IMG/VR virus record: IMGVR_UViG_3300048907_000336
Direction: 5' to 3' (one strand)
Length of the DNA stretch: 64,000 nucleotides
Source: a virus
In this document: piece after piece, positions 1 through 64,000 of the stretch
Numbering within the stretch: the stretch's first letter is position 1
How the letters are laid out: every line of letters begins with the position of its first letter
Position numbers and translations under genes: made by a program
The notes under the pieces: model-generated
The model's database searches: none
What the model saw: only the letters and a program-made list of their open reading frames with translations
What the model was told of the DNA's origin: nothing

Positions 1-18
1 AACGAAAGGAATAGGCAA

Positions 19-693
19 ATGGAAATCACTACCTTAAAACAGGCACGAGCAAATGCATGGACTATCGGCAAAGCCAGCAAAATGCCGGGAACAACTTACG
101 GAATTCCCGCGCAAGCTTGCAAGACGGGAAGCAAGCTCCACAAAGTTAAAGGCAGCATTTGCAACAAATGCTACGCTTTGAACGGTAATTATCAGTACCC
201 TAGCGTTAAAACCGCGCAAGAAAGGCGGTTAGCCTCCTTGGATTCGCCGCACTGGATTCCGGCCATGGTTATGATGATTAACCACGCTCAAACCACGGGC
301 AAGGTACGGGGCGAGCCTATCGTCAAAGGCTATCATCGATGGCACGATAGCGGGGATGTTCAAAGCGTAGAGCATCTCGGCATGATTTGTGAAGTGGCGC
401 GCCGCACGCCCAAGGTTAAGCATTGGCTTCCTCTGCGTGAGCTTAAAATGCTTTTGGATTACATCACGCAAGGCGGAACTATCCCGCCCAATCTAATCCC
501 GCGCGTTAGTGCGACCATGATTGATGGTCGCGCGACTACGAAATGGAAATGGGCTAGCGAAGTCCATTCCGGCGATACGGTGCGGGACGGTGTCCATGAT
601 TGTCCCGCTCGGTTCCAGGACAATTCATGCGGCGATTGCCGTGCATGTTGGAACCCGGAAGTTGAAACGGTGTCATACCATGAACATGGTTAA
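19..693 (+). CDS. GP88-like phage protein
   Basis: SKMPG, CxxCYA, RWHDSGD and C-terminal CPA..C..CRACW motifs typical of the phage GP88-like family; AAGGA RBS upstream. Confidence 0.7.
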   Translation: MEITTLKQARANAWTIGKASKMPGTTYGIPAQACKTGSKLHKVKGSICNKCYALNGNYQYPSVKTAQERRLASLDSPHWIPAMVMMINHAQTTGKVRGEPIVKGYHRWHDSGDVQSVEHLGMICEVARRTPKVKHWLPLRELKMLLDYITQGGTIPPNLIPRVSATMIDGRATTKWKWASEVHSGDTVRDGVHDCPARFQDNSCGDCRACWNPEVETVSYHEHG

Positions 694-859
694 CATTAGC
701 TATCGCAAGGTAGGAGGAATCCATTTCTTGCGCATTGGAGTCTTCACACTAACGCTTTGTCGGTCGATAGCCTATCGGCCGATTAAAGGCACCGTCCAAA
801 ATATTTGTAAAAACAATCAGCCTAGCCTATTGCATTGGATTAGACACTATGTCATATAA
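686..859 (+). CDS. hypothetical phage protein
   Basis: MVNISYRKVGGIHFL...; overlaps the upstream stop; start chosen inside track ORF 521..859. Confidence 0.45.
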   Translation: MVNISYRKVGGIHFLRIGVFTLTLCRSIAYRPIKGTVQNICKNNQPSLLHWIRHYVI

Positions 860-896
860 GCATTGTTGGAACGCAGATAGCAAAGGAACTAAACAA

Positions 897-1118
897 ATGT
901 ACGGATATGACGCAGCCCGTGAGGAACTTGAAATTGAGTGGAATTCACGATATGACGCAATCCATGAAATGTATCACGATTTAGGTGACAGCGTCGAAAC
1001 CCTGCGTTACGAATCACAGTGTCAATTTGAGGACGATTGCATTCAAGCGCAAGATGACATGGAGGCACGGGGCGGTCCACCCGCCCCGCTTTATTCCCGG
1101 GATGACATTCTGTTTTAG
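897..1118 (+). CDS. small acidic protein ending DDILF
   Basis: AAGGA RBS about 9 nt before ATG 897; 19 D/E, 5 R and no K in 73 aa. Confidence 0.55.
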   Translation: MYGYDAAREELEIEWNSRYDAIHEMYHDLGDSVETLRYESQCQFEDDCIQAQDDMEARGGPPAPLYSRDDILF

Positions 1119-1190
1119 TGTGGCACACGGTGACCAAGGCCTAGGCCTTGGTCACCTAAGTTGAAAGCCTAGGCCGGAAGCTTAGGCTTT
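1118..1190. repeat. cluster of palindromes/inverted repeats
   Basis: GTGTG-G-CACAC (1118-1128); perfect 28 bp palindrome GGTGACCAAGGCCTAGGCCTTGGTCACC (1129-1156); AAAGCCTA...TAGGCTTT (1164-1190). Confidence 0.9.
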
Positions 1191-1313
1191 AGCTATGATC
1201 GGGGAATAGGCATAGGAAGGCGAAGCTTTCCCCCTCACAACTCACTCCCTCACCTCCACTTCCCGGGCGGCCCCCTCATCCCACCCGGGACTCAATTCTG
1301 ATTGTCAACATTT

Positions 1314-1367
1314 TCAGTACCAACATCCTCAGTACCAACATCCTCAGTACCAACATCCTCAGTACCA
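1314..1367 (+). repeat. 15 bp tandem repeat, about 3.6 copies
   Basis: TCAGTACCAACATCC x3 plus TCAGTACCA, no spacers. Confidence 0.95.
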
Positions 1368-1458
1368 CCAGGACAAAAGGCTCGCACAACGCCTCGACGC
1401 CGCCACTAATTTAAGCGACAACTAGCCCCTTCCACAACATTATCCAGGGGTTGGTACT

Positions 1459-1953
1459 ATGGCGCGCAACGATTGGGTCGCGCTCGTCACCGAGGCGAGC
1501 CGCGAGTACACTGCTTACAACGAACTGATTCGTTTCGAGAAGCACCCATACCTGCCTCAGGTGCTGCGTATGCAGGTCGTCGAGGGGACGGCGCAGTGGC
1601 GAAAGTACCCGTTGTTCTCGCGTTACCTGCTGCTGCCGTTCTCGGAACTCGACAAGACCATCCTCAGGGCATGCCAAGGGTTCATCAGGAGCGACCGTGT
1701 CGTGCTGGGCGGCGAGAACGGCAATCTGTGGCGGGCTCCCAATCGGGTCATCCAGGCGCTGATGGACGCGGAAAAGAGTGGAATTCTCAACGAAAACTAC
1801 AAAATCGGCGAAAAAGTCAGGATCAACGACAAGATTCTCAGCAATATCGAGGCTTTTGTGACCCAATCGTCGGACAAAAGCCTCACCCTGCTAATGCCAT
1901 TGTTGGGTGGAGCGCGCATTCGCACCACCATTGCCAAGGTTGTACGGGCGTGA
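1459..1953 (+). CDS. NusG/RfaH-like transcription antitermination factor
   Basis: NGN-like N-terminus (WVALVT...YLPQ...YPLFSRYLL) and C-terminal KOW (YKIGEKVRIND...LTLLMPLLGG); first gene of the late operon. Confidence 0.75.
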   Translation: MARNDWVALVTEASREYTAYNELIRFEKHPYLPQVLRMQVVEGTAQWRKYPLFSRYLLLPFSELDKTILRACQGFIRSDRVVLGGENGNLWRAPNRVIQALMDAEKSGILNENYKIGEKVRINDKILSNIEAFVTQSSDKSLTLLMPLLGGARIRTTIAKVVRA

Positions 1954-2065
1954 TACTGCGATTCGTCAATCGGTTACGGCATCGCGTTTCGGGTTGACCG
2001 TGCTGTCCCCGAAGATGCTGTCCCTGGGGCACGACCGGCTGTTCAGGCCGGAGTGCATCGCACGC

Positions 2066-2575
2066 ATGAGCACCCATCCCAGAAGTAAAAGCAACAGCAC
2101 CAGGGCTCGTCGCAAACGTGCGCTTAAGGCGCACCGCGACAGCGTTCTCTATGAGGAGAACGTCGTCAACGCGCTGATCGAAAATCGCGGTCTCTTAAAC
2201 CCGGCGGCGCTTGCGCTCGGGGTGACGCGCGAGCAGTTGCGCAACTACGTCGCCAAGAATGCCCTGGTGGCGGCAGCGCATGCCGAAGCGCGCGAGGCCA
2301 TGGGCGATCTCGCCGAAGGACGGCTGTTCGACCTGATCGACAGCGGCGACGTGCGCTGCATCATGTACTACCTGACCACGGTGCACCGTAAGCGCGGCTA
2401 TGGCCGCGAGGTGCCGGAGACCGCCGAGCACCGGCATACCCACGTTCACACCATCAACGTCGTCGGCATTCCCAATGGGACGTACATCGACGACCCCGAC
2501 GCGCCGCCGGTGATCGACGTTACCAACGAGGTGCTCACGCCCGAAGAGGCCGAGCACGTCGATCTGTTCTCCTGA
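2066..2575 (+). CDS. putative terminase small subunit / HTH protein
   Basis: HTH-like NPAALALGVTREQL and CIMYYLTTVHRKRGYG motif; two genes before terL; internal ATG of track ORF 1907..2575. Confidence 0.55.
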   Translation: MSTHPRSKSNSTRARRKRALKAHRDSVLYEENVVNALIENRGLLNPAALALGVTREQLRNYVAKNALVAAAHAEAREAMGDLAEGRLFDLIDSGDVRCIMYYLTTVHRKRGYGREVPETAEHRHTHVHTINVVGIPNGTYIDDPDAPPVIDVTNEVLTPEEAEHVDLFS

Positions 2576-2577
2576 TT

Positions 2578-2832
2578 ATGGAATTTAGCGACGACCCGCA
2601 TCCCAATTCGCCGGTCGAATGGGCGGACAACCGTGTTTCGAACTTCCTGGCCTGGGCGTCCAAGCATGTCACTCCGCTCTGGTGCCAGAGTGAAGAACAT
2701 TGGACCGCTAAACTAACCCAATATCTGTTCACCGACTGCCCGTGCTGCCTGCTGTTTCGCGGCATCATTCTGGGCACACTCGTTACGGGTATCCCACTCA
2801 TCGCATGCCTCGTCGTACTAATGTTGCGGTAG
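2578..2832 (+). CDS. small Cys-containing membrane protein
   Basis: DCPCC followed by a hydrophobic C-terminal helix; tightly packed between neighbours. Confidence 0.5.
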   Translation: MEFSDDPHPNSPVEWADNRVSNFLAWASKHVTPLWCQSEEHWTAKLTQYLFTDCPCCLLFRGIILGTLVTGIPLIACLVVLMLR

Positions 2833-2834
2833 AG

Positions 2835-4079
2835 ATGCCGCCGGAAGCGCCGTCGCGCGGTGTGATCGAGGCCAATATGGGCGTGCGTTTACGCGATACG
2901 CTGTTCGCCAGAGCCCGCCACAAGGCGCTGTACGGTGGGCGCGGCAGCGGCAAGAGCTGGGCGGTGGCAACTTATTTGGCGACGGTCGCCAGTCAGAGCC
3001 GTAAGCGCGTGGTCTGTGCCCGCCAGTATCAGAACTCGATACGCGATAGCTCCAAAGAGCTGATCGAGAAGCGCATCAACGACATGTCGCTCAACGATCA
3101 ATTTTCGGTCACCGACCGATACATTTTTCACAACACCAACAAAAGCCAGTTCCTGTTCATGGGCTTGGAGCGCAATGTCGAAAGCATTCGCTCGCTCGAA
3201 GGCGCAGACATCGTCTGGATCGAGGAAGCGCGAACCATCAGCGCCAAGTCGATGGAAGTGCTGCTGCCCACCATTCGCCAAGCCGGGTCGCAACTGATCT
3301 GGACCTGGAACCCGGTGGACCCGGAAGACCCGGTTGATGCTTATTTTCGCAACGGCGCGCCGCCGCCTAACAGCATCGTCACCAAAGTCGATTACACCGA
3401 CAACCCGTATTTTTTGAAGACTGAAATGCCGAACGAGATGCAGTTGCTCAAGAAGGGCAACCCGGCGCGGTATCGGCACGTCTGGCTGGGCGAGTACGAC
3501 CTCCGGCACGAGAGCAAGGTTTTTCCCAACACCAAGATTGGCCGCCTGGACGTGCCGAAGAACTGCGCGCCGCTCTATGGCATGGACTTCGGCTTCGCCA
3601 AAGATCCCAGTGCTGTGGTCAAGCTCTACGTGATCGAGGCCACCCGGCAGATTTACATCTGCGGCGAGGCTGTCGGCGCGGTCTCGCTGGAGCGGCTTCC
3701 CAGTTTGGTGCGCAGCGTTATTCACTCCGACGACAATCTGGTGCGCTGCGACAGCTCGCGGCCGGAGGCGATTGAGATGCTGCAGGGGCGCGGCATCAAT
3801 GCGCAGAAGGCGCGCAAAGGGCCGGGCTCGCTCAAGAGCGGGATCTTGTTCCTGCAGGGCTACGACATCTGGATCGACCCGGCCTGCGAGCACATGCGCG
3901 AAGAGGCGCGGCTGTATTCGTGGATGACCGACCGGCTCAGCGGCAAGATCCTGAACACGCCGGTCGATGCCAACAATCACTTATGGGACGCGGTGCGTTA
4001 CGCCGTCGAAGACAACGTCACGCAGCCGTCGGCCGACGACGACATCGGTTCTGGGGTGCTGAAACTCAAACTGTGGTGA
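2835..4079 (+). CDS. terL: terminase large subunit (PBSX-like)
   Basis: Walker A YGGRGSGKS, CARQYQNSIRDS, Walker B WIEEA, nuclease GMDFG and NHLWDAVRYA. Confidence 0.95.
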   Translation: MPPEAPSRGVIEANMGVRLRDTLFARARHKALYGGRGSGKSWAVATYLATVASQSRKRVVCARQYQNSIRDSSKELIEKRINDMSLNDQFSVTDRYIFHNTNKSQFLFMGLERNVESIRSLEGADIVWIEEARTISAKSMEVLLPTIRQAGSQLIWTWNPVDPEDPVDAYFRNGAPPPNSIVTKVDYTDNPYFLKTEMPNEMQLLKKGNPARYRHVWLGEYDLRHESKVFPNTKIGRLDVPKNCAPLYGMDFGFAKDPSAVVKLYVIEATRQIYICGEAVGAVSLERLPSLVRSVIHSDDNLVRCDSSRPEAIEMLQGRGINAQKARKGPGSLKSGILFLQGYDIWIDPACEHMREEARLYSWMTDRLSGKILNTPVDANNHLWDAVRYAVEDNVTQPSADDDIGSGVLKLKLW

Positions 4080-4082
4080 CGC

Positions 4083-4241
4083 TCAGCGCTGCTGATCGAG
4101 CGCCTGCTTGGCTTCCTCAACGAGTTGCTGAATTCGCTGAGGATTGTCTTTGGCCTGGGCAATCTGGTCGAGCTTGCTGCGAAGCTGCTGGTTGGACTGC
4201 TGCTGGTTGGACTGCTGTTGATTGGGCTGGGGGTTGTTCAT
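4083..4241 (-). CDS. 52 aa Gln-rich protein, antisense to the late operon
   Basis: AGGAG RBS about 9 nt upstream of ATG; NQQQS repeats. Confidence 0.5.
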   Translation of the reverse strand: MNNPQPNQQQSNQQQSNQQLRSKLDQIAQAKDNPQRIQQLVEEAKQALDQQR

Positions 4242-4306
4242 CGTCGTGTTCTCCTGTTCGAACACAAACAACTCGGTGATGGAACAAAACGTTCCCGGAG
4301 GTTCTC

Positions 4307-4507
4307 ATGGCCAAACTCAGCTCGCGCCGCCGCAAGTCGTTGCCGAAATCGTCGTTCGCGATGCCGGGCAAGCGCAAATATCCCATTCACGACCGTAAAC
4401 ACGCGGCCAACGCGCTGTCGCGCGCGGCCAACAAGTCACCGGCGGTCAGGGCCAAGGTCAAGGCGGCGGTGTGCCGGAGATATCCGTCGATGCCTTCCTG
4501 CCGCTGA
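4307..4507 (+). CDS. small basic head-module protein
   Basis: GGAGG RBS; AKL..R..LP.S.FA.PG.R.YPI.D..HA.NAL.R pattern seen in small phage head-associated proteins. Confidence 0.6.
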   Translation: MAKLSSRRRKSLPKSSFAMPGKRKYPIHDRKHAANALSRAANKSPAVRAKVKAAVCRRYPSMPSCR

Positions 4508-5111
4508 TCTGTGTCGTCAACGCCGCTTCAGGCGTCCAACCACGCAAATAGCGGCTGTGTGCAGTTTTAAACGAGACAATGTTGAAGTGATCGACCCAAT
4601 CGCCAAATGCTTTGGTTTTTCCGGCTATCGTTACACGCAAGGTGGTTCGCCGGTTACGTTGTTGCTGTTTCCGCGTAGACCACCGGCAATTGCTTGGAAA
4701 ATAACCCTTGGCGTTGTCGATGCGATCCAGTGTCAAGCCGGGCGGGCACTTGCCCATGTCCGCCAGAAAATTGGTAAAACCATTTGGGCCAAGCCAGTGT
4801 CGGCAAATGCGAATTCCACGTTTACCGTAGTTAGAAAACGCTGTGTCGCGAGGGTTCGAGCAGCGAGCTTTCATATCTTTCCACGATGCGTATTCACGCA
4901 TACCACTGCCGCCGTGAGTTCTCCCGAAGTTGTTCCCCACGTTTCGTTCTTCGCGATAGCACCCACAGGAAACGGTGGTGCCGTAGCGCAGGGCATCGCT
5001 CCTGACCGTAGTCGTTCGACCGCAGTCGCAACGACAACGCCAATGTCCAGATGCGTAGCTCAAGGCTGTTAAACGGCCAAAACGCTGACCTGTGATATCG
5101 ATACGGTGCAT
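4458..5111 (-). CDS. free-standing HNH-type homing endonuclease
   Basis: GQRFGRLTAL..WRCRCDCG, RCSNP..YGKRGI, LTLDRIDNAKGYFPSNCRW. Confidence 0.9.
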   Translation of the reverse strand: MHRIDITGQRFGRLTALSYASGHWRCRCDCGRTTTVRSDALRYGTTVSCGCYREERNVGNNFGRTHGGSGMREYASWKDMKARCSNPRDTAFSNYGKRGIRICRHWLGPNGFTNFLADMGKCPPGLTLDRIDNAKGYFPSNCRWSTRKQQQRNRRTTLRVTIAGKTKAFGDWVDHFNIVSFKTAHSRYLRGWTPEAALTTQISGRKASTDISGTPPP

Positions 5112-5164
5112 AGTCGTTTATCACACACCGTTTCCATCGTGTAAATAAGGATTAGGAGCAAATA

Positions 5165-5368
5165 ATGGCGTGTGGTGGATGCGGCGGCCGTTCGTTTAGC
5201 TCGACCGGGGTTGGAACGCGGCGTCCGTCGCCGTCGGTGCAATTCGTGCAGCAGCAGCGCGCCAATGTGCGGCCGCCCAGCCCAATGCGTGCGCCGGAGC
5301 AAGCCCCGGCGCACGTCGTGCAGTCACAAACACTGAAGCTTCGTCAAAATGTGCGCCGGTCTGTTTAG
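5165..5368 (+). CDS. small protein with N-terminal CGGC
   Basis: AGGAG RBS; MACGGCGG start; precedes the portal gene. Confidence 0.5.
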   Translation: MACGGCGGRSFSSTGVGTRRPSPSVQFVQQQRANVRPPSPMRAPEQAPAHVVQSQTLKLRQNVRRSV

Positions 5369-5413
5369 CCCACGCTCGTCAGGGGCCGGGGGGCTGGGGG
5401 GCATCTTTCAAGC

Positions 5414-6817
5414 ATGAACCTGCAGCAGACCGTGCGCGACTGGATAATCAAACGGCGGCCAGATCGTTCCGTCAAGGACGAGCCGCTGAGCCCGATCTAT
5501 CACATCTCGGGCTATCCCGTTCGCTTCCTGTCGCACGCCGCCATTGCCACGGCCGACATTTCGCAGCGAACCAACCCGCAGCTTTACCGCGTCACCAATT
5601 TTGTTGCGTCGGCGGTGCAGTCGGTGCCGTGGTATTGCGAGCCCGACCCCGATGTCGTCGCCAACGAGCGCGCCGGGGCGACGGTCTGCAAGAACATTAA
5701 CAGCCTTCTGTGTTCGCCAAATGACACCTTCACCGCGCATTCGCTGCGGTACTGGATCGCGCTCAATTTAATGCTGTATGCCCGCGCCCACTTCAAGGTC
5801 GGCGTCGGCTCCGGCGGCCAGCCCAATGGGATCTACCCGCTGGCGGCGCAGTATACCAAGGGGATATTGAACAACCGTGGAACGGTCGATGCCTATGAAT
5901 ACGGTGAAGGTGCAAACAAATCCACTCTGCCGACAAGGCGCAATGCATCTAAGCTCCAGGCTTATGCTGCTGAAATTTCTTTCCCAACCCTTACCGGCCT
6001 CGTCGAATACAATAAAGCACCGGCTGCTATCGAGTGCATCGCGATTCCATTGGCCATCATCCAGGCCTTGATGCAGCGGGCGCTCGACACCGCCAATGGC
6101 CATCCCAATGTCCGCTATGTGATCGCGTCGGAGAAGACCATCACCAAGGCGCAACGCGATGCGCTGACCGAGTATCTGCAGGACAGTGGACCGGCCGAGG
6201 AGAACAGCGGCAACATCCTGTTTCTCTACAACACCGACATTAAGGTCCACACCCTCGACAACGATCTCTCCGACATCCACACCAAGCTCCCGCTTGATGA
6301 CATGACCCGCCAAGTAGCGGGAGTGTTCGGGGTACCTATCGCGCTGCTCGGTCTAGGGTCTGCCGACGCTGCGAAGTACGCGAACAACTACCAAGAGTCC
6401 CGCCTCGCGTTCTGGCAGGACACAGTCATGCCGTCGTACTTGGCTCCCATCAGCGCCGGTATGACTGCCGCCATCTGCCCGCCCGGCTGTCATATCTGTT
6501 TCGACTACGACGCCATCCCGGCGATGTGGACGGGACGGGCCAAGCTCGGCGAAAGCCTCTCCTTGGTGACGTTTCTCACCACCAACGAGAAGCGCGACAT
6601 CCTGGGCTTCCCGCCCGACGACAGCTTGCCCAAGCTGATCGCCGGTGCGCGCTCGTCGGTGACGCCGATGGCCCCGGCTCCCGACGGCACCGACACCACC
6701 AAGCCATCGGCGGAAGAAGTTGGGGCAACCCCGGGCGACAAGGTCGAGCCCGGCGGCGAAGCCATGCCGATGCAGCAGCAGATCCCGCCCAACGTCGTTC
6801 AGTTTCACGCTTCTTAG
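5414..6817 (+). CDS. portal protein (HK97-like)
   Basis: Position terL-portal-protease; QVAGVFGVPIALLG, NYQESRLAFWQDTVMP, LTTNEKRDILGFPP. Confidence 0.88.
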   Translation: MNLQQTVRDWIIKRRPDRSVKDEPLSPIYHISGYPVRFLSHAAIATADISQRTNPQLYRVTNFVASAVQSVPWYCEPDPDVVANERAGATVCKNINSLLCSPNDTFTAHSLRYWIALNLMLYARAHFKVGVGSGGQPNGIYPLAAQYTKGILNNRGTVDAYEYGEGANKSTLPTRRNASKLQAYAAEISFPTLTGLVEYNKAPAAIECIAIPLAIIQALMQRALDTANGHPNVRYVIASEKTITKAQRDALTEYLQDSGPAEENSGNILFLYNTDIKVHTLDNDLSDIHTKLPLDDMTRQVAGVFGVPIALLGLGSADAAKYANNYQESRLAFWQDTVMPSYLAPISAGMTAAICPPGCHICFDYDAIPAMWTGRAKLGESLSLVTFLTTNEKRDILGFPPDDSLPKLIAGARSSVTPMAPAPDGTDTTKPSAEEVGATPGDKVEPGGEAMPMQQQIPPNVVQFHAS

Positions 6818-6828
6818 GAGATACGCGC

Positions 6829-7623
6829 ATGGCCGTTTACAAAGCTGGCCAGTTGATCACCGCGACACCGGCCGATTGCGGCATCGAGACCAAGGAGATC
6901 AACGCCGGTGCCGAGGCGACAGCCATCACCACGTTGCCCGACGGCTACATCTCCGGCACCGCGTCGGCTCCGTCGGTCGATACCATGGGCCACAAGGTGC
7001 TGCCCGGGGCGTTCGACGAGGCGATCAGGACCAAAGGGTTCTACGGGCCGAACGGCATCCGGCTGCTGGCGCACCACAAATGGGCGGACATCGTCGGCGT
7101 CATCAAGGAGATGAAGACCGTCAACAGCAAGCTGCGCTTGAGCGGGCAGCTCAACAAAACACCGGTTGCGCAGAATCTCTACGAGATCATCAAAGACACC
7201 GGCGGCATGTCGTTCTCGGTCGGTTTCCGGCTGCAGGATTTCAAGTTTGCCGAGGACGAAGTCACCAAGCAGGACATCCTCGTCGTCGAGAAAGGCGATC
7301 TGATGGAAGTGTCGATTGTGACCTTCCCGGCGCATCTCGACGCCACCATGGACTTTTACAAAACCCAGGAAGAGTTTTTGGATTCGGTGAAGACTGCCGC
7401 CGAGTTCGAGAAGTGGCTGGTCGCCAAGGGCGTGGTGCCCGGCCGCAACAAGGCGCACGAACTCTTTGAGTTGATGCGCAACTCGCCCGAATTGTTCCCG
7501 CATGCCCTTGCTGGCAGGCGCGAACCTCCGACCGCTCGTCCCATGCTGGGCGCGCAATTCCTCAAAGCTGCCAGCGATCAGGTCATGAAGGCCAGAGCCG
7601 TGTTTGGCAGCGCCCCCCAGTAA
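6829..7623 (+). CDS. prohead protease (HK97 family)
   Basis: GYISGTAS..DTMGHKVLPGAF, LLAHH, SFSVGF, LMEVSIVTFPA; AGGAG RBS. Confidence 0.9.
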   Translation: MAVYKAGQLITATPADCGIETKEINAGAEATAITTLPDGYISGTASAPSVDTMGHKVLPGAFDEAIRTKGFYGPNGIRLLAHHKWADIVGVIKEMKTVNSKLRLSGQLNKTPVAQNLYEIIKDTGGMSFSVGFRLQDFKFAEDEVTKQDILVVEKGDLMEVSIVTFPAHLDATMDFYKTQEEFLDSVKTAAEFEKWLVAKGVVPGRNKAHELFELMRNSPELFPHALAGRREPPTARPMLGAQFLKAASDQVMKARAVFGSAPQ

Positions 7624-7639
7624 AAGGGAATCTGCAATC

Positions 7640-9082
7640 ATGCAGACCGCTGTTCTCGACAAGTCGCAAATCTATCGCGGGGTGATGATCACCAAGGAAG
7701 CCCCTTCCGATATCAAGACCGGCGAAGCGGCCGCCGAAATGCTGCTGAAAGAGTTGGCTGATGTCACTGCGGCGATGCAGAAGACCAAGGCCGACATCGA
7801 CAAGCAATACACTGAACTTAACAACCACTACTCCGGCGTCAAAGCCGACAACGAGACCCTCAAGAAGACGGTCGAGCAGCACGGCAAGGAGTACGCCGAT
7901 CAGATCGTCAAGCTGCAGACGCTGACCCAGGCGTACGACCAGATCAAAAAGGAACTCGACGCCCCGATCATCAGAGGCGGCAAGGATCTGGAGGATTCGG
8001 ACACCCGGGCCGCCATTGAGTGTCAGCGCCGGGCGTTTCTGTTCAAGGGCGGCACCGAGGACGAGTTCGTCCCCAACACAGACAACCTGATCGTCGCCAA
8101 GCACTACCGCTCGGCGGTCAGGAAGCTGATGAAGGTCGGCATCGAGCCGCGCCAGAAGATCATTCGCTCGTTCACCGAGATGGAGACCAAGGCGTTCGAG
8201 GCGTCGTCGCTGGATTCGGCGTTCTTCTCGCCGGAGCTGCTCGGCATCGAGATCGATTGTATCGTGACCTGCGCTGAGTTGCTGGATCTGTATTCCAGCG
8301 TCACCGTCGGCAAGTCGTCGTTCATGTATCCTCGCGTCAACGACTACGGCGCGATTGGTCAGTACGACTGCGATGCCAAATGCGATGCTGAGTTCGGCCC
8401 CGAGGGCAACATTCAGTATCTCAACGGCAAGACCTACGATTGGCGCGGCGTGTTCTGCTTCCAGCGCAAAGTGCTGGCCGAAGCCAACTACGATCTGCTT
8501 GGCTTCATGTACCGGGCGGCGCAGCGCGCCTACCGCATCGCGCGCAATCAGGCACTGATGATCGGCGACGGCCAGAACATGCCGCTGGGCTGGATGAAGG
8601 CCGACAATTGCTTCCAGGTGCGCACCACGGCGTCGGCGGCGGTGACGCACGTCGAATTCCGCGCCATCTACTCGTCGATCCCGGTGGAGTACGGCGGCCC
8701 GATCACGGCGGTGATGCACCAGAATGCGTTCACCCATCTGGCGACCCAGACCGACAGCATCGGCCGGTTCTTGTTCGGCGACGGCATCATGGCGTACTCG
8801 CCTGCCAATGTCAGCGAGAACATCCGTATCTCGAACTGCCTGTTCGACCCGACGCACAACCTCACTGTCGGTTCTGGCGGCAGCCCGCTGATCTCCGGCG
8901 ATTTCTTCTGCGCGGTGGGCAACTGGAAGATGGCGTACTACGCCGTCAGCAAACGGCCGCTCTGGATCGAGCAGTGGGAAGGCAAGTCGAGCGCGTGGTG
9001 CGTGGCCTATGCGCTCGGGGCCGAGGATGGCGGCTTCATCGGCTGCTGCCGGGCCGCCACCATCCTCAACGTCGGGCCGTAA
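7640..9082 (+). CDS. major capsid protein (HK97 fold) with coiled-coil N-terminal delta domain
   Basis: Follows the protease; helical N-terminus, then a capsid core (RNQALMIGDGQNMPLG); 480 aa. Confidence 0.88.
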   Translation: MQTAVLDKSQIYRGVMITKEAPSDIKTGEAAAEMLLKELADVTAAMQKTKADIDKQYTELNNHYSGVKADNETLKKTVEQHGKEYADQIVKLQTLTQAYDQIKKELDAPIIRGGKDLEDSDTRAAIECQRRAFLFKGGTEDEFVPNTDNLIVAKHYRSAVRKLMKVGIEPRQKIIRSFTEMETKAFEASSLDSAFFSPELLGIEIDCIVTCAELLDLYSSVTVGKSSFMYPRVNDYGAIGQYDCDAKCDAEFGPEGNIQYLNGKTYDWRGVFCFQRKVLAEANYDLLGFMYRAAQRAYRIARNQALMIGDGQNMPLGWMKADNCFQVRTTASAAVTHVEFRAIYSSIPVEYGGPITAVMHQNAFTHLATQTDSIGRFLFGDGIMAYSPANVSENIRISNCLFDPTHNLTVGSGGSPLISGDFFCAVGNWKMAYYAVSKRPLWIEQWEGKSSAWCVAYALGAEDGGFIGCCRAATILNVGP

Positions 9083-9109
9083 TCCCCTCATTCAGAAGGA
9101 AACCCATCC

Positions 9110-9514
9110 ATGCAGTTCAACTACGCGATTCAGAACGCGGGCGTCCTGACTTGGGACGGCACTGCGTCGCACCCGGTCGATGTGCGCGGCTATAACGGCT
9201 ACGCCTTCACCTTCACGGTCACTGCCGATCTCGCGGCCGACGCCGTGATCAACATCCAGGCGGCTCCCGCCGGGAGCCCCGACCCGTGCGTGCCCGGCAC
9301 CTTTGCCGACGTGCCGGAGGTTCTGACCTGTGTCGCCGATTGGGGCGCAGTGCCGGGGCCGCAGAGCACGATCACCGTTCCTTCGGGCACCAAGAAGGGA
9401 GCGCGCTGCACCGCAGGCATTCCCTGCCCGGTGGGTGCGTTCGTCCAGGCCGTGCCGACCGCTGGCGGGGCCAGTCTGATCGGTGTCGTGACCCTGCACG
9501 GGCCGCAGCACTGA
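9110..9514 (+). CDS. putative head decoration/structural protein
   Basis: Directly after the capsid gene with AGAAGGA RBS; beta-rich with 4 Cys. Confidence 0.55.
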   Translation: MQFNYAIQNAGVLTWDGTASHPVDVRGYNGYAFTFTVTADLAADAVINIQAAPAGSPDPCVPGTFADVPEVLTCVADWGAVPGPQSTITVPSGTKKGARCTAGIPCPVGAFVQAVPTAGGASLIGVVTLHGPQH

Positions 9515-9918
9515 TGCGTGTCGAGGTCGGCAAGGCTCTGACGGTGGCTCACGGTGATGAGGTTACACTCACCGCGAAGCTGGTGCGCTCTGCCGACCTC
9601 GCACGTCTGTTCGTGTTTGCCCGGGAAGAAGGCAACGACTGTTTCATTCCCTTCATCCCGGGTTTGAACGACAAGCTGAACGCCATCGGCCCCAGCGAGC
9701 CGATGTTGCTGACGCCGCTGCAGATGCGGCTGACCGATCAGCATCGCACCAAGACCCTGAAGTTCACCGCCGACATCGACGGCGAGATCCAGGTGATGCA
9801 GGAGATCGATGTCGCCACCGATGTGCGTGCCCAGGTGCGACTGAAGAGCAGCCCTGGCTATGTCAAAAACTGGATGCGCCGTTGGCTGAAGAATTCAAAG
9901 AGCCTCTCGATCCCGTAA
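9514..9918 (+). CDS. hypothetical protein
   Basis: TGATG coupling to the upstream stop. Confidence 0.5.
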   Translation: MRVEVGKALTVAHGDEVTLTAKLVRSADLARLFVFAREEGNDCFIPFIPGLNDKLNAIGPSEPMLLTPLQMRLTDQHRTKTLKFTADIDGEIQVMQEIDVATDVRAQVRLKSSPGYVKNWMRRWLKNSKSLSIP

Positions 9919-10172
9919 CCGGCAGCAACAAGTCGGGCTTGACCGGCGTTGTCATGCTGCACATTAACGGCGTCGAGAAAGGCACCACCAATTGGTTTCG
10001 GTTCAAGGCTTCCGACGACAATTACTTCAAGGTCGAATGGCCGGTCGAGCAGGGGATGTACGTCGTTCTCAAATCTGAAATCGCACGCACACTGATCAAC
10101 CGGAAGTGGGCGCGGGCGATGACGGCGGCGGAAATCGCCGAATGCAACGAGTCTCTAAAGGAGGACCAGTAA
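9882..10172 (+). CDS. hypothetical protein
   Basis: ORF in the operon with phage-like codon usage. Confidence 0.5.
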   Translation: MAEEFKEPLDPVTGSNKSGLTGVVMLHINGVEKGTTNWFRFKASDDNYFKVEWPVEQGMYVVLKSEIARTLINRKWARAMTAAEIAECNESLKEDQ

Positions 10173-10325
10173 ATGACTTTGCCAACGACTTGCACGCCGC
10201 CTTGCGGCGGGTCCAACGCTCTGCCGCTGGCGGTGCCAGCCTGCTTCGCTTGCCCGCCGACGGCATTGGCGTTCGGGCAGGCCAATGTGCCGGAACAGAA
10301 GACCGAGAATACCACGACTAAGTGA
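10173..10325 (+). CDS. 50 aa Cys/Pro/Thr-rich peptide (absent from the ORF track)
   Basis: AAGGAGG RBS; MTLPTTCTPPCGGSNALPLAVPACFACPP...TTTK*. Confidence 0.5.
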   Translation: MTLPTTCTPPCGGSNALPLAVPACFACPPTALAFGQANVPEQKTENTTTK

Positions 10326-10363
10326 TCGACACACTGCCGAGGTCTTATTGGAGGCGTAGAGCT

Positions 10364-11080
10364 ATGCTGCAGTTCACCATCGATGCGGCCCCGGCAGTGC
10401 AGACGCCTGACACCTGTCAGACCTGCTGCTGCGATGTCATTCAGATGCGGCCGGGCACCACCGAGAAGATCGCCATCGACTACACGATGTGGGTCGCCAA
10501 TGTCGGCAGGCTGCACTGCGTCCCGCAGTTTCAGCTTGAGCAACAAGCGACCTGCGGGGTGTCGGGTGGAGCAAACCTCCCGCCCCAACCGGCACCCCAG
10601 GTGGCATTCACCACCGCGATCAACACCGTGCTGAACGGCGATCTCGGCACCCTGGTGACCGACCCCGAAGGTGACCCGCTGACGTTCAAGCTGGTGTACT
10701 GGCCCTATGGCCTGCAGAAAGGCAGCGTAGCCATCGACCCCAGCGGCACCTTCGTCTACACGCCGCTGGCCAACGCGCAGGGCATCGACCGCTTCTATGC
10801 ATCGGTCAGCGACGGCATCAACGCAGCGGTGGTTTTCGAGGCGATTGTCGGCGTCGGCCAGCCGATCACCAACGTCGCCAACACCCCGCACGTGTCGGTG
10901 CTGCAGGACGGCGTGCAGATCAACTACAACTACAATCGCGTGTCGTTTCCGTTGCAGGTCACGCCAGCAGCGCAGTTGTGCGAGGTCTGGCGGCTCAATG
11001 TCTATCAGGGCGCAATCGACTGCGAGAACGTTTGCTACAATCGCGTCGATTGCTACGACATCAGGCTAGCTAAGTGCTGA
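10364..11080 (+). CDS. Ig-like/cadherin-like (Big_9-type) virion protein
   Basis: VTDPEGDPLTF...GSVAIDPSGTFVYTP...GIDRFYASVSDG; GGAGG RBS; flanking Cys clusters. Confidence 0.7.
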   Translation: MLQFTIDAAPAVQTPDTCQTCCCDVIQMRPGTTEKIAIDYTMWVANVGRLHCVPQFQLEQQATCGVSGGANLPPQPAPQVAFTTAINTVLNGDLGTLVTDPEGDPLTFKLVYWPYGLQKGSVAIDPSGTFVYTPLANAQGIDRFYASVSDGINAAVVFEAIVGVGQPITNVANTPHVSVLQDGVQINYNYNRVSFPLQVTPAAQLCEVWRLNVYQGAIDCENVCYNRVDCYDIRLAKC

Positions 11081-11829
11081 ACACGACGACGACTCAGCCC
11101 GCTGGCGACCCGGTCCCGCTTATCATCGGCACCGAGACGCCGCTCGATTGGAGCGGGCGGTTGTCGCTCGATTTGATCAGGCAGCACACCAAGACCGACG
11201 ACATTCCCGGCACCACTGACGCGCTGCTGGCGACGTACCGCGCCGCTGCGGTCGAGGCTGCCGAGTTCTACACCGGCTTGCTGCTGTCGGCGCAGAAGGT
11301 CATCCAGGAGCCGGTTCACGGTCCTGCCTTTCCACGGCACCATCACCATGCCAGCCCCTACGGCTATCATCTGCAGCCGTCGTTTGGGCTGGTGCCGGTC
11401 AAGCCGTATTATCGGGTGCGGCTGCAGTACGCGGTGTCCGACGGCATCGTCTACATCTCCGGCGGCCAGCATCCCGGCACCAACATGCCGATACGGGTGA
11501 AGCCCGGCACCCGCAGTTTTCAGATGCCGATACGTTACGGCTATCTCGATCTCACCAATTGCTGCAACCCGTGTTCTGAATATCGGCCCAATGCCGGGAT
11601 GCTGGCGACCTACCGGGCGGGCTATGCGTCGGCGGCCGACGTGCCGAACGGCGTCGTGCTGGGCTGCCTGCAATACATCGCCTGGGTGCTGCAGCATCCT
11701 GGTGATGAGATCTTGACGGTGCGCAATCGCCGTGACGCGCGTTCTGAAGGGGCTATGGGCACCAACAACATCGCCATCGCTTCCGGCGCGCTGGAGACGT
11801 GGCGTATTTTAGATACAGACATCCTATGA
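11074..11829 (+). CDS. head-tail connector (gp6-like)
   Basis: LLATYRAAAVEAAEFYTG and YRAGYASAADVPNGVVLGCLQYIAW; position. Confidence 0.75.
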   Translation: MLNTTTTQPAGDPVPLIIGTETPLDWSGRLSLDLIRQHTKTDDIPGTTDALLATYRAAAVEAAEFYTGLLLSAQKVIQEPVHGPAFPRHHHHASPYGYHLQPSFGLVPVKPYYRVRLQYAVSDGIVYISGGQHPGTNMPIRVKPGTRSFQMPIRYGYLDLTNCCNPCSEYRPNAGMLATYRAGYASAADVPNGVVLGCLQYIAWVLQHPGDEILTVRNRRDARSEGAMGTNNIAIASGALETWRILDTDIL

Positions 11830-12050
11830 CCGAGTTGGGAGAAGAACACCTGATGTCCGCCGAGATTATGCAATTCTTCAGTTACGAACATCTGCCCACC
11901 GACTTGCAGGCGGTTAGCCAAGCGTTCAAGGAATTGGCGGAAGAGATGTACTACAATTTGCCTGCCAATGCCGAACGCACTGCGGCATTGCGTAAGCTGC
12001 TTGAGGCTAAGGACTGCGCGGTGCGCGCCAAGATTTACAAGGTGGTGTAG
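11826..12050 (+). CDS. small helical-hairpin phage protein
   Basis: QFFSYEHLP...LPANAERTAALRKLLEAKDCAVRA, a widespread phage motif; alternative start 11853. Confidence 0.65.
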   Translation: MTELGEEHLMSAEIMQFFSYEHLPTDLQAVSQAFKELAEEMYYNLPANAERTAALRKLLEAKDCAVRAKIYKVV

Positions 12051-12051
12051 G

Positions 12052-12492
12052 TTGTTCGAACTCGCTAAACCGCAAATCAAGATCGCCGACTTGAAGCGGC
12101 GCATTGCGTTGTGCACGCAGAACGATGTCGTTACCGAGAACGGCATGATGGTGCTGTCGCGCAACCCGGTGACCTGGGTATGGGCGCGCATCGACGATGC
12201 GTTGAACCTGCCGTCGTTCCAATCGACCGCTGGGTATTCGTTCAAAGAGAGCTACAACGCCTGGAAGACGCACCGCATCATCATTCGCTCACGAACGTGG
12301 CTCGAACTCAGCTCGATGGCGTGGATTTACGAAGAACGGCTGAAGACCTCACCGCGCTGGTACAAGTATCTCGGCTTCGATGATGCCGACGAGTGGATCT
12401 TGCTGAGCACGCACCTGATCGAGCGGTCGCCGGATGTGCTGCCGCCGATCAACAACATATTGCAGCCGCAACCCAGTAACGTGCGACTCTGA
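12052..12492 (+). CDS. head closure/adaptor protein
   Basis: IADLKRRIALC, VWARID, THRIIIR; position; TTG start inferred. Confidence 0.6.
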   Translation: MFELAKPQIKIADLKRRIALCTQNDVVTENGMMVLSRNPVTWVWARIDDALNLPSFQSTAGYSFKESYNAWKTHRIIIRSRTWLELSSMAWIYEERLKTSPRWYKYLGFDDADEWILLSTHLIERSPDVLPPINNILQPQPSNVRL

Positions 12493-12866
12493 TGGCAGGG
12501 ATCCAGATCATCTTCACGCCGTGGGCTCCGTTCCACGCTCGCAAAGACCCTAATGCGGTCCATCGTTGGCTCGACGCTATTGGCACCGCTTCCGAGGAAG
12601 CCTTCCGCAACGGCATGGGCCAATACCCGGGGCCGTCGGCTCCCGGCGCTTGGCCGAATTCGCGCACCGGCAATCTAAGGCGCACGATCAGGTCGGAAGT
12701 CACGGTTGACGAAGTGACAGTCGGCACCAGCATGCATTATTCGTTCTATCTGCGTGGAGGCACCAGCAAGATGGCGCGGCGCAAGATGAGCGATGATGCG
12801 CTGAAGGAAGGCATTGCAAAAAGCCAGGGCGCTTTGGGCCGTTGGGTACAGTGGGTTCACGGTTGA
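12492..12866 (+). CDS. HK97 gp10-like neck/tail protein
   Basis: SAPGAWPNSRTGNLRRTI and YSFYLRGGTSKMARR. Confidence 0.7.
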   Translation: MAGIQIIFTPWAPFHARKDPNAVHRWLDAIGTASEEAFRNGMGQYPGPSAPGAWPNSRTGNLRRTIRSEVTVDEVTVGTSMHYSFYLRGGTSKMARRKMSDDALKEGIAKSQGALGRWVQWVHG

Positions 12867-12867
12867 G

Positions 12868-12957
12868 ATGCGGCCGCCTCCATACATTTTGATTATGTTG
12901 GCGATGGTCGTTGTAGCTCTAGTGCTGATGTTCTTCATCATTCCAGCGGTTAGATGA
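12868..12957 (+). CDS. 29 aa single-TM peptide (absent from the ORF track)
   Basis: MRPPPYILIMLAMVVVALVLMFFIIPAVR*; ATGA overlap with the next gene. Confidence 0.4.
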   Translation: MRPPPYILIMLAMVVVALVLMFFIIPAVR

Positions 12958-13577
12958 ACGTCGTCGATCAAGACGCATTCCAAGTTTCTCCTACCAGCGA
13001 CATCCGGCTCCTGCCTGCGCTTGCCGAAGCCATCGCCGAGTGGTTCCCGGAATTAGAGGGCCGGTCGCTGGCGGTATCCGATGCAACTATCACCAAAGAA
13101 AACACCCCGACGCTGCCGCTGGTGATGTGCGGGTTTGTTAAAAGCATGGGGAAGTCGCCTTCGAATAGTTACAACGGCATCGTCAATGTCGAAGATACGT
13201 TCGTTGTCGAGTTCTGGCTCAAGCCGGTGCGATATAAGAACGACAAAGGCGAGACCCCGTTCTGGTCGTATTATCCCTACGAACAGATACGTGACACGCT
13301 GCTGACCAACATCACGCGCTGGCCGACGCCGAATGGCGAGCGCATCGCTTACCGCGCCATGCATCTCACCGCCGACCCATTCGCGGTGACGCTGACTTTC
13401 GGGTTCATCGCGTCGTTCCAGTGGTGTGCGTCCAACCCGCCGCAAGGCGACCCGTTCAAGATCAGCTTTAATCTCTGTCCACCTCCGGGCATTTGTTGGC
13501 CTGACGAAGTGAACATTTCGGCCGACGGAAATCCGTCTGAGAGGAGTTTAAGACGATGGAAGCAGCACACGCCGTAG
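12954..13577 (+). CDS. putative tail completion/terminator protein
   Basis: Position between the gp10-like gene and the sheath. Confidence 0.5.
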   Translation: MNVVDQDAFQVSPTSDIRLLPALAEAIAEWFPELEGRSLAVSDATITKENTPTLPLVMCGFVKSMGKSPSNSYNGIVNVEDTFVVEFWLKPVRYKNDKGETPFWSYYPYEQIRDTLLTNITRWPTPNGERIAYRAMHLTADPFAVTLTFGFIASFQWCASNPPQGDPFKISFNLCPPPGICWPDEVNISADGNPSERSLRRWKQHTP

Positions 13578-14134
13578 CGATGGCCGATGCGTCGGTTATT
13601 CGTGGTGCCAGCATTGCTGAAGAGGCTCATGCTTCCGGTATTTACACGTTCGAGTGCTATGACCAGCAGGGCCGGTTGAAGTGGTGCGAAAGCATCCGCA
13701 ATGTCGTTGTCACCGTCGGCAGAAACGCTGCGCTTGACGCTTTCTTGGCTGGCAATCCTTATACGGTGGTCGGGCCTTTCATCGGGCTGATTGCTGCTAC
13801 TGGATACAGTCAGGTGGCGGTCACCGACACCATGGCCTCACATCCGGGATGGTTCGAGGCTGGTGGCGGCACCGACCCGAAGTACAGCAACACGCGCCCT
13901 ACTACGGTGTTCGCCGCCGCTGCTAACGCTACTAAGACGCTGAGCAGCTACGCGCAGTTCACCTTCACCACGGCGGGGGCGCTCAAAGGCGCATTCTTGG
14001 TGTTCGGTGCCGGTGCGACCAATGTTCAGGACAGCACTACCGGCGTCCTTTATTCGGCTAGTACTTTTGTTACTGGCGACAAAACAATCCAAGTTAACGA
14101 CGTGCTGAACGTCAACTATTCGGCATCGATGTGA
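13556..14134 (+). CDS. virion structural protein (fibre-attachment-like family)
   Basis: GIYTFECYDQQGRLKW.ESIRNVVVTVG...GAFLV pattern seen in tail-associated phage proteins. Confidence 0.55.
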   Translation: MEAAHAVAMADASVIRGASIAEEAHASGIYTFECYDQQGRLKWCESIRNVVVTVGRNAALDAFLAGNPYTVVGPFIGLIAATGYSQVAVTDTMASHPGWFEAGGGTDPKYSNTRPTTVFAAAANATKTLSSYAQFTFTTAGALKGAFLVFGAGATNVQDSTTGVLYSASTFVTGDKTIQVNDVLNVNYSASM

Positions 14135-14172
14135 GTATCAGCATCGGTTTTGGCAAGAAGAGGAGGCCCAAT

Positions 14173-14364
14173 GTGGCAATGATCTACGTGAAGACCGTGG
14201 AAGGCCGCAGGGCCTACTACGAAGGCCGAATTATCCCAACAGATAAGTTCGTGCCGGTGCCGGATGTGCCGTTCATTCGGCGGCTGATCGATCACCATCA
14301 TGATTTGGAAGTGCGTGATCGCGATCAGTACGAGACCAAGCGCAAGAAACCGGCTGCCGACTAA
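14173..14364 (+). CDS. DUF2635 / Mu gp38-like small protein
   Basis: AGGAGG RBS then GTG; FVPVPDVPFIRRLI..DL; immediately before a Mu-like sheath. Confidence 0.6.
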   Translation: MAMIYVKTVEGRRAYYEGRIIPTDKFVPVPDVPFIRRLIDHHHDLEVRDRDQYETKRKKPAAD

Positions 14365-14403
14365 GCAGCCATCCCGTTCACTGTTGCAAAGGAGTGACCT
14401 TTC

Positions 14404-15927
14404 ATGGCGATTGACTCCCTGCGCTCCGGCGCAATCAGGATCTGCTTCGATCCCTCGCTGAATGCCTACCCGTCGAAGTGCCGGGTGCTGGTCGAGGGTC
14501 AGATGCTCGACACCGGCGATGCCGACCCCGATACGCTGCGCAAGATTCCGGCGTTGCGCGATGTCGATACTTTGTTCGGCGCGGGCAGCGTCATTTCCGA
14601 AGGCTTGAAGACGGCGTTCGGCTGCTGCCCGACCCAGGCGATGGAATTCTACGCGCTGCCGCGTCAGGACGCCGATGTCGGAGCCACGGCGGCAGCGGTG
14701 TACACCATCACCTTTACCGGCACCGCCACCTCCGACGGCCGGGTCGACATCTTCATCGCCGATGGCCGCTGGAATACTTCGACGCTGGTGCACGAGAACG
14801 ATGTCCCGCTCGACATCGCCACGGCGGTGGCGGCGGCGCTGAATGTTGACCCGACGCTGCCGTTCACGGTGACTGCCGCCACCGGCACGGTGACGTTGAC
14901 GGCGAAGAACAAGGGCACCGTCGGCAACGGCATGATGCCGATCTTCAACTGGCATCAACGGCTTAACTACGCGCCTGCGGGCGTCACCGTGGATATCGCG
15001 CAGAGCACCACGGGGTTGAGCAGCGGTGCCGCGAATATTCTCGATTATTCGGCGATCCTGGGTGAGTGCTGCTATTGCTGCATCGCCATGCTCTATGACG
15101 ACACCGCTTGGCAGGACGCGATGATTGCGTACATTGCCGATGCGTGGTCTTGTGATCACCCGCAGTGTTTCGGCCACGGGTACACCTACAACAGCGGCAC
15201 GCTCGGTCAGGTGCTGGCGACCGATACTAACAGCGCCGAAGTCTCGCGCATGGCTTGCTGCGATACCGACCCGCAGCCCGGCTGGCTGAAAGCGGCGGCT
15301 TATGCGGCGTTGTCCTGCTGCTCGACCGTGGACAATCCCGAGATCAACGTGCAGGGACCGCAGTTTGGCGTGCTGACGTGTTTGCGGCAGCCGGAGAGCT
15401 GCTTCCAATGCTGGACTTGGGACGAACAGCAACAGTTGGAGGCGACCGGCTTCGTGGTTACGGTCCCGCTCAACGGCGGCACCGGCGAGATGACGCAGCC
15501 GATGGTCGTCAACGACATCACTAATAACAGGTACGATTCCAACGGTCGCTTGAACGCAACGTGGTGGAATGTCAGTTCGCGGCGTCTTGCGGCGGCTACT
15601 GCCGACGCCGCTGCGATTCAGCTTGGCCGGGTGCTCGGGCTTGGGCTCTACACCAAGAACACCACCATTCCCCCGGGCATTCGCGGCACCAACCCCCGGC
15701 TGATCCTGGGCGCGTTTCGGGCCTGGGCGAAGTCGCAGGTCGGCATCCTGTTCTCGGAGTTCGACAACATCGATACCGACATCGTGCTGCGCACCGATTT
15801 CGAGATCGCGCCGAAGTGTCAGGGCATTCCCGGCAAGCTGTGGTTGGATTTCATCTACCGGCCGCCGGTTCGCATCAGCAACATCATCATCAACGCCAAG
15901 CCTGCGCTGCTTGACAACTGTCACTAA
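14404..15927 (+). CDS. contractile tail sheath protein (Mu gpL-like)
   Basis: 507 aa; TLFGAGSVI, VTLTAKNKGTVGN, LDYSAILG; AAGGAG RBS. Confidence 0.88.
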   Translation: MAIDSLRSGAIRICFDPSLNAYPSKCRVLVEGQMLDTGDADPDTLRKIPALRDVDTLFGAGSVISEGLKTAFGCCPTQAMEFYALPRQDADVGATAAAVYTITFTGTATSDGRVDIFIADGRWNTSTLVHENDVPLDIATAVAAALNVDPTLPFTVTAATGTVTLTAKNKGTVGNGMMPIFNWHQRLNYAPAGVTVDIAQSTTGLSSGAANILDYSAILGECCYCCIAMLYDDTAWQDAMIAYIADAWSCDHPQCFGHGYTYNSGTLGQVLATDTNSAEVSRMACCDTDPQPGWLKAAAYAALSCCSTVDNPEINVQGPQFGVLTCLRQPESCFQCWTWDEQQQLEATGFVVTVPLNGGTGEMTQPMVVNDITNNRYDSNGRLNATWWNVSSRRLAAATADAAAIQLGRVLGLGLYTKNTTIPPGIRGTNPRLILGAFRAWAKSQVGILFSEFDNIDTDIVLRTDFEIAPKCQGIPGKLWLDFIYRPPVRISNIIINAKPALLDNCH

Positions 15928-15930
15928 GCG

Positions 15931-15983
15931 TAGACCTGTGAGAAACCTCGTGTTAAAATTCTCCTGTAGTCGAGTACAGGAGA
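15931..15983 (+). promoter_or_regulatory. putative internal promoter plus RBS-sequestering hairpin for the HNH gene
   Basis: TAGACC-N17-TAAAAT with extended -10 TG; 9 bp stem TCTCCTGTA/TACAGGAGA covering the AGGAG. Confidence 0.5.
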
Positions 15984-15989
15984 TGAGAT

Positions 15990-16541
15990 GTGAGAGAACA
16001 ATGGCGTGCGATTCCAGGCTGTCTATTGCACGAGGTTTCCAACAAAGGTCGTGTTCGAGCTTTACCGGGCGCACTCATCAACAAGCAAGCGGTGTGCAAG
16101 ATTACTCTGCGAAGTACCAAACCTGATGCTTGCGGTTATCCAAGAGTAACAGTGTGCGGGCGTATACGTCATGTTCATGTGCTTGTTCTCACGGTGTGGC
16201 ATCGGCCTCGACGCAAAGGCGAGGAGTGTCGGCATTTGAATGGAAACCCTGCTGATAATCGCTATCCAGAGAACATTGTGTGGGGTACGCGAGCAGAGAA
16301 TCGCCAAGATTTGTTGGGCACAGGGTGGAAGCAGAGAAAGTGGAAGTACCCTGCTGAATCAGTTCGTTGGGGAAATGCTAATCACGCTACCAAGCTCACG
16401 GAAAAGCAGGTAGCGGCAATTCGAGCGGCGGATGGTTCTTGGGGTTTTCGCACTCGATTAGCCAAGAAATACGGCGTGAGCGGAGCAACGATCACAATGA
16501 TCCGTCAAGGCAAGCGCCGAACTTACCCTACACAACCATAG
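15990..16541 (+). CDS. NUMOD4/HNH homing endonuclease
   Basis: EQWRAIPG..EVSNKGRVR, HVHVLV, CRHLNGNPADNR, TKLTEKQV..LAKKYGVS. Confidence 0.9.
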   Translation: MREQWRAIPGCLLHEVSNKGRVRALPGALINKQAVCKITLRSTKPDACGYPRVTVCGRIRHVHVLVLTVWHRPRRKGEECRHLNGNPADNRYPENIVWGTRAENRQDLLGTGWKQRKWKYPAESVRWGNANHATKLTEKQVAAIRAADGSWGFRTRLAKKYGVSGATITMIRQGKRRTYPTQP

Positions 16542-16550
16542 GAGGCAAAA

Positions 16551-17006
16551 TTGACGTGCGACAACCAAGTTGGTGTGAAAAACATCATCATGTCGTTCCG
16601 TGACTGCGACACCGATGTCGTGTACGGCCCGATCTCGCATGTGCTGTCGTCGGAGGATCTGCCGACGTGGCGGTTGTGCGCGTACAACAACGACCCGCTG
16701 CCGCATGGCTATGTCAAACGCAAGCCGACCAACCCGGAGGTCGAGATCAAGGTGATTCGCGATCTCCGCATTCCGCTGGCGATGTACCAAGGCTGTTCCG
16801 ATGTGAACCTGCAGGTTGAGTATTACAACGGGCTGGTCTATTCGGCGGCTAAGGGCACCGGCACCGGCGACGACAAGAGCGACACCCACGAAGTGTCGAT
16901 GAAGATCACCTTCATCGAAATCGACGAAATGCTGCCGCAGGGGACGTTGCAGCCGACGCCGGAATTGGTGCAACCTACCTTCGCTCCAGCCCCTAGCACG
17001 GTCTAG
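16551..17006 (+). CDS. tail tube protein
   Basis: 151 aa following the sheath/HNH; AGGAGG RBS with TTG start. Confidence 0.65.
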   Translation: MTCDNQVGVKNIIMSFRDCDTDVVYGPISHVLSSEDLPTWRLCAYNNDPLPHGYVKRKPTNPEVEIKVIRDLRIPLAMYQGCSDVNLQVEYYNGLVYSAAKGTGTGDDKSDTHEVSMKITFIEIDEMLPQGTLQPTPELVQPTFAPAPSTV

Positions 17007-17008
17007 TC

Positions 17009-17635
17009 ATGGCGTTGAACGGTGAAAAGATCCCGATTGTCCTTCAGCTTGACGACACGACAGTTGTCGATGGCGCTGTCGTCAAGCCGTTGTTGTTCTC
17101 GACCTACACCGAGTGCATCAACGAAGCCAATCGGCTGACCGAACCTAAGAGCTACGAGGCCCGGTTGCGTCGTCTGCGCCTGTTGAAACAGGTGACGTTC
17201 TACGTCAACGGCACCGTGGCTCCGGTCAGAATGCAAGACCTGTTGAAGATGACGATTCCATCGGCGCGCACGCTGGCGGCGCAGATCGACGAGTCGCAGG
17301 GCAACCCAGGTAAAATTATCAAGAAAGGCGACGGCGTAGACACTGGAATCATCTACGAGCTGGGTACGCCGATTGCAATTCAGAACAAAGACCCGATTAA
17401 AGAGCTGGAGTTTGCGGCGCAAACTTATGGTGACATCGAAGACGTGATGGTGGCACCGAATGCAGCGCAGCAGACACTGACGCTGATCTCGACCGTCGCC
17501 AAGCCGCTCGGGACTTCGCTGACTCGCTTGCCGTCGTGGGCGGTGGCTCAAATCACGGTCGCCGATGGTTGGGCCATTATGCGAGACATTCTGCCGCTTT
17601 TTCTCGAGCCGCCAGTCGAGTTATCGACCGAGTAG
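17009..17635 (+). CDS. tail assembly chaperone
   Basis: Between tube and tape measure genes. Confidence 0.65.
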   Translation: MALNGEKIPIVLQLDDTTVVDGAVVKPLLFSTYTECINEANRLTEPKSYEARLRRLRLLKQVTFYVNGTVAPVRMQDLLKMTIPSARTLAAQIDESQGNPGKIIKKGDGVDTGIIYELGTPIAIQNKDPIKELEFAAQTYGDIEDVMVAPNAAQQTLTLISTVAKPLGTSLTRLPSWAVAQITVADGWAIMRDILPLFLEPPVELSTE

Positions 17636-17781
17636 AAGAGTATCGTTACTACTCGGCGTCGGCTGGTGATGTAAGTTCGTTGCCATTCAAGCTTCTGACG
17701 CTGCGCATCAATGCGTTCAACAAAGTTCATCGTCAAGAAATGAGATTTCGGGTCACGCTGGCTGGAGGCAAGCCGCACTAA
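17597..17781 (+). other. probable -1 frameshift extension of the tail chaperone (G/GT-type)
   Basis: CTT TTT run at 17597-17602; the -1 frame is open to TAA 17781, abutting the tape measure ATG. Confidence 0.5.
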
Positions 17782-20697
17782 ATGTCCTTCATCGAAAGTG
17801 CAACGCTCAAAGTAATTGATGAGTCCAGCGGCGCGATCAACAAGATCAACGCTGAACTCCGCAAGTTGCAAGCGACTGCAAGGTCGTTAAAGAGCGTCAG
17901 TGTCAGTATCAGCGTTCAGGATAAGGGCATCCAGAACGCAATTCGTAATCTCCGCAGCCTGAACCGGGAACTGCTGCGTGCTAAGTCGGCATCCAGCGGT
18001 TTCAGCATCGGCACTCAGGTGAGTGGGTTGCAGCAAGCTGCCAACCAAGCGCAGCGGATGGCGACCTACATGACGCGCGCCAATCAGCAGGCGGCTTTGG
18101 CAGCGCGTCAACCAGTACAAGCAGCACAGCGCGCTGCTGCGGCACAGCGGGCCGCTGCAGCACCGGCACGGCAGCGTGGCGGCGGTATCGGCCTTCCTCC
18201 CCATATCGGCTACGGCTTTGCCGCCGGTCTTGGCGGTTTCGCTGGTGTCACCGCAGCCGCCATTGCTCATCATCTAGGCCGCGAAACCAAGAAAGGCATC
18301 GAAGAGTCTGACATCGCCGAACAGGCGTTGCGGATGAAGCAGATCGATACTGTGACGAAGACGCCAGGAGCAGAGGCGGCTTTCCGGGAAGATATAAAAC
18401 GTATTGGTGAGGAGAAGGAGAAGCTGTACGGCCCGGAGGGAATCGCTGTTAAAGGTGCTGGCGGTGCGTTTTTCAATCTGGCTCAACGCAAACAGGTCGC
18501 GTCCGAAGCGTTCGGTATCACCGCCGATCCCGAAAAAACCGCGAAAATGGTCAGCCAAGTCGAAGAGCTGGCGCGTACCAACTTCCTGCTCGGCGGCTCG
18601 ATGGAGCAGGCGACCGACAACGCTTACAACTACATCAAGGGTCTTGATGCGATGGGCCGCATCAACATCCACAATCAAGAGCAGATGGACCAAGCGATTG
18701 CTCGCGGAGAATTTGCGCCCGGAACTAAGGTAAAAGATTTTCCAAACGCCCCGTTCTCAGAAGGACGACTGGCGGAATCTGTCGAGTATTTGCAGAAGAT
18801 CGCGCCGGAAATCGGCAAGGAAATGACCGGCGGCTTCTTCCGGCAGATCTCGAAATACATGTCGGGCTCGAAATACGCTGCCGATTGGCGCGCCATCGGC
18901 GCGACTTTGCTGCTCGGTGAAGATATCGGCACTCGCGCCGCCGTCGGCTACAACCAAGCCGTCAAGCAACTCTCTGGCCGTGGCATCACCAAGGCGATCA
19001 ATGCCAACCAGATGGCGGCCGGGCTCGGCCGGGCACAGACCGAAGCCAGTAAGAATTTGCTGCTGCACGATCTGCCAAAATGGTTGGGCGAGGGTCTGCG
19101 TGATCCCGCGACCGGCCAGTACATCATGGGAAAAGACAAGAAAGGCAGAGAACGGCCAATAGTTGAAAGTTTTGCCGACATCGCCAAGCGTAAGTGGGGG
19201 CTCGACACCACCACGGCGGAAGGGGCGTATGAGGCGGCAGCCAAAGTGGCGGGTGATCGCACTGCGGTCGACGCCATCGCTGCGTTTTTATATAACTACA
19301 AAGAAATCAAGCAGAAGCTCGATCAAGCCGACCTGCGCTCCGGTAAACCAGAGGATATTCGTCGGCTCACGGCGGACAGCCCGCGTGTTCAGTTCGCCAC
19401 GCTGGAAAGTCAGTTGCAGTCCACCACTGCCGAGTTCGTCAAGCCGCTGTTGAAAGCGGCGATACCCATGACTGAATCGATTCGCAAAGGTCTTGCCACC
19501 CAGGCGGCTGACATCGAAGAGAAAAGCCGGAAGGGAACGCTGGGGCCAGACGATTATCGAACTATCTTTGCCGGGTTGGGAGGAATTACTGAATTATATG
19601 CCGCCAAACAATTGGCTGAAGGTAACGTTCCCGGGGCGATAGCGACGGCAGGAGCTGGCGCAATGATCGCGGCGGGGCCAGAGCTGTTGAAGGCAGGCGG
19701 TTTGTTGAGCAGTGCCGCAGCAGGACTTGCTAAACTGTTCGGCATTGAGCTGCCGAATTTGGATAAGGATAAAAAAGAAGGCGATGCCAAGAAGGAGAAC
19801 GCGGCAAGTAAGGTCGTCGATGATCTTATAAAAGCGGCTCCACCCCAAATCAGGCTCCCTGTTGAAGCTGCTGAGCTTGCTTGGGGCGTGTTCAGAAGGT
19901 TTATGACTCCACTTTCGCCGGAAGCCCAAGTGGCGGCGAAAGCTCGATCTGATCTTGATTTCAAACAGGCCAAACTTGCCGAGGATTTCAAACGGCTAGC
20001 GGCGATAGCCGAGGAACACAAGATCCCCGAAGGCTTGGCCACGCCTAGTGAACTAAATTACATGCGGCGTCACAAAGGTGAGATGCCTGAATCTTTGAAG
20101 ACAAAGATCGAGGCTGAGCGAACAAAGCTGCAAGTAGAAATCGGTAGGAATCTACGCGAGATCGACGAGCTTAGGACGAAGTTGGGTCTGGACCAGAAGC
20201 CAAAGCCGCCGGAAGAAAAACCGCCTGAACCGACACCCGCCGCTGAGATCGAACAGGGCGTTAGAGATGGCACCGAGAAGGCGAACGAGAAGGGGGTTCG
20301 CGTCATCGAGGACGGCCGCCCCGAAGGCGTGCCGGTCACCACTGCTGGACCGCCACCGGCGCTGCCGTGGGTGCCGGGCACCGAAGTTCCGGCAGTGCCA
20401 ACGGTCGAGCCGCCGCCAGCAACTCCCTGGAGCGAGGATGCGACCAAGGTGAGCGAGGCAGCAACTACACTGCAAACTGGGCTGAGTACGGGTGCCGGGC
20501 AAATCCAGGCCGCTGCTTCGTCGCTAGCGGAAGGCGGCAGTCAGGCTGCATCGATCATTGCTTCGGGCGCTCTTGCTGCGGGCGCGGCCTATGGTGCCGC
20601 CGCAGCCGCCGCGATTTCGGCTGCCGCCGCGAATGTTCACATCAATGTCAGCCAAAGCGGCGGCAAGCCCGACGCGGGCGCGCAGAAAACTGAGTAG
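17782..20697 (+). CDS. tape measure protein
   Basis: 971 aa, Ala/Gly/Lys-rich and helical; position; no cysteine seen. Confidence 0.8.
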   Translation: MSFIESATLKVIDESSGAINKINAELRKLQATARSLKSVSVSISVQDKGIQNAIRNLRSLNRELLRAKSASSGFSIGTQVSGLQQAANQAQRMATYMTRANQQAALAARQPVQAAQRAAAAQRAAAAPARQRGGGIGLPPHIGYGFAAGLGGFAGVTAAAIAHHLGRETKKGIEESDIAEQALRMKQIDTVTKTPGAEAAFREDIKRIGEEKEKLYGPEGIAVKGAGGAFFNLAQRKQVASEAFGITADPEKTAKMVSQVEELARTNFLLGGSMEQATDNAYNYIKGLDAMGRINIHNQEQMDQAIARGEFAPGTKVKDFPNAPFSEGRLAESVEYLQKIAPEIGKEMTGGFFRQISKYMSGSKYAADWRAIGATLLLGEDIGTRAAVGYNQAVKQLSGRGITKAINANQMAAGLGRAQTEASKNLLLHDLPKWLGEGLRDPATGQYIMGKDKKGRERPIVESFADIAKRKWGLDTTTAEGAYEAAAKVAGDRTAVDAIAAFLYNYKEIKQKLDQADLRSGKPEDIRRLTADSPRVQFATLESQLQSTTAEFVKPLLKAAIPMTESIRKGLATQAADIEEKSRKGTLGPDDYRTIFAGLGGITELYAAKQLAEGNVPGAIATAGAGAMIAAGPELLKAGGLLSSAAAGLAKLFGIELPNLDKDKKEGDAKKENAASKVVDDLIKAAPPQIRLPVEAAELAWGVFRRFMTPLSPEAQVAAKARSDLDFKQAKLAEDFKRLAAIAEEHKIPEGLATPSELNYMRRHKGEMPESLKTKIEAERTKLQVEIGRNLREIDELRTKLGLDQKPKPPEEKPPEPTPAAEIEQGVRDGTEKANEKGVRVIEDGRPEGVPVTTAGPPPALPWVPGTEVPAVPTVEPPPATPWSEDATKVSEAATTLQTGLSTGAGQIQAAASSLAEGGSQAASIIASGALAAGAAYGAAAAAAISAAAANVHINVSQSGGKPDAGAQKTE

Positions 20698-20704
20698 GAA
20701 TTTG

Positions 20705-20816
20705 GCACCCACTCCAGCAGCCTTGCCTGGGTGCTGAATCAGCGGCGAAGCCGGGTTGATCCACCCGGCTTCGCCCGACTGATGAAAATCAACTTTATGA
20801 CCACGGTCATAAAGTT
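20705..20816 (+). other. three consecutive hairpins filling the intergenic spacer
   Basis: GCACCCA/TGGGTGC; 13 bp GGCGAAGCCGGGT/ACCCGGCTTCGCC; 14 bp TCAACTTTATGACC/GGTCATAAAGTTGA. Confidence 0.7.
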
Positions 20817-20837
20817 GAAAAAGCGAACTAAACAAAA

Positions 20838-22034
20838 ATGTCTAGATCCAACTGTGCCATCGGTCGCGGTTACGTCCCGGCGTCGTTCAAAGGTGTGTTG
20901 TTCGACTGCATCGATGCCGATGCCGAAGGCGGCCGCCGTGGTGCCGAAGGTGAATTTCCGTTCGGCGAGGACACCGCATATTGCGATCTCGGCCGCAAGA
21001 TCAGGCTGTACAAACTCAACGCTGTTTTCCGCGATGACGATCATGTCGCCGCGTCTCAAGCTCTGTTTCAGGCTTGTCAATCGCCGGGACCGGGGATGCT
21101 GGTGCATCCCACGGCGGGCACCGTTATGGTGGCCTGTCGCAGCGTCACCGTCAAAGACACGCCGGAGGAGCCCGGCGAGACTCGTGTCTCGCTCGACTTC
21201 GTCGAAGCCAATGTCGCGGGCGGGCTCGGCAGCCTGGGCAATGCGCTGTTCGGCATCATTTCCACCGGGCTCGCCGGGGCATCGCAGGCATCGTTCTTTG
21301 CGGGCTACCGCACGTTCTTTGTGTCGCAGCCGTGGCAGCAGGACGTGATCGCCACCACACAAATGTTGATCAGTACCGTGGCGACGACAGTTGCGTTGGC
21401 GCTGCCTGCCGACGCTCCGGCGCAGGATTGGCGCAACGTGGCAAAGATGCAGGAAGTCGCCACCGATGCCGGGCTCGCGGCGATGCCGCAGAAGGTCGAT
21501 GCCGCGCTGGCCTACGGGTTCAACGCCGTGGCGGTGAATATCCAAGACGCACCGACGCGCTATACCACGATGCGCAAATTGGCCAACATCGCGGCGTTTA
21601 CGTCGACGCTACCAGCGGGGGCTGCGCAAGAGAGCGAGGAGGCGGTGTTGCAGCGACATCGCCTCCTCGCTGCCGTCGGCATGGCCGAAGCGGCAATGGC
21701 GATGCGGTACGCCACGGTCGATGACGCGCTCAACACCATGGATCAGGTCGCTGCGGTGTTCGACGACGAAGCGCAAAAAGCTTACGACGAATGCGACAAC
21801 GTGCTGTACCTCGAATTGGAAAAGTACGTCACCCAGTTTCGCACCACGATGAACCAGCTTGCCTATCGGCTGCCGCCGGTGATCACTGTCAATTTCGGTG
21901 GCGGCGTGCATCCGCTGGTCGCCGCCTATGTCATTTACAAAGACGCCAAAAGACATCGTGAATTAGAACCGCGCAACGTGATCGACGCCAACGGTCGCTT
22001 CGGCCCGCTGGTTACCGGAATTGCACCGGCATGA
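20838..22034 (+). CDS. DNA circularization protein (Mu gpN-like)
   Basis: PASFKGVLF...GGRRG..EFPF..DLGRK; C-terminal HPLVAAYVIYKDAKR..ELEPRN. Confidence 0.85.
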   Translation: MSRSNCAIGRGYVPASFKGVLFDCIDADAEGGRRGAEGEFPFGEDTAYCDLGRKIRLYKLNAVFRDDDHVAASQALFQACQSPGPGMLVHPTAGTVMVACRSVTVKDTPEEPGETRVSLDFVEANVAGGLGSLGNALFGIISTGLAGASQASFFAGYRTFFVSQPWQQDVIATTQMLISTVATTVALALPADAPAQDWRNVAKMQEVATDAGLAAMPQKVDAALAYGFNAVAVNIQDAPTRYTTMRKLANIAAFTSTLPAGAAQESEEAVLQRHRLLAAVGMAEAAMAMRYATVDDALNTMDQVAAVFDDEAQKAYDECDNVLYLELEKYVTQFRTTMNQLAYRLPPVITVNFGGGVHPLVAAYVIYKDAKRHRELEPRNVIDANGRFGPLVTGIAPA

Positions 22035-23434
22035 AGCCTGTGGTTATCACTATCGGCGGCAGCGAAGTCACGCAGTGGACTGAGATGACGCTGACCCGCA
22101 AGAAAGAAAACTTGACCGGCGAACTCGATCTCACCTTGTTCGGCGGCTCGATGCCGTCGATGCCGATTTTGCGCGAGATTCTGGCGTCGAGCCCCATCGA
22201 GGTCTACGTCGCCGGGCAGCTCGCATTCACCGGCACCGTGGACCGGCGCAGCGGCAACGGTCATAACAGTAGCGATAAGCACGGCAATCGGCATCACAAA
22301 GGCAGCGGCAGCGCGCACGTGCAATCGAGCCACGGGACGCTGCATCACGGCGGCGGCCACCACAAAGGCGCGAGCGGCCAGGGCGCAGCCAGCCATCCCG
22401 GTCTCAATCTCGGCCCCAACCAATACCTGATCAAGGTGCAAGCGCGCGGTAAGTGCAAACGCCTGATCGATTCATCGCATCAGCATCCCACCACCAACAT
22501 GATGCAGCCGACGACCAAGGAAGTGGTCGAGAAGCTGGTCGAGCCCTGGAAGGTGCCGGTTCAATTCTTGGGCGAGGTGATCAAGCTCGATAAAGTGCGT
22601 TTCCGCGACGGCGCGCGGGTGATCGACGAGCTACACCGCATCGGCATGGAGAACGCCTACTTCATGTACGAGACCAGGGACGGCAAGCTCAAAGTCACCG
22701 ACGGCGTTGGCAGCCAATCGGGCAGCGGCGACCCGCTTATTCTCGGGCAGAATATTCTCACTTTCGAAGCTGAGCAGTCGGAAGACCAGGGCCGCAGCAA
22801 AGTGAAGGTCAAAGGCCAGCGCACTCCCAAGGATAAATGGGGCAAGGACGCGGTGCTCAAGACATTCAAGGAAGTGCAGGACGGCTGGGTCAAAAGCTTC
22901 GCCCCGGAAACGGTGCAGCACTATGGCGACGGCGACGAGAAGACGCTGGAGCGGCGGGCGCGGTTCGAGATGAACAAGCGCAGCTCGACCTGCAAGAAGC
23001 TGACTATCGAAGTGTTTCATGTCCAAACGCCATCGGGGCAACCATGGGACATTGGCGATACGCACTATTGCGAAATCCCGGTCGAGGGCATCTTCGACGT
23101 GTTCGAGGTGACCGAGTTGGTCTACTACGTCGATCACGAGAAGACGGTCAAAACCAAGCTTACGCTCTCACCCCCGCCATCCGGCGGTGCTGGCGGCGCT
23201 GCCGGTGGCTTCGGCTTGAGCAGTATCTCACAGACGCTTGGTATGGCCCGCGCCGGTCAGGCAGGGTTTGCGATGGCGGCAGGCTCATACCCCGCTCCCT
23301 GGACTGCGCCGATGCTGTCGGAATTGCCGGTGGAGACTTTGGTCGAAGCGGCTGCGAAGCAGCAACCTGAAGAATTGACACCGGAGCGTACGCCACCGTT
23401 GACGTTGCCCGATTGGTTTGGGGAGGCAGGCTGA
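22031..23434 (+). CDS. baseplate hub (Mu gp44/gpP-like) with a His-rich insertion
   Basis: VVITIGG...GKCKRLIDSS...LILGQNIL...RRARFEMNKR; position. Confidence 0.8.
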   Translation: MKPVVITIGGSEVTQWTEMTLTRKKENLTGELDLTLFGGSMPSMPILREILASSPIEVYVAGQLAFTGTVDRRSGNGHNSSDKHGNRHHKGSGSAHVQSSHGTLHHGGGHHKGASGQGAASHPGLNLGPNQYLIKVQARGKCKRLIDSSHQHPTTNMMQPTTKEVVEKLVEPWKVPVQFLGEVIKLDKVRFRDGARVIDELHRIGMENAYFMYETRDGKLKVTDGVGSQSGSGDPLILGQNILTFEAEQSEDQGRSKVKVKGQRTPKDKWGKDAVLKTFKEVQDGWVKSFAPETVQHYGDGDEKTLERRARFEMNKRSSTCKKLTIEVFHVQTPSGQPWDIGDTHYCEIPVEGIFDVFEVTELVYYVDHEKTVKTKLTLSPPPSGGAGGAAGGFGLSSISQTLGMARAGQAGFAMAAGSYPAPWTAPMLSELPVETLVEAAAKQQPEELTPERTPPLTLPDWFGEAG

Positions 23435-24132
23435 TGCCATCTGCAGGTTTTCGCGAACGCTCGCGCGATGTCCAGGACGGCTGGGAGCGGCACATCTATG
23501 GCGACATCGAGTACAACGGCCAGGGCGCTATCGCCAAAGTCAGCGGCACCGACACCAAAGACGAGGAAGCGCCGGTGATGAACGTCGCCGGTACCGGGTT
23601 TAAACTCAAGAAAGATTTCAACACTGAAGTGTTTCTGGTCGGTTCGTCGAGCGACACCACGCTCAAGCATGCGCTGCTGACGCCGCCGCGCGACAAGCAG
23701 CGCCGCTGGTCGGAAGGCCATGGCGGCATCCAACACCCGACCGACGGCTCGTTCGCGCTCGATTTCTCCGACAACATGGCGCACCTGACCAAGGCGAAAT
23801 TCGGTGTCGGCGAGAATGGCGAGTTCGAGATCAAGAACAGCGAAGGCTATTTTCGCACTGACAAGGTCATTGTCGGCAAGCAGCCGGGCGTCGGCGAGCT
23901 GATCGTCAACAAGCAGGTCAAGACGCCGAAGATCGTCAACGGCACCGAGAAGCCGCCGAACTTCGAAGGCAGCAAAGAGGAGCCGGTCAAGCAGCAAGGT
24001 CAGGGCGGTCAGCATTTGCTGCTGGTCGTCAATAACAGCCTCGTCGTCAGCAACGAGCCGGTGCCCGCACCCACTGCGCTGGCAAGCATGGGCTCGATGG
24101 AAGGCTATCATTTGGACTTCGGGTACTTCTGA
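23434..24132 (+). CDS. baseplate spike (Mu gp45-like)
   Basis: Follows the hub with TGATG coupling; beta-rich C-terminus. Confidence 0.6.
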
Positions 24133-24134
24133 AA

Positions 24135-26654
24135 ATGAGCGACCCTAACGTACTCAGCATCAAGCGTCGGCTGAGCGGCCCGCCGGGGCCGCCGCCGGTG
24201 CTGTTCAATGCCGAGATCTGCTTCAACGAAGTCGATAACACGATGTGGTACGGGCGCGGCGACCGTGGCGACGGCGTTGCGGCCCAGATCATCCAGATCG
24301 GCGGTGGCGGCTCGGGCGGTGGCGAGCAGGGGCCGCCGGGACCGGCCGGGCCGCAGGGACCGGCCGGGCCGCAGGGACCGCAGGGGCCGACCGGCTCCGA
24401 TGGCGCGCGCGGCCCCATCGGCCCGCAAGGCCCCGCTGGCACGACCGGGCCCGCTGGCCCTCCGGGTCCGACTGGCGCAACGGGATCGCAGGGACCGGCC
24501 GGTGCCACCGGCGCGCAGGGCCCCAAAGGCGACACCGGCGCGCAGGGCCCGCAGGGGCCGCAGGGCGTTCAGGGACCGACGGGAGCGACCGGCACCGGCA
24601 TCACCATGAAGGGCTCGGTGCCGACGTCGGGCGATCTTCCCGTCAGCGGCAATACCCAAGGCGATGCCTACCTTGTCCAGGCAGACGATTCGCTGTGGAT
24701 CTGGGATGGGACAGCTTGGGTCAGCGGCGGCTCAATCCAGGGCCCTCCTGGAGCCCAAGGACCGCAAGGCCCGCAGGGAACGCAGGGCCCTCCTGGTCCA
24801 CAGGGCCCGGCCGGGGTGGTGACGACATCGCCACCGCTGGCGTTGTCGAGCGGTAACCTGTCCATCGATCTGTCGGCCTATGCTCTCCTCGCATCCCCGG
24901 CGCTGACCGGGGTGCCGACGGCACCGACTGCGACCGCAGGGACCAACACCACGCAGCTTGCGACCACGGCATTCGTCACAGCAGCCGTCGCCGGTGGTGG
25001 CGGTGCCTATGTCGCCAAGACCGGCGACACCATGACCGGCCAGTTGCAGCTTAGTTATGCGTCTGGTGCTCCGCTTAAGGTCAACCAGCCGTCAAGCAAT
25101 GTAGCCATATCGATTGTTAAGCCGTCTGCAGGAACGACCTACGCCAACGCCATCTGCGGCTTTACCGGGGCCAATCCACGCTGGCAACTAAACCTTGGCG
25201 ATAACACCACCGAGCCAGGAAGCAATGTCGGTTCTGATTTCTCGATCTGGAGCATGCAGGACAACGGCGCGGTCCTTGGCACGCCATTCAAGATCACCCG
25301 CGCCACCGGTGTTTCTACATTTGGCGCTAATGCCATCATAGCAACAACAAACCCGACGTTAGTCCTGAACAAAGGCGCGTCCGGCCAAGAAGCTAACATT
25401 CTTGGGCAAACCGCTGGCGCTAATCGGTGGCAAATTAACTGCGCCAATAGTGCTGCCGAGAGCGGCAGCAACGTCGGTTCGAATTTTGACATCAATCGGA
25501 TGAGCGATGCGGGGGCGTTTCTTTCGACGCCGATTACGATCAACCGTAGTACTGGTCAGGTTAGTTTCCAAGGCGGTTCAAACGCTGCCTGGACGGTTAA
25601 CGTAAGAGGTACGACCGGTACCGGTCAGTCGTTTGGCCTGCTTCTCGATGCAGGCACCAACACCTCTGACATGCCGTTGCTGGTTCGCAATCAAGCGCAA
25701 TCCCTGAACTTCTTGCAGATAGACGGTGCCGGTCGTGTCTACATGCCAGATATGGCCAGCAAGCTGAATATCGGTGGCTTCGGTCAGGGCAGTGCCTCAG
25801 TGTTCAATATTCGCTACGACAGTAGCGCTCGCGGTGGCATCGAAATCAGCACGCCATCAACCGGCACTGCCGGGAACATTCTTTCGATCTACAACGGATC
25901 AAGTCAGGGATGGACCTGGACCTGGGCAGGAACAAATCAGTCCCAAATTAATGTGAACGGTCAGTTTTACTTCACTAGCGACCTGAAAACCACGGGTGGG
26001 CTTTATACGGCGAACGCCATTACTATCGGTGGCGGCGGTGCCGACATCACCGGCAAAGTCTGGCATCGCGGCAACAACGCGGGGGATTGGGGCAGCATTT
26101 TCCAAGCGCCGGGCTATGGTTTGCTCGTCATCGGCGGCACCAGCAGCAGCGATACCGCATTTCAGGTCAGCAATGCGGCGCAGACCGTGGCGATGTTCTA
26201 TGTCAAAGGTAATGGCGATGCTGCTCTTTCCGGCAGCATGAACCTGGGTGTTAACATCCTGGTCGGCGGTCAGGGCTACAAGCCCGGCGGCGGCACCTGG
26301 GCTGATTCCAGCGATATTCGCATCAAGACCGTGCTAGGCGACTACGTCAGCGGACTTGATGAAATTCTGAAACTCAAACCACGGTTGTTCAAATACAAAG
26401 GCAACGATCATATTTTTGCTGATCAAGATTCTCCGCATAAGCAGGTTGCCGAGAGCAACAAAGTGTTCATCGGGCTGGTGGCGCAAGAAGCTGAACACGC
26501 CATGTCTGAGCTGGTGGAAAAGCGCGATGGTTTTATCGACGGCGAGCCGGTTGACGATCTGCGCAGCATCGACAGCACGCCATTGATTTACGCGCTGATC
26601 AATGCCGTCAAGGAATTGAGTGCGCGCGTCGAAGCGTTGGAGGCAGCACGATGA
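24135..26654 (+). CDS. collagen-repeat fibre protein with C-terminal intramolecular chaperone (S74-like)
   Basis: G-X-Y repeats; SDIRIK...[10 protein letters not shown]...GLVAQEAE...[16 protein letters not shown]. Confidence 0.9.
24327..24815 (+). repeat. collagen-like Gly-X-Y repeats (two blocks)
   Basis: GPAGPQGP... coding repeats interrupted by a non-collagen module. Confidence 0.95.
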
Positions 26655-27061
26655 TGCATCTTAGAGGCAAGTGTTCGAGCTTTGGCGGCCCCGATGACGA
26701 AGGCGTCAGCGAAGACGAAGGTCTGGCCTTCATCTACGATTATGACACCGCGCCGTATTTGTTTCTGCTGGAGCAGCCCTACGGCAGCAGTGGATTAGCT
26801 CGGCGCTTGAACCCGGCGGTGTACTACATCGCCTGCCGCTGGGACTACGACGAGTTCCCGAAAGACACGCTGCTCGATCACATGGCACTGGTGCGCTCGC
26901 GCGAGACCGGGCGCGAGTTCCTCGCCACGCCTGCCGATTGGGGGCCGCACAAAGATACCGGGCGGGTTGCCGACTTATCCCCCGGGCTGATGGCCGCGTT
27001 GCAAGTCGAGACCGACGATGAAGTAGAAGTGATATACCCTGCCCCCGTCACGGGATCGTGA
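26651..27061 (+). CDS. RlpA-like double-psi beta-barrel protein
   Basis: CSSFGGP start; [21 protein letters not shown]...DEVEV resembles the DPBB motif. Confidence 0.6.
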
Positions 27062-27087
27062 CGTTTTTATCACAAGGAGGAATATGC

Positions 27088-27666
27088 ATGCCGATGCTTG
27101 CTTTGATTATCCCTATCAGTGGCGGCGCTCCTGACAATTCGTTGCCGGGATCGCCACCGGGTATCTGGCCGTCGCCGGGTCACCCGGCTCACCCGATTGC
27201 GCCCGGCGGTCAACCGCCCGGTATCTGGGGCGGTGCGCCGTTGCCGCCGACCGGCGTCTGGCCTGGGCCTGGGCAACCTCCGGGGATTTGGGGCGGCGCG
27301 CCGTTGCCGCCGACCGGCGTCTGGCCTGGGCCTGGACAACCTCCGGGGATTTGGGGCGGCGCGCCGCTGCCGGGTCACCCGGCTCACCCGATTGCGCCCG
27401 GCGGTCAACCGCCCGGTATCTGGGGCGGGGCTCCGTCGTATCCTGACAATTCGCTGCCCGGTGGTGGCTGGGGCGGCGGTGGCGGTGGTGGCGTCGTGTC
27501 GCCGCCGATTTACTTCCCGCCTGGATTCGACGTGCCGCCCCCGCCGCCGGTGCCGGAGGGCGAAGCTCTCGCACTGGTGATCACTGCGGGCGGCGCTAAG
27601 TGGTTTACTTACAAGACTGAGCGGCCGGAACATAAGCCAGTTCCGATGCCCGAGCCGAAGAAATAA
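27088..27666 (+). CDS. Pro/Gly/Trp-rich low-complexity repeat protein
   Basis: AGGAGG RBS; PDNSLP, GHPAHPIAPGG and QPPGIWGGAP repeats. Confidence 0.7.
   Translation: MPMLALIIPISGGAPDNSLPGSPPGIWPSPGHPAHPIAPGGQPPGIWGGAPLPPTGVWPGPGQPPGIWGGAPLPPTGVWPGPGQPPGIWGGAPLPGHPAHPIAPGGQPPGIWGGAPSYPDNSLPGGGWGGGGGGGVVSPPIYFPPGFDVPPPPPVPEGEALALVITAGGAKWFTYKTERPEHKPVPMPEPKK
27130..27461 (+). repeat. nested direct repeats in the Pro/Gly gene
   Basis: A 63 bp unit twice in tandem, flanked by two copies of a roughly 56 bp unit and two CCTGACAATTCG units. Confidence 0.9.
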
Positions 27667-27789
27667 TAAACGGCGTTCCTCCTCCGTGTGGGGCCTGCAT
27701 CTGTCCTCCCCGGCTGATGCAGGTTCCTTCGGTCTGATTGGGTTGCGTGCCACGCTTGGGAGAGCGCCCCGCAACCCCCCTTTCAGTGA
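27667..27789 (+). ncRNA. candidate small RNA/structured spacer with UCCUCC loops
   Basis: ACGG/CCGT stem with CGTTCCTCCT loop; CCTGCATC/GATGCAGG stem with TCCTCCC in the loop; GGGTTGCG/CGCAACCC stem. Confidence 0.35.
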
Positions 27790-28341
27790 ATGGCCATATT
27801 AGATCCCTGCTTAGAACAAACCAAAGGCAGACGCCGGGTCTTCTGGACCACGCAGCGAATCGCTTGCGGTGAATACAATCAGTGCGGTGCCACCTGCGCG
27901 CTGCCGGGGCTGCAATACGAGAACACGGCCGAAGGCCGCACCATCGTCAACGACGAATGGCTGGTGTCGCTGATACTCAATATCCTCAACACCCGGGCGC
28001 GCAGCGATCTGCAGTGTCCGACGCCGATGGCGATCTATGGCCATTGGTCTGAGAGCTATCGCAAGGACGGGCTCTATATCGGCTCGACGCTCTGGAACGC
28101 CGCTGAGAAGAAATACATTCGCATCGCCGACAGCGTTCGCGCCATCGAGGCAGCGGTTAAGGCCGACATGGCCAAGTTGGTCGCGCTCGAACTCGCATCC
28201 AGCGTCAACGTCGCTGCCGAGTATATCGGTCGCAGTCAGGTCGCGATCATGGTCGAGGCCGTGGTGGCGCAGAACAAGCATGTTCTCAACTTAGCCGGTT
28301 CGTTCGTTTCCGGCGCTTGGGTTTGGCAGTATCCCACATGA
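27790..28341 (+). CDS. baseplate protein (Mu gp46-like)
   Basis: LILNILNTRAR...GHWSESY...IGSTLW. Confidence 0.75.
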   Translation: MAILDPCLEQTKGRRRVFWTTQRIACGEYNQCGATCALPGLQYENTAEGRTIVNDEWLVSLILNILNTRARSDLQCPTPMAIYGHWSESYRKDGLYIGSTLWNAAEKKYIRIADSVRAIEAAVKADMAKLVALELASSVNVAAEYIGRSQVAIMVEAVVAQNKHVLNLAGSFVSGAWVWQYPT

Positions 28342-29543
28342 CCTGTGTCATCCTGCGGCCTGACCCCCAGGCACTGTTCGACCAAATCAAGAATCAGTTC
28401 GCCTCGACCGTGCTCGGCGGCGGGCTGGTGATCCCGGAAAGCAACGAGTGGTATGTCGTCTCCAACGACTACGCCGCTGCCGAACAATTCTTCGCCATCG
28501 CCGACCAGATGTGGCGTGAGAACAACCCGGCGACGGCATGCTGCGACAACCTCTACAAGATGGCAGCGGCGAATGGGGTGTTTCCGCGACCGGCGACGAC
28601 GGCGCAAGGCTATGTGAGATTGACGGGCACCGCTGGCGCGGCGGTGCCGCCGGAGTTCGAAGTGTCAACATCCCAGGGCACCTACGTTTCCGTTGGCACC
28701 GTTCCCATGACCATTCCCGCCACCGGCACGGTTGTGGTGCGGGTGCAGGCGCTGCTGCCGGGGCCTGATTTCAATTCGGCAGGCACGGTCACCGAAGGCA
28801 CGCTGACGACGCCTGCACCCAATATCGACGACACCGTCATCGTCTGCGGCGGGCTGTTCTGTAACGGCGCAGTCGCGGAAGACTGCGAGACTTTCCGCAA
28901 ACGCTATCTAAGCCGCCTCACCTATCAGCCCCACGCCACCCAGGCTTGGGCGAAGGCAAAGCTTCTGGAATTTCCCTGCGCTACGCGGGTGTGCGTGCGG
29001 GAGGGTGCCTGCTGCAAATGCAACGCGCAATGCTCCGAATGCGGCTGCGTTAACTGCGGCAACCGTCTGGAGTTCTACGTATTGTTCGACGACAGTTTTT
29101 CCTGCGGCATTCCCCCGCAGAACGTCGTGGATGACATCAACACGTGGTTCTTCGGCGAGCACCAGGGGTACGGCGAGGGGCAGGTTGAAATCGGGGTCTG
29201 CGGGCTGATTCATACGCCCATTCCTTTACTTGTAGACGTAGTGATCGACATCGAGGGCTGCCCGACATCGACGCAGAAGCAGGTTATCAATGACCTTATT
29301 GTTGCGTTGTTCCGCCGCATCTGCCCCAGCATCCCGCTGCGGGTCAAGCAAATCGAGCTGCTGATCGCGTCGGTGATCGGGGCTGACGTCAACGCTTCGG
29401 CGCGATTTGTCCTGGTCGATGGCGAAAACCGCAGCGCGGTCCTCGTCAATGTCTGTGGCGATCTGGAAGTCGAATGCGACGTGCTGCCGTGTCTGCGTAA
29501 CATCACTTACACCGGCCCAGACAGCTTGAAGCCGCCGTGCTGA
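28338..29543 (+). CDS. baseplate J-like protein (Mu gp47-like)
   Basis: RPATTAQGYVRLTGTAG, EDCETFRKRYLSRL; 23 Cys. Confidence 0.85.
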   Translation: MTCVILRPDPQALFDQIKNQFASTVLGGGLVIPESNEWYVVSNDYAAAEQFFAIADQMWRENNPATACCDNLYKMAAANGVFPRPATTAQGYVRLTGTAGAAVPPEFEVSTSQGTYVSVGTVPMTIPATGTVVVRVQALLPGPDFNSAGTVTEGTLTTPAPNIDDTVIVCGGLFCNGAVAEDCETFRKRYLSRLTYQPHATQAWAKAKLLEFPCATRVCVREGACCKCNAQCSECGCVNCGNRLEFYVLFDDSFSCGIPPQNVVDDINTWFFGEHQGYGEGQVEIGVCGLIHTPIPLLVDVVIDIEGCPTSTQKQVINDLIVALFRRICPSIPLRVKQIELLIASVIGADVNASARFVLVDGENRSAVLVNVCGDLEVECDVLPCLRNITYTGPDSLKPPC

Positions 29544-30838
29544 CCCCGTCTCAATCGAGCTACACGTTTCCCATTCCCCCCGGTTACGCGCTCACTGCCG
29601 ACGGCTGCCAGCCGGTCGCAGTGATCGACGACCCGGCGTGCTGCCCGCCGCCGCTGTGCGGCAACGACCTGTGCTGCACCTTCGTTGCCTTCTTCAATCT
29701 GCTGCCGTCGGGGCCCTTGTGGGACTTCTGGAAGGCGAAAGCGATTTCGTACTTCCAGCACAACCCCAACCCCGACCCGATGCAGTGCCCGCTGATCAAT
29801 GACCCTGACTGCCCGTCGCTGGTGCTGCACGCGATCTACTGCGTGCTCAAGCTCAAGGCGGTGGTGCACGACGCGCTGTGGCCCGCGTTGCGTGAGAGCA
29901 ACCCGGCGACGGCGGTGACCACGCTCGACTACTGGGTCACGCAGTTACAGTGGGAGGACTGCTACGCGCAGCATTGCCGCTCGCTGCTGCTCGGCACCTT
30001 GACGCCCTACGAGATCAACAGCGATTGCGGGCCGCTGTTCTGCCCGGCCGACATCGACCCTAAGCTGCTCGATGCGGTCAAGCATGGCGTGCTGAAGGCG
30101 CTGTCGCGTTTGCAGATGGGGGTGATCAAGAACCTGTGCGGGCTGAATTGGGTCATCGCCCCACTCAATACCGAGATCGTCGTCAAGCAGCCGCAATCGC
30201 CGAACCCGCCGCTACCGCCGGAGCCCGATCTCAACCAATGCCAAGGCTACTGCGCGGAGCCGATCAGCTTCGTGGTGCAGCCGATCAGCGACAAGCTCGA
30301 CGCCGTCGGCAACGGCGAACTGTGCGAGACCCAGATGCCGCCGGAGCAAATCCCGGCCTACTACGATTGGGGCTGCATGACCGACTTGCCGATGGGTCTG
30401 CCCTACCAGATCTGGCCGGGCGTGCTGGCAGCCGAATGCATCGTGCGGTCGCTGATGCCGGTGACCTGCCCCACCAACATCATCCGGCACGACTGCGATA
30501 AGTTCAATCTCACGGCATTAATTCAGGAGCGCGCCAACGCCATGGCCGCCGTCGATGCCTTCGTCGTCAGTTTCAACTACGCCGTGGTCGAAAAAGCAGC
30601 GGCGACCGACACCGTCGATGCATCCATGGCCACCGGCTCGATCAGGGAGCAGGCGCACGCCGCCGACAGCGTCAGCATCGCCAGCGGCAGCAGCTATGTC
30701 GTCCTGATTGAAGAGAAAGCCAAAGCCCGAGACACCGTGAGTTACGGCGGTGGCGGCATCTACACCGTTTCGATTGTCGAGAACGCCAACGCTCAAGCCA
30801 GTGTCACCCTTCCTGTAGTGAGAGAAGACGATGCCTAG
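29537..30838 (+). CDS. baseplate wedge (Mu gp48-like) with a C-terminal repeat extension
   Basis: FFNLLPSGPLW...ESNPATAVTTLDYW; Cys-rich body then five ExAxAxxxV repeats. Confidence 0.7.
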   Translation: MLTPSQSSYTFPIPPGYALTADGCQPVAVIDDPACCPPPLCGNDLCCTFVAFFNLLPSGPLWDFWKAKAISYFQHNPNPDPMQCPLINDPDCPSLVLHAIYCVLKLKAVVHDALWPALRESNPATAVTTLDYWVTQLQWEDCYAQHCRSLLLGTLTPYEINSDCGPLFCPADIDPKLLDAVKHGVLKALSRLQMGVIKNLCGLNWVIAPLNTEIVVKQPQSPNPPLPPEPDLNQCQGYCAEPISFVVQPISDKLDAVGNGELCETQMPPEQIPAYYDWGCMTDLPMGLPYQIWPGVLAAECIVRSLMPVTCPTNIIRHDCDKFNLTALIQERANAMAAVDAFVVSFNYAVVEKAAATDTVDASMATGSIREQAHAADSVSIASGSSYVVLIEEKAKARDTVSYGGGGIYTVSIVENANAQASVTLPVVREDDA

Positions 30839-33059
30839 CATCTTCCCCGAAACCATGGCTGGCGGCGTCTTCATTCGTGACGCCAGCGGCAACCCGCTGT
30901 ACCCGCAGGGGGTCGAGAACGCCTACGCACCGGCGGCGGGTTACATCTCGACCTGTCAGTTCACGGCGCTGCCCAGCGACTGCACGGCGCGGTGGGAGCC
31001 CCGGCAGGCCAACGCCATCGTCTCGGAGATGCTGTCGCTGGCTGAGTGCTGGGATGCCGATGGGGCCTGGGATTGCGGCACTCCGCACAATCTCTGCACC
31101 TCGTTCAATTCGTGGGTGAACAGCACCCAGATCAATCAGATCGGCAACAAGGTGGATCGCGCTGGCGACACCATGACCGGCGATCTGACCATTCAGAAGA
31201 ACGGCCCGACGTTGCAATTGGTCAGGACGGTCAGCAGCGGCGGCGCGGCGATTGTCGGCAACCAGGGTACTTATGGAAACTATCGCTGGTCGGTCGTGCT
31301 TGGCGATGGCACCGCAGAACAGGGCGGTAATACTGGCTCGAATTTCGAGATTAACCGTTTTGCCGATGACGGCTCGCTGCTCGGCAGTGCGCTTGAATTT
31401 GACCGCGCCACCGGCAGCGCCAATTTTTACGGGCAGGTGGTCAACATCGACGGCAACTACTACGGGCCGGTGACGCTGGACCTGCGAACCAACAGCCCCG
31501 GCCAAGCGGTCACGATCTGGGGCGGCAATCTCAGCACCGGGCACCGCTGGGCGATGCAGCTCGGTGAAGGCACGGCGGAAACCGGCGGCGATGCCGGGTC
31601 CAATTTCGCCATCTACAACTGTTCCGACAACGGTGCAGTCAAAAGCGGGGCGCTGCAGATCAGGCGCACCGATGCGCATGTGACGCTGTCGGAAACCATG
31701 TCGGTGGCGCGCGACCCGGCAGCGCCGCTGGAAGTGGCGACCAAGCAATACGTGGACAATGTCTCGACCGGCGGCTCCGGCGGTGCCTATGTGAACAGGA
31801 CCGGCGACACCATGACCGGCGATCTGCACATCAACGCCAATGGCGTGATGATCTCCGGCGGTGCGGCGCAAATTCAATTCAATGCCAGCGGTGGTGTCAA
31901 TAATACCGGGTTTCAGATCGGCCGGTCGTTGTCCGGTACCAACTCCAACGATTTCTACATCTACAATGCCGTTGCCGGTAACACACCTGTTTTCATCAAC
32001 AACGCCGGTTTTATCGGCATCGACACCAGCAACCCGGTGGTGCAGTTGGACGTGAATGGCGACATTCGCGCTCGCGACACCATTCAGATCCAGCACCCGA
32101 CCTCGTCGCAACTGCAACTGCTCGATGCGAACGGCACCGTTAAATACCAGATCGGCCGTTCTCTCGGCGGCGGCAATGCTCAGAATTTTTACATTGTCGA
32201 TACGCAGTCGGGCTCAGCCCCATTCATCATCGCTCCTAACGGCGCTATCGGTATCAACAACCTGCAGAACCCAGTTTATTCTCTGGATGTCAACGGTAGT
32301 TTCCATTGCACCCAGGTTGCGGTGATCGATTTCGCCACCCGCGCCATCAGCGGTGCCGGTGGCGGCGATGCGGCACTCTGTGTCAAGACCAACGCCACCG
32401 GCTTCGGCGGCATGCTCGCGACCAACATGAATAAAGGCCAGTATGACGCCGCTGCCGTCTGCGTCATGGGTGCCGACACGGCAATGGGGTTTATCTGCGC
32501 AGGCAGCAACAATTTCACTCAGCTCGCCGGTTCCGGCACCGTTAATATCGGTTCGACCAACGTCGCTGTCGGCTTGGTCGCCGGTAACAATCTGGCCGGG
32601 GTTATCAGCCCCAACGGCACGCTGACCTGGGGCAATCCCACGCCCGGTGCCAGTGCTCCCGGCGTCATCAACGCCCAGGCCGTGTTTGACGACAGCGTGC
32701 AGTTGACCTGCTTCGGCGTCGAGCAACTGATTGACGGCAAGCTCGATGTCGAGAAGTGGGACCAGCGCAGCTCGACCGGCCGCAGCGATCTGGTGCATCG
32801 GTTTAAGGACATGCTCGATGCCGGGTACCAACCCGACGACCCGGCGAGCTACATCGACAGGCTGATGCAGGATCGGGCGCTGCCGGGAATGCCGAACGAA
32901 GCCGAGTGGAAACAGAACGGGCAAAGCCTGGGCGAGATCCACAACCGGCTGTGGCTGTCGGTCGAACTGTTGGCTGCTGCATTTGTCGGCAACTACAGCC
33001 GACAGGAACAACGTATCCGCGATCTTGAAGCGCAAGTCGCCGCATTGCTGAAGGAGTAA
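30831..33059 (+). CDS. tail fibre / receptor-binding protein
   Basis: ANAIVSEM N-terminal anchor, GDTMTGDL and VATKQYVD motifs, beta-rich repeats, C-terminal coiled coil. Confidence 0.8.
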   Translation: MPSIFPETMAGGVFIRDASGNPLYPQGVENAYAPAAGYISTCQFTALPSDCTARWEPRQANAIVSEMLSLAECWDADGAWDCGTPHNLCTSFNSWVNSTQINQIGNKVDRAGDTMTGDLTIQKNGPTLQLVRTVSSGGAAIVGNQGTYGNYRWSVVLGDGTAEQGGNTGSNFEINRFADDGSLLGSALEFDRATGSANFYGQVVNIDGNYYGPVTLDLRTNSPGQAVTIWGGNLSTGHRWAMQLGEGTAETGGDAGSNFAIYNCSDNGAVKSGALQIRRTDAHVTLSETMSVARDPAAPLEVATKQYVDNVSTGGSGGAYVNRTGDTMTGDLHINANGVMISGGAAQIQFNASGGVNNTGFQIGRSLSGTNSNDFYIYNAVAGNTPVFINNAGFIGIDTSNPVVQLDVNGDIRARDTIQIQHPTSSQLQLLDANGTVKYQIGRSLGGGNAQNFYIVDTQSGSAPFIIAPNGAIGINNLQNPVYSLDVNGSFHCTQVAVIDFATRAISGAGGGDAALCVKTNATGFGGMLATNMNKGQYDAAAVCVMGADTAMGFICAGSNNFTQLAGSGTVNIGSTNVAVGLVAGNNLAGVISPNGTLTWGNPTPGASAPGVINAQAVFDDSVQLTCFGVEQLIDGKLDVEKWDQRSSTGRSDLVHRFKDMLDAGYQPDDPASYIDRLMQDRALPGMPNEAEWKQNGQSLGEIHNRLWLSVELLAAAFVGNYSRQEQRIRDLEAQVAALLKE

Positions 33060-33064
33060 CCTCG

Positions 33065-34420
33065 ATGACCGGCATCATGCCTGACAGCGGCGTCCCTTGC
33101 ACCGACGCCAGGAATTCGCTCTGCACCCCGATCATCAGCCCAAACTGCAACGGGCTGTGGTACAGCACCTCGCGCTGCACTCCGCGATTCGATCCTGCGG
33201 CAGCCAATGCCGTCGAGGCCGAACTGATCAACCTGATCAACAAGGCCGCGATGACCTACGACTGCTCGCGGCTCGATCAGGTCGAGCACGCGGCCCGCTA
33301 TCTGATTCAGCGTGGATTGCCGCGCGCGGCAGGGTTCGGCAGCGGCCCGGTGAATTTCACCACCTCGCTCGACCCGACCGCCACCGGCTACAACGACTTC
33401 ATGACGTTGACGGCGATCTCGCTGATGACGTGCGGCAACTACCCCACGCTCAACGTCGATGGCCTGGGCGTGCGGCCGATCCTGCGTAATGACGGCCAGC
33501 CGCTGCTATACGGCGACATCGTCGGCGGCAAGCCGTTCATCATCGCTTACTTCGCCGGGGCTTGGTATCTGTGCGGGCTGGCGCAATCGCAGGTGCCGAT
33601 CATCGCCGGGTCGGTCGATCTTTGGATCAGAACCGACGGCAATGACAGCACCGGCGACGGCAGCGCCAACACGCCCGACAAAGCCTTCGCCACCATCGAT
33701 GGAGCCTGGGCCAAGGCCGGTGGCCGCTACGCTTCGACGCCGCTGTTCACCATGAACTTTCGGCTCGGCATTCCCGGCACCTATCGCGGCGGCGCGATGG
33801 GGCCATTCGGCGGCAACGTGTCGCTGACCGGCGATATCAACGCCCCCTCGCAGTATATCCTGACCGGCCGCGATATCGGCAATAATAACTGGGCCTCGCT
33901 CGCTGCCACCTACATCTCGGAAATGCGAGTCAGCGGGGTGACGTTGAACCGCGATGCGCCGCCGCCTTATTCCGCCTACGCTGCCTGGGTTGGCGGTGGC
34001 GGCGGCCGCACGTTGTTTGATCACTGCATCTTTGATACTCGGCAAGCCAATCCCAGCAGCGCCTTCCTCAATATCGGCGGCGGCTCTGCCGGTTGCAGCA
34101 GCGACACCACGTTCTATGGCCGTGGCCTGCCGATCTCGGCGCTGCTCATCACCAATTACGGCGGGCTGTGGGCCGGTGGCGGCTTCCCCGGTCCCGTTTA
34201 CTTCGACTTCATCGATTGCCCGATTACTTCCGTCGGCTCATCGATGGCAGCGGGCGGTCTCAGCGAGATCAAATGGGACACCACGGCGGTGCTCAGGTCG
34301 AACAACGTCACCGGGCCGCAATACATGGTCACCGAAAACTCGATCATCACCATGCACGGCAACCCGTGTCCGGGCACGGTGGCGGGCTCTCAGAGCAACG
34401 GCGGGCTGTTCATCCCATAG
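33065..34420 (+). CDS. tailspike/fibre with putative beta-helix domain
   Basis: ANAVEAELINLI anchor; WIRTDGNDSTGDGS..KAFATIDGA beta-helix cap motif. Confidence 0.75.
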   Translation: MTGIMPDSGVPCTDARNSLCTPIISPNCNGLWYSTSRCTPRFDPAAANAVEAELINLINKAAMTYDCSRLDQVEHAARYLIQRGLPRAAGFGSGPVNFTTSLDPTATGYNDFMTLTAISLMTCGNYPTLNVDGLGVRPILRNDGQPLLYGDIVGGKPFIIAYFAGAWYLCGLAQSQVPIIAGSVDLWIRTDGNDSTGDGSANTPDKAFATIDGAWAKAGGRYASTPLFTMNFRLGIPGTYRGGAMGPFGGNVSLTGDINAPSQYILTGRDIGNNNWASLAATYISEMRVSGVTLNRDAPPPYSAYAAWVGGGGGRTLFDHCIFDTRQANPSSAFLNIGGGSAGCSSDTTFYGRGLPISALLITNYGGLWAGGGFPGPVYFDFIDCPITSVGSSMAAGGLSEIKWDTTAVLRSNNVTGPQYMVTENSIITMHGNPCPGTVAGSQSNGGLFIP

Positions 34421-34430
34421 GAGCTAGTCA

Positions 34431-34619
34431 ATGGCTGACACGGTCGAAACGCTGCGCGCCGATCTCGACGCGCTGCAGGCTGAGTTCAACAATTTCAAAG
34501 CACAGACGGCGGCGGTGGTCGATCAGCACGACAACAAGCCGCTGCCGCCATCGCCGCTGACAACGATGATGCGCACCGGCCCCAGCATCACGCCGGTGGT
34601 CACCAAGCCAGCGACATGA
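34431..34619 (+). CDS. hypothetical protein
   Basis: AGGAG RBS; short coiled coil. Confidence 0.5.
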   Translation: MADTVETLRADLDALQAEFNNFKAQTAAVVDQHDNKPLPPSPLTTMMRTGPSITPVVTKPAT

Positions 34620-34834
34620 TCGAGCTGTTCGCGCAGTGGATCATCGTGCACAGCGTCGATAAGCGCGAGATCGTGCTCAACGTGCCACAGATCACCAGCA
34701 TGACGGCGCGGCAAGGGCAGAACCGAAACGTCCATCACGACGCAACCTGTTTGATCAATCTCGCCGACGGCAAATTCGTCACCACCATCGAGACTTGCGA
34801 CGACGTGCGTCGGCTGATCAGGGGGAAGGAATAG
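34616..34834 (+). CDS. FlbD-like small protein
   Basis: REIVLNVPQITSM...TCLINLADGKFVTTIETCDDVRRLI matches the FlbD pattern by eye. Confidence 0.5.
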   Translation: MIELFAQWIIVHSVDKREIVLNVPQITSMTARQGQNRNVHHDATCLINLADGKFVTTIETCDDVRRLIRGKE

Positions 34835-34836
34835 CC

Positions 34837-35520
34837 ATGGCCTACAAATCAGTCGCCATCAGCAGCGGTCACGGGTTCTACGTGCGCGGCGCTGCGGGCA
34901 TCATCGACGAGGTGGACCAAGCCCGACGGGTGGTCGAGCGCGTGGCGGGAGAGCTGGTCTCGCGCGGCGTACAGGTGTTTCCGTTTCACGACAACACCTC
35001 GCAATCGCAAAGCCAGAACCTGGACGAGATCGTCTCGTTTCACAACGCGCAGCAGCGCGAGCTGGATGTCTCGGTCCACTTCAATTGCTATGAGCAAACC
35101 GACCAGCCGCGTGGCGTCGAGGTGCTATATTATTCGGAATTCGATCTGGCCGATGCCTTGTCCAACGCCATGGCGGTAGCGGGAAATCTGGTGAATCGCG
35201 GAGCCAAGCAGCGCACCGATTTGAAGTTTTTGAACTCCACCGAGATGCCCAGCGTGCTGCTGGAGGTCTGCTTCGTCGATAGCGAAGTTGACTGCCGCGA
35301 ATACGACAACAGGTTCGACGCCATCTGCTGCGCCATCGCCGACGTGATCGGCGGCCCCATCGAGCAGATCGATATGCCAGTGCGGCCAGAGCGGCCGCCG
35401 GTCTCGCCGCCACGCTTGGGGCGCATGGACATCGAGATTTCCGGCAATGTCATGGTCACCATCAACGGCGAGATCGTCCACAGTCCCGAACATGAACTGA
35501 CAACGGAGTTCGTAAGATGA
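34837..35520 (+). CDS. endolysin, N-acetylmuramoyl-L-alanine amidase (Amidase_3)
   Basis: ISSGHG, DEV, VSVHFN, RGVEVLY, SVLLEVCFVD. Confidence 0.9.
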   Translation: MAYKSVAISSGHGFYVRGAAGIIDEVDQARRVVERVAGELVSRGVQVFPFHDNTSQSQSQNLDEIVSFHNAQQRELDVSVHFNCYEQTDQPRGVEVLYYSEFDLADALSNAMAVAGNLVNRGAKQRTDLKFLNSTEMPSVLLEVCFVDSEVDCREYDNRFDAICCAIADVIGGPIEQIDMPVRPERPPVSPPRLGRMDIEISGNVMVTINGEIVHSPEHELTTEFVR

Positions 35521-36119
35521 TCGAAACCCACTGCATCGGCCCTTGCGCTGCCCCCGTCCAACTGCCGTTGCCGCTGCCGCCGCCTGCCTATTCGCCGCCG
35601 ACCGGCGGCACCAACCCGACGCCGCCCCCGCCAGTGCTGAGCGCGATCTCGCCGACGGCGGCGCAACTCACCACCGCGCCGGTGACGCTCTACGTCAGCG
35701 GGGCCAACTTCACCTCGAACTCGGTGGTCGAGATCGACGGCACCGTGGTGCCGTCGATGTTCATGAGCGACAGGATGCTGCAGGCACGCGCTCCGGCACT
35801 GGCGGCGGGCGCGCACACCGTCACGGTCGTCACCGACGGCGCATCCAGCGGCACCAAGACCTTCACCTATGTCGAGGTGCCGACGATCACCGGCGTGGCT
35901 CCCAGCAGCGCGCCGGTCGGCGCGATAACGTTCTCGGTCAACGGCACCAATTTCACCAGTGCAGCAGTGGTGCTCTTCGACGGCGCACCGATCACGACGG
36001 CTTTCGTCAGCAACGGTCAGGTGCGTGGCACCGTCACCGGCACCGTCCCCGGCACCCACCTCGTGCGGGTCCAGGATGCAGGCGGCACCACCGGCGTCGA
36101 GTACTTCAGCTTCACCTAG
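35517..36119 (+). CDS. protein with two IPT/TIG Ig-like domains
   Basis: PVLSAISP...VSGANFT and PTITGVAP...VNGTNFT. Confidence 0.8.
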   Translation: MIETHCIGPCAAPVQLPLPLPPPAYSPPTGGTNPTPPPPVLSAISPTAAQLTTAPVTLYVSGANFTSNSVVEIDGTVVPSMFMSDRMLQARAPALAAGAHTVTVVTDGASSGTKTFTYVEVPTITGVAPSSAPVGAITFSVNGTNFTSAAVVLFDGAPITTAFVSNGQVRGTVTGTVPGTHLVRVQDAGGTTGVEYFSFT

Positions 36120-36133
36120 CAGGAGAAAGCGCC

Positions 36134-36388
36134 ATGGGTCTCGTCGTCAGCGTTCTTTATCTGCTGCTGAATATCGCGGTCCTGCTGTTGGTTGCCGCCA
36201 TCATTTGGTGGTTTCTAAAGTGGATGGGTATCCCGCTCGACCCGTGGGTCTTGAAGCTGTGCCAAGTCATTCTGGCGCTGCTGGTCTTGATTCTGGTGGT
36301 GAGCTGGATCGCCGGTGTGGTTCCGACACGCGGGATTTTCAGCGGCTGGCATGCGGCGTGGCTGCTGTTGCCACGTCGCTTTGTGTAG
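36134..36388 (+). CDS. two-TM membrane protein, holin candidate
   Basis: AGGAG RBS; two hydrophobic helices; last late gene, near the endolysin. Confidence 0.55.
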   Translation: MGLVVSVLYLLLNIAVLLLVAAIIWWFLKWMGIPLDPWVLKLCQVILALLVLILVVSWIAGVVPTRGIFSGWHAAWLLLPRRFV

Positions 36389-36504
36389 AATCGCTTGCGC
36401 GCGTAACCGTCCCATCTCAGCGGGGCAGTAGCCTTCGTCGGCACAAAAACCATAGCACCGACGACCGTCGGGGCAGGCTCCCTTGTACCTGATTCGATCC
36501 CGGT

Positions 36505-36681
36505 TCACGCCGCGTTCACACGCAGTTCCACTGGTTTTTCTGCACCGTCGAGCATCTGTTGCAGCGCCTTAACGACCAGCGACATCTGCGGGCCGCGTAT
36601 GGTATATCCACGATGGCCTTTGCCGATGGCGACGTTGATGTCGTCGGCGAGGCTTTTCACTTCATCACGGTTGGCAAGCAA
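36505..36681 (-). CDS. 58 aa hypothetical protein (absent from the ORF track)
   Basis: CAGGAG RBS then TTG; MLANRDEVKSLADDINVAIG... Confidence 0.5.
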   Translation of the reverse strand: MLANRDEVKSLADDINVAIGKGHRGYTIRGPQMSLVVKALQQMLDGAEKPVELRVNAA

Positions 36682-36896
36682 GCTAAGCTCCTGTTCTCTA
36701 TGGAAGCGGTGCCCCTCGTGGTTGGTCTAGAACCACGAGGGGTGTTGGACCGTCGCCACTCATAACCTTCGACGGCGGTCTACCGGCGCGTGCTGACGAC
36801 CTTGAACGGGTACGTGCTATTTGACAGGGCCGCAGGTCGTCTTTCGGTGGCGAACCACGCGCAGTCCACACAGGGGTTGTCCCTGCCAAGACGGAG

Positions 36897-36927
36897 GCCG
36901 CTACTGTTGATCGCAGTAGCGGCTTTT
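36897..36927 (+). terminator. intrinsic terminator at the convergence of late and early genes
   Basis: 10 bp stem GCCGCTACTG/CAGTAGCGGC followed by TTTT. Confidence 0.6.
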
Positions 36928-36968
36928 CGTTGATATCGTCGCATTGTTGACAAAGGCTTACAAGTTTT

Positions 36969-37244
36969 TCAGTGTACGCTTCTGGATTTATCGCCGGTTT
37001 TATAGGTGTGTTTCTCGATTTCAATCAGCGCACCAATGAGCTGACCTGTAGCTTCCTTACCAAGCCGTTTCTGGTCTTCCGGCGGTGCCGAATTAATCAT
37101 GTCGAGTGCCAACTCAAGGAGTGCCCGTATCAGAACAGCATCCTTGTACGTTCCTTGCGGGATGTTGGCCTCGATTAGATCGCCGATCACGCAATGCGGG
37201 CAGAGATCAGACAAGTCGGTCATCAGCTTCTCCGGCAGCGCCAC
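36969..37244 (-). CDS. hypothetical protein
   Basis: GGAGG RBS; CPHC motif. Confidence 0.5.
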   Translation of the reverse strand: MALPEKLMTDLSDLCPHCVIGDLIEANIPQGTYKDAVLIRALLELALDMINSAPPEDQKRLGKEATGQLIGALIEIEKHTYKTGDKSRSVH

Positions 37245-37591
37245 GACCGGCCTCCATTGGTGTAGTAGCGACCCTTGCCTCGACAGATGTCGTAGGCATA
37301 GGAACGCCTAAATTTACGTTTGGTTTCTGTATATTCTCGAGCCGGTGCCGCTACCTGCACCGGCATCGGCTCCAGTTCCGGCGGCGCGGTGACGGTCAGC
37401 GGCACCACCGGCGCTTCCGGCGGCGCGCTCCAACGCTGCTCGATCTTCGCCGGAGCGGCGACGGCGAGCTTGTCGCCTTTGGTCACCCACACCGACACGG
37501 GTGGCGGTGGCGACCCGAACAAGTAAAGCAGCGACAGCAGGATCAGCATCGCTGCGATCACCCCCACCACTGCCGAAATCACGTTGGTCAT
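37223..37591 (-). CDS. N-terminally anchored membrane protein
   Basis: TM helix, TKGDKL, Pro-rich linker, C-terminal DICRGKG...GGRSWRCRR. Confidence 0.6.
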   Translation of the reverse strand: MTNVISAVVGVIAAMLILLSLLYLFGSPPPPVSVWVTKGDKLAVAAPAKIEQRWSAPPEAPVVPLTVTAPPELEPMPVQVAAPAREYTETKRKFRRSYAYDICRGKGRYYTNGGRSWRCRRS

Positions 37592-37797
37592 CAGGCATGT
37601 ACGGGGCTCACGCCGCCGTGCTCCCATTTGTGGGTGGGGCTGCCGTCGGCCAGCACCACCCGGGTCTGCCGCACCAGGGTCCAGCGGCGCGCGAGGTCGT
37701 CCACGTACGCCGCCGCTTCCTCTGCCGTGGCGAACGATAGCTGGTTGCTGACCCACTTACCGCTGTTGTCGGCGATGACTTCGGCCTTATACGCCAC
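37591..37797 (-). CDS. hypothetical phage protein
   Basis: YKAEVIADNSGKW..FATAEEA..RWTLV; GTG start with GAGGAAG RBS. Confidence 0.55.
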   Translation of the reverse strand: MAYKAEVIADNSGKWVSNQLSFATAEEAAAYVDDLARRWTLVRQTRVVLADGSPTHKWEHGGVSPVHA

Positions 37798-38266
37798 TGG
37801 TTTCTTCCTCTGCTTTTTCGAACAACCGCCGCAACCGGGTTTCCCGGTCGACCTCGTGGATCTTGCCGGTTCTGCCAAGCTCGCTGAGCCGCTTTTCGGC
37901 ATCGACCCTGGCTACCCCACCCCCGTTTGGTTTTGGCTCATCCTGGGGCTCCGGTGAGGCCGTGGCGGCGATCTCCTGGGCGTCCGCCACCAGCATCCTG
38001 GCATAGCGGTCGATCTTCTCCTGCCAGCGGCCGACCAGCCGCGCCGCATTGCGGGCTTCGATCTCGGCCTTCATCGCCCGGTCGGTCAGGTCGTGAACCT
38101 GGATGCGCAGCCGGTCAGTCTCGTGGACCGCCAGGGTGATCTCCTCGTGCGCCTTGGCCAATTGCTCTTGCGCATGCTGCAATTCCTTGCGCAGCACGGC
38201 GTGCTCTTCCAACAGGTTCTGGTGCGCGTCGAGCGCCGCCGTGATCGGGCTGTGTCGGTCAGTCAT
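37787..38266 (-). CDS. coiled-coil protein
   Basis: Heptad pattern; GGAGG RBS upstream of internal ATG. Confidence 0.55.
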   Translation of the reverse strand: MTDRHSPITAALDAHQNLLEEHAVLRKELQHAQEQLAKAHEEITLAVHETDRLRIQVHDLTDRAMKAEIEARNAARLVGRWQEKIDRYARMLVADAQEIAATASPEPQDEPKPNGGGVARVDAEKRLSELGRTGKIHEVDRETRLRRLFEKAEEETSGV

Positions 38267-38286
38267 GTGGTTCAGCCTCCAGGGTT

Positions 38287-38574
38287 TCAGGCTGCCTTGC
38301 GGCGAACCACCCGTTTGAAGTTCAGCACCTTGCTGTCCTTGGTGAAGGTCATCTCGTAGCCAAGCGAGCGCGTCACCGCCATGATCGTGCAGTGCTGCGG
38401 CCGCTTGGTCTTGCCGGAGAACCATTGCCGCAAAGTGTTGGCGCTGACGCCGCTTTTGACATGAACATCTTTGTAGCTGACGTTCTCGTCGCTGATGATC
38501 GTACGCATCTTGTCGATGACGGGATCATGGTCTTTGAACGAATAGCTTAAGTACTGACTCATCGTCCTTGCCAT
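38287..38574 (-). CDS. XRE/Cro-type HTH regulator
   Basis: VHVKSGVSANTLRQWFSGKTKRP. Confidence 0.75.
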   Translation of the reverse strand: MARTMSQYLSYSFKDHDPVIDKMRTIISDENVSYKDVHVKSGVSANTLRQWFSGKTKRPQHCTIMAVTRSLGYEMTFTKDSKVLNFKRVVRRKAA

Positions 38575-38924
38575 CAGGTTGCCTCGCCTCTTGTTGTAAG
38601 CGCATATGTCCCAGCACTGACGCGCCTAATCAGTTTTTCTTTCTTCAAATTAAACAACACGCCGTACGGCTGCGTGACAAAGCCTGCTGCCCGCATAGCG
38701 ATTTTCACGTCTTTTGACGTGACTGAGCCTTTGCTTTCGCGAAACAGCTTCAGCACCAGATCGCGAATAGTCGTCCCCGGCTCGTGTTTGCCATTGGGGC
38801 TGTCATCGTGGCCATTGAGCAGCGGCCGGGATTGCATGCCGATGCAGCCCGCTTGCTCCAAGCGGCGCATCACATCCCACAGATGCTTCTCGGGGCACAT
38901 AGCCTGGATTGCGAACATCTTCAT
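38574..38924 (-). CDS. putative winged-helix DNA-binding protein
   Basis: VTSKDVK...LFNLKKEKLIRRVSAGTY. Confidence 0.5.
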   Translation of the reverse strand: MKMFAIQAMCPEKHLWDVMRRLEQAGCIGMQSRPLLNGHDDSPNGKHEPGTTIRDLVLKLFRESKGSVTSKDVKIAMRAAGFVTQPYGVLFNLKKEKLIRRVSAGTYALTTRGEAT

Positions 38925-39187
38925 GAGAACAACGACGTGGTTGGCACTGCCGAATTCAAGGTCTTGGCCATGTTGCTGGCCTCCTTGCGATTGCGGTAAG
39001 GTCCTGATTCTTCCTTACCGTTCTTGACGTAGAAGCCCAGCACTCTCTCAGTGACGATCCACTGGCCGGTCGGCATGATGCGCTTGGCCGGTCGCGCCGC
39101 CGCCCACGGCTTCGGTGTTTTCTTTCGTCGCGATGTCGAAACTTTTTTCTTCTTTTTCGCGATGGCTACCCATTTACGTTTTTTCAT
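38921..39187 (-). CDS. Lys/Arg-rich hypothetical protein
   Basis: Overlaps both neighbouring genes. Confidence 0.45.
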   Translation of the reverse strand: MKKRKWVAIAKKKKKVSTSRRKKTPKPWAAARPAKRIMPTGQWIVTERVLGFYVKNGKEESGPYRNRKEASNMAKTLNSAVPTTSLFS

Positions 39188-39506
39188 AGTGCTTCAGTAT
39201 CCTGTCTACAACAGCTCCGATAATGCTGTCGGCTTCGCCACGACAATTGCGGGTGATGGCATTGGCAATGGTCTCCAACGGAGTGCCATGCTGCAGCGCC
39301 AACGATAGCAGGATCGCGCCGTCGCGGGTGATGGCGTCCATTTCGGTGCCGACCTGGGCTCCGCTGATGAACACTTCCTGAATTTGCCTGCGTCTGTCAA
39401 CATGGGCGTAACCGATGGTGACGCTGTAAGCACTACGGTGATTGCCGAAATGCAGCTCGAAAGTTTCATTCGGTCGGCGCTGCGGCAGGGTCAAACGGTC
39501 GGTCAT
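39174..39506 (-). CDS. stand-alone TSCPD-like domain (class II RNR C-terminal type)
   Basis: LPQRR...VTIGY...EVFI...GAILLSLALQHGTPLE. Confidence 0.65.
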   Translation of the reverse strand: MTDRLTLPQRRPNETFELHFGNHRSAYSVTIGYAHVDRRRQIQEVFISGAQVGTEMDAITRDGAILLSLALQHGTPLETIANAITRNCRGEADSIIGAVVDRILKHYEKT

Positions 39507-40015
39507 GACGGGCGACATTCTTTAAGCCAACGAAGCTGTTGCGCTTTGCTCATACGTTTTCTGGCAGCAATTGACACAGCTTTTTTAAAGTGTTTACTGC
39601 TGTCGCGCATCTTCTGTCGCGAAACTTCCGAGTGTTTTTTCCCGTAGAACGGGTTATCGGCACCCATACGCATTCGACTCAGTTTTACTTTCAGTTCGAG
39701 TGGCTGCTTGCGTCCTCGACATGCGCCGCCGTTGCCATGGTTGTGTCCATCAGGGTTGTTGTAGTTATTATCTGTGGCGTTTTGCGAAGCAGTTATACAC
39801 TCAACATTGGAGCGATGGTAATCTCCCATGTCACCTTTCCGTGCCATCACGAATTGATGACGCTTGCTGCCGCGTTTAGTAAGCCATTCCAAACCAAGAT
39901 GTTCCTCCCACCAAGCGACCCAATCTTCAAATGTAAAATGAAAAGCAATGCCACGTTTACGGCTCTCCATTCGTTGCCGACGAAAAGCATCAAATCTCTT
40001 ATCTTTGTAGGGCAT
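39503..40015 (-). CDS. HNH-like homing endonuclease with NUMOD3 motifs
   Basis: FTFEDWVAWW, MARKGDMGDY..SNV; NPFYGKKHSEVSRQKM; TAATG coupling to the helicase. Confidence 0.8.
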   Translation of the reverse strand: MPYKDKRFDAFRRQRMESRKRGIAFHFTFEDWVAWWEEHLGLEWLTKRGSKRHQFVMARKGDMGDYHRSNVECITASQNATDNNYNNPDGHNHGNGGACRGRKQPLELKVKLSRMRMGADNPFYGKKHSEVSRQKMRDSSKHFKKAVSIAARKRMSKAQQLRWLKECRPS

Positions 40016-41478
40016 TAAACAACCCATTTCTTATAGTCGTCGCCGGTGATGGCATCGCTCAGCGACATCTTGTTGCGCAGCGCGCCAAGCACTTTCTCTT
40101 CGACGGTGTCGAGGCAGACCAGATCGTAATACAGCACGCTGGTCTTCTTGCCGACCGCCTGGGCGCGCTCTTCGCTCTGGGCGCGGTGCTCGTAGTTGAA
40201 TGAGTTGGTGTAGTAGATCACCAGATCGGCGCTGTCCCAGGTACGGCCGCGTCCGCCCGATGCCGGAGTGGCAATCATGAAGCGACACTTTGGGTCATTC
40301 TTGAAGCGCGCTTCATCGGCCTCGCGGGTGTTGCGGTTGCCGCCCCAGAACCGGGCGCAGCAGCCGGGGCCGTAGGTCTTCTCCAGCACCGCCGCGATCT
40401 TCTTTACGTCGTGGTCGAACGTCGCCCAGATCACCGCCTTCTTGCCCACCCATTGCTCCAGAATGGCCAGCATTTCGGTGGTCTTGTTCTCGGGAATATC
40501 GACCGTGACGTCACCGTCGCTGGTGGTGTGACCGGCAACGATTTGCTGCAGCCGCAGCAGATGCGTCAGCACGTTCTGCGAGGTGACGTATTCCTGGTTG
40601 CCCAGCTTGGTGCGCGCGTATTCCTTCATCTCCAGATAGTTTTGTTTCTGCTTGGGCGTCAGCTCGACGTGGCGCACCATGTACTGCTTCTCCGGCAGGT
40701 CAGTGCAATCCTTCAGCAGCACCCGATACGAATGCTTGGCGATGGTGGCCTGCAGCTCGTCGAGCCGCTGGAAGCCCGACACGATCTCGATGATACGGCC
40801 GTTGCCGGTCTTGATCTGCCGGGTGATGGCGTAGCGATCCTGGAACGCCTTGAGGTCTTTGAATTCGGCAAAGATGCGCTTATCGAGAAAATTGAACTGG
40901 GTGTAGATGTCGAGCGGCGACTGCGGCGTCGGCAGTCCCGAGAGAATGCGGCGGCGCTTGCAGTGCGGGGCCGCTGCCAGACAGAACTTAGTGCGGTTGG
41001 CTTTGCCGCTCTTGATCACGGTGGATTCGTCGATCACCATCATGGTCGGCGCGGCCTTGATGAACCGCGCGCACAGCGCCTGGGCGAACTCGACCGTGGA
41101 CAGCGCCTCGATGTTCATCAGCAGGATCTTGGGGCCGCCCTGCTGCGGGATGCTGGCGAGCTTCTCGCGCGCCGCCGGGCCATCCTTGGAATCCCACAGT
41201 AAGAGCTTGACGCGCTTCGCCAGCTCGTCGCTGAGATGCTTCTCGGCATCGACCTTCCAGGTGCGGTAGACACCTGCCGGGGCGACGACGAGAAGATGCT
41301 GGATCTCGCCTTTGGCCTCCAGCTCGCCGAATTCGTCCAAAATGGTCTTGGTCTTGCCGGTGCGCATCTCCATGAAATAGGCGATGGCGGTGCGCTCGCG
41401 GCCTAGCTGAAGAGCAGACTCTTGATGTTTCCAGCGGGGGAGCTTCGGCGTGTACCCTTTGGCTCCAGCCAGTACCAG
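40015..41478 (-). CDS. SNF2-family helicase (start uncertain)
   Basis: MEMRTGKT, VIDES, LSGLPTP, QSEERAQAVG; no ATG near the expected N-terminus. Confidence 0.85.
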   Translation of the reverse strand: MVLAGAKGYTPKLPRWKHQESALQLGRERTAIAYFMEMRTGKTKTILDEFGELEAKGEIQHLLVVAPAGVYRTWKVDAEKHLSDELAKRVKLLLWDSKDGPAAREKLASIPQQGGPKILLMNIEALSTVEFAQALCARFIKAAPTMMVIDESTVIKSGKANRTKFCLAAAPHCKRRRILSGLPTPQSPLDIYTQFNFLDKRIFAEFKDLKAFQDRYAITRQIKTGNGRIIEIVSGFQRLDELQATIAKHSYRVLLKDCTDLPEKQYMVRHVELTPKQKQNYLEMKEYARTKLGNQEYVTSQNVLTHLLRLQQIVAGHTTSDGDVTVDIPENKTTEMLAILEQWVGKKAVIWATFDHDVKKIAAVLEKTYGPGCCARFWGGNRNTREADEARFKNDPKCRFMIATPASGGRGRTWDSADLVIYYTNSFNYEHRAQSEERAQAVGKKTSVLYYDLVCLDTVEEKVLGALRNKMSLSDAITGDDYKKWVV

Positions 41479-41729
41479 ACCTGCTCCCGGCGCACGCCCT
41501 CCCGGCACAGCTTGAACGGCTCGTCGTTGTCCGCGATCTTCTGCGCCAGCCTGATCATGATTGTGGACAGGATATTGCGCGGGTGCTTCACGTCCCATTC
41601 GGGATTGTGCTTCAACCGCACGAAAATCAGTTGTTTGAGGTTGACGCGGCCACCGTCCTGCGGGATGGCGGCGAACAGCTTGCGCTCCAGTTGATTGTAC
41701 TTGCGCAGCGGTTCGGTGCTCAGTTCCAT
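41403..41729 (-). CDS. putative winged-helix protein
   Basis: GGAG RBS 9 nt upstream; overlaps the helicase 5' end. Confidence 0.55.
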   Translation of the reverse strand: MELSTEPLRKYNQLERKLFAAIPQDGGRVNLKQLIFVRLKHNPEWDVKHPRNILSTIMIRLAQKIADNDEPFKLCREGVRREQVWYWLEPKGTRRSSPAGNIKSLLFS

Positions 41730-41753
41730 AGCTCATGACTCCAACATCCTTTT

Positions 41754-41770
41754 TGTCAACAATGTTGACA
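41754..41770. promoter_or_regulatory. 17 bp palindrome TGTCAACA-A-TGTTGACA
   Basis: Intergenic; contains TTGACA on both strands. Confidence 0.6.
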
Positions 41771-41791
41771 TAGTGCAGGACACGGGCGCTG

Positions 41792-42178
41792 TCAATGCTT
41801 CATCTTCGAAGGTGCGTCGTCGGTGTCCAGCAGGAACTGCAGCGACTCTTTGATCATGTCATCGAAGTCGGCGACTTTGATGCAATCGCGGCAGATACCC
41901 ACCACCATGCGGGTGTTGGGGTCGTCTAGCTCCGGCGTCAGCACGATCATGCCCAGCGGCTCGAACACATGCGGGTCGAACTTTATGCTGCGATTGGGAC
42001 AGCGCGGGTTCAGGCAGTGGCAGTCGTGATCGCCCTGGTCGATGTAGGCCGCCCAAGCCACCACCGCCTGCATCACGCACTTGGCGTTGCGGTTGCCGCG
42101 CCGGGCAGCGTCGTCGAACCGGCCGATATTATCCGGCGTGACCAGATAATAACTGCTGAGAATGGCTTGCTGGCTCAT
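41792..42178 (-). CDS. putative Zn-binding protein
   Basis: CHC..RC and CRDC; GGAGG RBS. Confidence 0.55.
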   Translation of the reverse strand: MSQQAILSSYYLVTPDNIGRFDDAARRGNRNAKCVMQAVVAWAAYIDQGDHDCHCLNPRCPNRSIKFDPHVFEPLGMIVLTPELDDPNTRMVVGICRDCIKVADFDDMIKESLQFLLDTDDAPSKMKH

Positions 42179-42402
42179 ATCCAGACCTCCACGATAGTAG
42201 CGTCGTCTCCGACTTGGCGCGGGGTGTAGATCAAGCCAAACGGCAGCAGGGCTCGCACTTCGGCCAGAGTGTCGGCGGTGTACATATCGTGAGTCGGGGT
42301 CACGCTGTGGGTGCCGACCTCGAACCGGCGTGCCACGAATTGGCCGGGATGGTCTACCGGGTTGTGGTAGATCGTCCACATGTGAAGCACGGGCTCGGTC
42401 AT
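42175..42402 (-). CDS. hypothetical phage protein
   Basis: WTIYHNPVDHPGQFVAR..ADTLAEVRALLP..DDATIVEVW. Confidence 0.6.
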   Translation of the reverse strand: MTEPVLHMWTIYHNPVDHPGQFVARRFEVGTHSVTPTHDMYTADTLAEVRALLPFGLIYTPRQVGDDATIVEVWI

Positions 42403-42722
42403 CAGACTTGATCGGGCTTGAGCTTCAGCCGCACCATCAGCGTCACCAGCTTGCCGATGGCAGTGGAGATCGGCACGTCTCCCGCCACCAGACGATGCCC
42501 GGTGCGCTGGCTCATGCCAAGCCACTGTCCGACATCCGACGGGGTTAACCCCAGCTTTTCGATGGCCAGGGCGAACTCGGCCGAATTCATCTTGCCGTCG
42601 AACCACGTCAGTTCGCTGCGGGTCATCGGCTCAAGCTGACGCGCGATGTCCTCGCGAACTTGCATCTTCAGGACCGGCGGCTTCTTGAAGCGCGGCCGTC
42701 CAGCTTCCTCGGTTTTATACAT
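42402..42722 (-). CDS. HTH DNA-binding protein
   Basis: EKLGLTPSDVGQWLGMSQRTGHRLVAG; GAGGAG RBS. Confidence 0.7.
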   Translation of the reverse strand: MYKTEEAGRPRFKKPPVLKMQVREDIARQLEPMTRSELTWFDGKMNSAEFALAIEKLGLTPSDVGQWLGMSQRTGHRLVAGDVPISTAIGKLVTLMVRLKLKPDQV

Positions 42723-42743
42723 GGCGCAATACTCCTCGCCTTT

Positions 42744-42772
42744 AACTTAAGACATGCTGTCTATTTTGTCAA
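42744..42772 (-). promoter_or_regulatory. sigma70-type promoter with a spacer palindrome
   Basis: TTGACA-N17-TAAGTT; AGAC-N5-GTCT within the spacer. Confidence 0.7.
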
Positions 42773-43317
42773 GAGAACAGCTTGCTGGGGTACTTCTGCT
42801 CGGCGTAGCGCAGGCGCGGGCCGCCGCTGTGCTTTTTATCCCAGATGAACCATGCGTGGTTGAGGCTGCCGCTGACGCCGTTGAACCAGCGAATGCGGTT
42901 GAGCAGGGTCAGCTTGATGGCAAAGTGCGGGCAGTCGGCAAACACCGCGCGCCGGGTCTTGCCGCTGTCGTAATCGACCGGCAGCAGCATGGCGATTCTG
43001 AGGTTGCAAACCTGCAGGGCGCGTCTGATGAACAGCAGCGCATCGCGACCGCCGATACCAAATGGCGGGTTGGTGACGATATTGCAGTTAGGCCAGCGAA
43101 ACCTGTCGGTCAGGAAATTATATTGGTTGGTGATGTCGTCACCGACAGCGTGGTAACCGTTGGCAATCAGCACGTTGAGGATCGCGCCGTCGCCGCAGGC
43201 CGGGTCGCAGACCCGGTGCTGAAAGCCGACGTGATCGAGCAGTGCTTGAGTGGCTTCCGGTGGCGTGGCGTAGAAGTCATTAGGCTTGCGTGGGTAGTCG
43301 GCACCGCGCTTGGTCAC
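42769..43317 (-). CDS. orphan DNA adenine methyltransferase
   Basis: DFYATP, DPACGDG (motif I), VTNPPF (motif IV). Confidence 0.85.
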   Translation of the reverse strand: MTKRGADYPRKPNDFYATPPEATQALLDHVGFQHRVCDPACGDGAILNVLIANGYHAVGDDITNQYNFLTDRFRWPNCNIVTNPPFGIGGRDALLFIRRALQVCNLRIAMLLPVDYDSGKTRRAVFADCPHFAIKLTLLNRIRWFNGVSGSLNHAWFIWDKKHSGGPRLRYAEQKYPSKLFS

Positions 43318-43327
43318 TTCATCCTCT

Positions 43328-43528
43328 TCACAGGTACTGCGCCTTTTCCTTCGCCGTCAGTTCGCGGATGTGCACGTTCATCCAAGCGTCGGCCTTGACC
43401 AACCCGCGCTTGGCGTCCTCTTGCAGTTGCTGCTGCCGCAGCATGGCGCGAGTGTCGGCCAGTTCGCGGGTCTCGAAATCTTCGTGGCAAATGCCATCTC
43501 CGCAGGGGAAGAGAACGCGATACTTCAC
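43328..43528 (-). CDS. hypothetical protein
   Basis: Coupled small ORF. Confidence 0.45.
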   Translation of the reverse strand: MKYRVLFPCGDGICHEDFETRELADTRAMLRQQQLQEDAKRGLVKADAWMNVHIRELTAKEKAQYL

Positions 43529-43713
43529 GGGTTCACTCGCTTATTATCAACAGGGTTATACCTGTCATCGAACAGGTAATCGTAGGGGTTTTGCACAGGG
43601 TTATCGACAGGTGTCTGCTGCATCGGTTTCGCAACCGTACGGCCAACGGCTTGGGTGTAGATAATCAGAAATATCCCCAGGTAAATAACAGTGAACCACA
43701 GTGCTGCAGTCAT
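43525..43713 (-). CDS. single-TM protein with PVDNP repeats
   Basis: N-terminal TM helix; tail encoded by DnaA-box-like repeats. Confidence 0.45.
   Translation of the reverse strand: MTAALWFTVIYLGIFLIIYTQAVGRTVAKPMQQTPVDNPVQNPYDYLFDDRYNPVDNKRVNP
43544..43609 (+). promoter_or_regulatory. DnaA-box-like cluster
   Basis: TTATCAACA (43544), TTTTGCACA (43589), TTATCGACA (43601), each followed by GG. Confidence 0.4.
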
Positions 43714-43970
43714 TGAACTTTCTTCTCTTTGTTCTTGCGGTCCCAATACCGCAAACAGGTGCCGACACCCGGGATCAGGTAGGCCATGTCGCTGCTCATG
43801 ATCAAAAGGCTCAAGGCTCCGAAGCCGACGCAAATTAAAAAACCCTGCCAGCCTGCGTAATAGGCGTAGTAGGCAGTGGTGGCGATCATGCCAAAGACGG
43901 CACCGTAAGCGATGAGATAGTCCCAGAACCACGGTTGCTCATCGAGCCAAACGAAAAATCGTCTGATCAT
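43710..43970 (-). CDS. two-TM membrane protein
   Basis: Two hydrophobic segments and a basic tail. Confidence 0.55.
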   Translation of the reverse strand: MIRRFFVWLDEQPWFWDYLIAYGAVFGMIATTAYYAYYAGWQGFLICVGFGALSLLIMSSDMAYLIPGVGTCLRYWDRKNKEKKVQ

Positions 43971-44152
43971 TTCCAAGGGTTCCCGGTTTTCTTGGCATCG
44001 TATGCTTTCAACTTACGCAGGATACGTGAGATCGCGCTGTAGTTAAGCCCGAAGCGTTCGCCGATAACTCGCAGCGAATACCCAGCGCGGTGCATTTTGA
44101 CGACCCGCGCCAATTGTTTTTCGGTCAGCTCTTCTTCAGCACGTGGCCCCAT
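43967..44152 (-). CDS. small HTH protein
   Basis: GYSLRVIGERFGLNYSAISRIL. Confidence 0.65.
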   Translation of the reverse strand: MGPRAEEELTEKQLARVVKMHRAGYSLRVIGERFGLNYSAISRILRKLKAYDAKKTGNPWK

Positions 44153-44227
44153 ACGCCTATATCTTCATCGTGGGAGCGCCCCTGCTACGGGGCTCGTTTC
44201 AGGGACGCTCCCGTCGATCAGCGCCGG

Positions 44228-44923
44228 TTAGGCACCGATAGCGTTAGCGGGGACAGAACCACCCGCACGGCGTTTCTGTTTCCACGCACCCCAGAGCGCG
44301 AGCCCGCCGAAGATCAACCCGGGCAAGCCAGCACCGGCAAGGGGTCCAGGCACCGCCGCTGCCGACGCCGACAGCGCGCCACCGAGATTGGCCGCACCGG
44401 CACCGGTGGTGACGATGTGGAAATCGACACTGGCGTTGAACGTCCCCGGCAAATTGAAGGCGTTCAAGCTGGAATCGTGGCCGCCGCTGACCGGCCCGGT
44501 GAACGTTGACGACGCGATGATCTGATTGTTGATATCGGTCGAAATCGTTGCGGTCCAGCCGCTCGACAACCCGGTGGCGTCGAAGCCACTGAGCAGAGCC
44601 GACAGCCCAGAGCCGGTCACGCCGATACCCAGCACCTGGAGGTCCAGGGTATGCGAGGTCGTGCTCTGCGACTGGATGTCGATAGTCTGGCCCTGAAGAA
44701 TCCCAGGAGCAGGCAGCGTGCCCTGGGTCGCCCCGGTAGCCAGGATGGTGAAGTCGCCGAACACCACCGGCCCCAACGTGGCCGACGACTGCCCGGTAGC
44801 GATAGTCTGAGTAGCACCGCCGTCTTCCGACGCGGTGAAGGTGATTGACGCCGCCCTCGCGGTGGCAATCGTTCCCACCACTGCCGCAACGGCGACAGCG
44901 GTGAGCAACAGTTTTTTATGCAT
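44228..44923 (-). CDS. secreted protein with a PEP-CTERM-like sorting signal (copy 1)
   Basis: Signal peptide ending ARA; S/T/G-rich, Cys-free body; VPGPLAGAGLPGLI + TM + KQKRR; GAGGAG RBS. Confidence 0.85.
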   Translation of the reverse strand: MHKKLLLTAVAVAAVVGTIATARAASITFTASEDGGATQTIATGQSSATLGPVVFGDFTILATGATQGTLPAPGILQGQTIDIQSQSTTSHTLDLQVLGIGVTGSGLSALLSGFDATGLSSGWTATISTDINNQIIASSTFTGPVSGGHDSSLNAFNLPGTFNASVDFHIVTTGAGAANLGGALSASAAAVPGPLAGAGLPGLIFGGLALWGAWKQKRRAGGSVPANAIGA

Positions 44924-45001
44924 GCATGCACTCCTCTGATCGAGCCCGGCACGGCCGTGCCGAACTATCAGTCAGGGTCGCCCCTAACCGATTCCGGTTT
45001 T

Positions 45002-45082
45002 TCATAGGCCCCTCAACGTCACGCCAACCATCACGACAACGGCCAGCACCAGCATCCAAATCAGCCAGCCGTTCCCTGACAT
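45002..45082 (-). CDS. 26 aa single-TM peptide (absent from the ORF track)
   Basis: MSGNGWLIWMLVLAVVVMVGVTLRGL*; starts 2 nt after the upstream stop. Confidence 0.4.
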   Translation of the reverse strand: MSGNGWLIWMLVLAVVVMVGVTLRGL

Positions 45083-45083
45083 G

Positions 45084-45395
45084 TCATTGCTTCAGCCGGG
45101 GGTCGTTGCCGTCCATGTGGCGCAGCTCGTGGCCGCTGGCGTCATACAGCGTACGCGCGCCGTCTTTATCGACCACCATCGACGCCAGCAGCGTGCCGTC
45201 GGTATCGCGAAAGTAGACGGTGTTGCCGGTCATCGTCGCGGTGCCGATCTTCTCATTGTTGAGATTGACCATCGGCACCGTCTTCGGCCCCGACGACGGC
45301 AGTGGCACGACTTGCGGGATTTGCAGCGGCTTGGCGGGATCTTGCTGCGCTGACGCAGCGGTAGTCAGAATTAGTAACAGAAGTAGAGTTCGCAT
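45084..45395 (-). CDS. secreted/periplasmic protein
   Basis: Signal peptide MRTLLLLLILTTAASA-Q; AAGGAG RBS. Confidence 0.65.
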   Translation of the reverse strand: MRTLLLLLILTTAASAQQDPAKPLQIPQVVPLPSSGPKTVPMVNLNNEKIGTATMTGNTVYFRDTDGTLLASMVVDKDGARTLYDASGHELRHMDGNDPRLKQ

Positions 45396-45409
45396 CTTAA
45401 GCTCCTTGT

Positions 45410-45724
45410 TCAGTTCTTTGTCCTAACATTGTTAATAGCAACAATGCGCGGGTCGCCAGCGATTTGCAGCCGTTCGGCATCGGTGGGATCACGCAGTTGC
45501 AACGCTTTGGTAAAGACCATGATGTGCCCGCAATAGAAACAAACGGTGGCATCGCCTGCCGTGGGGGCCGAAGCGTCGAACGGGTTGTGTGCGGCGCGCA
45601 CCATGCGGCGGCAGTTGGTGCAACGCGCGCCGGGAACGTCAACGGTAGTGCCGGGCCTCGTGGGCTTCTGGCTTCCCGGTTGCCGCATCACTGTCACATC
45701 CCACTTGAAGTAGCTCCTTCTCAT
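45410..45724 (-). CDS. Zn-finger protein
   Basis: CTNC...CFYC. Confidence 0.6.
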   Translation of the reverse strand: MRRSYFKWDVTVMRQPGSQKPTRPGTTVDVPGARCTNCRRMVRAAHNPFDASAPTAGDATVCFYCGHIMVFTKALQLRDPTDAERLQIAGDPRIVAINNVRTKN

Positions 45725-45805
45725 CCCGCCGTTGGAACTACATTGCTGGCACGGTCACCTGAGAGGTGGAAGCCGAACAGATGACCGTGACGGGACAGCC
45801 TGGAC

Positions 45806-46468
45806 CTACGCGAAGCGGCGGTTCCTACGCCGTTTGTGGAAACCCCACAATCCCAAACCGGCCGCGATCAGGCTGGGAAGCCCCGCACCTGCCACCGGCC
45901 CCGGCACCGCCAGGGGAGAGGCCACATCGACGCGGTAGTGTTCGAAGTCGGTGATGGTGCCGCCGACATCAAGGAGCGTGAACTTGTTGATGGTCTCACC
46001 GTTGATCGCAGTCAACGTGAAGCCATTCTGGCCAGGACCGAGTGGGCCAAAGAGGGAGAGCAGGTCGAAGGTGAACAGCTTGGTGGTGCCGTTGGCTTCG
46101 TTGGCCGTCACGCCCACGGTCACGTCACCGGTGCCGGTGATCGAGAACACATCGGTCTGCGTCGGCAGCACGGTCGTGCCAGCAGTGTTGAAGACCTGGA
46201 CCGACAGGTTGGTCAGACCGTCGGCCGTGATCTTGAGATCGTTGCCGCTTTGCGCGCCAACGAAGTTGGTGCAGCCACCCAGGCAGTTGAAGTCAACGAG
46301 GCCTGAATGCTGGCCGTTGAAAGTGCCGACGACTTGCGTGGACGACGAGGATTGAAACACCACGTTGTCGCCGGTGCCCGACAAACTGTCATTGATGATA
46401 ACGTCGGCTTTCGCCGGAAGTGCTGCCATCAGCAAAGCGGCTGACGCCAGGAGCAATGCGCGTTTCAT
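45806..46468 (-). CDS. secreted protein with a PEP-CTERM-like sorting signal (copy 2)
   Basis: Signal peptide ending AKA; VPGPVAGAGLPSLI + TM + HKRRRNRR; AGGAG RBS. Confidence 0.85.
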   Translation of the reverse strand: MKRALLLASAALLMAALPAKADVIINDSLSGTGDNVVFQSSSSTQVVGTFNGQHSGLVDFNCLGGCTNFVGAQSGNDLKITADGLTNLSVQVFNTAGTTVLPTQTDVFSITGTGDVTVGVTANEANGTTKLFTFDLLSLFGPLGPGQNGFTLTAINGETINKFTLLDVGGTITDFEHYRVDVASPLAVPGPVAGAGLPSLIAAGLGLWGFHKRRRNRRFA

Positions 46469-46694
46469 TATGTCGTTACTCCTATTTACGGACGGGATTG
46501 TCCGCGATGCTAGCTTCCTCCAGCGTGGTAGAAGCTATTCCGGGTTTTTAACACAAGTCTGGCAGGCGAGTTTCTTGTTGATTGTTTTGTTTTCGGCTTG
46601 TCCAAAAGATAGCGATTGGGGTATTGAGGAGACTTGTACTCTTTCAACACTCCTTCTTGCCCGGCGTCGGCTGTCACCCGCGCCGGGCCTTTTC

Positions 46695-46970
46695 TCACTC
46701 ATCCCCCTGCAGATTCTTGTAAATCGCCGCGTGGGGATAGGTCTTGCCCGCGCCGCAGACCACGCAGCAGCCATGGCCGAACGCGAAGCTGCCGTGGTAG
46801 CCTTCGCAGAAACCGTTGCCACAGTGCTTGCAGTAGCGTGCAGTCTCGACCCGGCGGCGGAAGGCATCTGCGCACAGACGGCAGGTCGCCCAATTGCCCG
46901 CTTCGATAACTTCCTGGGCGGTGAACTTCTTCGGCGCGGGAGGCTGAGCAAACGCGACTGGCATCGGCAT
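46695..46970 (-). CDS. Cys-rich Zn-finger protein
   Basis: CRLC, CKHC, CEGYH, CCVVC. Confidence 0.6.
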   Translation of the reverse strand: MPMPVAFAQPPAPKKFTAQEVIEAGNWATCRLCADAFRRRVETARYCKHCGNGFCEGYHGSFAFGHGCCVVCGAGKTYPHAAIYKNLQGDE

Positions 46971-47010
46971 ACGCGGTACTCCTTGGTTTTGTCAATCTGT
47001 CATATTCGCT

Positions 47011-48126
47011 TCAGGGCTGGGCATTGTCAACATGTTTGACAACGTAGTCGGTGATGTTGAAGCCGACGCCGGTGTCGCCCCGCACATGCTCGTGCACCAG
47101 GATGCGCCTGCCTCCGCATTCACTACAAGCCTGCTCCTGGGTCCACAGATGGACGCCGGTGGCGAGAAACGCCGGGCAGGTAGGTGAGACAGGGTTGCGC
47201 CAATCCCGCCGCCAGTGAGCCCGTACGGGACCGCCAGCGCGCTTCACCATCGAGCCTAAGGTTCGCGCCGCCAGCGCAGGCTGCGACTTGCGCGGCACGT
47301 TGATGGTGATGGTGTGGTAGTCGAGGTAGCTGCGAACGCGCCCCTTGCCCAGGAAACTGCCGGTGGTGAGCACCGGCGTGGTGCGCACCGGGATGTCATC
47401 GATGCAGGCGAGGAAGGCCCAAGCTCGGCGCATCACGCCAACCCACTCCTTGATTAGGTTGATGATGGTTTCCTTGTTCTCCTCGCGAAACACCTGTGTC
47501 GGCACCCACGGTGAATTGGTGATGCTGATGTGACTGTCGTCGTAGTTATAGATCCCGGTGGCAGAGGCACCGCTGTTGCTGACCAGCGAACGCCACGGCG
47601 GCACTTCGTCGTTAATGGTCCAGCAGTACATCACCGGGAAAGTCCAGATTTGAAACCCACGTGCATCTGGCTCCGGGCTGTGAGTGAACACGCTCATACA
47701 CAGAGCATTGCCGCGCTGCTCGATCAGCCAGCCTTCGGTCTTTGGCATCTGCTCCGGCGGTGTGTAGCGGCCCAGCAATTCATTGCTGCGGCTCATGGCG
47801 CGGCGCAGATCGTATTCGATCCAGGTGATCTCGTGCGGCGCACATGCGCTGACCCGCAGCGCCTCCAGCCGCTTGAGCCGCAGTTGCTGCTGTGCAGCCG
47901 TAGCCGGGGCAGGCAGCAGCGGCTGCTGCTCTGGCACCATGTTCTTGAACACGAAAGCGCGGGTCGCCAACTCGCCGAGAAATTCCGACATCGATTCGTC
48001 GAGGATAAAACGTTTCGCTTTCATGAATTTTTGTCGGAGCGTGAGATTGTCGATCCAAGCGGTTTTGGTGTCGTTGCGAAACGTCTCGCGGTACAGCATG
48101 CCGATCAGGTTGGGTGCCTGCGTCAT
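47011..48126 (-). CDS. conserved hypothetical phage protein
   Basis: 371 aa; VRAHWRR, CSEC and HEHVRG motifs. Confidence 0.65.
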   Translation of the reverse strand: MTQAPNLIGMLYRETFRNDTKTAWIDNLTLRQKFMKAKRFILDESMSEFLGELATRAFVFKNMVPEQQPLLPAPATAAQQQLRLKRLEALRVSACAPHEITWIEYDLRRAMSRSNELLGRYTPPEQMPKTEGWLIEQRGNALCMSVFTHSPEPDARGFQIWTFPVMYCWTINDEVPPWRSLVSNSGASATGIYNYDDSHISITNSPWVPTQVFREENKETIINLIKEWVGVMRRAWAFLACIDDIPVRTTPVLTTGSFLGKGRVRSYLDYHTITINVPRKSQPALAARTLGSMVKRAGGPVRAHWRRDWRNPVSPTCPAFLATGVHLWTQEQACSECGGRRILVHEHVRGDTGVGFNITDYVVKHVDNAQP

Positions 48127-48917
48127 GACAGCCTCGTCTGCTGGTGCTGGCCGATGTAGCCGATCACGACCTGCTTCTTGACTTCGTCAAAGAAGAACGC
48201 AATGCGAATAGTGTGACGGGCGTCACGGTTGCCGCCGTAGGCTAGATGCTCACGCAGCAGCACGGTCTCGCCGCGATATTTCACTTCGTAGTCAGATTTA
48301 TAAAACCCCATTGTTACTTCTGACTGATGCGGCGCATAGGAGAAACCGCAATGGCCACGGCAACTGGCGTCGAGATCGGCGCAGCGTTCGGTGCCCAGCT
48401 TGGCATCGCGGTAGGTGCTGGCCAGCCAGAGCATTGCCAGATACAGCTCCTCGCCGTGCTCGAACCGTTTGGCCTCCTTGGTCACCCGGTTGTCGAGGAT
48501 GGTGATCGCCCCGTGGAAATCCAGCCGTGCGCTCAGCAAAGCTTCGTCGGCGGTCATCTTGTAGTCAGGCATGGTTGTTAACTCGACGCCTTTGTGGATG
48601 GCATCGACATAGACGCCGAGATAGGCACGTCGCCAACGTTGGGCCTCCTTCTCGACCGCCTCCGATTGTTTCTTCAAATCGGTTGGCATGTGTTCCCACA
48701 CGTACTTCTGGGCATCTTCATAAGCCGCCTTGTAGATTTCATCGAAACGCTGATCGACAAAGGCGTTGGCACGGGCCTTCATGCGTTCCCATTCCTTCTG
48801 GGCCGAAGCGTCGAACATCTCCATGCCGGTGGAGATCGCCAGCTCGCGGGCGGCTGGCGGCAGGCTGTCGATCTTGCGGTCGATGGACTTCTGACGTCGG
48901 CGTGCAAAGCGGTTCAT
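48123..48917 (-). CDS. protein with a possible RelE-like C-terminal fold
   Basis: YAPHQSE...EHLAYGG..RIAFFFDEVKKQVVIGYIGQH. Confidence 0.55.
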   Translation of the reverse strand: MNRFARRRQKSIDRKIDSLPPAARELAISTGMEMFDASAQKEWERMKARANAFVDQRFDEIYKAAYEDAQKYVWEHMPTDLKKQSEAVEKEAQRWRRAYLGVYVDAIHKGVELTTMPDYKMTADEALLSARLDFHGAITILDNRVTKEAKRFEHGEELYLAMLWLASTYRDAKLGTERCADLDASCRGHCGFSYAPHQSEVTMGFYKSDYEVKYRGETVLLREHLAYGGNRDARHTIRIAFFFDEVKKQVVIGYIGQHQQTRLS

Positions 48918-49201
48918 CGTCGTGGCTCCTGTTCAAGAAGGTGTTGGATGATCGCCTCGATCTCGTTGGTGACCTGGGTAATCTTGCGCAGCCGCTTGGT
49001 ATGGTCGGCCGCAGCGCAACTGTAAGCGCCGTGGCCTTGGGTGTAATAATCGCGACCGTGCGGGGCGGCGAGGCACATGGTTTCGTAGGCTTCGCGCAGC
49101 CGCCGGTGCGCGCAGGTGTACTGCGACAGCAGTTCATCCCGGCTGGTACCGTTGAGGTGCACAGTCGGCATCGCGTAGTCGTGTTTGATTCGTCGGCTCA
49201 T
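48914..49201 (-). CDS. hypothetical phage protein
   Basis: PTVHLNGTS...PHGRDYYTQG. Confidence 0.6.
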   Translation of the reverse strand: MSRRIKHDYAMPTVHLNGTSRDELLSQYTCAHRRLREAYETMCLAAPHGRDYYTQGHGAYSCAAADHTKRLRKITQVTNEIEAIIQHLLEQEPRR

Positions 49202-49428
49202 AGCTCTAACTTCCTGCGCCAGTATTCGAAATCGGGATGGGCTTCCCACTCGGCAATGGTGACCACCACCGGCTCTTCCCCGCACGAGGGGGTTTTGCTC
49301 TTCCAGCTATTGCAGTGTTTCCAGCCGCCCTGCCAATTCTTGGCAGGGACACCGCAACGAACGCAGATCAAGTTCGTGGTTCGTCGTAACAAATCAACCA
49401 TGTCAATCGACCCTCGCGTTTTGTTCAC
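49198..49428 (-). CDS. small Zn-finger-like protein
   Basis: CVRC...HC..C; ATGA coupling. Confidence 0.45.
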   Translation of the reverse strand: MNKTRGSIDMVDLLRRTTNLICVRCGVPAKNWQGGWKHCNSWKSKTPSCGEEPVVVTIAEWEAHPDFEYWRRKLEL

Positions 49429-49625
49429 GAGCCCGGTCGGCGTTGCAGTACGGGCAGCCGCCCGGTTGGCATTCGGTGCGGGACAGGCGTTGCAGCAACG
49501 TTTTCAGCGTTGTCCTTTCACTACCATGGGGGGCGTAGCGAGCCTGATACAGTTGCAACGCCGTGCTAAGCACTGTGCGTTCAGCATAAGTTTTGAGACG
49601 AAACTCGTTTAGTTTAAGTCCCACC

Positions 49626-49850
49626 TCAACCTCCTATCTTTAGCCAGCGGCCGTCGGGTTGCTGCTTGTAATGTTGCCCTGCGCCGGTGCCGAGAACGCC
49701 GATGCCGTAGATGCGCCAACTAACCATCGACATGGTGGCCCAAGCGGTGTGGCCATGCAGCTTGCCGTCCACGAACTCATCGAAGATCGGCACGCCGAAG
49801 TCGTCGTGGGTGGGGACATCCCCCATCCAGTAGCGCGGTTTGTCGGTCAT
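49626..49850 (-). CDS. hypothetical phage protein
   Basis: FVDGK..AWATM..LGTGAGQHY..DGRWLK. Confidence 0.6.
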   Translation of the reverse strand: MTDKPRYWMGDVPTHDDFGVPIFDEFVDGKLHGHTAWATMSMVSWRIYGIGVLGTGAGQHYKQQPDGRWLKIGG

Positions 49851-50044
49851 GTGGTGCTCTCGGTTATTGACCTAACGAACAGCTTGGCAGCAGCCAAGGA
49901 TGGCGCTTCATGCAACACGTCGCTGCCATCCAGACGTGGCATCTCGACCCGCCAGATATCTCTGACGCGCTTGATTGACCCAACAAGGATGTTGCTGTCA
50001 CGAATGATCAGCACAGTGTCCTCGTCAACCAACTGAAAGTCCAT
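49847..50044 (-). CDS. hypothetical protein
   Basis: GAGGG RBS; ATGA coupling. Confidence 0.45.
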   Translation of the reverse strand: MDFQLVDEDTVLIIRDSNILVGSIKRVRDIWRVEMPRLDGSDVLHEAPSLAAAKLFVRSITESTT

Positions 50045-50057
50045 GTTCAAATTTCCC

Positions 50058-50270
50058 TCATGGCTTGATTGGATGGTTATCGGGTCCACAACGTCGCTTG
50101 TATGGATCGTATTGCTCGCTTAATGCTTTGGATTCACAGATCCACTTGCTGGTTGATAAGTACTCGGCGCTGTCGCGCGCGACCTCGTACTCGTGATAGC
50201 CGTATTCCGCGCCACGCAGCACGCCGGTCGCCAGCACAATGCCGGTGGCGATTTGAAGGATCAGTTTCAT
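50058..50270 (-). CDS. small protein with a hydrophobic N-terminus
   Basis: MKLILQIATGIVLATGVL. Confidence 0.45.
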   Translation of the reverse strand: MKLILQIATGIVLATGVLRGAEYGYHEYEVARDSAEYLSTSKWICESKALSEQYDPYKRRCGPDNHPIKP

Positions 50271-50578
50271 GCCGCCACCAACACTTTGCCGTTGCGAGCA
50301 GTGGAACGGAAACTGCGCACGACGTTCGTGGAGGTGTGCGCGGTGCGGTACTGGACCGAAGTGTGCTCCTCGACCAACTCCTCGATCTTGGCCTTGAAAG
50401 CCTTGTCGCGAGTGTCGCGTTCAGCATCGGAGATGGTAAGCCGGAACAGCTCGCCCTCGTAGGCACCCGGGCCTAGTTCGTTGAGCATGGCCTTCATGGC
50501 CTTCTCCTGGGTCTCCAGTTCGGCGATCTGAGCTTTCAGCACGCCGAAATCGTCGATTAGTTTCTTCAGGTTGTTCAT
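50267..50578 (-). CDS. hypothetical phage protein
   Basis: AAGGA RBS; LIDDFGVLKAQIAEL...YEGELFR. Confidence 0.6.
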   Translation of the reverse strand: MNNLKKLIDDFGVLKAQIAELETQEKAMKAMLNELGPGAYEGELFRLTISDAERDTRDKAFKAKIEELVEEHTSVQYRTAHTSTNVVRSFRSTARNGKVLVAA

Positions 50579-50594
50579 GGTCTAGGTTCCTTGG

Positions 50595-50888
50595 TTACGC
50601 CGCAAAGCGCGGCACGAAGCAGTCGTTCAACTTGCAGGCAAAAAAGTCCAAGTGTCGGCGGATGCCGCCGATGTCGTGGGCAAAGTTGCTGTCGTCGGCT
50701 TCGAGCAGTTGCTGCAACCGCAACGGCCGCACCTTGCGATGCACGCAATCCACCTCCAGGGCGATTGTTGTGGCAAACTCATGAACTTCATCGGGTTCGA
50801 CCTTGGTGTGCTTGGCATACAAAGCCGCAGCGCGCTCGGCGATGGCAGCGATCAGTTCGATGTCGGTGAAGGGTTTAGTGTTGGTCAT
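50595..50888 (-). CDS. DUF6874-like phage protein
   Basis: LRLQQLLEADDSNFAHDIGGIRRHL...CFVPRFA. Confidence 0.6.
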   Translation of the reverse strand: MTNTKPFTDIELIAAIAERAAALYAKHTKVEPDEVHEFATTIALEVDCVHRKVRPLRLQQLLEADDSNFAHDIGGIRRHLDFFACKLNDCFVPRFAA

Positions 50889-50945
50889 GGGTTTGGTTCC
50901 TTTCCAGAACACGTACATAAGACACGGTGTCGAATAACGCAAGAA

Positions 50946-51206
50946 CTATTTTTTCCCGACGCTGAGAATCTCGCCTTTGTTATTGGTAACAATCGGGCGT
51001 GGCAGCGCCTGCAGATAGCCGGTGATGAAAGCGGCGCGAGCGTCGGCACCGGCGATGTCGATGCGCTCCAGCTCGCCATAGGCCCCCAGGAATAGATCGC
51101 CGGGCTGATAGGCAGAGGCGACAGCCTCACCCCGGAAGAACGCATCCTGGATGTACTCAAAGTCGGTAAGCTGATTCAGCTTTTTGTAGCCACCCTGCTC
51201 GGTCAT
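50946..51206 (-). CDS. hypothetical protein
   Basis: AGGAGG RBS before MTEQGG. Confidence 0.55.
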   Translation of the reverse strand: MTEQGGYKKLNQLTDFEYIQDAFFRGEAVASAYQPGDLFLGAYGELERIDIAGADARAAFITGYLQALPRPIVTNNKGEILSVGKK

Positions 51207-51225
51207 GTGAACCTCCTGGTGGGGC

Positions 51226-51738
51226 TTAGAGCCCCACCTTGCCAATGCATTCTGGTCCAAATCCAGAGGCGATGCTGGTGGGATGTGTCAACATCCTGCC
51301 GCAGCGGCCGCAGGCACCGGCGTGCCAGATCTCCAGGTCGCGGTGACCGAAGCCGAACTGCAGCTTCTCCCAGGTCCAGGCGAATGCCTTCACGCTGGGC
51401 GAATCGAGCGCGATCTTCGGCGCGCGGGTGAACACCAGCTTGGGCTGGGCGTGATCGGTGAAGATCAGCGCGAAGTTTTTGTACAGCCGCCAATCGGTGT
51501 TGTCGGGGCCGGTCAGCACCGACACGAAGTGCATGTGCTCCTTGCCCTTCTCCGCGCAGCGATCCACCTTGAAGGTGAAGTGAGTGCCGGTGCGCAGCGA
51601 CTTGATGGTAAAGATGGCCTTGCCCGCGATCATGAACTTGAGCGCGTTCTCGGTGGGTAATTTATGGCCCTTGTCGGTGGCGATCTCCGGCTCGTCGAGC
51701 GCGGCGTCGTTGTCGAACAGTCGGTCGAGTTCAGGCAT
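51226..51738 (-). CDS. DUF6011-like protein
   Basis: VSVLTGPDN; CGRCGRMLTHPTSIASGFGPEC. Confidence 0.7.
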   Translation of the reverse strand: MPELDRLFDNDAALDEPEIATDKGHKLPTENALKFMIAGKAIFTIKSLRTGTHFTFKVDRCAEKGKEHMHFVSVLTGPDNTDWRLYKNFALIFTDHAQPKLVFTRAPKIALDSPSVKAFAWTWEKLQFGFGHRDLEIWHAGACGRCGRMLTHPTSIASGFGPECIGKVGL

Positions 51739-51773
51739 GACACTTGGTCCTTTCGTTGGCGTCGAAAGGATAA

Positions 51774-51799
51774 ATAGACATATAGTCTATTATTGTCAA
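51774..51799 (-). promoter_or_regulatory. promoter/operator: TTGACA plus ATAGAC-N5-GTCTAT palindrome
   Basis: AT-rich intergenic region; same composite motif as 42750-42772. Confidence 0.65.
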
Positions 51800-51839
51800 C
51801 AACTATTTTGAAGAATTTTAGATCAACGAATCCAGCAGG

Positions 51840-52289
51840 TTACGACAGCAGCAGATGCTGGACTTGGCTCCAATCCCAGCGGCTGGGGCCGCCAGCCCAA
51901 TGGTTGAGGCAGGTCACCTGATCGAGGCGCTCGGCGGTCAACCGCTTGACGATGCAGCCTGCGAACAGCCACAGCTCGTCCTTGGCCCGGCGCACCGCGA
52001 TGAAGACCCGGCCCCCGGCGGCGGTGTGCTGCTCGATCCAGCCGACCTGGGCCGGGCGCAGCTCGACCCGCCAGTGCTCACACTGCTTGCACTCCACCCA
52101 GCCCTCGACGCCGTCGAGACAATAGTTGCTATCGGGCACGCCCATGGTGGCAGCACCGGTCTCGATGGTGGTCCAGTGGAATCGCGGCAGATGCTTGCGC
52201 AGCAGCGGGCGCAGCCCAGCGTCAGGAGAAGGGTGTCTCTTCCTGAACTTGAACTCCTCGTCCAGCTTCACGGCGCTCGACCTCGTCAT
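51840..52289 (-). CDS. PD-(D/E)XK nuclease (VRR-NUC/resolvase-like)
   Basis: GVPD...GWVECK...LRPAQVGW...GGRVFIAV. Confidence 0.8.
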   Translation of the reverse strand: MTRSSAVKLDEEFKFRKRHPSPDAGLRPLLRKHLPRFHWTTIETGAATMGVPDSNYCLDGVEGWVECKQCEHWRVELRPAQVGWIEQHTAAGGRVFIAVRRAKDELWLFAGCIVKRLTAERLDQVTCLNHWAGGPSRWDWSQVQHLLLS

Positions 52290-52419
52290 TGATAATCTGA
52301 TTGGCTACCATCTCCAACACGTCGGCGACCGCACGATACCGGCTTTCTCCCATATCGCTAGCGTTCATGCGCAGCGCCACCTTGCGAATCGATTCGGCGA
52401 TATTCTCAGCTTCGGTCAC
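52222..52419 (-). CDS. hypothetical protein
   Basis: GGAGG RBS; ATGA coupling. Confidence 0.4.
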   Translation of the reverse strand: MTEAENIAESIRKVALRMNASDMGESRYRAVADVLEMVANQIINDEVERREAGRGVQVQEETPFS

Positions 52420-52952
52420 AGTTTCAATGTCCTCCAGTAGTGCATGCGATTCATTTGTTGCAGCGCCACGGCATCGCAGTGCGGCAGCATCGGTCGCGGC
52501 GGCATCGGCCCGCGCACCGGCCGCATCGCCGGTGTAGGCGTGCGCTCGACGACAGGCAGAGGTGATTGCACTGATGGCAATGATGGCACTGCCAGGGTCT
52601 CAGGCACCGGCTTGGGCTTCCGCTGACGCGGCGTTCTTACTTTCTTCCATTCAGGAACATAAAACCTGGGATTCTCAGGATAGTATTTCTCGACATCGAA
52701 CGGCGCGATGCCTGCCAGCTTTCTCCGGCGACGAGGATGATGCAACCTGCGAATCGCTTTGCCTTCGATCTGGCGGATGCGCTCGCGGCCAACACCATAC
52801 ATCTTGCCAATCTCATCAAATGAATGTGCTGGACAGGTCAGCCCGTAATGCAGCGCCAATACCCGATGCTCGCGCGCCGGAAGCATGCGGCACAGCCAGA
52901 TGCTTAGTTTCTCTCGCCGTTCTTTTTCTTGATAGGCAAGCTCCGGGTCCAC
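52416..52952 (-). CDS. stand-alone sigma70 region 4 protein
   Basis: LPAREHRVLALHYGL..SFDEIGKMYGVGRERIRQIEGKAIRRLHHP. Confidence 0.8.
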   Translation of the reverse strand: MDPELAYQEKERREKLSIWLCRMLPAREHRVLALHYGLTCPAHSFDEIGKMYGVGRERIRQIEGKAIRRLHHPRRRRKLAGIAPFDVEKYYPENPRFYVPEWKKVRTPRQRKPKPVPETLAVPSLPSVQSPLPVVERTPTPAMRPVRGPMPPRPMLPHCDAVALQQMNRMHYWRTLKL

Positions 52953-52955
52953 CGC

Positions 52956-55877
52956 TCAGTCCTTTTTGTAGCGGTCGCCCTGCCACGCCTTGGCCGCGAT
53001 GGGAAAACCTTTGGCCCAATGCGGCACCATCTCCATGATGGTCCTGAACTCCTTGGCACTGCGTGTAGCCGGTGCCTCGGCGACCACCTCGTCGTGCACG
53101 GTCAACACCACCGGATATCCGGCGGCATTCACCCGCAGCATCGCTTCGGCCATGACGTCGCGCGCCAGCCCCTGCACAGAATTTTCAACGAGCAAGCCGC
53201 CATATGCCGAGATCCGGCCCCAATGCGACGAGTGGGTTTCCTCCTTGATCACGCGCTTGGCGTTGCTGGGGTTGATCGTGGTCTTGTAGGTTAGCATTGG
53301 TTTCTTCTCGCCCCACGGCGTCGGCAACTGCATCACTTTGGCATAAGGGTAGCAGAGGCAGCGGCCGCTCGGCAGTTGCATGTACAGGAACGGCCCGCGC
53401 ATGCGGTAGCGAATGCGGCCGCAGCTGGTGATGCGGCCGGGCGACTGCACCGCACCGATGGCGGCCCATTCCATGGCAGGCCAGAACTCCACCGTGCGCG
53501 GGTGCGCCGAACGCCATGCTATTTTCAGTTCGTCGGCGCGCTCGTTGCTCACCTTAACGCCGTAACCGGCGGCCATGGTTTGGAAGGCACCGATGCCGCC
53601 CTGATAGCCGCAGTTATGCACAAGCAAAGGCCCCAGGCTCGTAACAATCATGAACCGATTGCGCGGCCCCGCATCGGCAATGTCGAAGACAGGCTTCAAG
53701 TTCGGTGATGCGGTCTTGCAATTGTCGAACTTTTCTACGGGTGTCTGTGTTGCTTTGGTGGGTAACGAAACGAAGGTTGCCCGGTTCGTAATTGCCGTCG
53801 GTGTTAACCCGATCCAGTTCAAGCCTCGGTTTATTCCAACCCGGCAACTTGGCAATATACGCCAGAAAGGCGCGACGATCTTTGCGCCAAGCTTCACAAA
53901 CGCTGATGCCGCGACCGCCGTAACTGTGGTAACCGGCATCATTAGGGTTGCCGCACCGATTAATGGCTGCGGAGATCCGATTGAGTAATCGACGCCGGTG
54001 CTTGGCGTCGGGAACAATGTCAGCATAGCCGTGATAATGTTTGCGCCAGTGACCGGCTTTCTTTTTCGCGCACACATTACATGCAGTCGATCTGCCTTTG
54101 TGCAGGTTATAGAGGTGAACCGGGTGAGGAGCCGCGCCGCAATCACACTGAACGATGACACGCCACAAGCCGCCAGCAGACCCGTACGTGTAGTTGACCA
54201 CGGTAAGCTGACCAAACCTGTCGCCAAGCTTTGGGACAGGATGTTTGCGTCGGAAACGAGTTGCTGCGCCTGCGTCCACGTTTCTTTGGTTAAAATTAAA
54301 TGATCCCGCGTTAGCTCGGTGTCGCCCACACATACAACCGGGCGCACACCTTTTGCCACCAAACCGTTGTGAGTTACCCATTCAACACCATCCCACAATC
54401 TATCAGTTAAAGCTACATCGACGATGCGCTTAATTCCATTATTAGTTAATACTCGCGTATCAGCACCAAGACAAGCCAATTCCATCACCTTGCCGATCTG
54501 GCGCATGTGATCGTCGATCTTATCGAGCGGCACGTGAAACGCGCGTGAATAGGCAAGCTTGTAGATGTCAGGGCCGGTGCCTGCATCGTAGGCTTCGAAC
54601 GCCATCACTTTCCAATTCTCATTGACCAGCCACGCTAGCCCACGGCCTTCAATGTTAGAAAAGTCAGCAGCAAACAAATGATTGCCGGGCGCAGCGATGA
54701 TCATCCCTCTGATGATGTCGCTGATGACGTTGATCGGGCCGTCGAATATCTCGATGCCCAGCATCTGCTTACGGCGCACCAGATCGATCAGCACGTCTTG
54801 ATTCTTATTCACCGGCCGCTTGATGTTTTGCGGTTGGAAACGACGCCCAGCCCAGCGGCCGGTGGTGGCAGCATGATAGGCAAGCAAACCACGCACGCGG
54901 CCATCGGCCGATGCGTCGGTCAGCAGCGCCTGGATTTTCTTGACGCTGACTTTGGACGCCTCCTGCCGGATCTCCAGCACCCGTCGGACACTGGGCGGCA
55001 GGTCGTCGCGCGCCAGGAGCTTGCCCAGCTCCTCCTTGGCGATGGAGCTTAGCTCCTCGTCGTCTTCGTCCTTAAGCCCGTGGCGTTTGCAGTAGTTGAT
55101 GATCTGCGCCACGCTCGACGTGGTCAGCACCTCGCTGTCGGAAGCTTCGCGAATGTCCTTGTTGAGCTGCTTGAGCGCCACCTCGATCATGTCGCGCGCG
55201 ATCTCGCACAACTCGCGGTCCACCAGCAGGCCCCGGTCGTTGATCTCCTGATCGAGCAGCCAGATCTTGTGCTCCTGGGCGGTGAGATGGAACAGCCGGT
55301 TGTGCAGGGCGCGCTCGACCTCGACGTCGCGAATGCAGTACTCGATCAGCCGTTGCAGCCGGGCCGGGTCGTCGTCCCACCATACGGGGTTACCGAATAG
55401 ATCGATGCGCCGTGGGCGGCTCATGGTGAGCATTAGGCGATGGCCTTCGGCGTCCTTGCTCAGAGGAAGGCCGACCGACGAAGCCGCATCAGCGAGGCTC
55501 CCTGGCAAAGCCTGGGCATAGGCACGGGCCATGGTGCATCCCCAGGCCTGGGGCCGGGGCACCGACCAGCCGTACTTGGGGCCAAGCTTGTGCTGCCACA
55601 TCAGCCGTTCGAACTGGGTATTGTGAGACAGCATGTTGCCGCCGTTCTCGATGTGCTCACACAGCACCCAGGGCTTGCGCTGCCCCGGCACCCAGGTCTG
55701 CACCGGGCCGTCGTCGATGGCGTAGCAGACGCACCAGATGTCGGTCTGGGGGTGAGCGGCGTAGACGTAGATGCCGTGCTTGCGCAGCTCGACCGTGGCA
55801 CGCGATTCGATATCGACGAAGGCGTTGCGGGTCTTGGAGCCGACCAGCCGCAGCTTGGTTTTAAGTTCTTGCTTCAT
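52956..55877 (-). CDS. family A DNA polymerase containing an intein
   Basis: Exo DIES/HNTQFER; TGRWAG; motif A ADFSNIE; motif B RQIGKVMELA|CGYQGG; motif C TVHDE. Confidence 0.95.
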   Translation of the reverse strand: MKQELKTKLRLVGSKTRNAFVDIESRATVELRKHGIYVYAAHPQTDIWCVCYAIDDGPVQTWVPGQRKPWVLCEHIENGGNMLSHNTQFERLMWQHKLGPKYGWSVPRPQAWGCTMARAYAQALPGSLADAASSVGLPLSKDAEGHRLMLTMSRPRRIDLFGNPVWWDDDPARLQRLIEYCIRDVEVERALHNRLFHLTAQEHKIWLLDQEINDRGLLVDRELCEIARDMIEVALKQLNKDIREASDSEVLTTSSVAQIINYCKRHGLKDEDDEELSSIAKEELGKLLARDDLPPSVRRVLEIRQEASKVSVKKIQALLTDASADGRVRGLLAYHAATTGRWAGRRFQPQNIKRPVNKNQDVLIDLVRRKQMLGIEIFDGPINVISDIIRGMIIAAPGNHLFAADFSNIEGRGLAWLVNENWKVMAFEAYDAGTGPDIYKLAYSRAFHVPLDKIDDHMRQIGKVMELACLGADTRVLTNNGIKRIVDVALTDRLWDGVEWVTHNGLVAKGVRPVVCVGDTELTRDHLILTKETWTQAQQLVSDANILSQSLATGLVSLPWSTTRTGLLAACGVSSFSVIAARLLTRFTSITCTKADRLHVMCARKRKPVTGANIITAMLTLFPTPSTGVDYSIGSPQPLIGAATLMMPVTTVTAVAASAFVKLGAKIVAPFWRILPSCRVGINRGLNWIGLTPTAITNRATFVSLPTKATQTPVEKFDNCKTASPNLKPVFDIADAGPRNRFMIVTSLGPLLVHNCGYQGGIGAFQTMAAGYGVKVSNERADELKIAWRSAHPRTVEFWPAMEWAAIGAVQSPGRITSCGRIRYRMRGPFLYMQLPSGRCLCYPYAKVMQLPTPWGEKKPMLTYKTTINPSNAKRVIKEETHSSHWGRISAYGGLLVENSVQGLARDVMAEAMLRVNAAGYPVVLTVHDEVVAEAPATRSAKEFRTIMEMVPHWAKGFPIAAKAWQGDRYKKD
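53613..54473 (-). mobile_element. intein (287 aa) in polymerase motif B
   Basis: Starts CLGADTRVLT; block B TRDH; block F VFDI; ends LVHN followed by Cys+1; removing it restores KVMELA-CGYQGG. Confidence 0.92.
53614..54381 (-). CDS. HNH homing endonuclease nested out-of-frame inside the intein
   Basis: GDRFGQLTVV..VQCDCG, RCGNP..YGGRGISVC, LELDRVNTDGNYEPGNLRF; alternative start GTG 54279. Confidence 0.85.
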   Translation of the reverse strand: MGNSQRFGGKRCAPGCMCGRHRANAGSFNFNQRNVDAGAATRFRRKHPVPKLGDRFGQLTVVNYTYGSAGGLWRVIVQCDCGAAPHPVHLYNLHKGRSTACNVCAKKKAGHWRKHYHGYADIVPDAKHRRRLLNRISAAINRCGNPNDAGYHSYGGRGISVCEAWRKDRRAFLAYIAKLPGWNKPRLELDRVNTDGNYEPGNLRFVTHQSNTDTRRKVRQLQDRITELEACLRHCRCGAAQSVHDCYEPGAFACA

Positions 55878-56143
55878 TTCACGAACACGTCCTGCTTGGG
55901 CGGCGCGAACCAGCGGCGGGCACCGTCGGCGAACTCGGCGACCAGACGATGCTCACCCAATTCGAAATCGGTATCGTCGATGATTGGCAGCACCCATGAT
56001 GAACGCATCGGCAACGGCACGTCGGTGCGGCGCGCGACCAGGGTCATGCGCTTGCCATCCCACCTCGTAGACACCGCCCAGCCCTCACCCAGGTAGGTGT
56101 GCAGCTCAATCAGTTGTTGTTTTAGCGCCTTCAGATCGAGCAC
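55874..56143 (-). CDS. hypothetical protein
   Basis: GGAGG RBS then GTG; ATGA coupling to pol. Confidence 0.5.
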   Translation of the reverse strand: MLDLKALKQQLIELHTYLGEGWAVSTRWDGKRMTLVARRTDVPLPMRSSWVLPIIDDTDFELGEHRLVAEFADGARRWFAPPKQDVFVK

Positions 56144-56375
56144 GTTTGCGTTCCTCCAACCACTTTGGCACCTCACATACCGCACAGCGCATCTGCCGAA
56201 TAAGCTGCTCCAGTGCCGACAGCCGCTCGTCCTCGGTGTCGTACAATTCTATAAGCGCCTCGGTGCAGAGAGCAGCAGCGGCCGCAGCCACAACAATAAC
56301 ATCCACCCCGCCTGCCAATTGGCTGAATCGACGTGCCAGCTTTTTGAATTCTGTGGCGAACTCAGCTTCAGTCAT
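56106..56375 (-). CDS. hypothetical protein
   Basis: Coupled small ORF. Confidence 0.45.
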   Translation of the reverse strand: MTEAEFATEFKKLARRFSQLAGGVDVIVVAAAAAALCTEALIELYDTEDERLSALEQLIRQMRCAVCEVPKWLEERKRARSEGAKTTTD

Positions 56376-56611
56376 TCAACCGTGAACCTCTTGCAGAATT
56401 GGTACTGCGATTTCTGCTTGTCGATGACGACGTAGTCGAGTAGCTCACGATCCCGCAGCAGGCGCAAGATGCGGCTGACCGAATCCAATGGAACGTGCCA
56501 GCCGATAGCGGTGCTGACGTAGCCCTGCAGCTCTTCGGCAGTGAACACCGTGGCGGTGCCAGTCTCCCTGGCATAGCGAACGATCAGCGGGGCGATGGTG
56601 TTGTAGCTCAT
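56372..56611 (-). CDS. putative winged-helix protein
   Basis: LDSVSRILRLLRDRELLDYVVIDKQKSQYQ. Confidence 0.55.
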   Translation of the reverse strand: MSYNTIAPLIVRYARETGTATVFTAEELQGYVSTAIGWHVPLDSVSRILRLLRDRELLDYVVIDKQKSQYQFCKRFTVE

Positions 56612-56817
56612 ATGTCGTCTTCGCCGGTATAATAAAAGTTAAATCTGTTGCATTGATTGCGCAAAGTTGCACAGCCACGCCTGATAGAAGCAGTTGAGGT
56701 TCCGTATATCTCGACACTCTTGCCGCAATCGCTGCAGGTAACGCGCACACCAGGAATATCGTCGGCGTAATCACCTTCCATCTCAATCTCTTCAACATCA
56801 ACTCTGACGCGGTTCAT
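56608..56817 (-). CDS. small Zn-ribbon protein
   Basis: VTCSDC...C...C. Confidence 0.5.
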   Translation of the reverse strand: MNRVRVDVEEIEMEGDYADDIPGVRVTCSDCGKSVEIYGTSTASIRRGCATLRNQCNRFNFYYTGEDDI

Positions 56818-57514
56818 GCAGCTTATCTTTCTTGATGAGAAGATCCAAATGTCGGCGCAGTCGCTGCCGCTCGAACACTGTCAACGCCTCTACTAGTCCA
56901 CAAACATCACCATAGGAAACAGCCTGCTTTTTCTTTTTTGTTTTAGGCAGGGCACCGGCGGCCTGAGCAGCGCGCACGGCGGCAGCCGCGCTCTCGAACT
57001 CGCCCCTGCGGTAACGCGCGAAAAATAAGGGGGCTTTGTCGGCGAGCCTGCGCAACAGCTTTTCACGACTGTTCGAACCCTGCTTTCTTAACTGCAGGCC
57101 GTCGGCCTGCAGTTTCCCGCGTCCGCCTTTATTCCTATTTTCTTTTTGGAACACGGCGATCTCACTACGTAGTTCGTTTACGAATGTTTTAGTTTCACCC
57201 AATTCGTTTTTGCACAATTCATCCAACGCATCGAGCAAAGCGCCCAAGCGATGTCCGGTCACACGCCGAAAATATTCATCAGGTGTGCGATATGGTTCTT
57301 GCGGCCAAATCGTCCAGGGTTTTGGATCAGCACGAAACACCGCGCGAATTGTTTCCAGCGCACTCCTGACCGAGTTGGTGCTGACGTGCCGCACATGCAT
57401 CTGCAGTCGAGCCGAGATGTTCTCAGCCCATTCGTAGGAACCGATAGACACGCCCTCGAACGGGCCAGTCATCGGCGGGAATTCATGCAACGCACTTTTA
57501 CTCATGATCGCCAA
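56798..57514 (-). CDS. basic hypothetical protein of the HNH-helicase cassette
   Basis: GSNSREKLLRRLADKAP...GEFESAAAA; overlaps the helicase stop. Confidence 0.6.
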   Translation of the reverse strand: MAIMSKSALHEFPPMTGPFEGVSIGSYEWAENISARLQMHVRHVSTNSVRSALETIRAVFRADPKPWTIWPQEPYRTPDEYFRRVTGHRLGALLDALDELCKNELGETKTFVNELRSEIAVFQKENRNKGGRGKLQADGLQLRKQGSNSREKLLRRLADKAPLFFARYRRGEFESAAAAVRAAQAAGALPKTKKKKQAVSYGDVCGLVEALTVFERQRLRRHLDLLIKKDKLHEPRQS

Positions 57515-59508
57515 TTCATTTGTTTCTCTGCAAGCAGTAATGCAGCAAGCAGCCGTTCCAACGTAGCTGGATCATCGATATCTGTTACCTTTATTTTAAC
57601 ACCAGCAATGACTTTTGCTTTCGACTGTAAAATAGAAACCTTACTGCGCCAAATGGCTTCATTGCCTTCAAAACGACAGTATTTACTAACTATGCTTTTA
57701 GCTAAGCTACCAAACTGGCCCTGTTGTTTCTTCAATTGTTTATCAAGATTGATGATTTCTCCATTAGAACTTGGTGTCTTTGGAGCAGGCTTCGGCCCCG
57801 CAGGCTGCGGCCCGGGTGGCGGGGCGTTCGGGTCTAAGCGGAGGCTTCCGGCTTTGTACATGCTGATGATGGTTAAGTCAGTCACACCTTCAAGATCGTA
57901 TCTTGCACGGAAGTAAGCAATGATATTCTCGTAGTTACCCGCTTCCTTGCCACCTTCGTGATCACGATAGCCATCCACGGTGGCATTGCGGATATCCCAG
58001 ATCGGCTTGGGATCAGGCTCGTCAACCTCCTCTTCGTCAACTACATGCATGTCGGCTTCAGAATAACGGCCGCCTTGGCCTGTGATCGTTCGGTCAAACA
58101 ACCGAAGCATCTTACAATCTTTCGGCATGATAATGAATGCGCTGATGCCGTCCCATTCAGACAATGGACGACTCAGCGTCTGCGCTCCTAGAGGCCCTTC
58201 GCGAACCACGCTGCCATAGATCAGCACTTTACATTCGGGAACATCGAGGCCGACAATACCCATGCCCTTGACTATCAGCACGTCGATATTTCCGTCACGA
58301 AAATCATTAATGCGGTCGGCTGATTCTTTATCAGTTTCTCCCTCGTTCGTCACACCAGTGGCGATAGCTGTTCGCAACGGTATACCACGAGCACGAGCGG
58401 CTTGTTCAATTATAACCTTGAACTCCCGGGCGTGTTTGTTTGAGTTTTTCTTGCTTCCGATTTTGATATCAGTATGGATGTCATAACCAGTTACTATCAG
58501 CATGCGCGCTGTACTGGTCCTGCTTTTTCCTCGCAAAAACATCAAGCGATCTATCGCAGCCTCGGCTGCCTTAACCATGAATTCGCTGGATTCAACAACC
58601 CCCTTAAGCTGCCCGCTCAGTTCTTTCTCAGCCAGTTTAGATAAAGGACCGAGACTTTTTCCATTAGTTTGATCGAAAACTTCAACGTCTATTTCCACAG
58701 CACTAGCTTTGGCCAAAGCCCCGATGCTGAACGCAACATCCCATTCAATTTTAAAATCGGCCTTGGTGCTGATGTGTTTTCGTTTGGTGCCTTCAAGTGT
58801 ACGCATGAACCAGCGTCTTCTACCGTTTTCAATTCGACAATTCAACAACTTGGCTACCGCATCAATAGGATCGTCGTATTCATCAGTAAAACCCGGAAGC
58901 CCCGGAACCGGCGTGCCAGTAAGCCCAACAATGTAACCACCAGCATTGAGAATTTTAATCGCAAGATCCCCCCACGCCTTGCCGTTCTTGAAATACTGGC
59001 ACTCATCGATCATAACCAAAATCAATTTGCCGCATCGCTGATGCATGTCCTCTATGCCGTCAAGAAACTGCTTCATGTTATCTGGTTGGCTAAGCAAACC
59101 GGCGGTAGCGACAATGAAATTCGGGGTATGCTTTTCGCGCCGCCACCAATTATAGGTCTTAAGTTTATGAACACGATGAGTGACAAACGGCAGGTTTGAA
59201 ATGCCGTAGCGGTCAAACATCTCCGCTATCTTACCTTCTTCGCAAAGTTGATTTACGTTGTCTATAAAAGGGGCTATTGCAACCCCAGGCATGCCGTTGA
59301 GAATTCCAATCTCAATCGATGCCAAACGAATGATCGAACTCTTCCCCACTCGCGGTGGAATTGCTAGCGACGTGGTTGGTTTAACAATTGTAAGTTCAGT
59401 GGGCCTGAGCACTGCAGCTTTATATCCTTCTACAATTTTTTCAACGGCATCACATACGATTTCGGCACGCCTTTTGTTCGGGCCTTCCAGCAGTTTTGTA
59501 TAACGCAT
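57502..59508 (-). CDS. SF2 (ResIII-like) helicase/translocase
   Basis: PPRVGKS, IDECQ, GLTGTP, VLIVKGMGIVGLDVP; lower GC than its flanks. Confidence 0.8.
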   Translation of the reverse strand: MRYTKLLEGPNKRRAEIVCDAVEKIVEGYKAAVLRPTELTIVKPTTSLAIPPRVGKSSIIRLASIEIGILNGMPGVAIAPFIDNVNQLCEEGKIAEMFDRYGISNLPFVTHRVHKLKTYNWWRREKHTPNFIVATAGLLSQPDNMKQFLDGIEDMHQRCGKLILVMIDECQYFKNGKAWGDLAIKILNAGGYIVGLTGTPVPGLPGFTDEYDDPIDAVAKLLNCRIENGRRRWFMRTLEGTKRKHISTKADFKIEWDVAFSIGALAKASAVEIDVEVFDQTNGKSLGPLSKLAEKELSGQLKGVVESSEFMVKAAEAAIDRLMFLRGKSRTSTARMLIVTGYDIHTDIKIGSKKNSNKHAREFKVIIEQAARARGIPLRTAIATGVTNEGETDKESADRINDFRDGNIDVLIVKGMGIVGLDVPECKVLIYGSVVREGPLGAQTLSRPLSEWDGISAFIIMPKDCKMLRLFDRTITGQGGRYSEADMHVVDEEEVDEPDPKPIWDIRNATVDGYRDHEGGKEAGNYENIIAYFRARYDLEGVTDLTIISMYKAGSLRLDPNAPPPGPQPAGPKPAPKTPSSNGEIINLDKQLKKQQGQFGSLAKSIVSKYCRFEGNEAIWRSKVSILQSKAKVIAGVKIKVTDIDDPATLERLLAALLLAEKQMNWRS

Positions 59509-59747
59509 TACTTAGATCCTTTTTGTCGATTGCAACGACGATGCGTTGCTTGCAGATTATAGTAAGCCGTCACACCACGTTTGACTTTTGGCTTTTTATG
59601 GTCAATCTCAAAGTCGTCCCCCATAGGAAGACCACACAACGCGCACAAACCTTTTTGCTCGGCATAGATTTGGTATCGCTGCCGGTTTGAACGAAGTGTG
59701 CGATCTGTTAGTTTCATTGGATAAGCATGCTGGAGCCTTGTTGGCAT
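59508..59747 (-). CDS. small HNH endonuclease
   Basis: CALC..EIDHKKP..NLQATHRRCNRQK; TAATG overlap with the helicase. Confidence 0.85.
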   Translation of the reverse strand: MPTRLQHAYPMKLTDRTLRSNRQRYQIYAEQKGLCALCGLPMGDDFEIDHKKPKVKRGVTAYYNLQATHRRCNRQKGSK

Positions 59748-59803
59748 TGCATGCCTTGCTGGTTTGCGCCGGGCGAACTATCAGTTCGCCCGGCGTGTTG
59801 TTA

Positions 59804-60415
59804 TCAGGAGAACACACTGTCGGCGCTGACGCCGCCGTTGCCTTCGTCGTGGGTGAAGTAATCGGCGAACTCGTCTTCGGCCCGGCGCTTGCCGCCACCA
59901 AGAACCTCGTCGTCCTCCAGCAGCACGATGTTGGAGAGCCCGATGCTGACGCCTTTGCCGCCGGTCGGGTGGCTCCAAGCGTAGAGCCCGACACTGACCC
60001 GGGCCCAGCGGCCGGGATAGACCTGTTCGTGATCGCTGCAAGTCACGCCATTAGGGAACAGCACTGTCGGCTGATACTTCGACGAGGTGCGAATGAGATG
60101 CGGGAAGTCCCGCACCAGATCGGGATTGCGGCCCTTGTCGGCGACCGCATGATCGAGGATGGGGTTCTTCAGGCCGGTGACCTTCGGCCCCCATTTGTCA
60201 ACAACCGTGGCGGTGATCCACTTCACCAGCGGCTCGAACTTGCAGCCCGGCGGAAACAGCAGGCTGCACTGATATTTTTTCTTACTTTCGTTGGTTTCGC
60301 CGGGCGGAAGCACCGGCTCCCACACATGCGGGTAGGAGAGCTTGCACTTCGGGAGAATGAGCGAGCCCATGTTGTTAGGCAGGCATTCAAGCGGCTTGTC
60401 TTGCAAACTAGGCAT
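59804..60415 (-). CDS. DUF2815-type single-stranded DNA-binding protein
   Basis: LSYPHVWEP, KYQCSLL, VYPGRWARVSV, GVSIGLSNI, AEDEF. Confidence 0.85.
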   Translation of the reverse strand: MPSLQDKPLECLPNNMGSLILPKCKLSYPHVWEPVLPPGETNESKKKYQCSLLFPPGCKFEPLVKWITATVVDKWGPKVTGLKNPILDHAVADKGRNPDLVRDFPHLIRTSSKYQPTVLFPNGVTCSDHEQVYPGRWARVSVGLYAWSHPTGGKGVSIGLSNIVLLEDDEVLGGGKRRAEDEFADYFTHDEGNGGVSADSVFS

Positions 60416-60472
60416 GATTGTTTCTTTCGAGTTGACGAGTTGAGATGTTAGCGAGTTATGTTTGATCCAATA

Positions 60473-61684
60473 TCACTCCTTGGCTACGGCTTCAAGCGCC
60501 TGTTTCAGTTCGGCGCGAGGGTCGATCTTCAGCGCCTCGCGCCGGTCGGACATCGGGGCCAGTGTCGGCGTTCCCGCCGGGTGATGCCAAAGGCCGGTGA
60601 GCTTGTCTTTCGATTTTTTACCCAGTAATTTTTCAGCCTGGGCCGGGGAGATCAGTTTCTTTGTAAACATCTGATCGTCGTCGAGTTCGTAGATCATCCT
60701 GAACAGGCCCTCGACCTTGGCCTCGTCGATCCACTTCCGATGCGTACGATTGGCCACCAGCTTCCAGCCGGTCGGCACCACGCCGGTGCTGACCGCTGCC
60801 TGCAGCGCAGCACTGCGCACCGCCCCGATCCAGCTCTCGACCAGATCGATTTCGTTGAGCAATTGCCCGACCTGATCGGGCGTCAATTCGGCGGCGCGTG
60901 CCTTCACCGGCGTCTCCGGCTCGATGCCGAATTCCTGCAGCGCCCGCTGCCGCGCCAGCTCGCGGATCTCCGGGCAGATCCCGGCGGCCGGGCACCACTC
61001 ACACCACTCGCCAGCGGCACGAGGCGCGTCGTCGGTGAGCGCCAGCTTGGCGGCCTTGGCAAAGGCAGCCTCGTGACGGCGAAGCTGCTCTGGGGTCACG
61101 CTGGCGACTTTGACGGTCTCGCCACCGGCGCGCGGCTGGACGATGCCAATGGTCAATTCCAGAGCCTGGAACGGCAGCCGGTGCACCACGCCGCTTAGAT
61201 ACGTCAGCAGTTGCGGGTTCTCTTCGATGGCCACTCGAACCACCCGGCCGTACTTGAAGTCCAGCACCGCCACGGCTTTCTTTTTGGCGTTGGTCAAGAC
61301 GATGTCGGCGGTGCCGAATTGGCCGGGGCAAAGGTGATCGAGCGCCACCTTCTGCTCGGTCTTCACCTGATAGCCGTCGTCGAGGAATTTATCGACGAGG
61401 TCGAGCATCAGGTCGATGCCGTCGCACATGTCGTCATCGACGGTGAACTGCTCGTCCTCGACCTGCAGCACCTCACCAATATAGTCGCGCGGCTCGGTGT
61501 TCATCTCGATGCAGCGTGACAGAATGGTGTGCGCGGCTGTGCCCTCATTGGCCGCCGTCGACCCTGGCTGCGGCGGCAGTGTCGCGATCAGCTTGATCGA
61601 GCCCGGGCACGGGATGGTGCGGTGCGCGCTCGACGGCGAGATCTTGGCATGGGCCGGTTGCTGGTCGCGCCACATCACGTTCAT
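60473..61684 (-). CDS. DUF2800-type Cas4-like exonuclease
   Basis: HAKISPSS..CPGS, EGTAAH, GTADIV, DFKYG, NPQL, CEWCPAAGIC. Confidence 0.88.
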   Translation of the reverse strand: MNVMWRDQQPAHAKISPSSAHRTIPCPGSIKLIATLPPQPGSTAANEGTAAHTILSRCIEMNTEPRDYIGEVLQVEDEQFTVDDDMCDGIDLMLDLVDKFLDDGYQVKTEQKVALDHLCPGQFGTADIVLTNAKKKAVAVLDFKYGRVVRVAIEENPQLLTYLSGVVHRLPFQALELTIGIVQPRAGGETVKVASVTPEQLRRHEAAFAKAAKLALTDDAPRAAGEWCEWCPAAGICPEIRELARQRALQEFGIEPETPVKARAAELTPDQVGQLLNEIDLVESWIGAVRSAALQAAVSTGVVPTGWKLVANRTHRKWIDEAKVEGLFRMIYELDDDQMFTKKLISPAQAEKLLGKKSKDKLTGLWHHPAGTPTLAPMSDRREALKIDPRAELKQALEAVAKE

Positions 61685-62130
61685 GCCAAGGCCTCGTTCA
61701 CCGCATCGACCACCGCGCCGAAGAACTTCGGCTTGATCTCGCTGATGCGCACGACGCCAGCGGCTTTCTTCACCAGCGCGGCGGTATCCTTTTCGCTGAA
61801 CTTCTTGACGTGTTTGGTCAGCGCGTCGCGGACGTCGTCGAGGGTGAGTTCGATCTCCAGCTCTTCCTTCTGCTCGGTGTCGTCGAACACGCTGGCGGCC
61901 TTTTCGGTTTTCTTAGGACGGCCGCGCTGTTTTTTGATTTCGGCGGCAGCCTCGGCCGCTTCGGCGTCGGCCTCGGCAGCAGCTTCAGCCTGGGCTTCGA
62001 CAGCGGTCACCACCTTGTCGGTGTTTGTCAACATGCCGTTGCCCTTGACCGGGCCCGCCAGCAAGGGAGCGAGTTTCGCTTTGATCTCGGCTTCGGTGCC
62101 GATGAGTTCGATGGTGACTTTCATGTTCAT
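61681..62130 (-). CDS. hypothetical protein of the replication module
   Basis: Ala/Glu-rich linker; TLDDVRDAL..GVVRISEI. Confidence 0.6.
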   Translation of the reverse strand: MNMKVTIELIGTEAEIKAKLAPLLAGPVKGNGMLTNTDKVVTAVEAQAEAAAEADAEAAEAAAEIKKQRGRPKKTEKAASVFDDTEQKEELEIELTLDDVRDALTKHVKKFSEKDTAALVKKAAGVVRISEIKPKFFGAVVDAVNEALA

Positions 62131-62432
62131 GATGCCAAAAACCTTTGCGCTCGTGCAGGGACCGGGGCGTCACCGGCGAGACTATCCAACCTCGTCATGA
62201 TCACCCGCAAAGTGGAGAGCTGGAAATTATGCTCCGGCCGTTTCAACTTAGCAAGCAGGGTCGTGTCGTTTGTCAACAGTACGCCGATGGTGGTGGCCTT
62301 CCAGCCGCGCTTCATGGCGTCATCGACCCGCTGATTGATCAACTTGCGCAGCTTCTCGCGCTCGCGCGCTTCGGCCTCAGTCAGTTTTACGATCACGGTG
62401 AGTTCCTTTAAGTCGTTACTTGACTCCCCCAT
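62127..62432 (-). CDS. Cro-like HTH protein (true start may be internal)
   Basis: GWKATTIG..DTTLLAKLK..LSTLRVI; divergent from the primase. Confidence 0.55.
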   Translation of the reverse strand: MGESSNDLKELTVIVKLTEAEAREREKLRKLINQRVDDAMKRGWKATTIGVLLTNDTTLLAKLKRPEHNFQLSTLRVIMTRLDSLAGDAPVPARAQRFLAS

Positions 62433-62458
62433 ATACGAGGTGCAGACTCGCTTGTCAA
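62420..62458. promoter_or_regulatory. overlapping divergent promoters
   Basis: + strand TTGACT-N17-CAGACT; - strand TTGACA-N17-TATATG. Confidence 0.55.
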
Positions 62459-62498
62459 TATACCTCCCGCCAGCGCCAACAACGAAGGTTGTGTACGA

Positions 62499-64000
62499 AT
62501 GCCCGCCAAAACACCGAGTGGCATGTTAGCCATCGCGCTCGATCTCGCCAAGCAGGGTTACCGGGTTTTCCCCGTCAAGGAAGGGCGCAAGCATCCGCCT
62601 CTGATCAAAGACTGGCCGACCAATGCCACCGACAACCCGGTGCAGCTCATCCAGTGGTGGACCAAATTCCCATATGCAAATGTCGCCGTTCTTTGCGGCA
62701 ACGGCGTGGTGGTGCTCGACTTCGACTGCCGCGACGGCAAGCAGGGGATGGAAACCTACAAAGCGTGGCTCGAACAGGGCCTGCTGGATACTTTAAGGGT
62801 GATCACTCCCTCCAACGGTCGTCACTGTTTCTTCAAGACCGACAAGCCGCTGAAGTGCAGCATCGGCACGGTGGCACCCGATGTCGATGTCAAAGGCGAG
62901 CACGGTTATGTCGTCGCCGTCGGCTCGATCTTGAGCGGCGGGCTGCGCTACGTGCCCGACCACACCGGCAAATCGGCAGCGTCGCGGCTGCCGGAACGGC
63001 TCTACGAACTATGCCTTGCCGCCGAAGCCAAAGCCTCGACCGCCAAGCCCAACGTCGTGCACATCCACAGCGACCTGATCGATTCGGAAGTGGCGCGGCA
63101 TCGCGTCAAAATGTATTTGGTGAACGAAGCGCCGGAAGCCGTGCAGGGCCAGCGCGGCGACGAGACTACGTTCAAGGTCATTCAGCAGGTACGCGCGCTT
63201 GGCGTCACCGAGAACGTCGCTTACGAACTGATACTTGGTTATTACAACGATCAGAAATGCTTCCCGGCGTGGACGGCGGAAGAGCTGAGAATCAAAGTAG
63301 CCAACGCCTACAAGTACGTTGATCGCTCAGGCCCGATTGGTGCGCGCAATCCCGATATCGAATTCGAAGGCTATCTCGATCCCTCGCTGCCGACACCGGA
63401 GCCCAAGGTGAAAGCTGATGACGATAATACTGAGCAACCCAATATATTCGCCGAACCAAAAGCCGAAGACCTAGACGGCGAAGACGCGCGCCCCGACGAT
63501 CCGTCGTGGAAGACGCTCAAGCTGCTGCCCATTGGCGAGATCGGCGACGACGAAGCGCCGCCGGAAATTCCCTATGTGATCGACCGTGTAGCTCCACGTG
63601 GCTACGTGATGTTCCTACACGCCGAAACGGCGTCAGGCAAGACGACGATAGCTTATCAACTGTGCATATCGTTCGTCACCGGAATGCCCTGGCTGGGCAT
63701 CCCGGTGGTGAAAGGACCGGCGTTTTATTACGGCGTCGAAGATTCCGATGTGGTCGCCCGACGTCGGGTGATCCAGATGGCGCATGCCTATGGGGTGAAG
63801 CCGCGAGAATTGGACCGGCTCGGGCTCACGGTGTTCACCGGCGGTGCGAAGGGTGCCAAGGACATGCCGGTGCTGGTGCGTATGAACCCGAAGACCGACA
63901 CCATCCTGCCGACCCGAATGTTTCGCATGCTGCGCGAGTACGCCGGAGACGTGAAGCCGGTGTGCATGGTGCTCGACCCGCTGGCGATGATGTTCTGGGG
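62499..64000 (+). CDS. Prim-Pol primase fused to PriCT and an AAA_25/RepA-like helicase (3' truncated, absent from the ORF track)
   Basis: Frame open to the window end: RVFPV, VLDFD, TPSNGRH, DVKGEHGYVV, AWTAEEL..KVANAY, Walker A AETASGKT, Walker B VLDPL. Confidence 0.9.
   Translation, partial: MPAKTPSGMLAIALDLAKQGYRVFPVKEGRKHPPLIKDWPTNATDNPVQLIQWWTKFPYANVAVLCGNGVVVLDFDCRDGKQGMETYKAWLEQGLLDTLRVITPSNGRHCFFKTDKPLKCSIGTVAPDVDVKGEHGYVVAVGSILSGGLRYVPDHTGKSAASRLPERLYELCLAAEAKASTAKPNVVHIHSDLIDSEVARHRVKMYLVNEAPEAVQGQRGDETTFKVIQQVRALGVTENVAYELILGYYNDQKCFPAWTAEELRIKVANAYKYVDRSGPIGARNPDIEFEGYLDPSLPTPEPKVKADDDNTEQPNIFAEPKAEDLDGEDARPDDPSWKTLKLLPIGEIGDDEAPPEIPYVIDRVAPRGYVMFLHAETASGKTTIAYQLCISFVTGMPWLGIPVVKGPAFYYGVEDSDVVARRRVIQMAHAYGVKPRELDRLGLTVFTGGAKGAKDMPVLVRMNPKTDTILPTRMFRMLREYAGDVKPVCMVLDPLAMMFW

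Follow-up and report, generated by a model that had tools for sequence, protein, structure and literature searches.

The myophages Milano, 7-7-1, and OLIVR4 of the genus Schmittlotzvirus have a virion-wide network of disulfide bonds (PMC10491603, PMC10811340, PMC12796354). For the Agrobacterium phage Milano, this network has been visualised by cryo-EM and verified by mass spectrometry. Its resistance to sonication and heat is lost with DTT, and contraction by guanidine in vitro required DTT (PMC10491603, PMC10811340). The Milano sheath bond C47-C182, which links the body of the sheath protein to its extension domain, has to break for contraction and the baseplate bonds need to be reduced beforehand, while the sheath bonds C14-C244 and C216-C327 survive contraction (PMC10491603, PMC10811340). 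Capsid disulfides have also been reported for the Agrobacterium phage 7-7-1 (PMC12796354). The disulfide-welded virion is thus a known phenomenon, published for Milano in 2023-24, and the Milano papers proposed it as an adaptation of Agrobacterium phages (PMC10491603, PMC10811340). As cited in PMC13576161, the particle is likewise hardened by covalent cross-linking of subunits after assembly in the HK97 chain-mail, the Qbeta capsid, siphophage tubes, and the Bacteroides phage PD491P1; the chemistry of HK97 differs, being a Lys-Asn isopeptide and not a disulfide, and the disulfides of the other three mostly concern one component, capsid only or tube only. The cysteine positions of these systems are not homologous to those described below.

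The DNA analysed here (the window) is a stretch of 64,000 nucleotides, IMG/VR virus record IMGVR_UViG_3300048907_000336. It covers almost the entire 65-75 kb genome of a myophage from soil that belongs to the wider clade of Milano and 7-7-1. When all window ORFs were compared by BLAST with the protein sets of Milano and the Synechococcus phage Yong-L2-223, the structural module, from the terminase to the short fibre, was found to be co-linear with both phages. Protein identities amount to 37-50% for Milano and 7-7-1 and reach 62% for Yong-L2-223, and phmmer matched window proteins to PDB chains of Milano and 7-7-1 with E values of 1e-148 to 1e-24. A Megablast search of 50,697 phage records, with 22 kb from the structural module as the query, returned no nucleotide match, so that relatives could be reached at the protein level only. 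The ICTV genus threshold lies at about 70% nucleotide similarity. Given the protein identities and the lack of a nucleotide match, the phage is not placed in the same genus as Milano and, by these sequence measures, stands outside Schmittlotzvirus.

Its closest cultured relatives are the Synechococcus phages Yong-L2-223 and Ssp-JY38 (OM868081, PP438428), with 62% identity in the sheath and 59% in the capsid protein; the literature searched held no structural or redox studies of these two phages. Their cysteine pattern is that of the window (20 in the sheath, 21 in wedge 2, 25 in wedge 3, and none in the tape measure). The host is a cyanobacterium, Synechococcus PCC 7002 in the case of Yong-L2-223, and their receptor-binding proteins differ from those of the window beyond the N-termini. 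A scan of viral contigs recovered one locus with a single protein as the query and 78 with a three-sequence alignment; overall, about 120 environmental contigs were compared, with 20-68 relatives per protein. Besides these contigs, the clade includes cyanophages and copies in Bradyrhizobium assemblies (B. lablabi CCBAU 23086 and Bradyrhizobium sp. Leo170). The structural features of the window are as follows (E values from phmmer against PDB chains):

7640..9082, plus strand: major capsid protein, HK97 fold, 12 Cys (Pfam Phage_capsid; PDB 8fwg, Milano gp9, E 1e-145)
9110..9514, plus strand: minor capsid/decoration protein, Milano gp10-like, 4 Cys (BLAST to Milano gp10 and Yong)
10173..10325, plus strand: putative LP2-like capsid linking peptide of 50 aa, Cys spaced C-x3-C...C-x2-C (regular-expression search)
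10364..11080, plus strand: collar protein, Milano gp13-like, with CxxCCC motif, 11 Cys (PDB 8fwc/9rkt)
11074..11829, plus strand: neck 1/head-to-tail connector, Milano gp14-like, 4 Cys (BLAST)
12954..13577, plus strand: tube terminator, Milano gp18-like, 4 Cys (BLAST)
14404..15927, plus strand: tail sheath, 19 Cys (PHROG 165; PDB 8fop, E 1e-148)
16551..17006, plus strand: tail tube, Cys at residues 3, 19, 43, and 82
17782..20697, plus strand: tape measure, 971 aa, Cys-free (position; N-terminal similarity to the Milano and Yong tape measures)
20838..22034, plus strand: baseplate centrepiece, Mu N-like, Milano gp25-like, 6 Cys (BLAST)
22031-23434, plus strand: baseplate hub, 3 unconserved Cys (hub/spike region 22031..24132: Pfam Gp44-like, PHROG 177)
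23413-24132, plus strand: central spike, no Cys (same Pfam and PHROG assignment)
27790..28341, plus strand: baseplate wedge 1, Milano gp28-like, 5 Cys (BLAST)
28338..29543, plus strand: baseplate wedge 2, Baseplate_J, T4 gp6-like, 23 Cys (Pfam PF04865; PDB 8fqc/9rku, E 1e-108)
29537..30838, plus strand: baseplate wedge 3, Milano gp30-like, 21 Cys in residues 1-320 (PDB 8fqc chain J1, E 1e-48)
30831-33059 and 33065-34420, plus strand: two receptor-binding proteins (invariant N-terminal Cys for baseplate attachment)

The window shares with Milano the gene order, the capsid, decoration, linking-peptide, collar, neck, sheath, tube, centrepiece, and wedge homologues, the Cys-free tape measure, and the lack of a phage thiol oxidoreductase. 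The LP2-like micro-ORF matches Milano gp128 in its position and in the spacing of its four cysteines, and in 54 of 56 relatives an equivalent micro-ORF precedes the collar gene. For the collar gene itself, the Milano alignment suggests ATG 10364 as the start, in preference to GTG 10322 of the ORF lister. BLAST found no counterpart in the window for five sets of Milano proteins: tailspike gp124, garland gp125 and gp127, gp1-3, and the Ig-domain linking protein gp16. Unlike Milano, the window carries a collagen-like fibre module between spike and wedge 1, and wedge 3 ends in a Cys-free extension of 113 aa that Milano and Yong lack.

An initial annotation, made from the sequence alone, had noticed cysteine-rich outer virion proteins beside a cysteine-free tape measure. 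Its hand counts were exact for the capsid (12 Cys in 480 aa from ATG 7640), the sheath (19 in 507 aa), and the Baseplate_J-like wedge 2 (23 in 401 aa from ATG 28338), and the 21 cysteines of its gp48-like protein, which is wedge 3, end at residue 320 of 433. The tape measure (971 aa) and the spike (239 aa) are indeed devoid of cysteine. The clusters it had pointed out could also be located: ECCYCC at residue 221 of the sheath, a CCKC...CVNC cluster of 16 residues at residue 232 of wedge 2, and TCQTCCC at residue 31 of the collar ORF when read as 10322-11080. CC doublets number 12, compared with 4.6 +/- 1.9 in shuffles. The 14 homologues of cross-linked Milano proteins contain 139 Cys in 4659 aa (2.98%), in contrast to 0.54% in the other virion and assembly proteins and 1.56% in non-structural ORFs (Fisher p 8e-8 and 2e-18), and zero cysteines in 971 aa has a p of 2e-7 at the rate of the non-structural ORFs. 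The cysteine enrichment of the virion proteins is therefore not due to chance. It does not, however, follow a simple division into outer and inner proteins, as had been supposed: the tube, which lies inside the sheath, nonetheless has four invariant cysteines, the exterior collagen-like fibre is Cys-poor (3 in 839 aa), and the distal receptor-binding domains have few or unconserved cysteines.

The Milano bonds were mapped onto the window. In homologous proteins, 56 of the 66 cysteines forming inter-subunit disulfides in Milano are present. Coverage is complete for the capsid (9/9), decoration protein (4/4), collar (7/7), terminator (1/1), tube (4/4), wedge 2 (8/8), wedge 3 (7/7), and centrepiece (2/2), and partial for the sheath (6/8), wedge 1 (4/6), neck (1/3), and short-fibre N-terminus (3/7). 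Cysteines of intra-chain bonds are kept in 19 of 24 cases, including all eight of wedge 2. The tube residues occupy the Milano positions of the inter-ring bond C3-C19 and the intra-ring bond C43-C82, and terminator C158 aligns with Milano C156, the partner of tube C3. Centrepiece C6 and C319 align with Milano C5 and C318, which bind to the tube and to wedge 2, respectively. In the sheath, C14/C250, C222/C333, and C472/C506 correspond to Milano C14-C244, C216-C327, and C467-C501, each 97-100% conserved. The second receptor-binding protein has C28, C38, and C67 at the positions of C29, C38, and C67 in the Milano short fibre; these residues, like C42, C51, and C82 of the first receptor-binding protein, are 100% conserved, as opposed to 0-14% for the distal cysteines of both proteins.

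The ten missing bond-forming cysteines include two of the three in neck 1, where C167 aligns and C163, C164, and C198 lie nearby, and the sheath pair C47-C182, replaced by K47 and R186. Among 69 sheaths, C47 and C182 occur together in Milano and 7-7-1 only. Wedge 1 lacks C41, which is bonded to the tailspike in Milano. The sheath outer extension domain contains no cysteine between residues 76 and 221. Compared with Milano, intra-chain bonds of the sheath appear rewired, with Milano Cys 73/303 giving way to window Cys 74/225, and two Cys pairs, 226/305 and 286/336, are added. The new sheath pairs would be 26-225, 74-326, 226-305, and 286-336, and a pair 226-336 is proposed for wedge 2. C285 is unique to the window phage among the sheaths compared and makes its sheath count odd; at least one thiol should therefore be free or differently bonded.

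The initial annotation had proposed conservation in related genomes as a check. Across the approximately 120 environmental relatives, cysteines at Milano bond positions are 84-100% conserved, compared with overall identities of 37-66%. Cysteine conservation exceeds identity in the sheath (0.90 versus 0.64), tube (1.00 versus 0.66, all four residues being invariant in 65 relatives), capsid (0.85 versus 0.56), decoration protein (0.99 versus 0.46, n=56), collar (0.91 versus 0.37), wedge 2 (0.92 versus 0.60, n=46), and wedge 3 (0.84 versus 0.37, n=45), and reaches 0.99 in wedge 1. Ten of the 12 capsid cysteines are at least 96% conserved in 50 relatives, and 12 core sheath cysteines at least 95% in the 69 sheaths. 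In the controls, whose cysteines are not conserved, the relation is reversed (portal 0.27 versus 0.51, terminase 0.45 versus 0.44, hub 0.00 versus 0.5). Sheath relatives were retrieved with Cys-containing peptide patterns, which inflates the conservation of C14, C250, and C255; wedge-3 loci were fetched with Cys-free patterns and are free of this retrieval bias. All 20 tape measures recovered from relatives, including Milano and Yong, have no cysteine, and the spikes have 0-1. Only 1-2 cysteines occur in sheaths that fall just beyond the clade (27-31% identity).

Variation among the sheaths is paired. Cysteines 226 and 305 are both present in 63 sequences and both absent from 6, and 286 and 336 are both present in 61 and both absent from 8, with no discordant sequence in either case; the pair 47/182, proven in Milano, is likewise present or absent jointly. 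An even number of cysteines is found in 60 of the 69 sheaths (p 2e-10), and on a tree all independent contrasts are concordant for those pairs that were listed. The co-occurrence of each pair goes back to 1-4 independent events, so that a sign test on a single pair cannot reach significance. Judged by these alignments, the variable sheath cysteines are gained and lost as two-residue modules.

Homologous structures of Milano and 7-7-1, the published DTT effects, and the retained bond cysteines support the disulfide cross-linking suggested by the initial annotation. We estimate a probability of about 0.85 that the particle of the window phage would be a covalent disulfide 'chain-mail' like that of Milano. 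Subunits would assemble in the reducing cytoplasm, and adjacent cysteines at their interfaces would oxidise without a phage-encoded catalyst once the particle meets oxidising surroundings, which we infer to be after lysis. Predicted bonds connect capsid subunits with each other, with the decoration protein, and with the small linking peptide. Further along the particle, they would tie the collar to both the neck and the sheath, neighbouring sheath subunits to one another, successive tube rings to one another, and the tube to the terminator and the baseplate centrepiece. In the baseplate, they would join the three wedge proteins mutually and with the N-termini of the receptor-binding proteins. 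The tape measure, spike, and hub, which have to exit or travel through the tube, have no conserved cysteines. Since the baseplate cysteines are kept, although wedge 1 has 4/6, Milano-like robustness and reduction of the baseplate before contraction would be expected here as well. The sheath bond by which contraction is blocked in Milano is missing from most of the clade, including the window phage and nearly all of its environmental relatives; any redox gate in the window phage therefore probably sits in the baseplate only.

An alternative function of the cysteine clusters would be the binding of metal (zinc or iron-sulfur), at least locally, with the wedge-2 loop C232-C247 as the main candidate. 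This loop has seven cysteines in 16 residues, four of them (C235, C239, C242, and C244) beyond those of Milano, and in 31 of 38 relatives C177, C235, and C244 are found together as a block. The even set of four extra cysteines would suit a Cys4 site and two disulfides equally, and the Milano spike already holds an iron ion, via histidines. However, the homologous cysteines flanking the loop (Milano C223, C224, and C234) are disulfide-bonded in the cryo-EM structure, a metal site involving cysteine has not been reported for Milano or 7-7-1, and the even counts and the paired gain and loss throughout the clade fit the prediction of disulfides. Local metal binding is thus unlikely, and as an account of the entire enrichment it is contradicted by the published DTT effects.

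It is slightly less probable still that the conserved cysteines are mostly reduced in the natural, possibly micro-oxic habitat and that cross-linking is conditional or an effect of laboratory air. The claim of the initial annotation that the window encodes no thiol oxidase holds at the Pfam level for its about 70 ORFs. Neither these ORFs nor five complete relatives matched the Thioredoxin, Glutaredoxin, or DSBA profiles. Erv1/Alr gave no match in the window or these relatives, nor in control genomes, so this result carries little weight. Two minus-strand ORFs were considered and rejected. The ORF at 36969-37244 (91 aa) has a DsbA-like CPHC motif and was considered as an oxidase, but it is not a thioredoxin-fold candidate, having no Pfam hit, a low GC3, the motif 14 residues from the N-terminus, and a remaining sequence that by eye is helix-rich and not thioredoxin-like. 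The TSCPD-domain ORF at 39174-39518, considered as a thiol shuttle, has a single cysteine and was discarded for this reason. The absence of a phage-encoded oxidase is compatible with reduced thiols, and by the Milano authors' own account the natural route of bond formation and breakage is not known; in anoxic micro-sites, bonds might fail to form. On the other hand, purifying selection on more than 100 cysteine positions together with paired gain and loss would be difficult to account for if these thiols never formed pairs, and the host of one relative is an oxygen-producing cyanobacterium. That cysteine richness is a structurally meaningless by-product of chance or base composition (59% GC) can be dismissed, because, despite a genome-wide cysteine content of 1.7% that itself exceeds the 0.9% of T4, proteins of the same genome range from 0% in the tape measure to 2.98% in the network proteins and the positions are conserved far above background.

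The disulfide chain-mail thus remains the preferred reading. As the design has been published for Milano, the window phage adds breadth and not a new principle. The raw-sequence reasoning was sound in that the cysteine bias is the mark of covalent cross-linking of the virion, a design that is rare among tailed phages, and the trait is indicated here in a soil phage whose proteins are merely 37-50% identical to those of Milano. Its conservation throughout the clade, including cyanophages, argues against an Agrobacterium-specific explanation. With about even odds, the disulfide chain-mail is an ancestral hallmark of a large and widespread clade of 65-75 kb myophages, in which a core of about 100 fixed cysteines would be complemented by further bonds gained, lost, and rewired as two-Cys modules, redox gating, if any, would be confined to the baseplate, and the Milano sheath lock would be a late, lineage-specific addition. 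The comparison distinguishes bonds of a fixed core from modules that can be dispensed with and identifies the contraction-blocking sheath bond as a speciality of Milano and 7-7-1. It also offers structural virologists a set of natural variants for telling disulfides that make the particle robust from those that gate infection.

The structural module of the window is of the myovirus type according to Pfam and PHROGs, and it is followed by lysis genes and a replication module encoding a family A DNA polymerase, a primase-polymerase, and helicases, with the terminase standing at the start of this order. As complete relatives have genomes of 65-75 kb, the 64 kb window represents nearly the whole phage genome. 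The structural genes from the terminase to the short fibre are all co-linear with those of Agrobacterium phage Milano and Synechococcus phage Yong-L2-223. The sheath protein shares 62% identity with its counterparts in the Synechococcus phages Yong-L2-223 and Ssp-JY38, and 47-49% with those in the Agrobacterium phages Milano, OLIVR4, and 7-7-1. The best PDB matches are Milano and 7-7-1 chains for the sheath (8fop, E 1e-148), the capsid (8fwg, E 1e-145), the Baseplate_J-like protein wedge 2 (8fqc and 9rku, E 1e-108 to 1e-110), wedge 3 (8fqc, E 1e-48), and the collar (8fwc and 9rkt, E 1e-24 to 1e-30).

Milano provides the published case of a phage particle held together by disulfides (PMC10491603, PMC10811340). 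Bonds have been described within and between the capsid, decoration, linking, neck, collar, and sheath proteins, and DTT removes the unusual resistance of the particle to sonication and 60 °C (Sonani et al. 2023, PMC10491603). Tube, sheath, and baseplate are fully cross-linked, which has in part been confirmed by mass spectrometry, and contraction in vitro requires both guanidine and DTT (Sonani et al. 2024, PMC10811340). A 2025 structure of phage 7-7-1 shows the same capsid network (PMC12796354). The phenomenon is thus already known from relatives. The initial annotation had proposed a disulfide-cross-linked virion from cysteine-rich outer proteins and a cysteine-free tape measure; this is supported by homology to Milano, residue mapping, and the conservation and pairing of cysteines. 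The cysteine motifs that it quoted were found in the window, and its hand counts were all reproduced by ORF listing and cysteine counting:

from ATG 7640, major capsid protein, 12 Cys in 480 aa
14404-15927, tail sheath, 19 Cys in 507 aa
17782-20697, tape measure, 0 Cys in 971 aa
23413-24132, spike, 0 Cys in 239 aa
from ATG 28338, Baseplate_J protein (wedge 2), 23 Cys in 401 aa
29537-30838, wedge 3, 21 Cys in 433 aa, none of them after C320

The 14 window proteins homologous to the cross-linked proteins of Milano (network proteins) contain 139 Cys in 4659 residues (2.98%), compared to 0.54% in the remaining proteins of virion and assembly, among them portal, protease, chaperone, tape measure, hub, spike, and collagen-like fibre (Fisher p 2e-18), and 1.56% in the non-structural ORFs (p 8e-8). 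CC doublets occur 12 times versus 4.6 ± 1.9 in shuffles. The cysteine enrichment of the network proteins exceeds chance. At the non-structural cysteine rate, a cysteine-free tape measure of 971 residues has a p of about 2e-7, and this protein is free of cysteine in all 20 relatives from which the gene was recovered, including Milano and Yong-L2-223. For the head-completion protein (11854-12489, +), the listed ORF has 174 aa with a start at 11968, and the alignment with Milano gp15 begins only at about nt 12076. Its Cys/Arg-rich N-terminal stretch is probably untranslated, making the 5 Cys counted a likely overestimate.

Each window protein was aligned with its Milano and Yong-L2-223 orthologues, and every cysteine listed in the tables of the Milano papers as forming an inter-chain bond was mapped. 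Alignment-based scans of IMG/VR yielded 78 sheath-centred loci and 43 centred on wedge 3. Conservation was assessed as the frequency with which relatives retain the window cysteines versus that for window residues overall.

Milano inter-chain disulfide cysteines present in the window, and cysteine conservation versus overall identity among relatives. The peptide patterns of the sheath scan include Cys, which biases C14, C250, and C255; the wedge 3 scan is without such bias.
capsid: 9/9; 0.85 vs 0.56
decoration protein: 4/4; 0.99 vs 0.46
collar: 7/7; 0.91 vs 0.37
neck 1: 1/3
tube terminator: 1/1
tube: 4/4; 1.00 vs 0.66
sheath: 6/8; 0.90 vs 0.64
wedge 1 (Milano gp28-like, 27790-28341): 4/6; 0.99 vs 0.50
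wedge 2: 8/8; 0.92 vs 0.60
wedge 3: 7/7; 0.84 vs 0.37
baseplate centrepiece: 2/2
short-fibre N-terminus: 3/7
portal (control): 0.27 vs 0.51
terminase (control): 0.45 vs 0.44
hub (control): 0.00 vs about 0.5

In total, 56 of 66 inter-chain cysteines are retained in the alignment, together with 19 of the 24 forming intra-chain bonds (Table S4 of the Milano work). The losses make sense in context: wedge 1 C41 of Milano bonds to the tailspike gp124, of which no homologue was found in the window, and the four cysteines absent from the short fibre all lie in a non-homologous distal domain. Missing intra-chain cysteines were lost pairwise, such as wedge 3 C212-C277 (S244/N314 in the window), or rewired. 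A 50-aa ORF (10173-10325) matches the 38-aa linking peptide gp128 of Milano in location and four-cysteine spacing, and 54 of 56 relatives have a comparable micro-ORF upstream of the collar gene. Cysteines of the network proteins compared among relatives are kept above overall identity, whereas those of the portal and hub controls fall below it. The invariant cysteines of the two receptor-binding proteins are only the N-terminal, baseplate-proximal ones. The sheaths of Ralstonia YO375_1, Citrobacter phiNP, and Shigella SfII, which at 27-31% identity lie immediately beyond the clade, contain 1-2 Cys.

Twelve sheath cysteines recur in 95% or more of 69 sequences, and the remaining ones form two-residue modules. 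Residues 226/305 are both cysteines in 63 sheaths and neither in 6, and residues 286/336 both in 61 and neither in 8, with no discordant sequence for either pair. In a sheath tree built without the variable cysteine columns, 226 and 305 change four times each and 286 and 336 twice each; the independent contrasts listed are all concordant, being too few per pair for a sign test. The number of cysteines is even in 60 of the 69 sheaths (binomial p 2e-10), and the odd number in the window sheath is due to C285, a cysteine that only this sheath has. Positions 47/186, the experimentally proven C47-C182 pair of Milano, are both cysteines only in Milano and 7-7-1. Positions 74/225 and Milano 73/303 are alternatives that exclude each other. 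The Milano bonds are C73 to C320 and C303 to C26; as the corresponding partners are core residues in the window (C326, C26), rewiring to 74-326 and 26-225 appears likeliest from the alignment. Wedge proteins have similar modules, including a proven pair corresponding to Milano wedge 2 C250-C379. Further sheath modules (176/287, 476/489, 41/56) were seen in other lineages. The 176/287 pair (G and D in the window) co-occurs in 14 relatives, including Bradyrhizobium copies, and connects extension and body domains as the contraction-blocking C47-C182 of Milano does, at other positions. It may represent an independently evolved sheath lock.

The statement that no thiol oxidase is visible in the window was upheld by Pfam scans, which covered about 70 ORFs and gave no thioredoxin-fold, DsbA, or Erv family. 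Likewise, Thioredoxin, Glutaredoxin, DSBA, and Erv1/Alr had no match in five complete relatives (Milano, Yong-L2-223, and three from IMG/VR), the Erv negative being weak as this family had 0 matches in the control genomes as well. Two ORFs were dismissed as candidates:

36969-37244 (-), 91-aa ORF whose residues 15-18 are CPHC, the active-site sequence of DsbA
39174-39518 (-), stand-alone TSCPD-domain protein (PF12637, E 3e-7) with one Cys in the early region

The former has no Pfam match, a GC3 of 0.60, and appears helix-rich by eye; a thioredoxin fold is unlikely, and the ORF itself may be spurious. With no phage oxidase found, the bonds would arise by spontaneous oxidation in air once the cell has lysed, or else with help from the host. 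The authors of the Milano work likewise leave the route of bond formation undecided.

Sheath homologues with the same cysteine positions occur in the genome assemblies of Bradyrhizobium lablabi CCBAU 23086 (locus L128, 3001-4521, on a 303 kb scaffold; 72% identity) and Bradyrhizobium sp. Leo170 (locus L129; 66% identity). The long scaffold suggests a prophage or a co-assembled phage, and Pfam scans of the window gave no integrase family. These copies hint at Bradyrhizobium as a likely host group. A correlation of the disulfide trait with Agrobacterium hosts, as proposed for Milano (PMC10491603), does not fit, because the clade also holds cyanophages and the Bradyrhizobium copies.

No nucleotide similarity to Milano or 7-7-1 was found and protein identity is too low, which on sequence grounds places the phage outside the genus Schmittlotzvirus. 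Several features distinguish the window from Milano and Yong-L2-223:

15990-16541 (+), HNH homing-endonuclease ORF between sheath and tube
24135-27666 (+), insertion between spike and wedge 1
30497-30838 (+), 113-aa cysteine-free C-terminal extension of wedge 3

The endonuclease ORF (HNH_3 and NUMOD4 matches in the scanned batch containing it) has a GC3 of 0.46 versus about 0.8 in its neighbours, and none of its 5 Cys belongs to the virion network. Three ORFs lie in the insertion: one of 839 aa for a collagen-repeat tail fibre that has 3 Cys and a Peptidase_S74 chaperone domain at its C-terminus, one of 136 aa, and a Pro/Gly-rich one of 202 aa containing tandem PGQPPGIWGGAPLPPTGVWPG-like repeats. 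Wedge 2 has seven more cysteines than in Milano, and four of them, in the loop C232-C247, could provide either a further pair of disulfides or a metal-binding site.

No paper describing the clade-wide cysteine pattern was found in the literature searched, the coverage of which was incomplete. The modest new points are this clade-wide conservation, the modular turnover of bonds, and the absence of the sheath lock. In Milano, C47-C182 joins the body domain of a sheath subunit with the extension domain of the following subunit and is the sole sheath bond broken on contraction (PMC10811340). This bond is absent in the window, where the sheath is cysteine-free between residues 76 and 221, whereas the two sheath bonds surviving contraction are retained. 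According to the Milano authors, baseplate bonds, including centrepiece C318 to wedge 2 C3, need reduction before contraction (PMC10811340), and their cysteines are all conserved in the window. With the sheath lock missing and these cysteines kept, any redox gate in this phage would be located in the baseplate.

Follow-up and report, generated by a model that had tools for sequence, protein, structure and literature searches.

Two secreted phage proteins share a C-terminal tail that is exchanged for exosortase-type sorting signals in related phages

Two secreted phage proteins with a common tail

The window, the whole 64,000-nucleotide stretch of IMG/VR record IMGVR_UViG_3300048907_000336 that was analysed, is real phage DNA with genes for portal, sheath, fibres, helicase, DNA polymerase, terminase, endolysin and methyltransferase. 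Between the helicase and polymerase genes, and on the same (minus) strand, lie the two open reading frames with ribosome-binding sites reported by an initial annotation of the sequence, here called pA and pB. A third gene between them, sec103, is probably a member of the same cassette, and its homologues adjoin pA-like genes in phage loci L055 and L068 and a pB homologue in L002. The features of the region are as follows:

44228..44923, minus strand: pA, secreted all-beta protein of 231 aa that ends in a VPGP-GAGLPG tail (ORF, homologues, model)
44231..44353, minus strand: C-terminal tail of pA, residues 191-231, VPGPLAGAGLPG, then TM helix, KQKRR and an 11-residue extension (tail profile 50.4 bits)
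44852..44923, minus strand: signal peptide of pA, residues 1-24, cleavage between ...ATARA and AS (read from the sequence; model helix 3-17)
44931..44934, minus strand: Shine-Dalgarno GGAG, 7 nt 5' of the pA start codon
45084..45395, minus strand: sec103, 103 aa, signal peptide, no tail (ORF and RBS; between pB and pA)
45806..46468, minus strand: pB, secreted beta-sandwich protein of 220 aa that ends in a VPGP-GAGLPS tail (ORF, homologues, AF2 model)
45809..45907, minus strand: C-terminal tail of pB, residues 188-220, VPGPVAGAGLPS, then TM helix and HKRRRNRR (tail profile 62.4 bits)
46406..46468, minus strand: signal peptide of pB, residues 1-21, cleavage between ...LPAKA and DV (read from the sequence; model helix 2-14)
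46479..46483, minus strand: Shine-Dalgarno AGGAG, 10 nt 5' of the pB start codon

Most of the initial description of the two proteins was borne out. Both start with a Sec-type signal peptide (basic n-region, hydrophobic core and cleavage site), the hydrophobic segment beginning at residue 1 in pB, and the AlphaFold2 (AF2) models of both show an N-terminal helix. Their bodies are unrelated (BLASTP E > 2), and profile-profile comparison of the two families by hhalign aligns only 39 columns of the tail (98.5% probability, E 2.4e-15). The common tail consists of AVPGP[LV]AGAGLP[GS]LI, 10-12 hydrophobic residues and a basic cluster; the C-terminal helix spans residues 196-219 in the model of pB. 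A profile built from 39 tails scored pB at 62 bits and pA at 50 bits and matched no other ORF of the window. The bodies had also been called low-complexity, which was wrong, as pB is modelled as a confident beta-sandwich (pLDDT 80).

In the block of minus-strand genes on the replication side, pA and pB are genuine accessory genes of the phage. The 2.2-kb stretch that holds them was seen again in at least 21 soil and root metagenome runs, while the same search of sequencing runs found it in no RNA run. That the segment is host DNA, either a chromosomal island or the assembly chimera that had been named as a possible refutation, is hardly credible: the tail does occur in bacterial genomes too, in part adjoining recombinases, but both genes are flanked by phage helicase and polymerase on one strand, contigs of four independent, non-source runs tile positions 40000-50000 at even depth and join pA and pB to their flanks, and pB homologues occur in 87 IMG/VR loci against one full-length match in a one-per-species genome set of 185,579 species. 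The protein on the contig of this sole full-length match is also encoded by IMG/VR locus L047. Among GenBank phages, neither the DNA of the region nor pA or pB gave a match, and no cultured relative is known; PHROG offered no informative family for either protein.

The two families differ in size. For pA, 17 homologues were found, every one with a VPGP tail, and for pB, 267. The pB family is large and mostly viral, and its members bear alternative C-terminal anchors. Three of its four bacterial matches were discarded: L004, on inspection, proved to be a dehydrogenase-like protein with no relation to the family except that ITDFEHYRVD occurs in it, and L005 and L006 were discounted uninspected as equally short (28-35 residue) matches to this motif.

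The tail among curated sorting signals and in genomes

The initial annotation had assigned the tails to the PEP-CTERM/VPLPA-CTERM substrates of exosortases. The tripartite class stood, as did a relation to genuine tails of this kind, which are interchangeable with the VPGP tail in homologues (see below); membership as judged by curated models did not. In the HMM search that had itself been proposed as decisive, neither pA nor pB was matched at E <= 10 by the PEP-CTERM models TIGR02595 and PF07589 or by the VPLPA-CTERM model TIGR03370. The VPGP-tailed relatives P0019, P0005, P0011, P0016 and P0017 stayed below the TIGR02595 cut-off as well, and no curated CTERM model (PEP-CTERM, VPLPA, VPEID, IPTL, MYXO and others) reached its cut-off on pA, pB or VPGP-tailed relatives (16 bits for TIGR02595, the Pfam gathering score for PF07589, 25.35 bits for TIGR03370 and 35 bits for NF035944). 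Since all of these models miss it, the tail of pA and pB is not a member of PEP-CTERM or VPLPA-CTERM. Both proteins have Gly where Pro-Glu-Pro has Glu (V-P-G-P), and among 105 tails this position held Gly in 89, Ala in 12 and Glu in none. A myxosortase-type, Cys-containing signal was set aside, as the tail has no invariant Cys.

On the other hand, pA and pB share with PEP-CTERM proteins (PEP-CTERM/exosortase system with EpsH or XrtA; Haft et al. 2006, PMC1569441; TIGR02595, PF07589) the combination of an N-terminal signal peptide with a C-terminal tripartite tail, which is seen in the sequence, in the hydrophobic segments and in the model helices. The likeness extends to the diverse, mostly non-enzymatic bodies, the multiple copies in some genomes, the soil niche and the replacement of the VPGP tail by genuine PEP-CTERM tails in orthologues. 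The differences are that the signature is VPGP-xx-GAGLPG and not Pro-Glu-Pro, that the curated models do not score it, that it is borne by phages and that no EpsH/Xrt homologue was detected in the bacterial clade whose tails are closest. VPLPA-CTERM/XrtD (TIGR03370, TIGR04152), an alphaproteobacterial PEP-CTERM variant, resembles the tail in its V-P-x-P core and passes its cut-off on pB homologues of other phages, but it has no counterpart of the GAGLPG block of pA and pB. As part of the explanation that we favour as a whole with moderate confidence, the VPGP tail appears to be a tripartite signal for protein sorting that belongs to the PEP-CTERM class but is not yet catalogued.

The tail is widespread. 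It matches 5,727 protein clusters at E <= 0.001, and eight invariant residues are kept over unrelated bodies and thousands of clusters. It was C-terminal in 143 of the best 150 metagenomic matches, the contigs of which were too short to inform, and in all 90 viral tails. A scan of IMG/VR for the exact motif gave at least 119 stretches; in the viral loci examined it sits on at least 14 body families, at the C-terminus every time. The motif had been taken to suggest an alphaproteobacterial host, and it indeed points to Xanthobacteraceae/Rhizobiales: one clade of Xanthobacteraceae has several copies of GAGLPG, exactly the flavour of the phage. As expected of PEP-CTERM proteins, the tail is found several times per genome on unrelated proteins, with 14-15 copies in G159, six in G613, five in G611 and six in G432, and these tail-rich genomes represent candidate host lineages rather than a proven host. 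No homologue of the pA or pB bodies was found near tails in the tail-bearing genomes examined.

Tail exchange and the search for a sorting enzyme

The bodies of the pB family are conserved up to the point where the tail begins. In alignment A1, conservation runs through ...FEHYR(I/V)D-x(3-7)-VP, after which the sequences continue as either GP..GAG.PG or EP..W..., with a TM helix and then basic residues in either case; the body or signal peptide accounts for 42 of the 44 invariant columns of the alignment, and the VP of the tail for the remaining two. Among 175 pB homologues, nearly all of them viral or metagenomic, a VPGP, PEP-CTERM or VPLPA-CTERM tail occupies one and the same position. Some PEP-tailed homologues pass TIGR02595 (17-24 bits) and NF035944 (35-38 bits), and both tailed proteins of locus L077 pass TIGR03370 (29.1 and 31.3 bits); a VPLPA-like tail on the L003 homologue, at 7.8 bits, stays below the cut-off of the latter model. 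On a tree of the 175 bodies alone, the tail type changes 24 times (mean of 46 after shuffling), at least 11 of the changes being forced by supported branches. Besides, wherever a viral locus encodes at least two tailed ORFs (26 distinct loci), all of its tails are of one type, and the tailed proteins of 25 of these loci have unrelated bodies; the agreement is inflated by sampling, VPGP being favoured by the motif scan. This concordance could in part stem from recombination between tails and not from selection. A 61-kb phage-like contig encodes three consecutive PF07589 proteins, the first of which is a pB homologue.

Considering that related phages swap the tail for classical labels, these phages probably route their own proteins into the surface-sorting machinery of the host. 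Literature searches found no paper describing phage-borne exosortase-type tails. The closest parallel to the exchange is provided by the NCBI 'choice-of-anchor' families, in which one body carries lineage-varying anchors, and by orphan signals such as WGxxGxxG-CTERM, whose cognate enzyme, like that of the VPGP tail, is not known (Haft 2023 preprint, 10.1101/2023.06.07.544157). The family described here differs in being carried mainly by phages, and its anchor differs between close phage genes, in concert across the cassette.

No ORF of the window matched an exosortase-like protein profile or was a credible polytopic membrane protein, in agreement with the earlier statement that the phage segment encodes no exosortase. 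In bacteria, a sister flavour of the tail, AP[GAL]P..[GA].GLP followed by a hydrophobic residue, occurs on small Gly-rich secreted proteins, and its genes directly adjoin a divergent exosortase-like gene in at least 12 Rhizobiales genomes. This gene encodes a polytopic protein with invariant Cys, Arg and His (C229, R275 and H290 in alignment A3), and in the six-frame translations of G424, G432, G485 and G535 it scores 23.0-33.5 bits on TIGR04178, as exosortases and archaeosortases do (at least 23 bits); no named Xrt subfamily model matches it. Among 401 Rhizobiales genomes it was present in 6/6 with the sister tail and in 7/395 of the others (Fisher p = 3e-10), four of the six tail-positive genomes having also supplied the seeds of the exosortase-like profile.

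The claim that the phage uses a host exosortase is unproven for GAGLPG, and the sister flavour alone is linked to a divergent exosortase-like gene. Profile searches detected an exosortase homologue in none (0/6) of the genomes of the G159 clade, which carry the most similar tails; A3 and TIGR04178 were run on all six, TIGR02602 on five and PF09721 on G159 only. One weak match in this clade, in the wrong frame of a flagellin-like gene, was an artefact, and the searches otherwise gave chance matches or none. Rhombosortase (TIGR03902, cut-off 84 bits) had no match above cut-off in 41 genomes, and generic rhomboids were present in 40 of the 41 regardless of tails; a GlyGly-CTERM/rhombosortase system as the partner of the tail was rejected. 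All-against-all clustering of the neighbours of 20 tail genes yielded no common membrane protein.

A possible route to the host surface, and its alternatives

We propose, as a probable though by no means certain explanation of these observations, that pA and pB carry a sorting tail that is used by a membrane enzyme of the host, and that phage lineages exchange tails to suit their hosts. In this scheme, Sec would export both proteins, and the C-terminal module (VPGP-xx-GAGLP(G/S), TM helix and basic cluster) would hold them in the inner membrane with the beta-sandwich body in the periplasm. A host membrane enzyme would then read the signature where the helix meets the periplasm and cleave the protein, or transfer it, toward the outer surface or the exopolysaccharide layer. 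The enzyme may be exosortase-like in some lineages; in the lineage with the most phage-like tails the profiles pointed to no candidate. As the phage encodes no sorting enzyme it would depend on that of the host, and this dependence would lead phage lineages to exchange VPGP, PEP-CTERM and VPLPA-CTERM tails to match it.

Several other readings were weighed. VPGP-xx-GAGLPG may possibly, if doubtfully, be an orphan sorting signal spread largely by phages and mobile elements, exchanged at host shifts and read by some host enzyme other than a recognisable exosortase; if this were true, the tail type would mark the sorting system, and hence the host group, of an uncultured phage. It is rather unlikely that the tail is a plain stop-transfer anchor that tethers pA and pB to the inner membrane, where they would act in the periplasm, for example by blocking DNA entry as known exclusion proteins do, with VPGP/GAGLPG conserved as a hinge or for helix packing and not for recognition by an enzyme. 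The failure of the profiles to find a sorting enzyme in the six genomes of the G159 clade and the unmatched curated models would agree with such an anchor, as would the GAGLPG residues, which lie within the predicted helix. However, the conservation of the eight residues across unrelated bodies, the repeated exchange for two recognised exosortase signals and the near-identical sister flavour beside an exosortase-like gene all speak against it, and within one phage the tails change in concert, while a mere anchor needs no matching partner. It is very improbable that pA and pB are decoys, produced in bulk to saturate or jam the sorting enzyme and thereby keep surface proteins of the host, possibly phage receptors or floc proteins, from being displayed; dependence on the host system, as suggested by tail swapping, would suit this but is not specific to it, and several different body families travel in one cassette, while the constraint on the pB body and its fold argue for a function of its own.

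Returning to the proposed host-sorted route, pA and pB would likely remodel the surface or exopolysaccharides of the infected cell, for example by blocking adsorption of other phages or by binding polysaccharide. Phage moron and superinfection-exclusion proteins of the envelope, such as T4 Imm and Sp, P22 SieA and the lipoproteins Cor and Llp, have N-terminal TM segments or lipoboxes, and we know of none with an exosortase-type C-terminal signal. By analogy, pA and pB may be comparable to them as small envelope proteins encoded outside the structural module and dispensable for virion assembly; no sequence or PHROG relation to them was found.

Exosortase-type sorting is a common, understudied means of decorating the surface and slime layer in soil, sediment and floc-forming bacteria. 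If phages routinely use this route, it would constitute a new kind of phage-host dependence and a possible means of altering aggregation, adsorption or exclusion in soil and root habitats. The tail is also a large unannotated C-terminal domain family, the proteins of which pipelines now label 'hypothetical', and annotation would gain from a model of this family and one of the divergent exosortase-like gene. Concerted tail swapping offers a sequence-only hint to the hosts of uncultured phages, and the natural swaps are a ready experimental system for recognition by sorting enzymes.

With regard to fold, PDB matches of pB were generic CBM-like beta-sandwiches (TM-scores 0.26-0.39), which give no pointer to a particular ligand. 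As the pA model is weak (pLDDT 61), its fold matches are taken as leads only. The AFDB clusters nearest pB are mostly annotated as PEP-CTERM proteins, and those nearest pA in AFDB and the ESM Atlas are PEP-CTERM proteins as well, several of them in virus-dominated clusters.

Two predicted secreted phage proteins and their common tail

Two proteins encoded in the window, here called pA and pB, are predicted to be secreted and end in the same type of C-terminal tail, and a third signal-peptide protein (sec103) is encoded between them:

44228-44923, minus strand: pA, 231 aa (ORF listing)
45084-45395, minus strand: sec103, 103 aa, signal peptide but no tail
45806-46468, minus strand: pB, 220 aa (ORF listing)

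Both pA and pB have a Shine-Dalgarno sequence 7-10 nt upstream of the ATG and, as judged from the sequence, a Sec-type signal peptide, whose n-region is basic and whose hydrophobic core precedes an Ala-x-Ala site. Their bodies share no similarity (BLASTP E > 2), and profile-profile comparison of the two families gave an alignment confined to the last 39 columns (E 2.4e-15). The common tail, AVPGP[LV]AGAGLP[GS]LI, is followed by a hydrophobic stretch and by KQKRR or HKRRRNRR. These elements of the initial annotation (two ORFs with ribosome-binding sites, signal peptides, unrelated bodies, and a common motif with hydrophobic segment and basic cluster) were found. The features against which PEP-CTERM membership was judged here are those by which it was defined (Haft et al. 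2006, PMC1569441); a preprint (Haft 2023, 10.1101/2023.06.07.544157) describes the tripartite layout and introduces orphan signals as a concept. No C-terminal sorting model of NCBIfam or Pfam matched pA or pB, and they are therefore not members of PEP-CTERM or VPLPA-CTERM; the earlier assignment to exosortase substrates fails in this narrow sense of membership. The window was also said to encode no exosortase, and indeed an exosortase-like profile matched none of its ORFs, none of which is credible as a polytopic membrane protein.

The pB model (pLDDT 80, confident) comprises a signal helix, a beta-sandwich, and a C-terminal helix; most of its nearest clusters in AlphaFold DB carry a PEP-CTERM annotation and one a VPLPA-CTERM annotation, and the PDB structures that it matches are CBM-like sandwiches of a generic kind, at low TM-scores. 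The pA model is weak (pLDDT 61), its structural neighbours are again PEP-CTERM proteins, and its nearest ESM Atlas clusters are virus-dominated, one having PF07589 in 69% of its members and 82% viral taxa.

Misassembled host DNA, raised earlier as a possible source of this segment, is very unlikely given the phage genes around it, its recurrence, and the contigs that bridge it. The window encodes terminase, portal, sheath, tail fibres, endolysin, two helicases, DNA polymerase, methyltransferase, and primase-polymerase, with no integrase among the ORFs scanned, and pA and pB belong to the replication-side block and share its orientation. The 2.2-kb pA-pB stretch is nearly unchanged in at least 21 soil and root metagenome runs, and positions 40000-50000 are tiled at even depth by contigs of four runs not flagged as possible source, which join pA and pB to their flanks. 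No phage relative was found in GenBank. The three genes co-travel on other phage backbones, whose helicase and polymerase share only 22-58% identity with their counterparts in the window; sec103 homologues (32-36% identity) adjoin pA-like genes at two loci (L055 and L068) and a pB homologue at a third (L002).

Three further features were observed. A 26-codon ORF (45002-45082, minus strand), beginning 2 nt past the sec103 stop, encodes one hydrophobic helix, MSGNGWLIWMLVLAVVVMVGVTLRGL; it could represent a small membrane peptide or have arisen by chance. Residues 488-795 of the DNA polymerase (52956-55877, minus strand) match an endonuclease PHROG between the two polymerase parts, which suggests that a homing element or an intein has been inserted there. 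Next to the helicase, another gene (39503-40027, minus strand) encodes a protein with a NUMOD3 motif.

Exchange, concordance and spread of tails

Homologues of pB (n = 267) are all metagenomic, with 87 pB-family loci in IMG/VR. The single full-length match in one genome for each of 185,579 species was on a Xanthobacteraceae MAG contig (DASXJB010000068.1), probably of phage origin and placed in the MAG by binning; its protein is the same as that of an IMG/VR locus (L047; equal in length and without difference in the 48 C-terminal residues compared), and the contig behind that locus is almost as long. The pB homologue on this contig is preceded by a NusG-like and followed by an HNH-like gene.

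In the pB alignment, the body is kept as far as FEHYR(I/V)D-x(3-7)-VP, beyond which the sequences split into GP..GAG.PG or EP..W.MM; in both cases a TM helix comes next, and then basic residues. Viral loci add a third class, [VT]PLPA. The PEP-tailed homologues pass TIGR02595 and NF035944 (PEPxxWA-CTERM), and some VPLPA-tailed ones pass TIGR03370. On a FastTree phylogeny of 175 bodies alone, parsimony gave 24 changes of tail type (shuffled mean 46), at least 11 of which are forced by well-supported branches. All 17 pA homologues carry the VPGP tail.

Among all viral loci examined, 36 encode two or more tailed ORFs (26 without duplicates). Each of these 26 has a single tail type (17 VPGP, 6 VPLPA-like, 3 PEP), a concordance to be read with a motif scan enriched for VPGP and with tail-to-tail recombination as a possible contributor. 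The tails often agree even in fine sequence, and the bodies lack BLASTP similarity in 25 of the 26 loci. A phage-like contig of 61 kb, with Cro-like, MT-A70, and YqaJ genes, encodes a PEP-tailed pB homologue followed by two further PF07589 proteins.

A 39-position tail profile searched against 1.84 billion representatives matched 5,727 clusters at E <= 0.001 (490 at E <= 1e-10); among the best 150 of these, the match was C-terminal in 143 and contained LPG in 149. The back-translated exact motif occurs in at least 119 IMG/VR stretches, and in the loci examined it was C-terminal in all 90 ORFs, spanning at least 14 body families. Seven metagenomic proteins with two matched stretches among the best matches (P0138-P0143, P0152) are gene calls spanning two adjacent tail-protein genes, so that tandem arrays of tailed proteins exist as well.

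Bacterial tails and candidate enzymes

The tail profile matched 14 of 201 Xanthobacteraceae genomes. One of them, G159, has 14-15 tails on unrelated bodies, ending in ...VPGPIAGAGLPGLI.A.GGLL.WWRRR, and its relatives G613, G611, G594, G604, and G608 have 2-6 apiece. Several G159 tail genes (L098 1329-1739, L100 4322-4816, L106 3823-4503) lie on short contigs beside serine-recombinase/resolvase genes and LigD-like fragments, which suggests that bacterial tailed proteins too ride mobile elements.

At the order level, 6 of 401 genomes matched, all six with an exosortase/archaeosortase family member. This divergent exosortase-like gene bears only the generic TIGR04178 signature, with invariant Cys, Arg, and His, and fits none of the named Xrt subfamily models. 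It was present in 6/6 tail-positive genomes against 7/395 of the remainder (Fisher p = 3e-10), four of the six being seeds of the exosortase-like profile itself. In at least 12 genomes (G013, G018, G035, G119, G378, G466, G278, G498, G081, G127, G485; variant in G063/G111), it is directly adjoined by a small Gly-rich secreted protein whose C-terminus consists of AP[GAL]P..[GA].GLP and one hydrophobic residue, then a TM helix and RRR. This is the arrangement classically expected of a signal and its cognate enzyme. Rhizobiales pairs of this uncurated system were seen at L113 (G485), L131, L136-L138, L163-L167, and L172-L173, and a conserved protein of ~160 aa is often encoded downstream (L111, L113, L114).

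These sister-flavour tails have a hydrophobic residue at the position of the phage Gly (Ser in pB). In the six genomes with the phage-type GAGLPG flavour, neither our exosortase-like profile nor TIGR04178 (6/6 searched), TIGR02602 (five), or PF09721 (G159 only) gave a match, and neither a rhombosortase nor a recurrent membrane-protein neighbour of the tail genes was found. Since six genomes are concerned, incompleteness is an unlikely excuse for the missing exosortase, and on these searches the phage-flavour tail is best called a putative orphan sorting signal of the PEP-CTERM class.

Proposed role of the tail

The main rival explanation is that the tail is an unprocessed membrane anchor. Its exchange for two recognised exosortase signals, both repeated and concerted, is difficult to account for unless the tail requires a match in the host, and we therefore favour a reading in which it would act as a recognition module. 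Most likely, pA and pB would be exported by Sec, retained through the tail, processed by a host membrane enzyme, and delivered to the surface or the EPS. There, we infer, they might exclude other phages, bind polysaccharide, or alter aggregation. Full-text literature searches combining phage with PEP-CTERM or exosortase returned no paper on phage-encoded exosortase substrates; the one passing mention was of a Dehalococcoides mobile element that carries a PEP-CTERM domain.

Follow-up and report, generated by a model that had tools for sequence, protein, structure and literature searches.

A putative homing endonuclease gene in an alternative reading frame of a predicted DNA polymerase intein shared by a large phage family

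The polymerase gene carries a predicted class-1 intein

The window analysed here is the whole 64,000-nucleotide stretch of the virus record IMGVR_UViG_3300048907_000336, and the features of the polymerase locus described below lie on its minus strand. The locus is occupied by an ORF for a 973-aa family-A DNA polymerase precursor (52956..55877), which matches the Pfam model DNA_pol_A (E 8.5e-20) and was aligned to intein-less phage polymerases. It contains one intein, inserted in-frame in PolA motif B, where the intein-less polymerases of Ralstonia phages read KVAVLA-LGYGGG. The 468-aa N-extein (54474..55877) ends with RQIGKVMELA, and the C-extein (52956..53612) starts with Cys+1, followed by GYQGGIGAFQ. 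Between them lies the intein of 287 aa, or 861 nt (53613..54473), in which Cys1 (TGT), ELTRDH of block B, VFDIADAG of block F and the terminal LLVHN precede the Cys+1 codon (TGC). These are the boundaries and motifs given in the initial annotation, and they hold on the minus strand. As the host gene is undivided (a single 973-aa ORF), this is neither a split intein nor a fractured gene.

Structure prediction with AlphaFold gave a Hint fold and a disordered linker for the intein frame. The N-terminal Hint lobe, with blocks A and B, comprises intein aa 1-93 (54195..54473; pLDDT 95-97), and the C-terminal lobe, with blocks F and G and with constraint in the intein frame, comprises aa 256-287 (53613..53708; pLDDT 96-97). 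The linker between them (aa 94-255; 53709..54194; pLDDT 30-38) is stop-free and represents the +1 reading of a nested gene; its length is 162 aa, and not the approximately 200 aa of featureless sequence estimated at first. All class-1 splicing residues are present (TxxH of block B, Asp of block F, terminal His-Asn). Residues C1, T55, H58, D264, H286 and N287 are invariant among 25 homologues. At +1 the window has Cys, and two loci (L004 and L017) have Ser. The intein profile matched RecA and DnaX mini-inteins (E 2e-4 for the RecA mini-intein), and Foldseek returned DnaX, gp41-1, DnaB and DnaE mini-inteins with a probability of 1.0. The sequence and the model thus point to a class-1 intein with a Hint domain, for which splicing is predicted.

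A second ORF is nested in the intein

The intein also contains a nested ORF of 255 aa (53614..54381), which lies in its +2 (= -1) frame and codes for an HNH-like (phrog_374) putative homing endonuclease. An ORF with these coordinates in the -1 frame of the same strand had been described in the initial annotation, together with about 770 nt over which both frames stay open; we measured 768 nt for this overlap and counted 13 stops in the third frame. The presence of an out-of-frame ORF inside the PolA intein is therefore confirmed. Its TAA stop codon (53614..53616) overlaps the terminal His-Asn codons CAT AAC, as had been noticed. This arrangement stands for the window; as a conserved design feature it was rejected, because the nested stop of homologues varies in position, lying 1-67 nt ahead of the intein end.

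Probable origin and signs of mobility of the element

The same phage carries a free-standing paralogue of the nested gene (4458..5111; phrog_374, E 2e-60), located antisense between terminase and portal, which is a classic position of free-standing homing endonucleases. Several observations bear on the origin of the nested copy. Free-standing relatives begin at approximately residue 47 of the nested ORF, whose first ~45 residues are unconstrained, and a related intein (L083) contains a homologue of the nested gene in the other alternative frame. A Pfam scan of the ten longest of the 150 relatives listed revealed no in-frame fusion to a Hint domain, and an in-frame ancestor was rejected on this ground. 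Since free-standing relatives exist and start near residue 47, the frame differs in L083, and no Hint fusion was found among these ten, we infer that a free-standing gene invaded a mini-intein, as the initial annotation had proposed. In one further locus (L093), a deletion in the N-lobe fuses the extein to the nuclease, which looks like a step toward a fractured gene.

An intein-less allele of the same phage was also found. In this allele, the segment 53610..54474 is replaced by 4 letters (CAGG on the plus strand), with a net loss of 861 nt, and the sequence reads ...ATG GAA TTG GCC CTG GGC TAT..., i.e., MELA-L-GYQGG. The intein-less junction, a 64-nt contig, is joined identically in runs X1 and X2 at depths of 3.8 and 4.4, and the intein branch has depths of 8.1 and 8.5 in these runs. 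The contigs document coexistence of both alleles of the same phage in two metagenomes, not the direction of conversion. Among related Jersey/Kaguna-type records the intein is present in 150 of 469, and it is absent from relatives at 82-91% nucleotide identity. Identities of the Hint domain and of the nested gene exceed that of the extein in 187-195 of 210 pairs. The same element occurs in a SNF2 helicase gene (L035) and at other PolA sites. Allele coexistence, patchy presence, the identity pattern and the multiple sites all point toward mobility.

The nested protein appears to be a non-canonical HNH-like nuclease

The nested ORF matched phrog_374, annotated as 'HNH endonuclease' (E 6e-36), and the family of this type counts 84,231 cluster representatives at E <= 1e-3. 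The HNH label comes only from PHROG families annotated in this way and from AFDB clusters automatically named HNH or AP2. No Pfam HNH model was matched by the nested protein of the window or by any of 70 relatives, NCBIfam gave no match for the nested protein, and searches with Pfam and NCBIfam returned nothing for either frame. Likewise, phmmer and profile searches of PDB sequences with the nested protein yielded nothing meaningful, and Foldseek comparison of its model with PDB and Swiss-Prot models yielded nothing significant. The AlphaFold model of the nested protein has a mean pLDDT of 85, with values >90 over residues 50-220; the alignment used for structure prediction left out the rows from GenBank-record loci.

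Two modules can be distinguished in this model. Residues 47-106 (54064..54243) form a small beta-barrel with a CxC...CxxC zinc ribbon, presumably a DNA-binding module, in which C79, C81, C101 and C104 are invariant. This module gave Tudor/SH3/KOW-like matches (Z 4-5) and a match to the Hpy99I N-domain (Z 4.0), and it is present as five repeats in one relative (P0123). Residues 113-216 (53734..54045) form a putative PacI-like beta-beta-alpha-metal nuclease module, in which the model places strands at residues 187-191 and 203-207, followed by a helix (208-214). Its top PDB match is PacI (3m7k / 3ldy), a weak one (Z 5.3, rmsd 3.8 A, 85 residues, 15% identity). Residues D190, R191, Y198, P200, N202, F205 and N211 are invariant in this module. 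The position of the canonical general-base His is taken by Arg191, invariant in 70 sequences, and there is no invariant His anywhere in the nested protein. Y198 is located in the inter-strand loop; N202 of this loop and N211 of the helix may serve as metal ligands. PMC5714182 describes PacI as a beta-beta-alpha-metal nuclease without a catalytic His, in which a Tyr in the inter-strand loop is used instead. By analogy, Y198, N202 and N211 may constitute a comparable active site, the catalytic His being absent from both proteins. As to the 'complete HNH endonuclease' described initially, the nested ORF matches phrog_374, but no Pfam HNH model is matched and an invariant Arg replaces the catalytic His. 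The term was overstated and, as judged from its sequence, the nested protein is not a canonical HNH enzyme.

A conserved and expressed protein other than a nuclease, with a DNA-binding or regulatory role or acting as a helper of the polymerase or the intein, has to be considered as well, and the intein would then be immobile through the nested protein. The missing catalytic His with an invariant Arg191, the lack of a Pfam HNH match and the weak similarity to a solved nuclease could all be read in this way, and there are known His-Me domains without the His whose role is confined to DNA binding (groups 16 and 21, PMC5714182). However, the invariant Y198 in the inter-strand loop, N202 and N211 mirror the active site of the Tyr-dependent PacI, members of the family occupy classic positions of free-standing homing endonucleases (such as the terminase/portal antisense one), and the element shows coexisting plus and minus alleles, several sites and more than one host gene. 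On balance, we regard a non-nuclease function as unlikely.

Internal initiation is favoured over frameshifting

The likely start of the nested ORF is the ATG at 54379..54381 (intein nt offset 92), formed by GA-A|TG-G of Glu-Trp codons. An SD-like element, GGGATGGTG (54386..54394), lies 5-13 nt upstream and is made of the Hint codons W-D-G-V; the anti-SD duplex at the nested ATG was estimated at -10.2 kcal/mol (1st percentile of background). An NTG codon is present at the same offset in 31 of 33 loci (ATG in 23, GTG in 6 and TTG in 2), and in L031 and L036 the start is necessarily further downstream. Duplexes of <= -8 kcal/mol occur in 21 of the 33 loci vs 3.2% of background sites. The SD-like element and the ATG both consist of codons of the conserved Hint motif LWDGxEW. 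This motif is also kept in L083, where the nested gene occupies another frame, and the conservation of element and ATG can thus not be ascribed solely to the nested gene. An internal sigma-70 promoter for the nested ORF was rejected, as no promoter-like site was found.

Internal initiation and frameshifting had both been put forward as routes of expression. Relative to polA, the nested ORF lies in the -1 frame, and programmed -1 frameshifting from the polymerase frame would produce a fusion of the N-extein, Hint-N and the nuclease, in which the unconstrained first ~45 nested residues could in principle be bypassed. However, the initial 260 nt of the intein contain no X_XXY_YYZ slippery heptamer, either in the window or in 32 of 33 loci, the sole one being weak and unconserved. 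Moreover, a nested-frame TGA directly precedes the ATG in the window, the SD-like element lies ahead of this ATG, and the free-standing relatives are independent proteins. Since an SD-like element is present before the ATG and a slippery site is missing, internal initiation at ATG 54381 is favoured from the sequence, and of the two proposed routes frameshifting is the one that we consider very unlikely.

Selective constraint changes frames within the intein

The two-frame layout is common to 33 divergent loci (protein identity 36-61%), whose carriers include Jerseyvirus, Kagunavirus, Dhillonvirus, Vibrio and Pseudomonas phages and IMG/VR contigs. The initial annotation had predicted constraint in the HNH frame centrally and in the intein frame at the ends, and exactly this pattern was found. 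At intein aa 1-58 and 262-287, variability at codon position 3 was 0.58-0.64 vs 0.17-0.34 at position 2; at aa 94-256 position 2, equivalent to position 3 in the nested frame, was the most variable (0.59-0.71). Among close enterobacterial-phage relatives, the central region has 572 substitutions that are silent in the nested frame alone and 171 that are silent in the intein frame alone; the respective numbers for the Hint ends were 8 vs 108 and 0 vs 86. The Hint ends are thus under purifying selection in the intein frame, and aa 94-256 in the nested frame only. The linker is unconstrained as a protein, the intein frame there being, to judge by its substitutions and stops, selected only for the absence of stops.

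About 5 stops would be expected in the intein frame of the window, by exact calculation from the nested protein sequence and extein codon usage, and none was observed. Two open frames therefore exceed chance (P(0) = 5e-4). Across the 33 loci, 2.6-10 stops are expected and 0 were found in each (median P(0) = 9e-4), so that stops in the intein frame are selected against; most free-standing homologues (L039-L090) carry 2-12 stops in the corresponding frame. Stops in the HNH frame of homologues had been named as evidence that would speak against the two-frame reading. They are absent, as are stops in the intein frame, and among homologues the nested frame is interrupted by stops or frameshifts only in the error-ridden L029.

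The nested ORF might, in principle, be a decaying relic of an invasion, with two frames open by accident in GC-rich sequence: local GC content is 54-56%, and long spurious ORFs are common in the window. Such a reading is already contradicted by the purifying selection on the nested frame, seen both across the 33 loci and among close relatives, by the confident predicted fold and the 13 stops in the third frame, and by the enterobacterial-phage loci, in which more stops are expected and both frames are open nevertheless. We find it extremely improbable. Finally, two further explanations are hardly conceivable. Assembly indels that compensate each other within an ordinary in-frame intein, named as a possible source of error in the initial annotation, are excluded because 33 independent loci share the layout and contigs from four independent metagenome runs match the stretch with 0 gaps. 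GenBank notes for Sodalis phage SO-1 label the insert 'type I self-splicing intron', but a group I intron that carries an HNH ORF is rejected, as there is no Rfam intron match at E up to 1 and the polymerase frame is uninterrupted, with a Hint fold and all splicing residues.

Relation to known systems

The initial annotation had described reports of out-of-frame endonucleases in inteins as rare, and had left the novelty of one in a PolA intein to a literature check. The architecture is not new, since it has been published for a dnaX intein and for actinophage inteins in 2025-26, in descriptions that present such endonucleases as rare. The cyanobacterial DnaX intein has a homing endonuclease in the +2 ORF (Phillips, DeSimone and Gogarten, bioRxiv 10.64898/2026.09.14.751524); this preprint credits the first proposal to Gorbalenya 1998. 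Both inteins have a disordered, unconstrained intein frame across the nested gene, a nested +2 ORF under purifying selection and SD-like motifs upstream of it, and a secondary invasion of a mini-intein is proposed for both. However, the DnaX case involves a LAGLIDADG enzyme and the bacterial dnaX gene in a cellular genome, whereas here a zinc-ribbon and His-less HNH-like protein is predicted within phage polA.

Frame 3 of actinobacteriophage inteins was reported to harbour an endonuclease VII-like gene (Gosselin, Arsenault and Gogarten, bioRxiv 10.1101/2025.01.02.630785). These inteins share with our case a same-strand, out-of-frame endonuclease in a phage intein, an in-frame reading with no discernible structure and the proposed invasion by a free-standing gene. 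Their nuclease belongs to another family, however, and they occur in other hosts (Actinobacteria) and other host genes, the DNA polymerase concerned being the alpha subunit of Pol III. The ORF in the window also begins within the N-terminal Hint lobe, at intein nt 92, unlike in those inteins.

The PolA inteins of Jerseyvirus, Kagunavirus and Dhillonvirus (vB_SenS-Ent1, LP31, SO-1) belong to the same intein family and have the same nested gene, with 36-61% identity to the window, but their insertion site lies 4 codons upstream in motif B (GKA|C...HN|CELGLGY). Record annotations give no more than 'splicing domains' for Ent1 and a group I intron for SO-1, and our literature search found no paper on the two-frame layout in this family. 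In the ShiLan domain, an out-of-frame HNH gene lies hidden within the DNA methylase of an actinophage (Arsenault et al. 2025, PMC11855218). There too, the host frame is stop-free through the nuclease gene and the TAA stop lies within a terminal TAAC, but no splicing domain is detectable, whereas the nested gene in the window is flanked by a complete Hint domain. In fractured genes, in turn, a free-standing endonuclease gene separates the two halves of a split intein (Dassa et al. 2009, PMC2677866). The likeness consists in a free-standing endonuclease gene at the endonuclease-insertion site, overlapping the intein coding sequence; the host gene there is in two ORFs and spliced in trans, in contrast to the continuous host frame of the window. 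The architecture was thus known beforehand, and its sharing by a large phage family is what is seen here.

A probable composite selfish element in phage polA

We consider it probable that the locus represents a composite selfish element in phage polA, made of a mini-intein and an inserted phrog_374 homing-endonuclease gene in the +2 frame. The inserted gene, an 'HNH-like' member of phrog_374 whose active site is PacI-like, would have entered at the endonuclease-insertion site of a mini-intein whose Hint domain corresponds to intein aa 1-93 and 256-287. Translation of polA in frame 0 would pass through the nested gene as a stop-free, disordered linker of 162 aa, and the Hint domain is predicted to excise itself, leaving a 686-aa polymerase with Cys in motif B. 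Ribosomes would also start internally on this mRNA, most probably at ATG 54381 downstream of the SD-like GGGAUGGUG, and so make a separate 255-aa protein consisting of an unconstrained ~45-aa leader, a zinc-ribbon DNA-binding domain and a beta-beta-alpha-metal module. This protein would cut intein-less polA alleles (...MELA-L-GYQGG...) of co-infecting phages, and repair of the break may copy the intein with its nested gene into them, that is, result in homing.

It is also possible, though we hold this with considerable doubt, that the intein and the nested gene form a co-adapted unit, the nested protein coming from a very large His-less family. The LWDGxEW codons of the Hint lobe would then double as the ribosome-binding site and start codon of the nested gene, the nested gene would provide the linker of the intein, and traffic of ribosomes along polA might throttle the synthesis of the endonuclease. 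If so, the nested protein would stand for a very large and uncurated family of homing endonucleases that lack the His and depend on a Tyr.

Gene callers and intein catalogues that list only splicing domains, or group I introns, have missed an endonuclease gene under strong selection, and the nested gene was overlooked in at least 168 sequenced phages. The overlap of ~770 nt offers a clean natural case of overlapping genes, one frame of which is selected only against stops. The clade is large and old and includes tractable lytic phages of E. coli and Salmonella, which makes splicing, initiation, cleavage and homing directly testable. With the different frame of L083, the fusion in L093, several insertion points and the jump to an SNF2 helicase, the family offers several snapshots of the route by which a free-standing gene may invade a mini-intein.

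Motifs and predicted fold of the polA insertion

The family-A DNA polymerase gene of the window (52956..55877, minus strand, 973 aa; Pfam DNA_pol_A, E 8.5e-20) was aligned with the intein-less polymerases of Ralstonia phage C22 and of a Manatee Spring contig, which placed a 287-aa insertion in polymerase motif B (53613..54473, minus strand). Insertion-free phage polymerases read RQIGKVAVLA-LGYGGG at this motif, and the window reads RQIGKVMELA, followed by the insertion (CLGADTRV...LLVHN) and CGYQGG. A 25-homologue alignment shows no variation at C1, T55 and H58 (block B), D264 (block F), H286 or N287, and among PDB entries the family profile matches the mini-inteins of RecA and DnaX. In the AlphaFold model, pLDDT is 95-97 at residues 1-93 and 256-287, the two Hint lobes of the splicing domain, and 30-38 at residues 94-255 between them; the Foldseek matches of this model are mini-inteins throughout (probability 1.0). 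Judged by its motifs and its predicted fold, the insertion is an intein. A search of the 861-nt insertion for an intron gave no match in Rfam.

The record of Sodalis phage SO-1 (L001, NC_013600.1) labels the corresponding insertion 'type I self-splicing intron'. This label was considered and rejected: since Rfam is negative, the polymerase frame is open and every intein motif is present, it appears to be a mis-annotation. The gene directly 3' of polA (52416-52952, minus strand) encodes 178 aa, and its product matches sigma-70 region 4 over the first ~80 residues (phrog_351, E 1e-12).

A gene nested in the +2 frame of the intein

A 255-aa ORF lies inside the insertion in frame +2 (53614..54381, minus strand); it starts at intein nt 92, and its TAA stop is built from the terminal CAT-AAC codons. 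All coordinates of the initial annotation proved correct. The nested ORF matches PHROG phrog_374 ('HNH endonuclease', E 6e-36, residues 12-218) and was found by tblastn in 869 phage records, where, in the top matches, it underlies the annotated DNA polymerase. When all proteins of the representative library were searched, 84,231 representatives matched the nested protein at E <= 1e-3. Its AlphaFold model, built on a 70-sequence alignment, has a mean pLDDT of 85 (>90 at residues 50-220), and confidence is low only where the protein overlaps the Hint lobes (residues 1-35 and 240-255). Homology and model together identify the nested ORF as a real gene. In SO-1 it has been annotated in GenBank for years as gp39, 'HNH endonuclease' (L001 1964-2722).

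Conservation and selection of both reading frames

We collected 33 loci with homologous inteins: the window, seven GenBank phages (SO-1, EP23, fEg-Eco19, FSL SP-101, Pseudomonas MR14, Vibrio 97.13 and EBPR siphovirus 2) and 25 IMG/VR contigs. All 33 carry the nested homologue in frame +2 with both frames open. Across the nested gene, the intein frame has no stops in 26 of the 27 closest IMG/VR matches and the third frame has 5-31, while the corresponding frame of more distant free-standing homologues (L039-L090) mostly contains 2-12. In an exact calculation, in which the nested protein sequence was held fixed and synonymous codons were drawn from the exteins of each locus, 2.6-10 stops were expected in the intein frame, and the probability of finding none was 5e-4 in the window (median 9e-4 across loci). 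Third-frame stops were about as numerous as this calculation predicts.

Codon variability switches between frames along the intein. At residues 1-58 and 262-287 the third intein codon position is the most variable (0.58-0.64 vs 0.17-0.34 for position 2). At residues 94-256 it is position 2, equivalent to position 3 of the nested frame (0.59-0.71), and amino-acid divergence in the intein frame reaches 0.65-0.86. These switch points match the order/disorder boundaries of the AlphaFold model, which were found independently. Substitutions were then counted in six closely related, gap-free inteins of enterobacterial phages. In the central region 572 were silent only in the nested frame and 171 only in the intein frame, whereas the respective counts were 8 and 108 in the N-terminal lobe, and 0 and 86 in the C-terminal lobe; mutational opportunity would make the two classes about equal (~21% and ~22% of possible changes). 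The initial annotation had predicted constraint on the nuclease frame in the centre and on the intein frame at the ends, and this is the pattern obtained. By these comparisons, the two-frame layout is both conserved and selected.

In L029 (1900-3300), four indels relative to a 91.5%-identical relative break both frames. The annotation of Salmonella phage SE2 (L006) splits the polymerase into two CDS, and the frame changes a short way past the intein. Each of these two cases may be genuine decay or an error of sequencing.

Intein-bearing and intein-less alleles coexist

At least 22 metagenome runs from roots and soil contain this stretch of the window. Contigs of four runs align to it without gaps (in two, a 925-nt contig is identical to the window over the whole intein; in the other two, the contigs measure 6.8-7.4 kb), which rules out that the layout is an artefact of compensating assembly indels. 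Runs X1 and X2 each also contain a 64-nt contig in which CAGG links 53609 to 54475, so that the net loss is exactly 861 nt. In X1 and X2, respectively, this joint contig has a depth of 3.8 and 4.4, the intein branch one of 8.1 and 8.5, and the downstream (C-extein) flank one of 14.1 and 11.5. On the coding strand the joint reads ATG GAA TTG GCC CTG GGC TAT, i.e., MELA-L-GYQGG (intein-less polA site ...ATGGAATTGGCCCTGGGCTATCAGGGC...), so that the Leu of intein-free polymerases is restored where Cys+1 stood. Thus, intein-less and intein alleles of the same phage coexist. Of the best 120 metagenomic homologues of the nested protein, about one third are on contigs measuring ~900-970 nt, the intein length plus ~64, which may be remnants of assembly bubbles of this two-allele kind.

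Among cultured phages, 150 of the 469 records related to the polA of FSL SP-101 span the intein, and precisely those ~900 nt are missing from CR01, fBC-Eco01 and NCTh5 (82-91% nucleotide identity). For vB_EcoS-B2, whose own paper compares it with EP23 and SO-1, the polymerase has 763 aa, which equals 1062 minus 299. Intein-bearing contigs of runs X4 and X6, otherwise identical to the window over ~1.4 kb, differ from it by 7-9 substitutions within 24 nt of the C-extein (window 53578-53601, 9-35 nt from the insertion site), seven of them at third codon positions. The cluster resembles a patch left by co-conversion or recombination, or else variation of the target site.

Probable expression of the nested gene

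Two routes of expression had been proposed, internal initiation and frameshifting. No conserved -1 slippery heptamer was found across the loci and no promoter-like site inside the gene, which makes internal initiation on the polA mRNA the best reading. The codon at intein nt 92 is NTG in 31 of 33 loci (ATG in 23), formed out of the Glu/Lys-Trp codons in the Hint motif LWDGxEW. In one sub-clade an ATG stands at nt 98, preceded by GGGGAGGA. The anti-SD duplex 5' of the start reaches -10.2 kcal/mol in the window and is <= -8 in 21 of 33 loci, vs 3.2% of out-of-frame NTGs in exteins. For the Gly of W-D-G, 23 of 33 loci use GGT or GGG (13.6 expected), which is suggestive only, because the loci are not independent. 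As the motif forming SD and ATG is also present in L083, a related intein whose nested gene starts elsewhere, the nested gene probably exploited pre-existing sequence.

Possible nuclease identity of the nested protein

The nested protein has no match in Pfam or NCBIfam, and Foldseek against the PDB returned no solved structure for its model. The modelled C-terminal module contains a strand-strand-helix (187-191, 203-207, 208-214), in which D190, R191, Y198, P200, N202, F205 and N211 are invariant and Arg occupies the expected position of the general-base His. AlphaFold DB clusters matching at E 1e-13 to 1e-6 are auto-named HNH endonuclease or AP2-domain protein. The initial description as a complete HNH endonuclease is only partly supported. 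The best solved-structure match is PacI, which ranked top of 48,161 chains, and first again on a second look (Z 5.3, rmsd 3.8 A, 85 residues). In this His-Me nuclease a loop Tyr stands in for the missing His (PMC5714182). The nested protein is thus best called HNH-like, possibly PacI-like, and a putative nuclease.

Probable origin and spread of the composite element

The free-standing relatives start near residue 40-50 of the nested ORF. One is a paralogue in the window (4458..5111, minus strand; phrog_374, E 2e-60), 28% identical in an alignment starting at nested residue 47, whose 'DR' motif likewise has Arg, not His. It lies antisense between the genes of the large terminase subunit (2742-4079) and the portal (5414-6817), a typical homing-endonuclease position. 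A Pfam scan of the ten longest among the 150 relatives listed found no in-frame Hint fusion. In L083 (2161-2900), a related PolA intein occupies the same motif-B site (GKVAELA|CIAEGQ...LVHN|CGYGGG) with a 35% identical nuclease homologue in frame +1, not +2, starting after block B; either the use of another frame arose a second time, independently, or a replacement took place.

The composite element has changed both host site and host gene: the same intein and nested gene occur in an SNF2-family helicase (L035:2256-3125) and at a different, more C-terminal PolA site (L036:2286-3149). Within PolA motif B there are three insertion points, 1-4 codons apart, with the +1 Cys 2 residues (17 loci, including the window), 6 residues (13 loci) or 5 residues (L011 only) before the Tyr/Phe of G-Y/F. 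Hint and nested-gene identities between loci correlate (r = 0.62), and in 187-195 of 210 pairs they are higher than that of the exteins. Taken together, the free-standing relatives, the absence of in-frame fusions in the scan, the L083 frame, the new sites and the identity excess favour an origin in which a free-standing gene invaded a mini-intein and the resulting composite then spread horizontally.

Several relatives differ in arrangement. The metagenomic protein P0123 (604 aa), one of the ten relatives scanned with Pfam, has five tandem copies of the N-terminal Zn-ribbon module (GxRFGxxxVVGY...CxCG...CxxC) before a single C-terminal module, which suggests that the N-terminal module is a repeatable DNA-recognition unit. 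L093 (717-2319; protein P0174) is a deletion derivative, in which the N-extein of an SNF2 protein (...LTGTPLPNRP) runs in frame straight into the nuclease homologue, the N-terminal Hint lobe is missing, and the C-terminal Hint lobe and C-extein (...VIAHN|CYTLTRG...) continue in the other frame; its host gene may be on the way to being fractured or dead. The ORF that contains the nested nuclease homologue of L038 has sigma-70 region 4 at its end as well (Pfam Sigma70_r4, E 5e-7).

Relation to known systems

The initial annotation had raised the possible novelty of an out-of-frame endonuclease; this architecture is already published. A cyanobacterial dnaX intein carries a LAGLIDADG gene in the +2 frame, with the same selection and coexistence arguments (bioRxiv 10.64898/2026.09.14.751524, which credits the proposal to Gorbalenya 1998), and a methylase harbours an HNH gene out of frame, without a splicing domain (PMC11855218). 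An annotation of the PolA intein itself already exists for Jerseyvirus. We found no paper on the two-frame layout of this PolA intein family, in a literature coverage that is incomplete and does not prove absence. It is well supported that the window intein belongs to a known, recently described architecture, in which this clade is notable for its size and experimental tractability.
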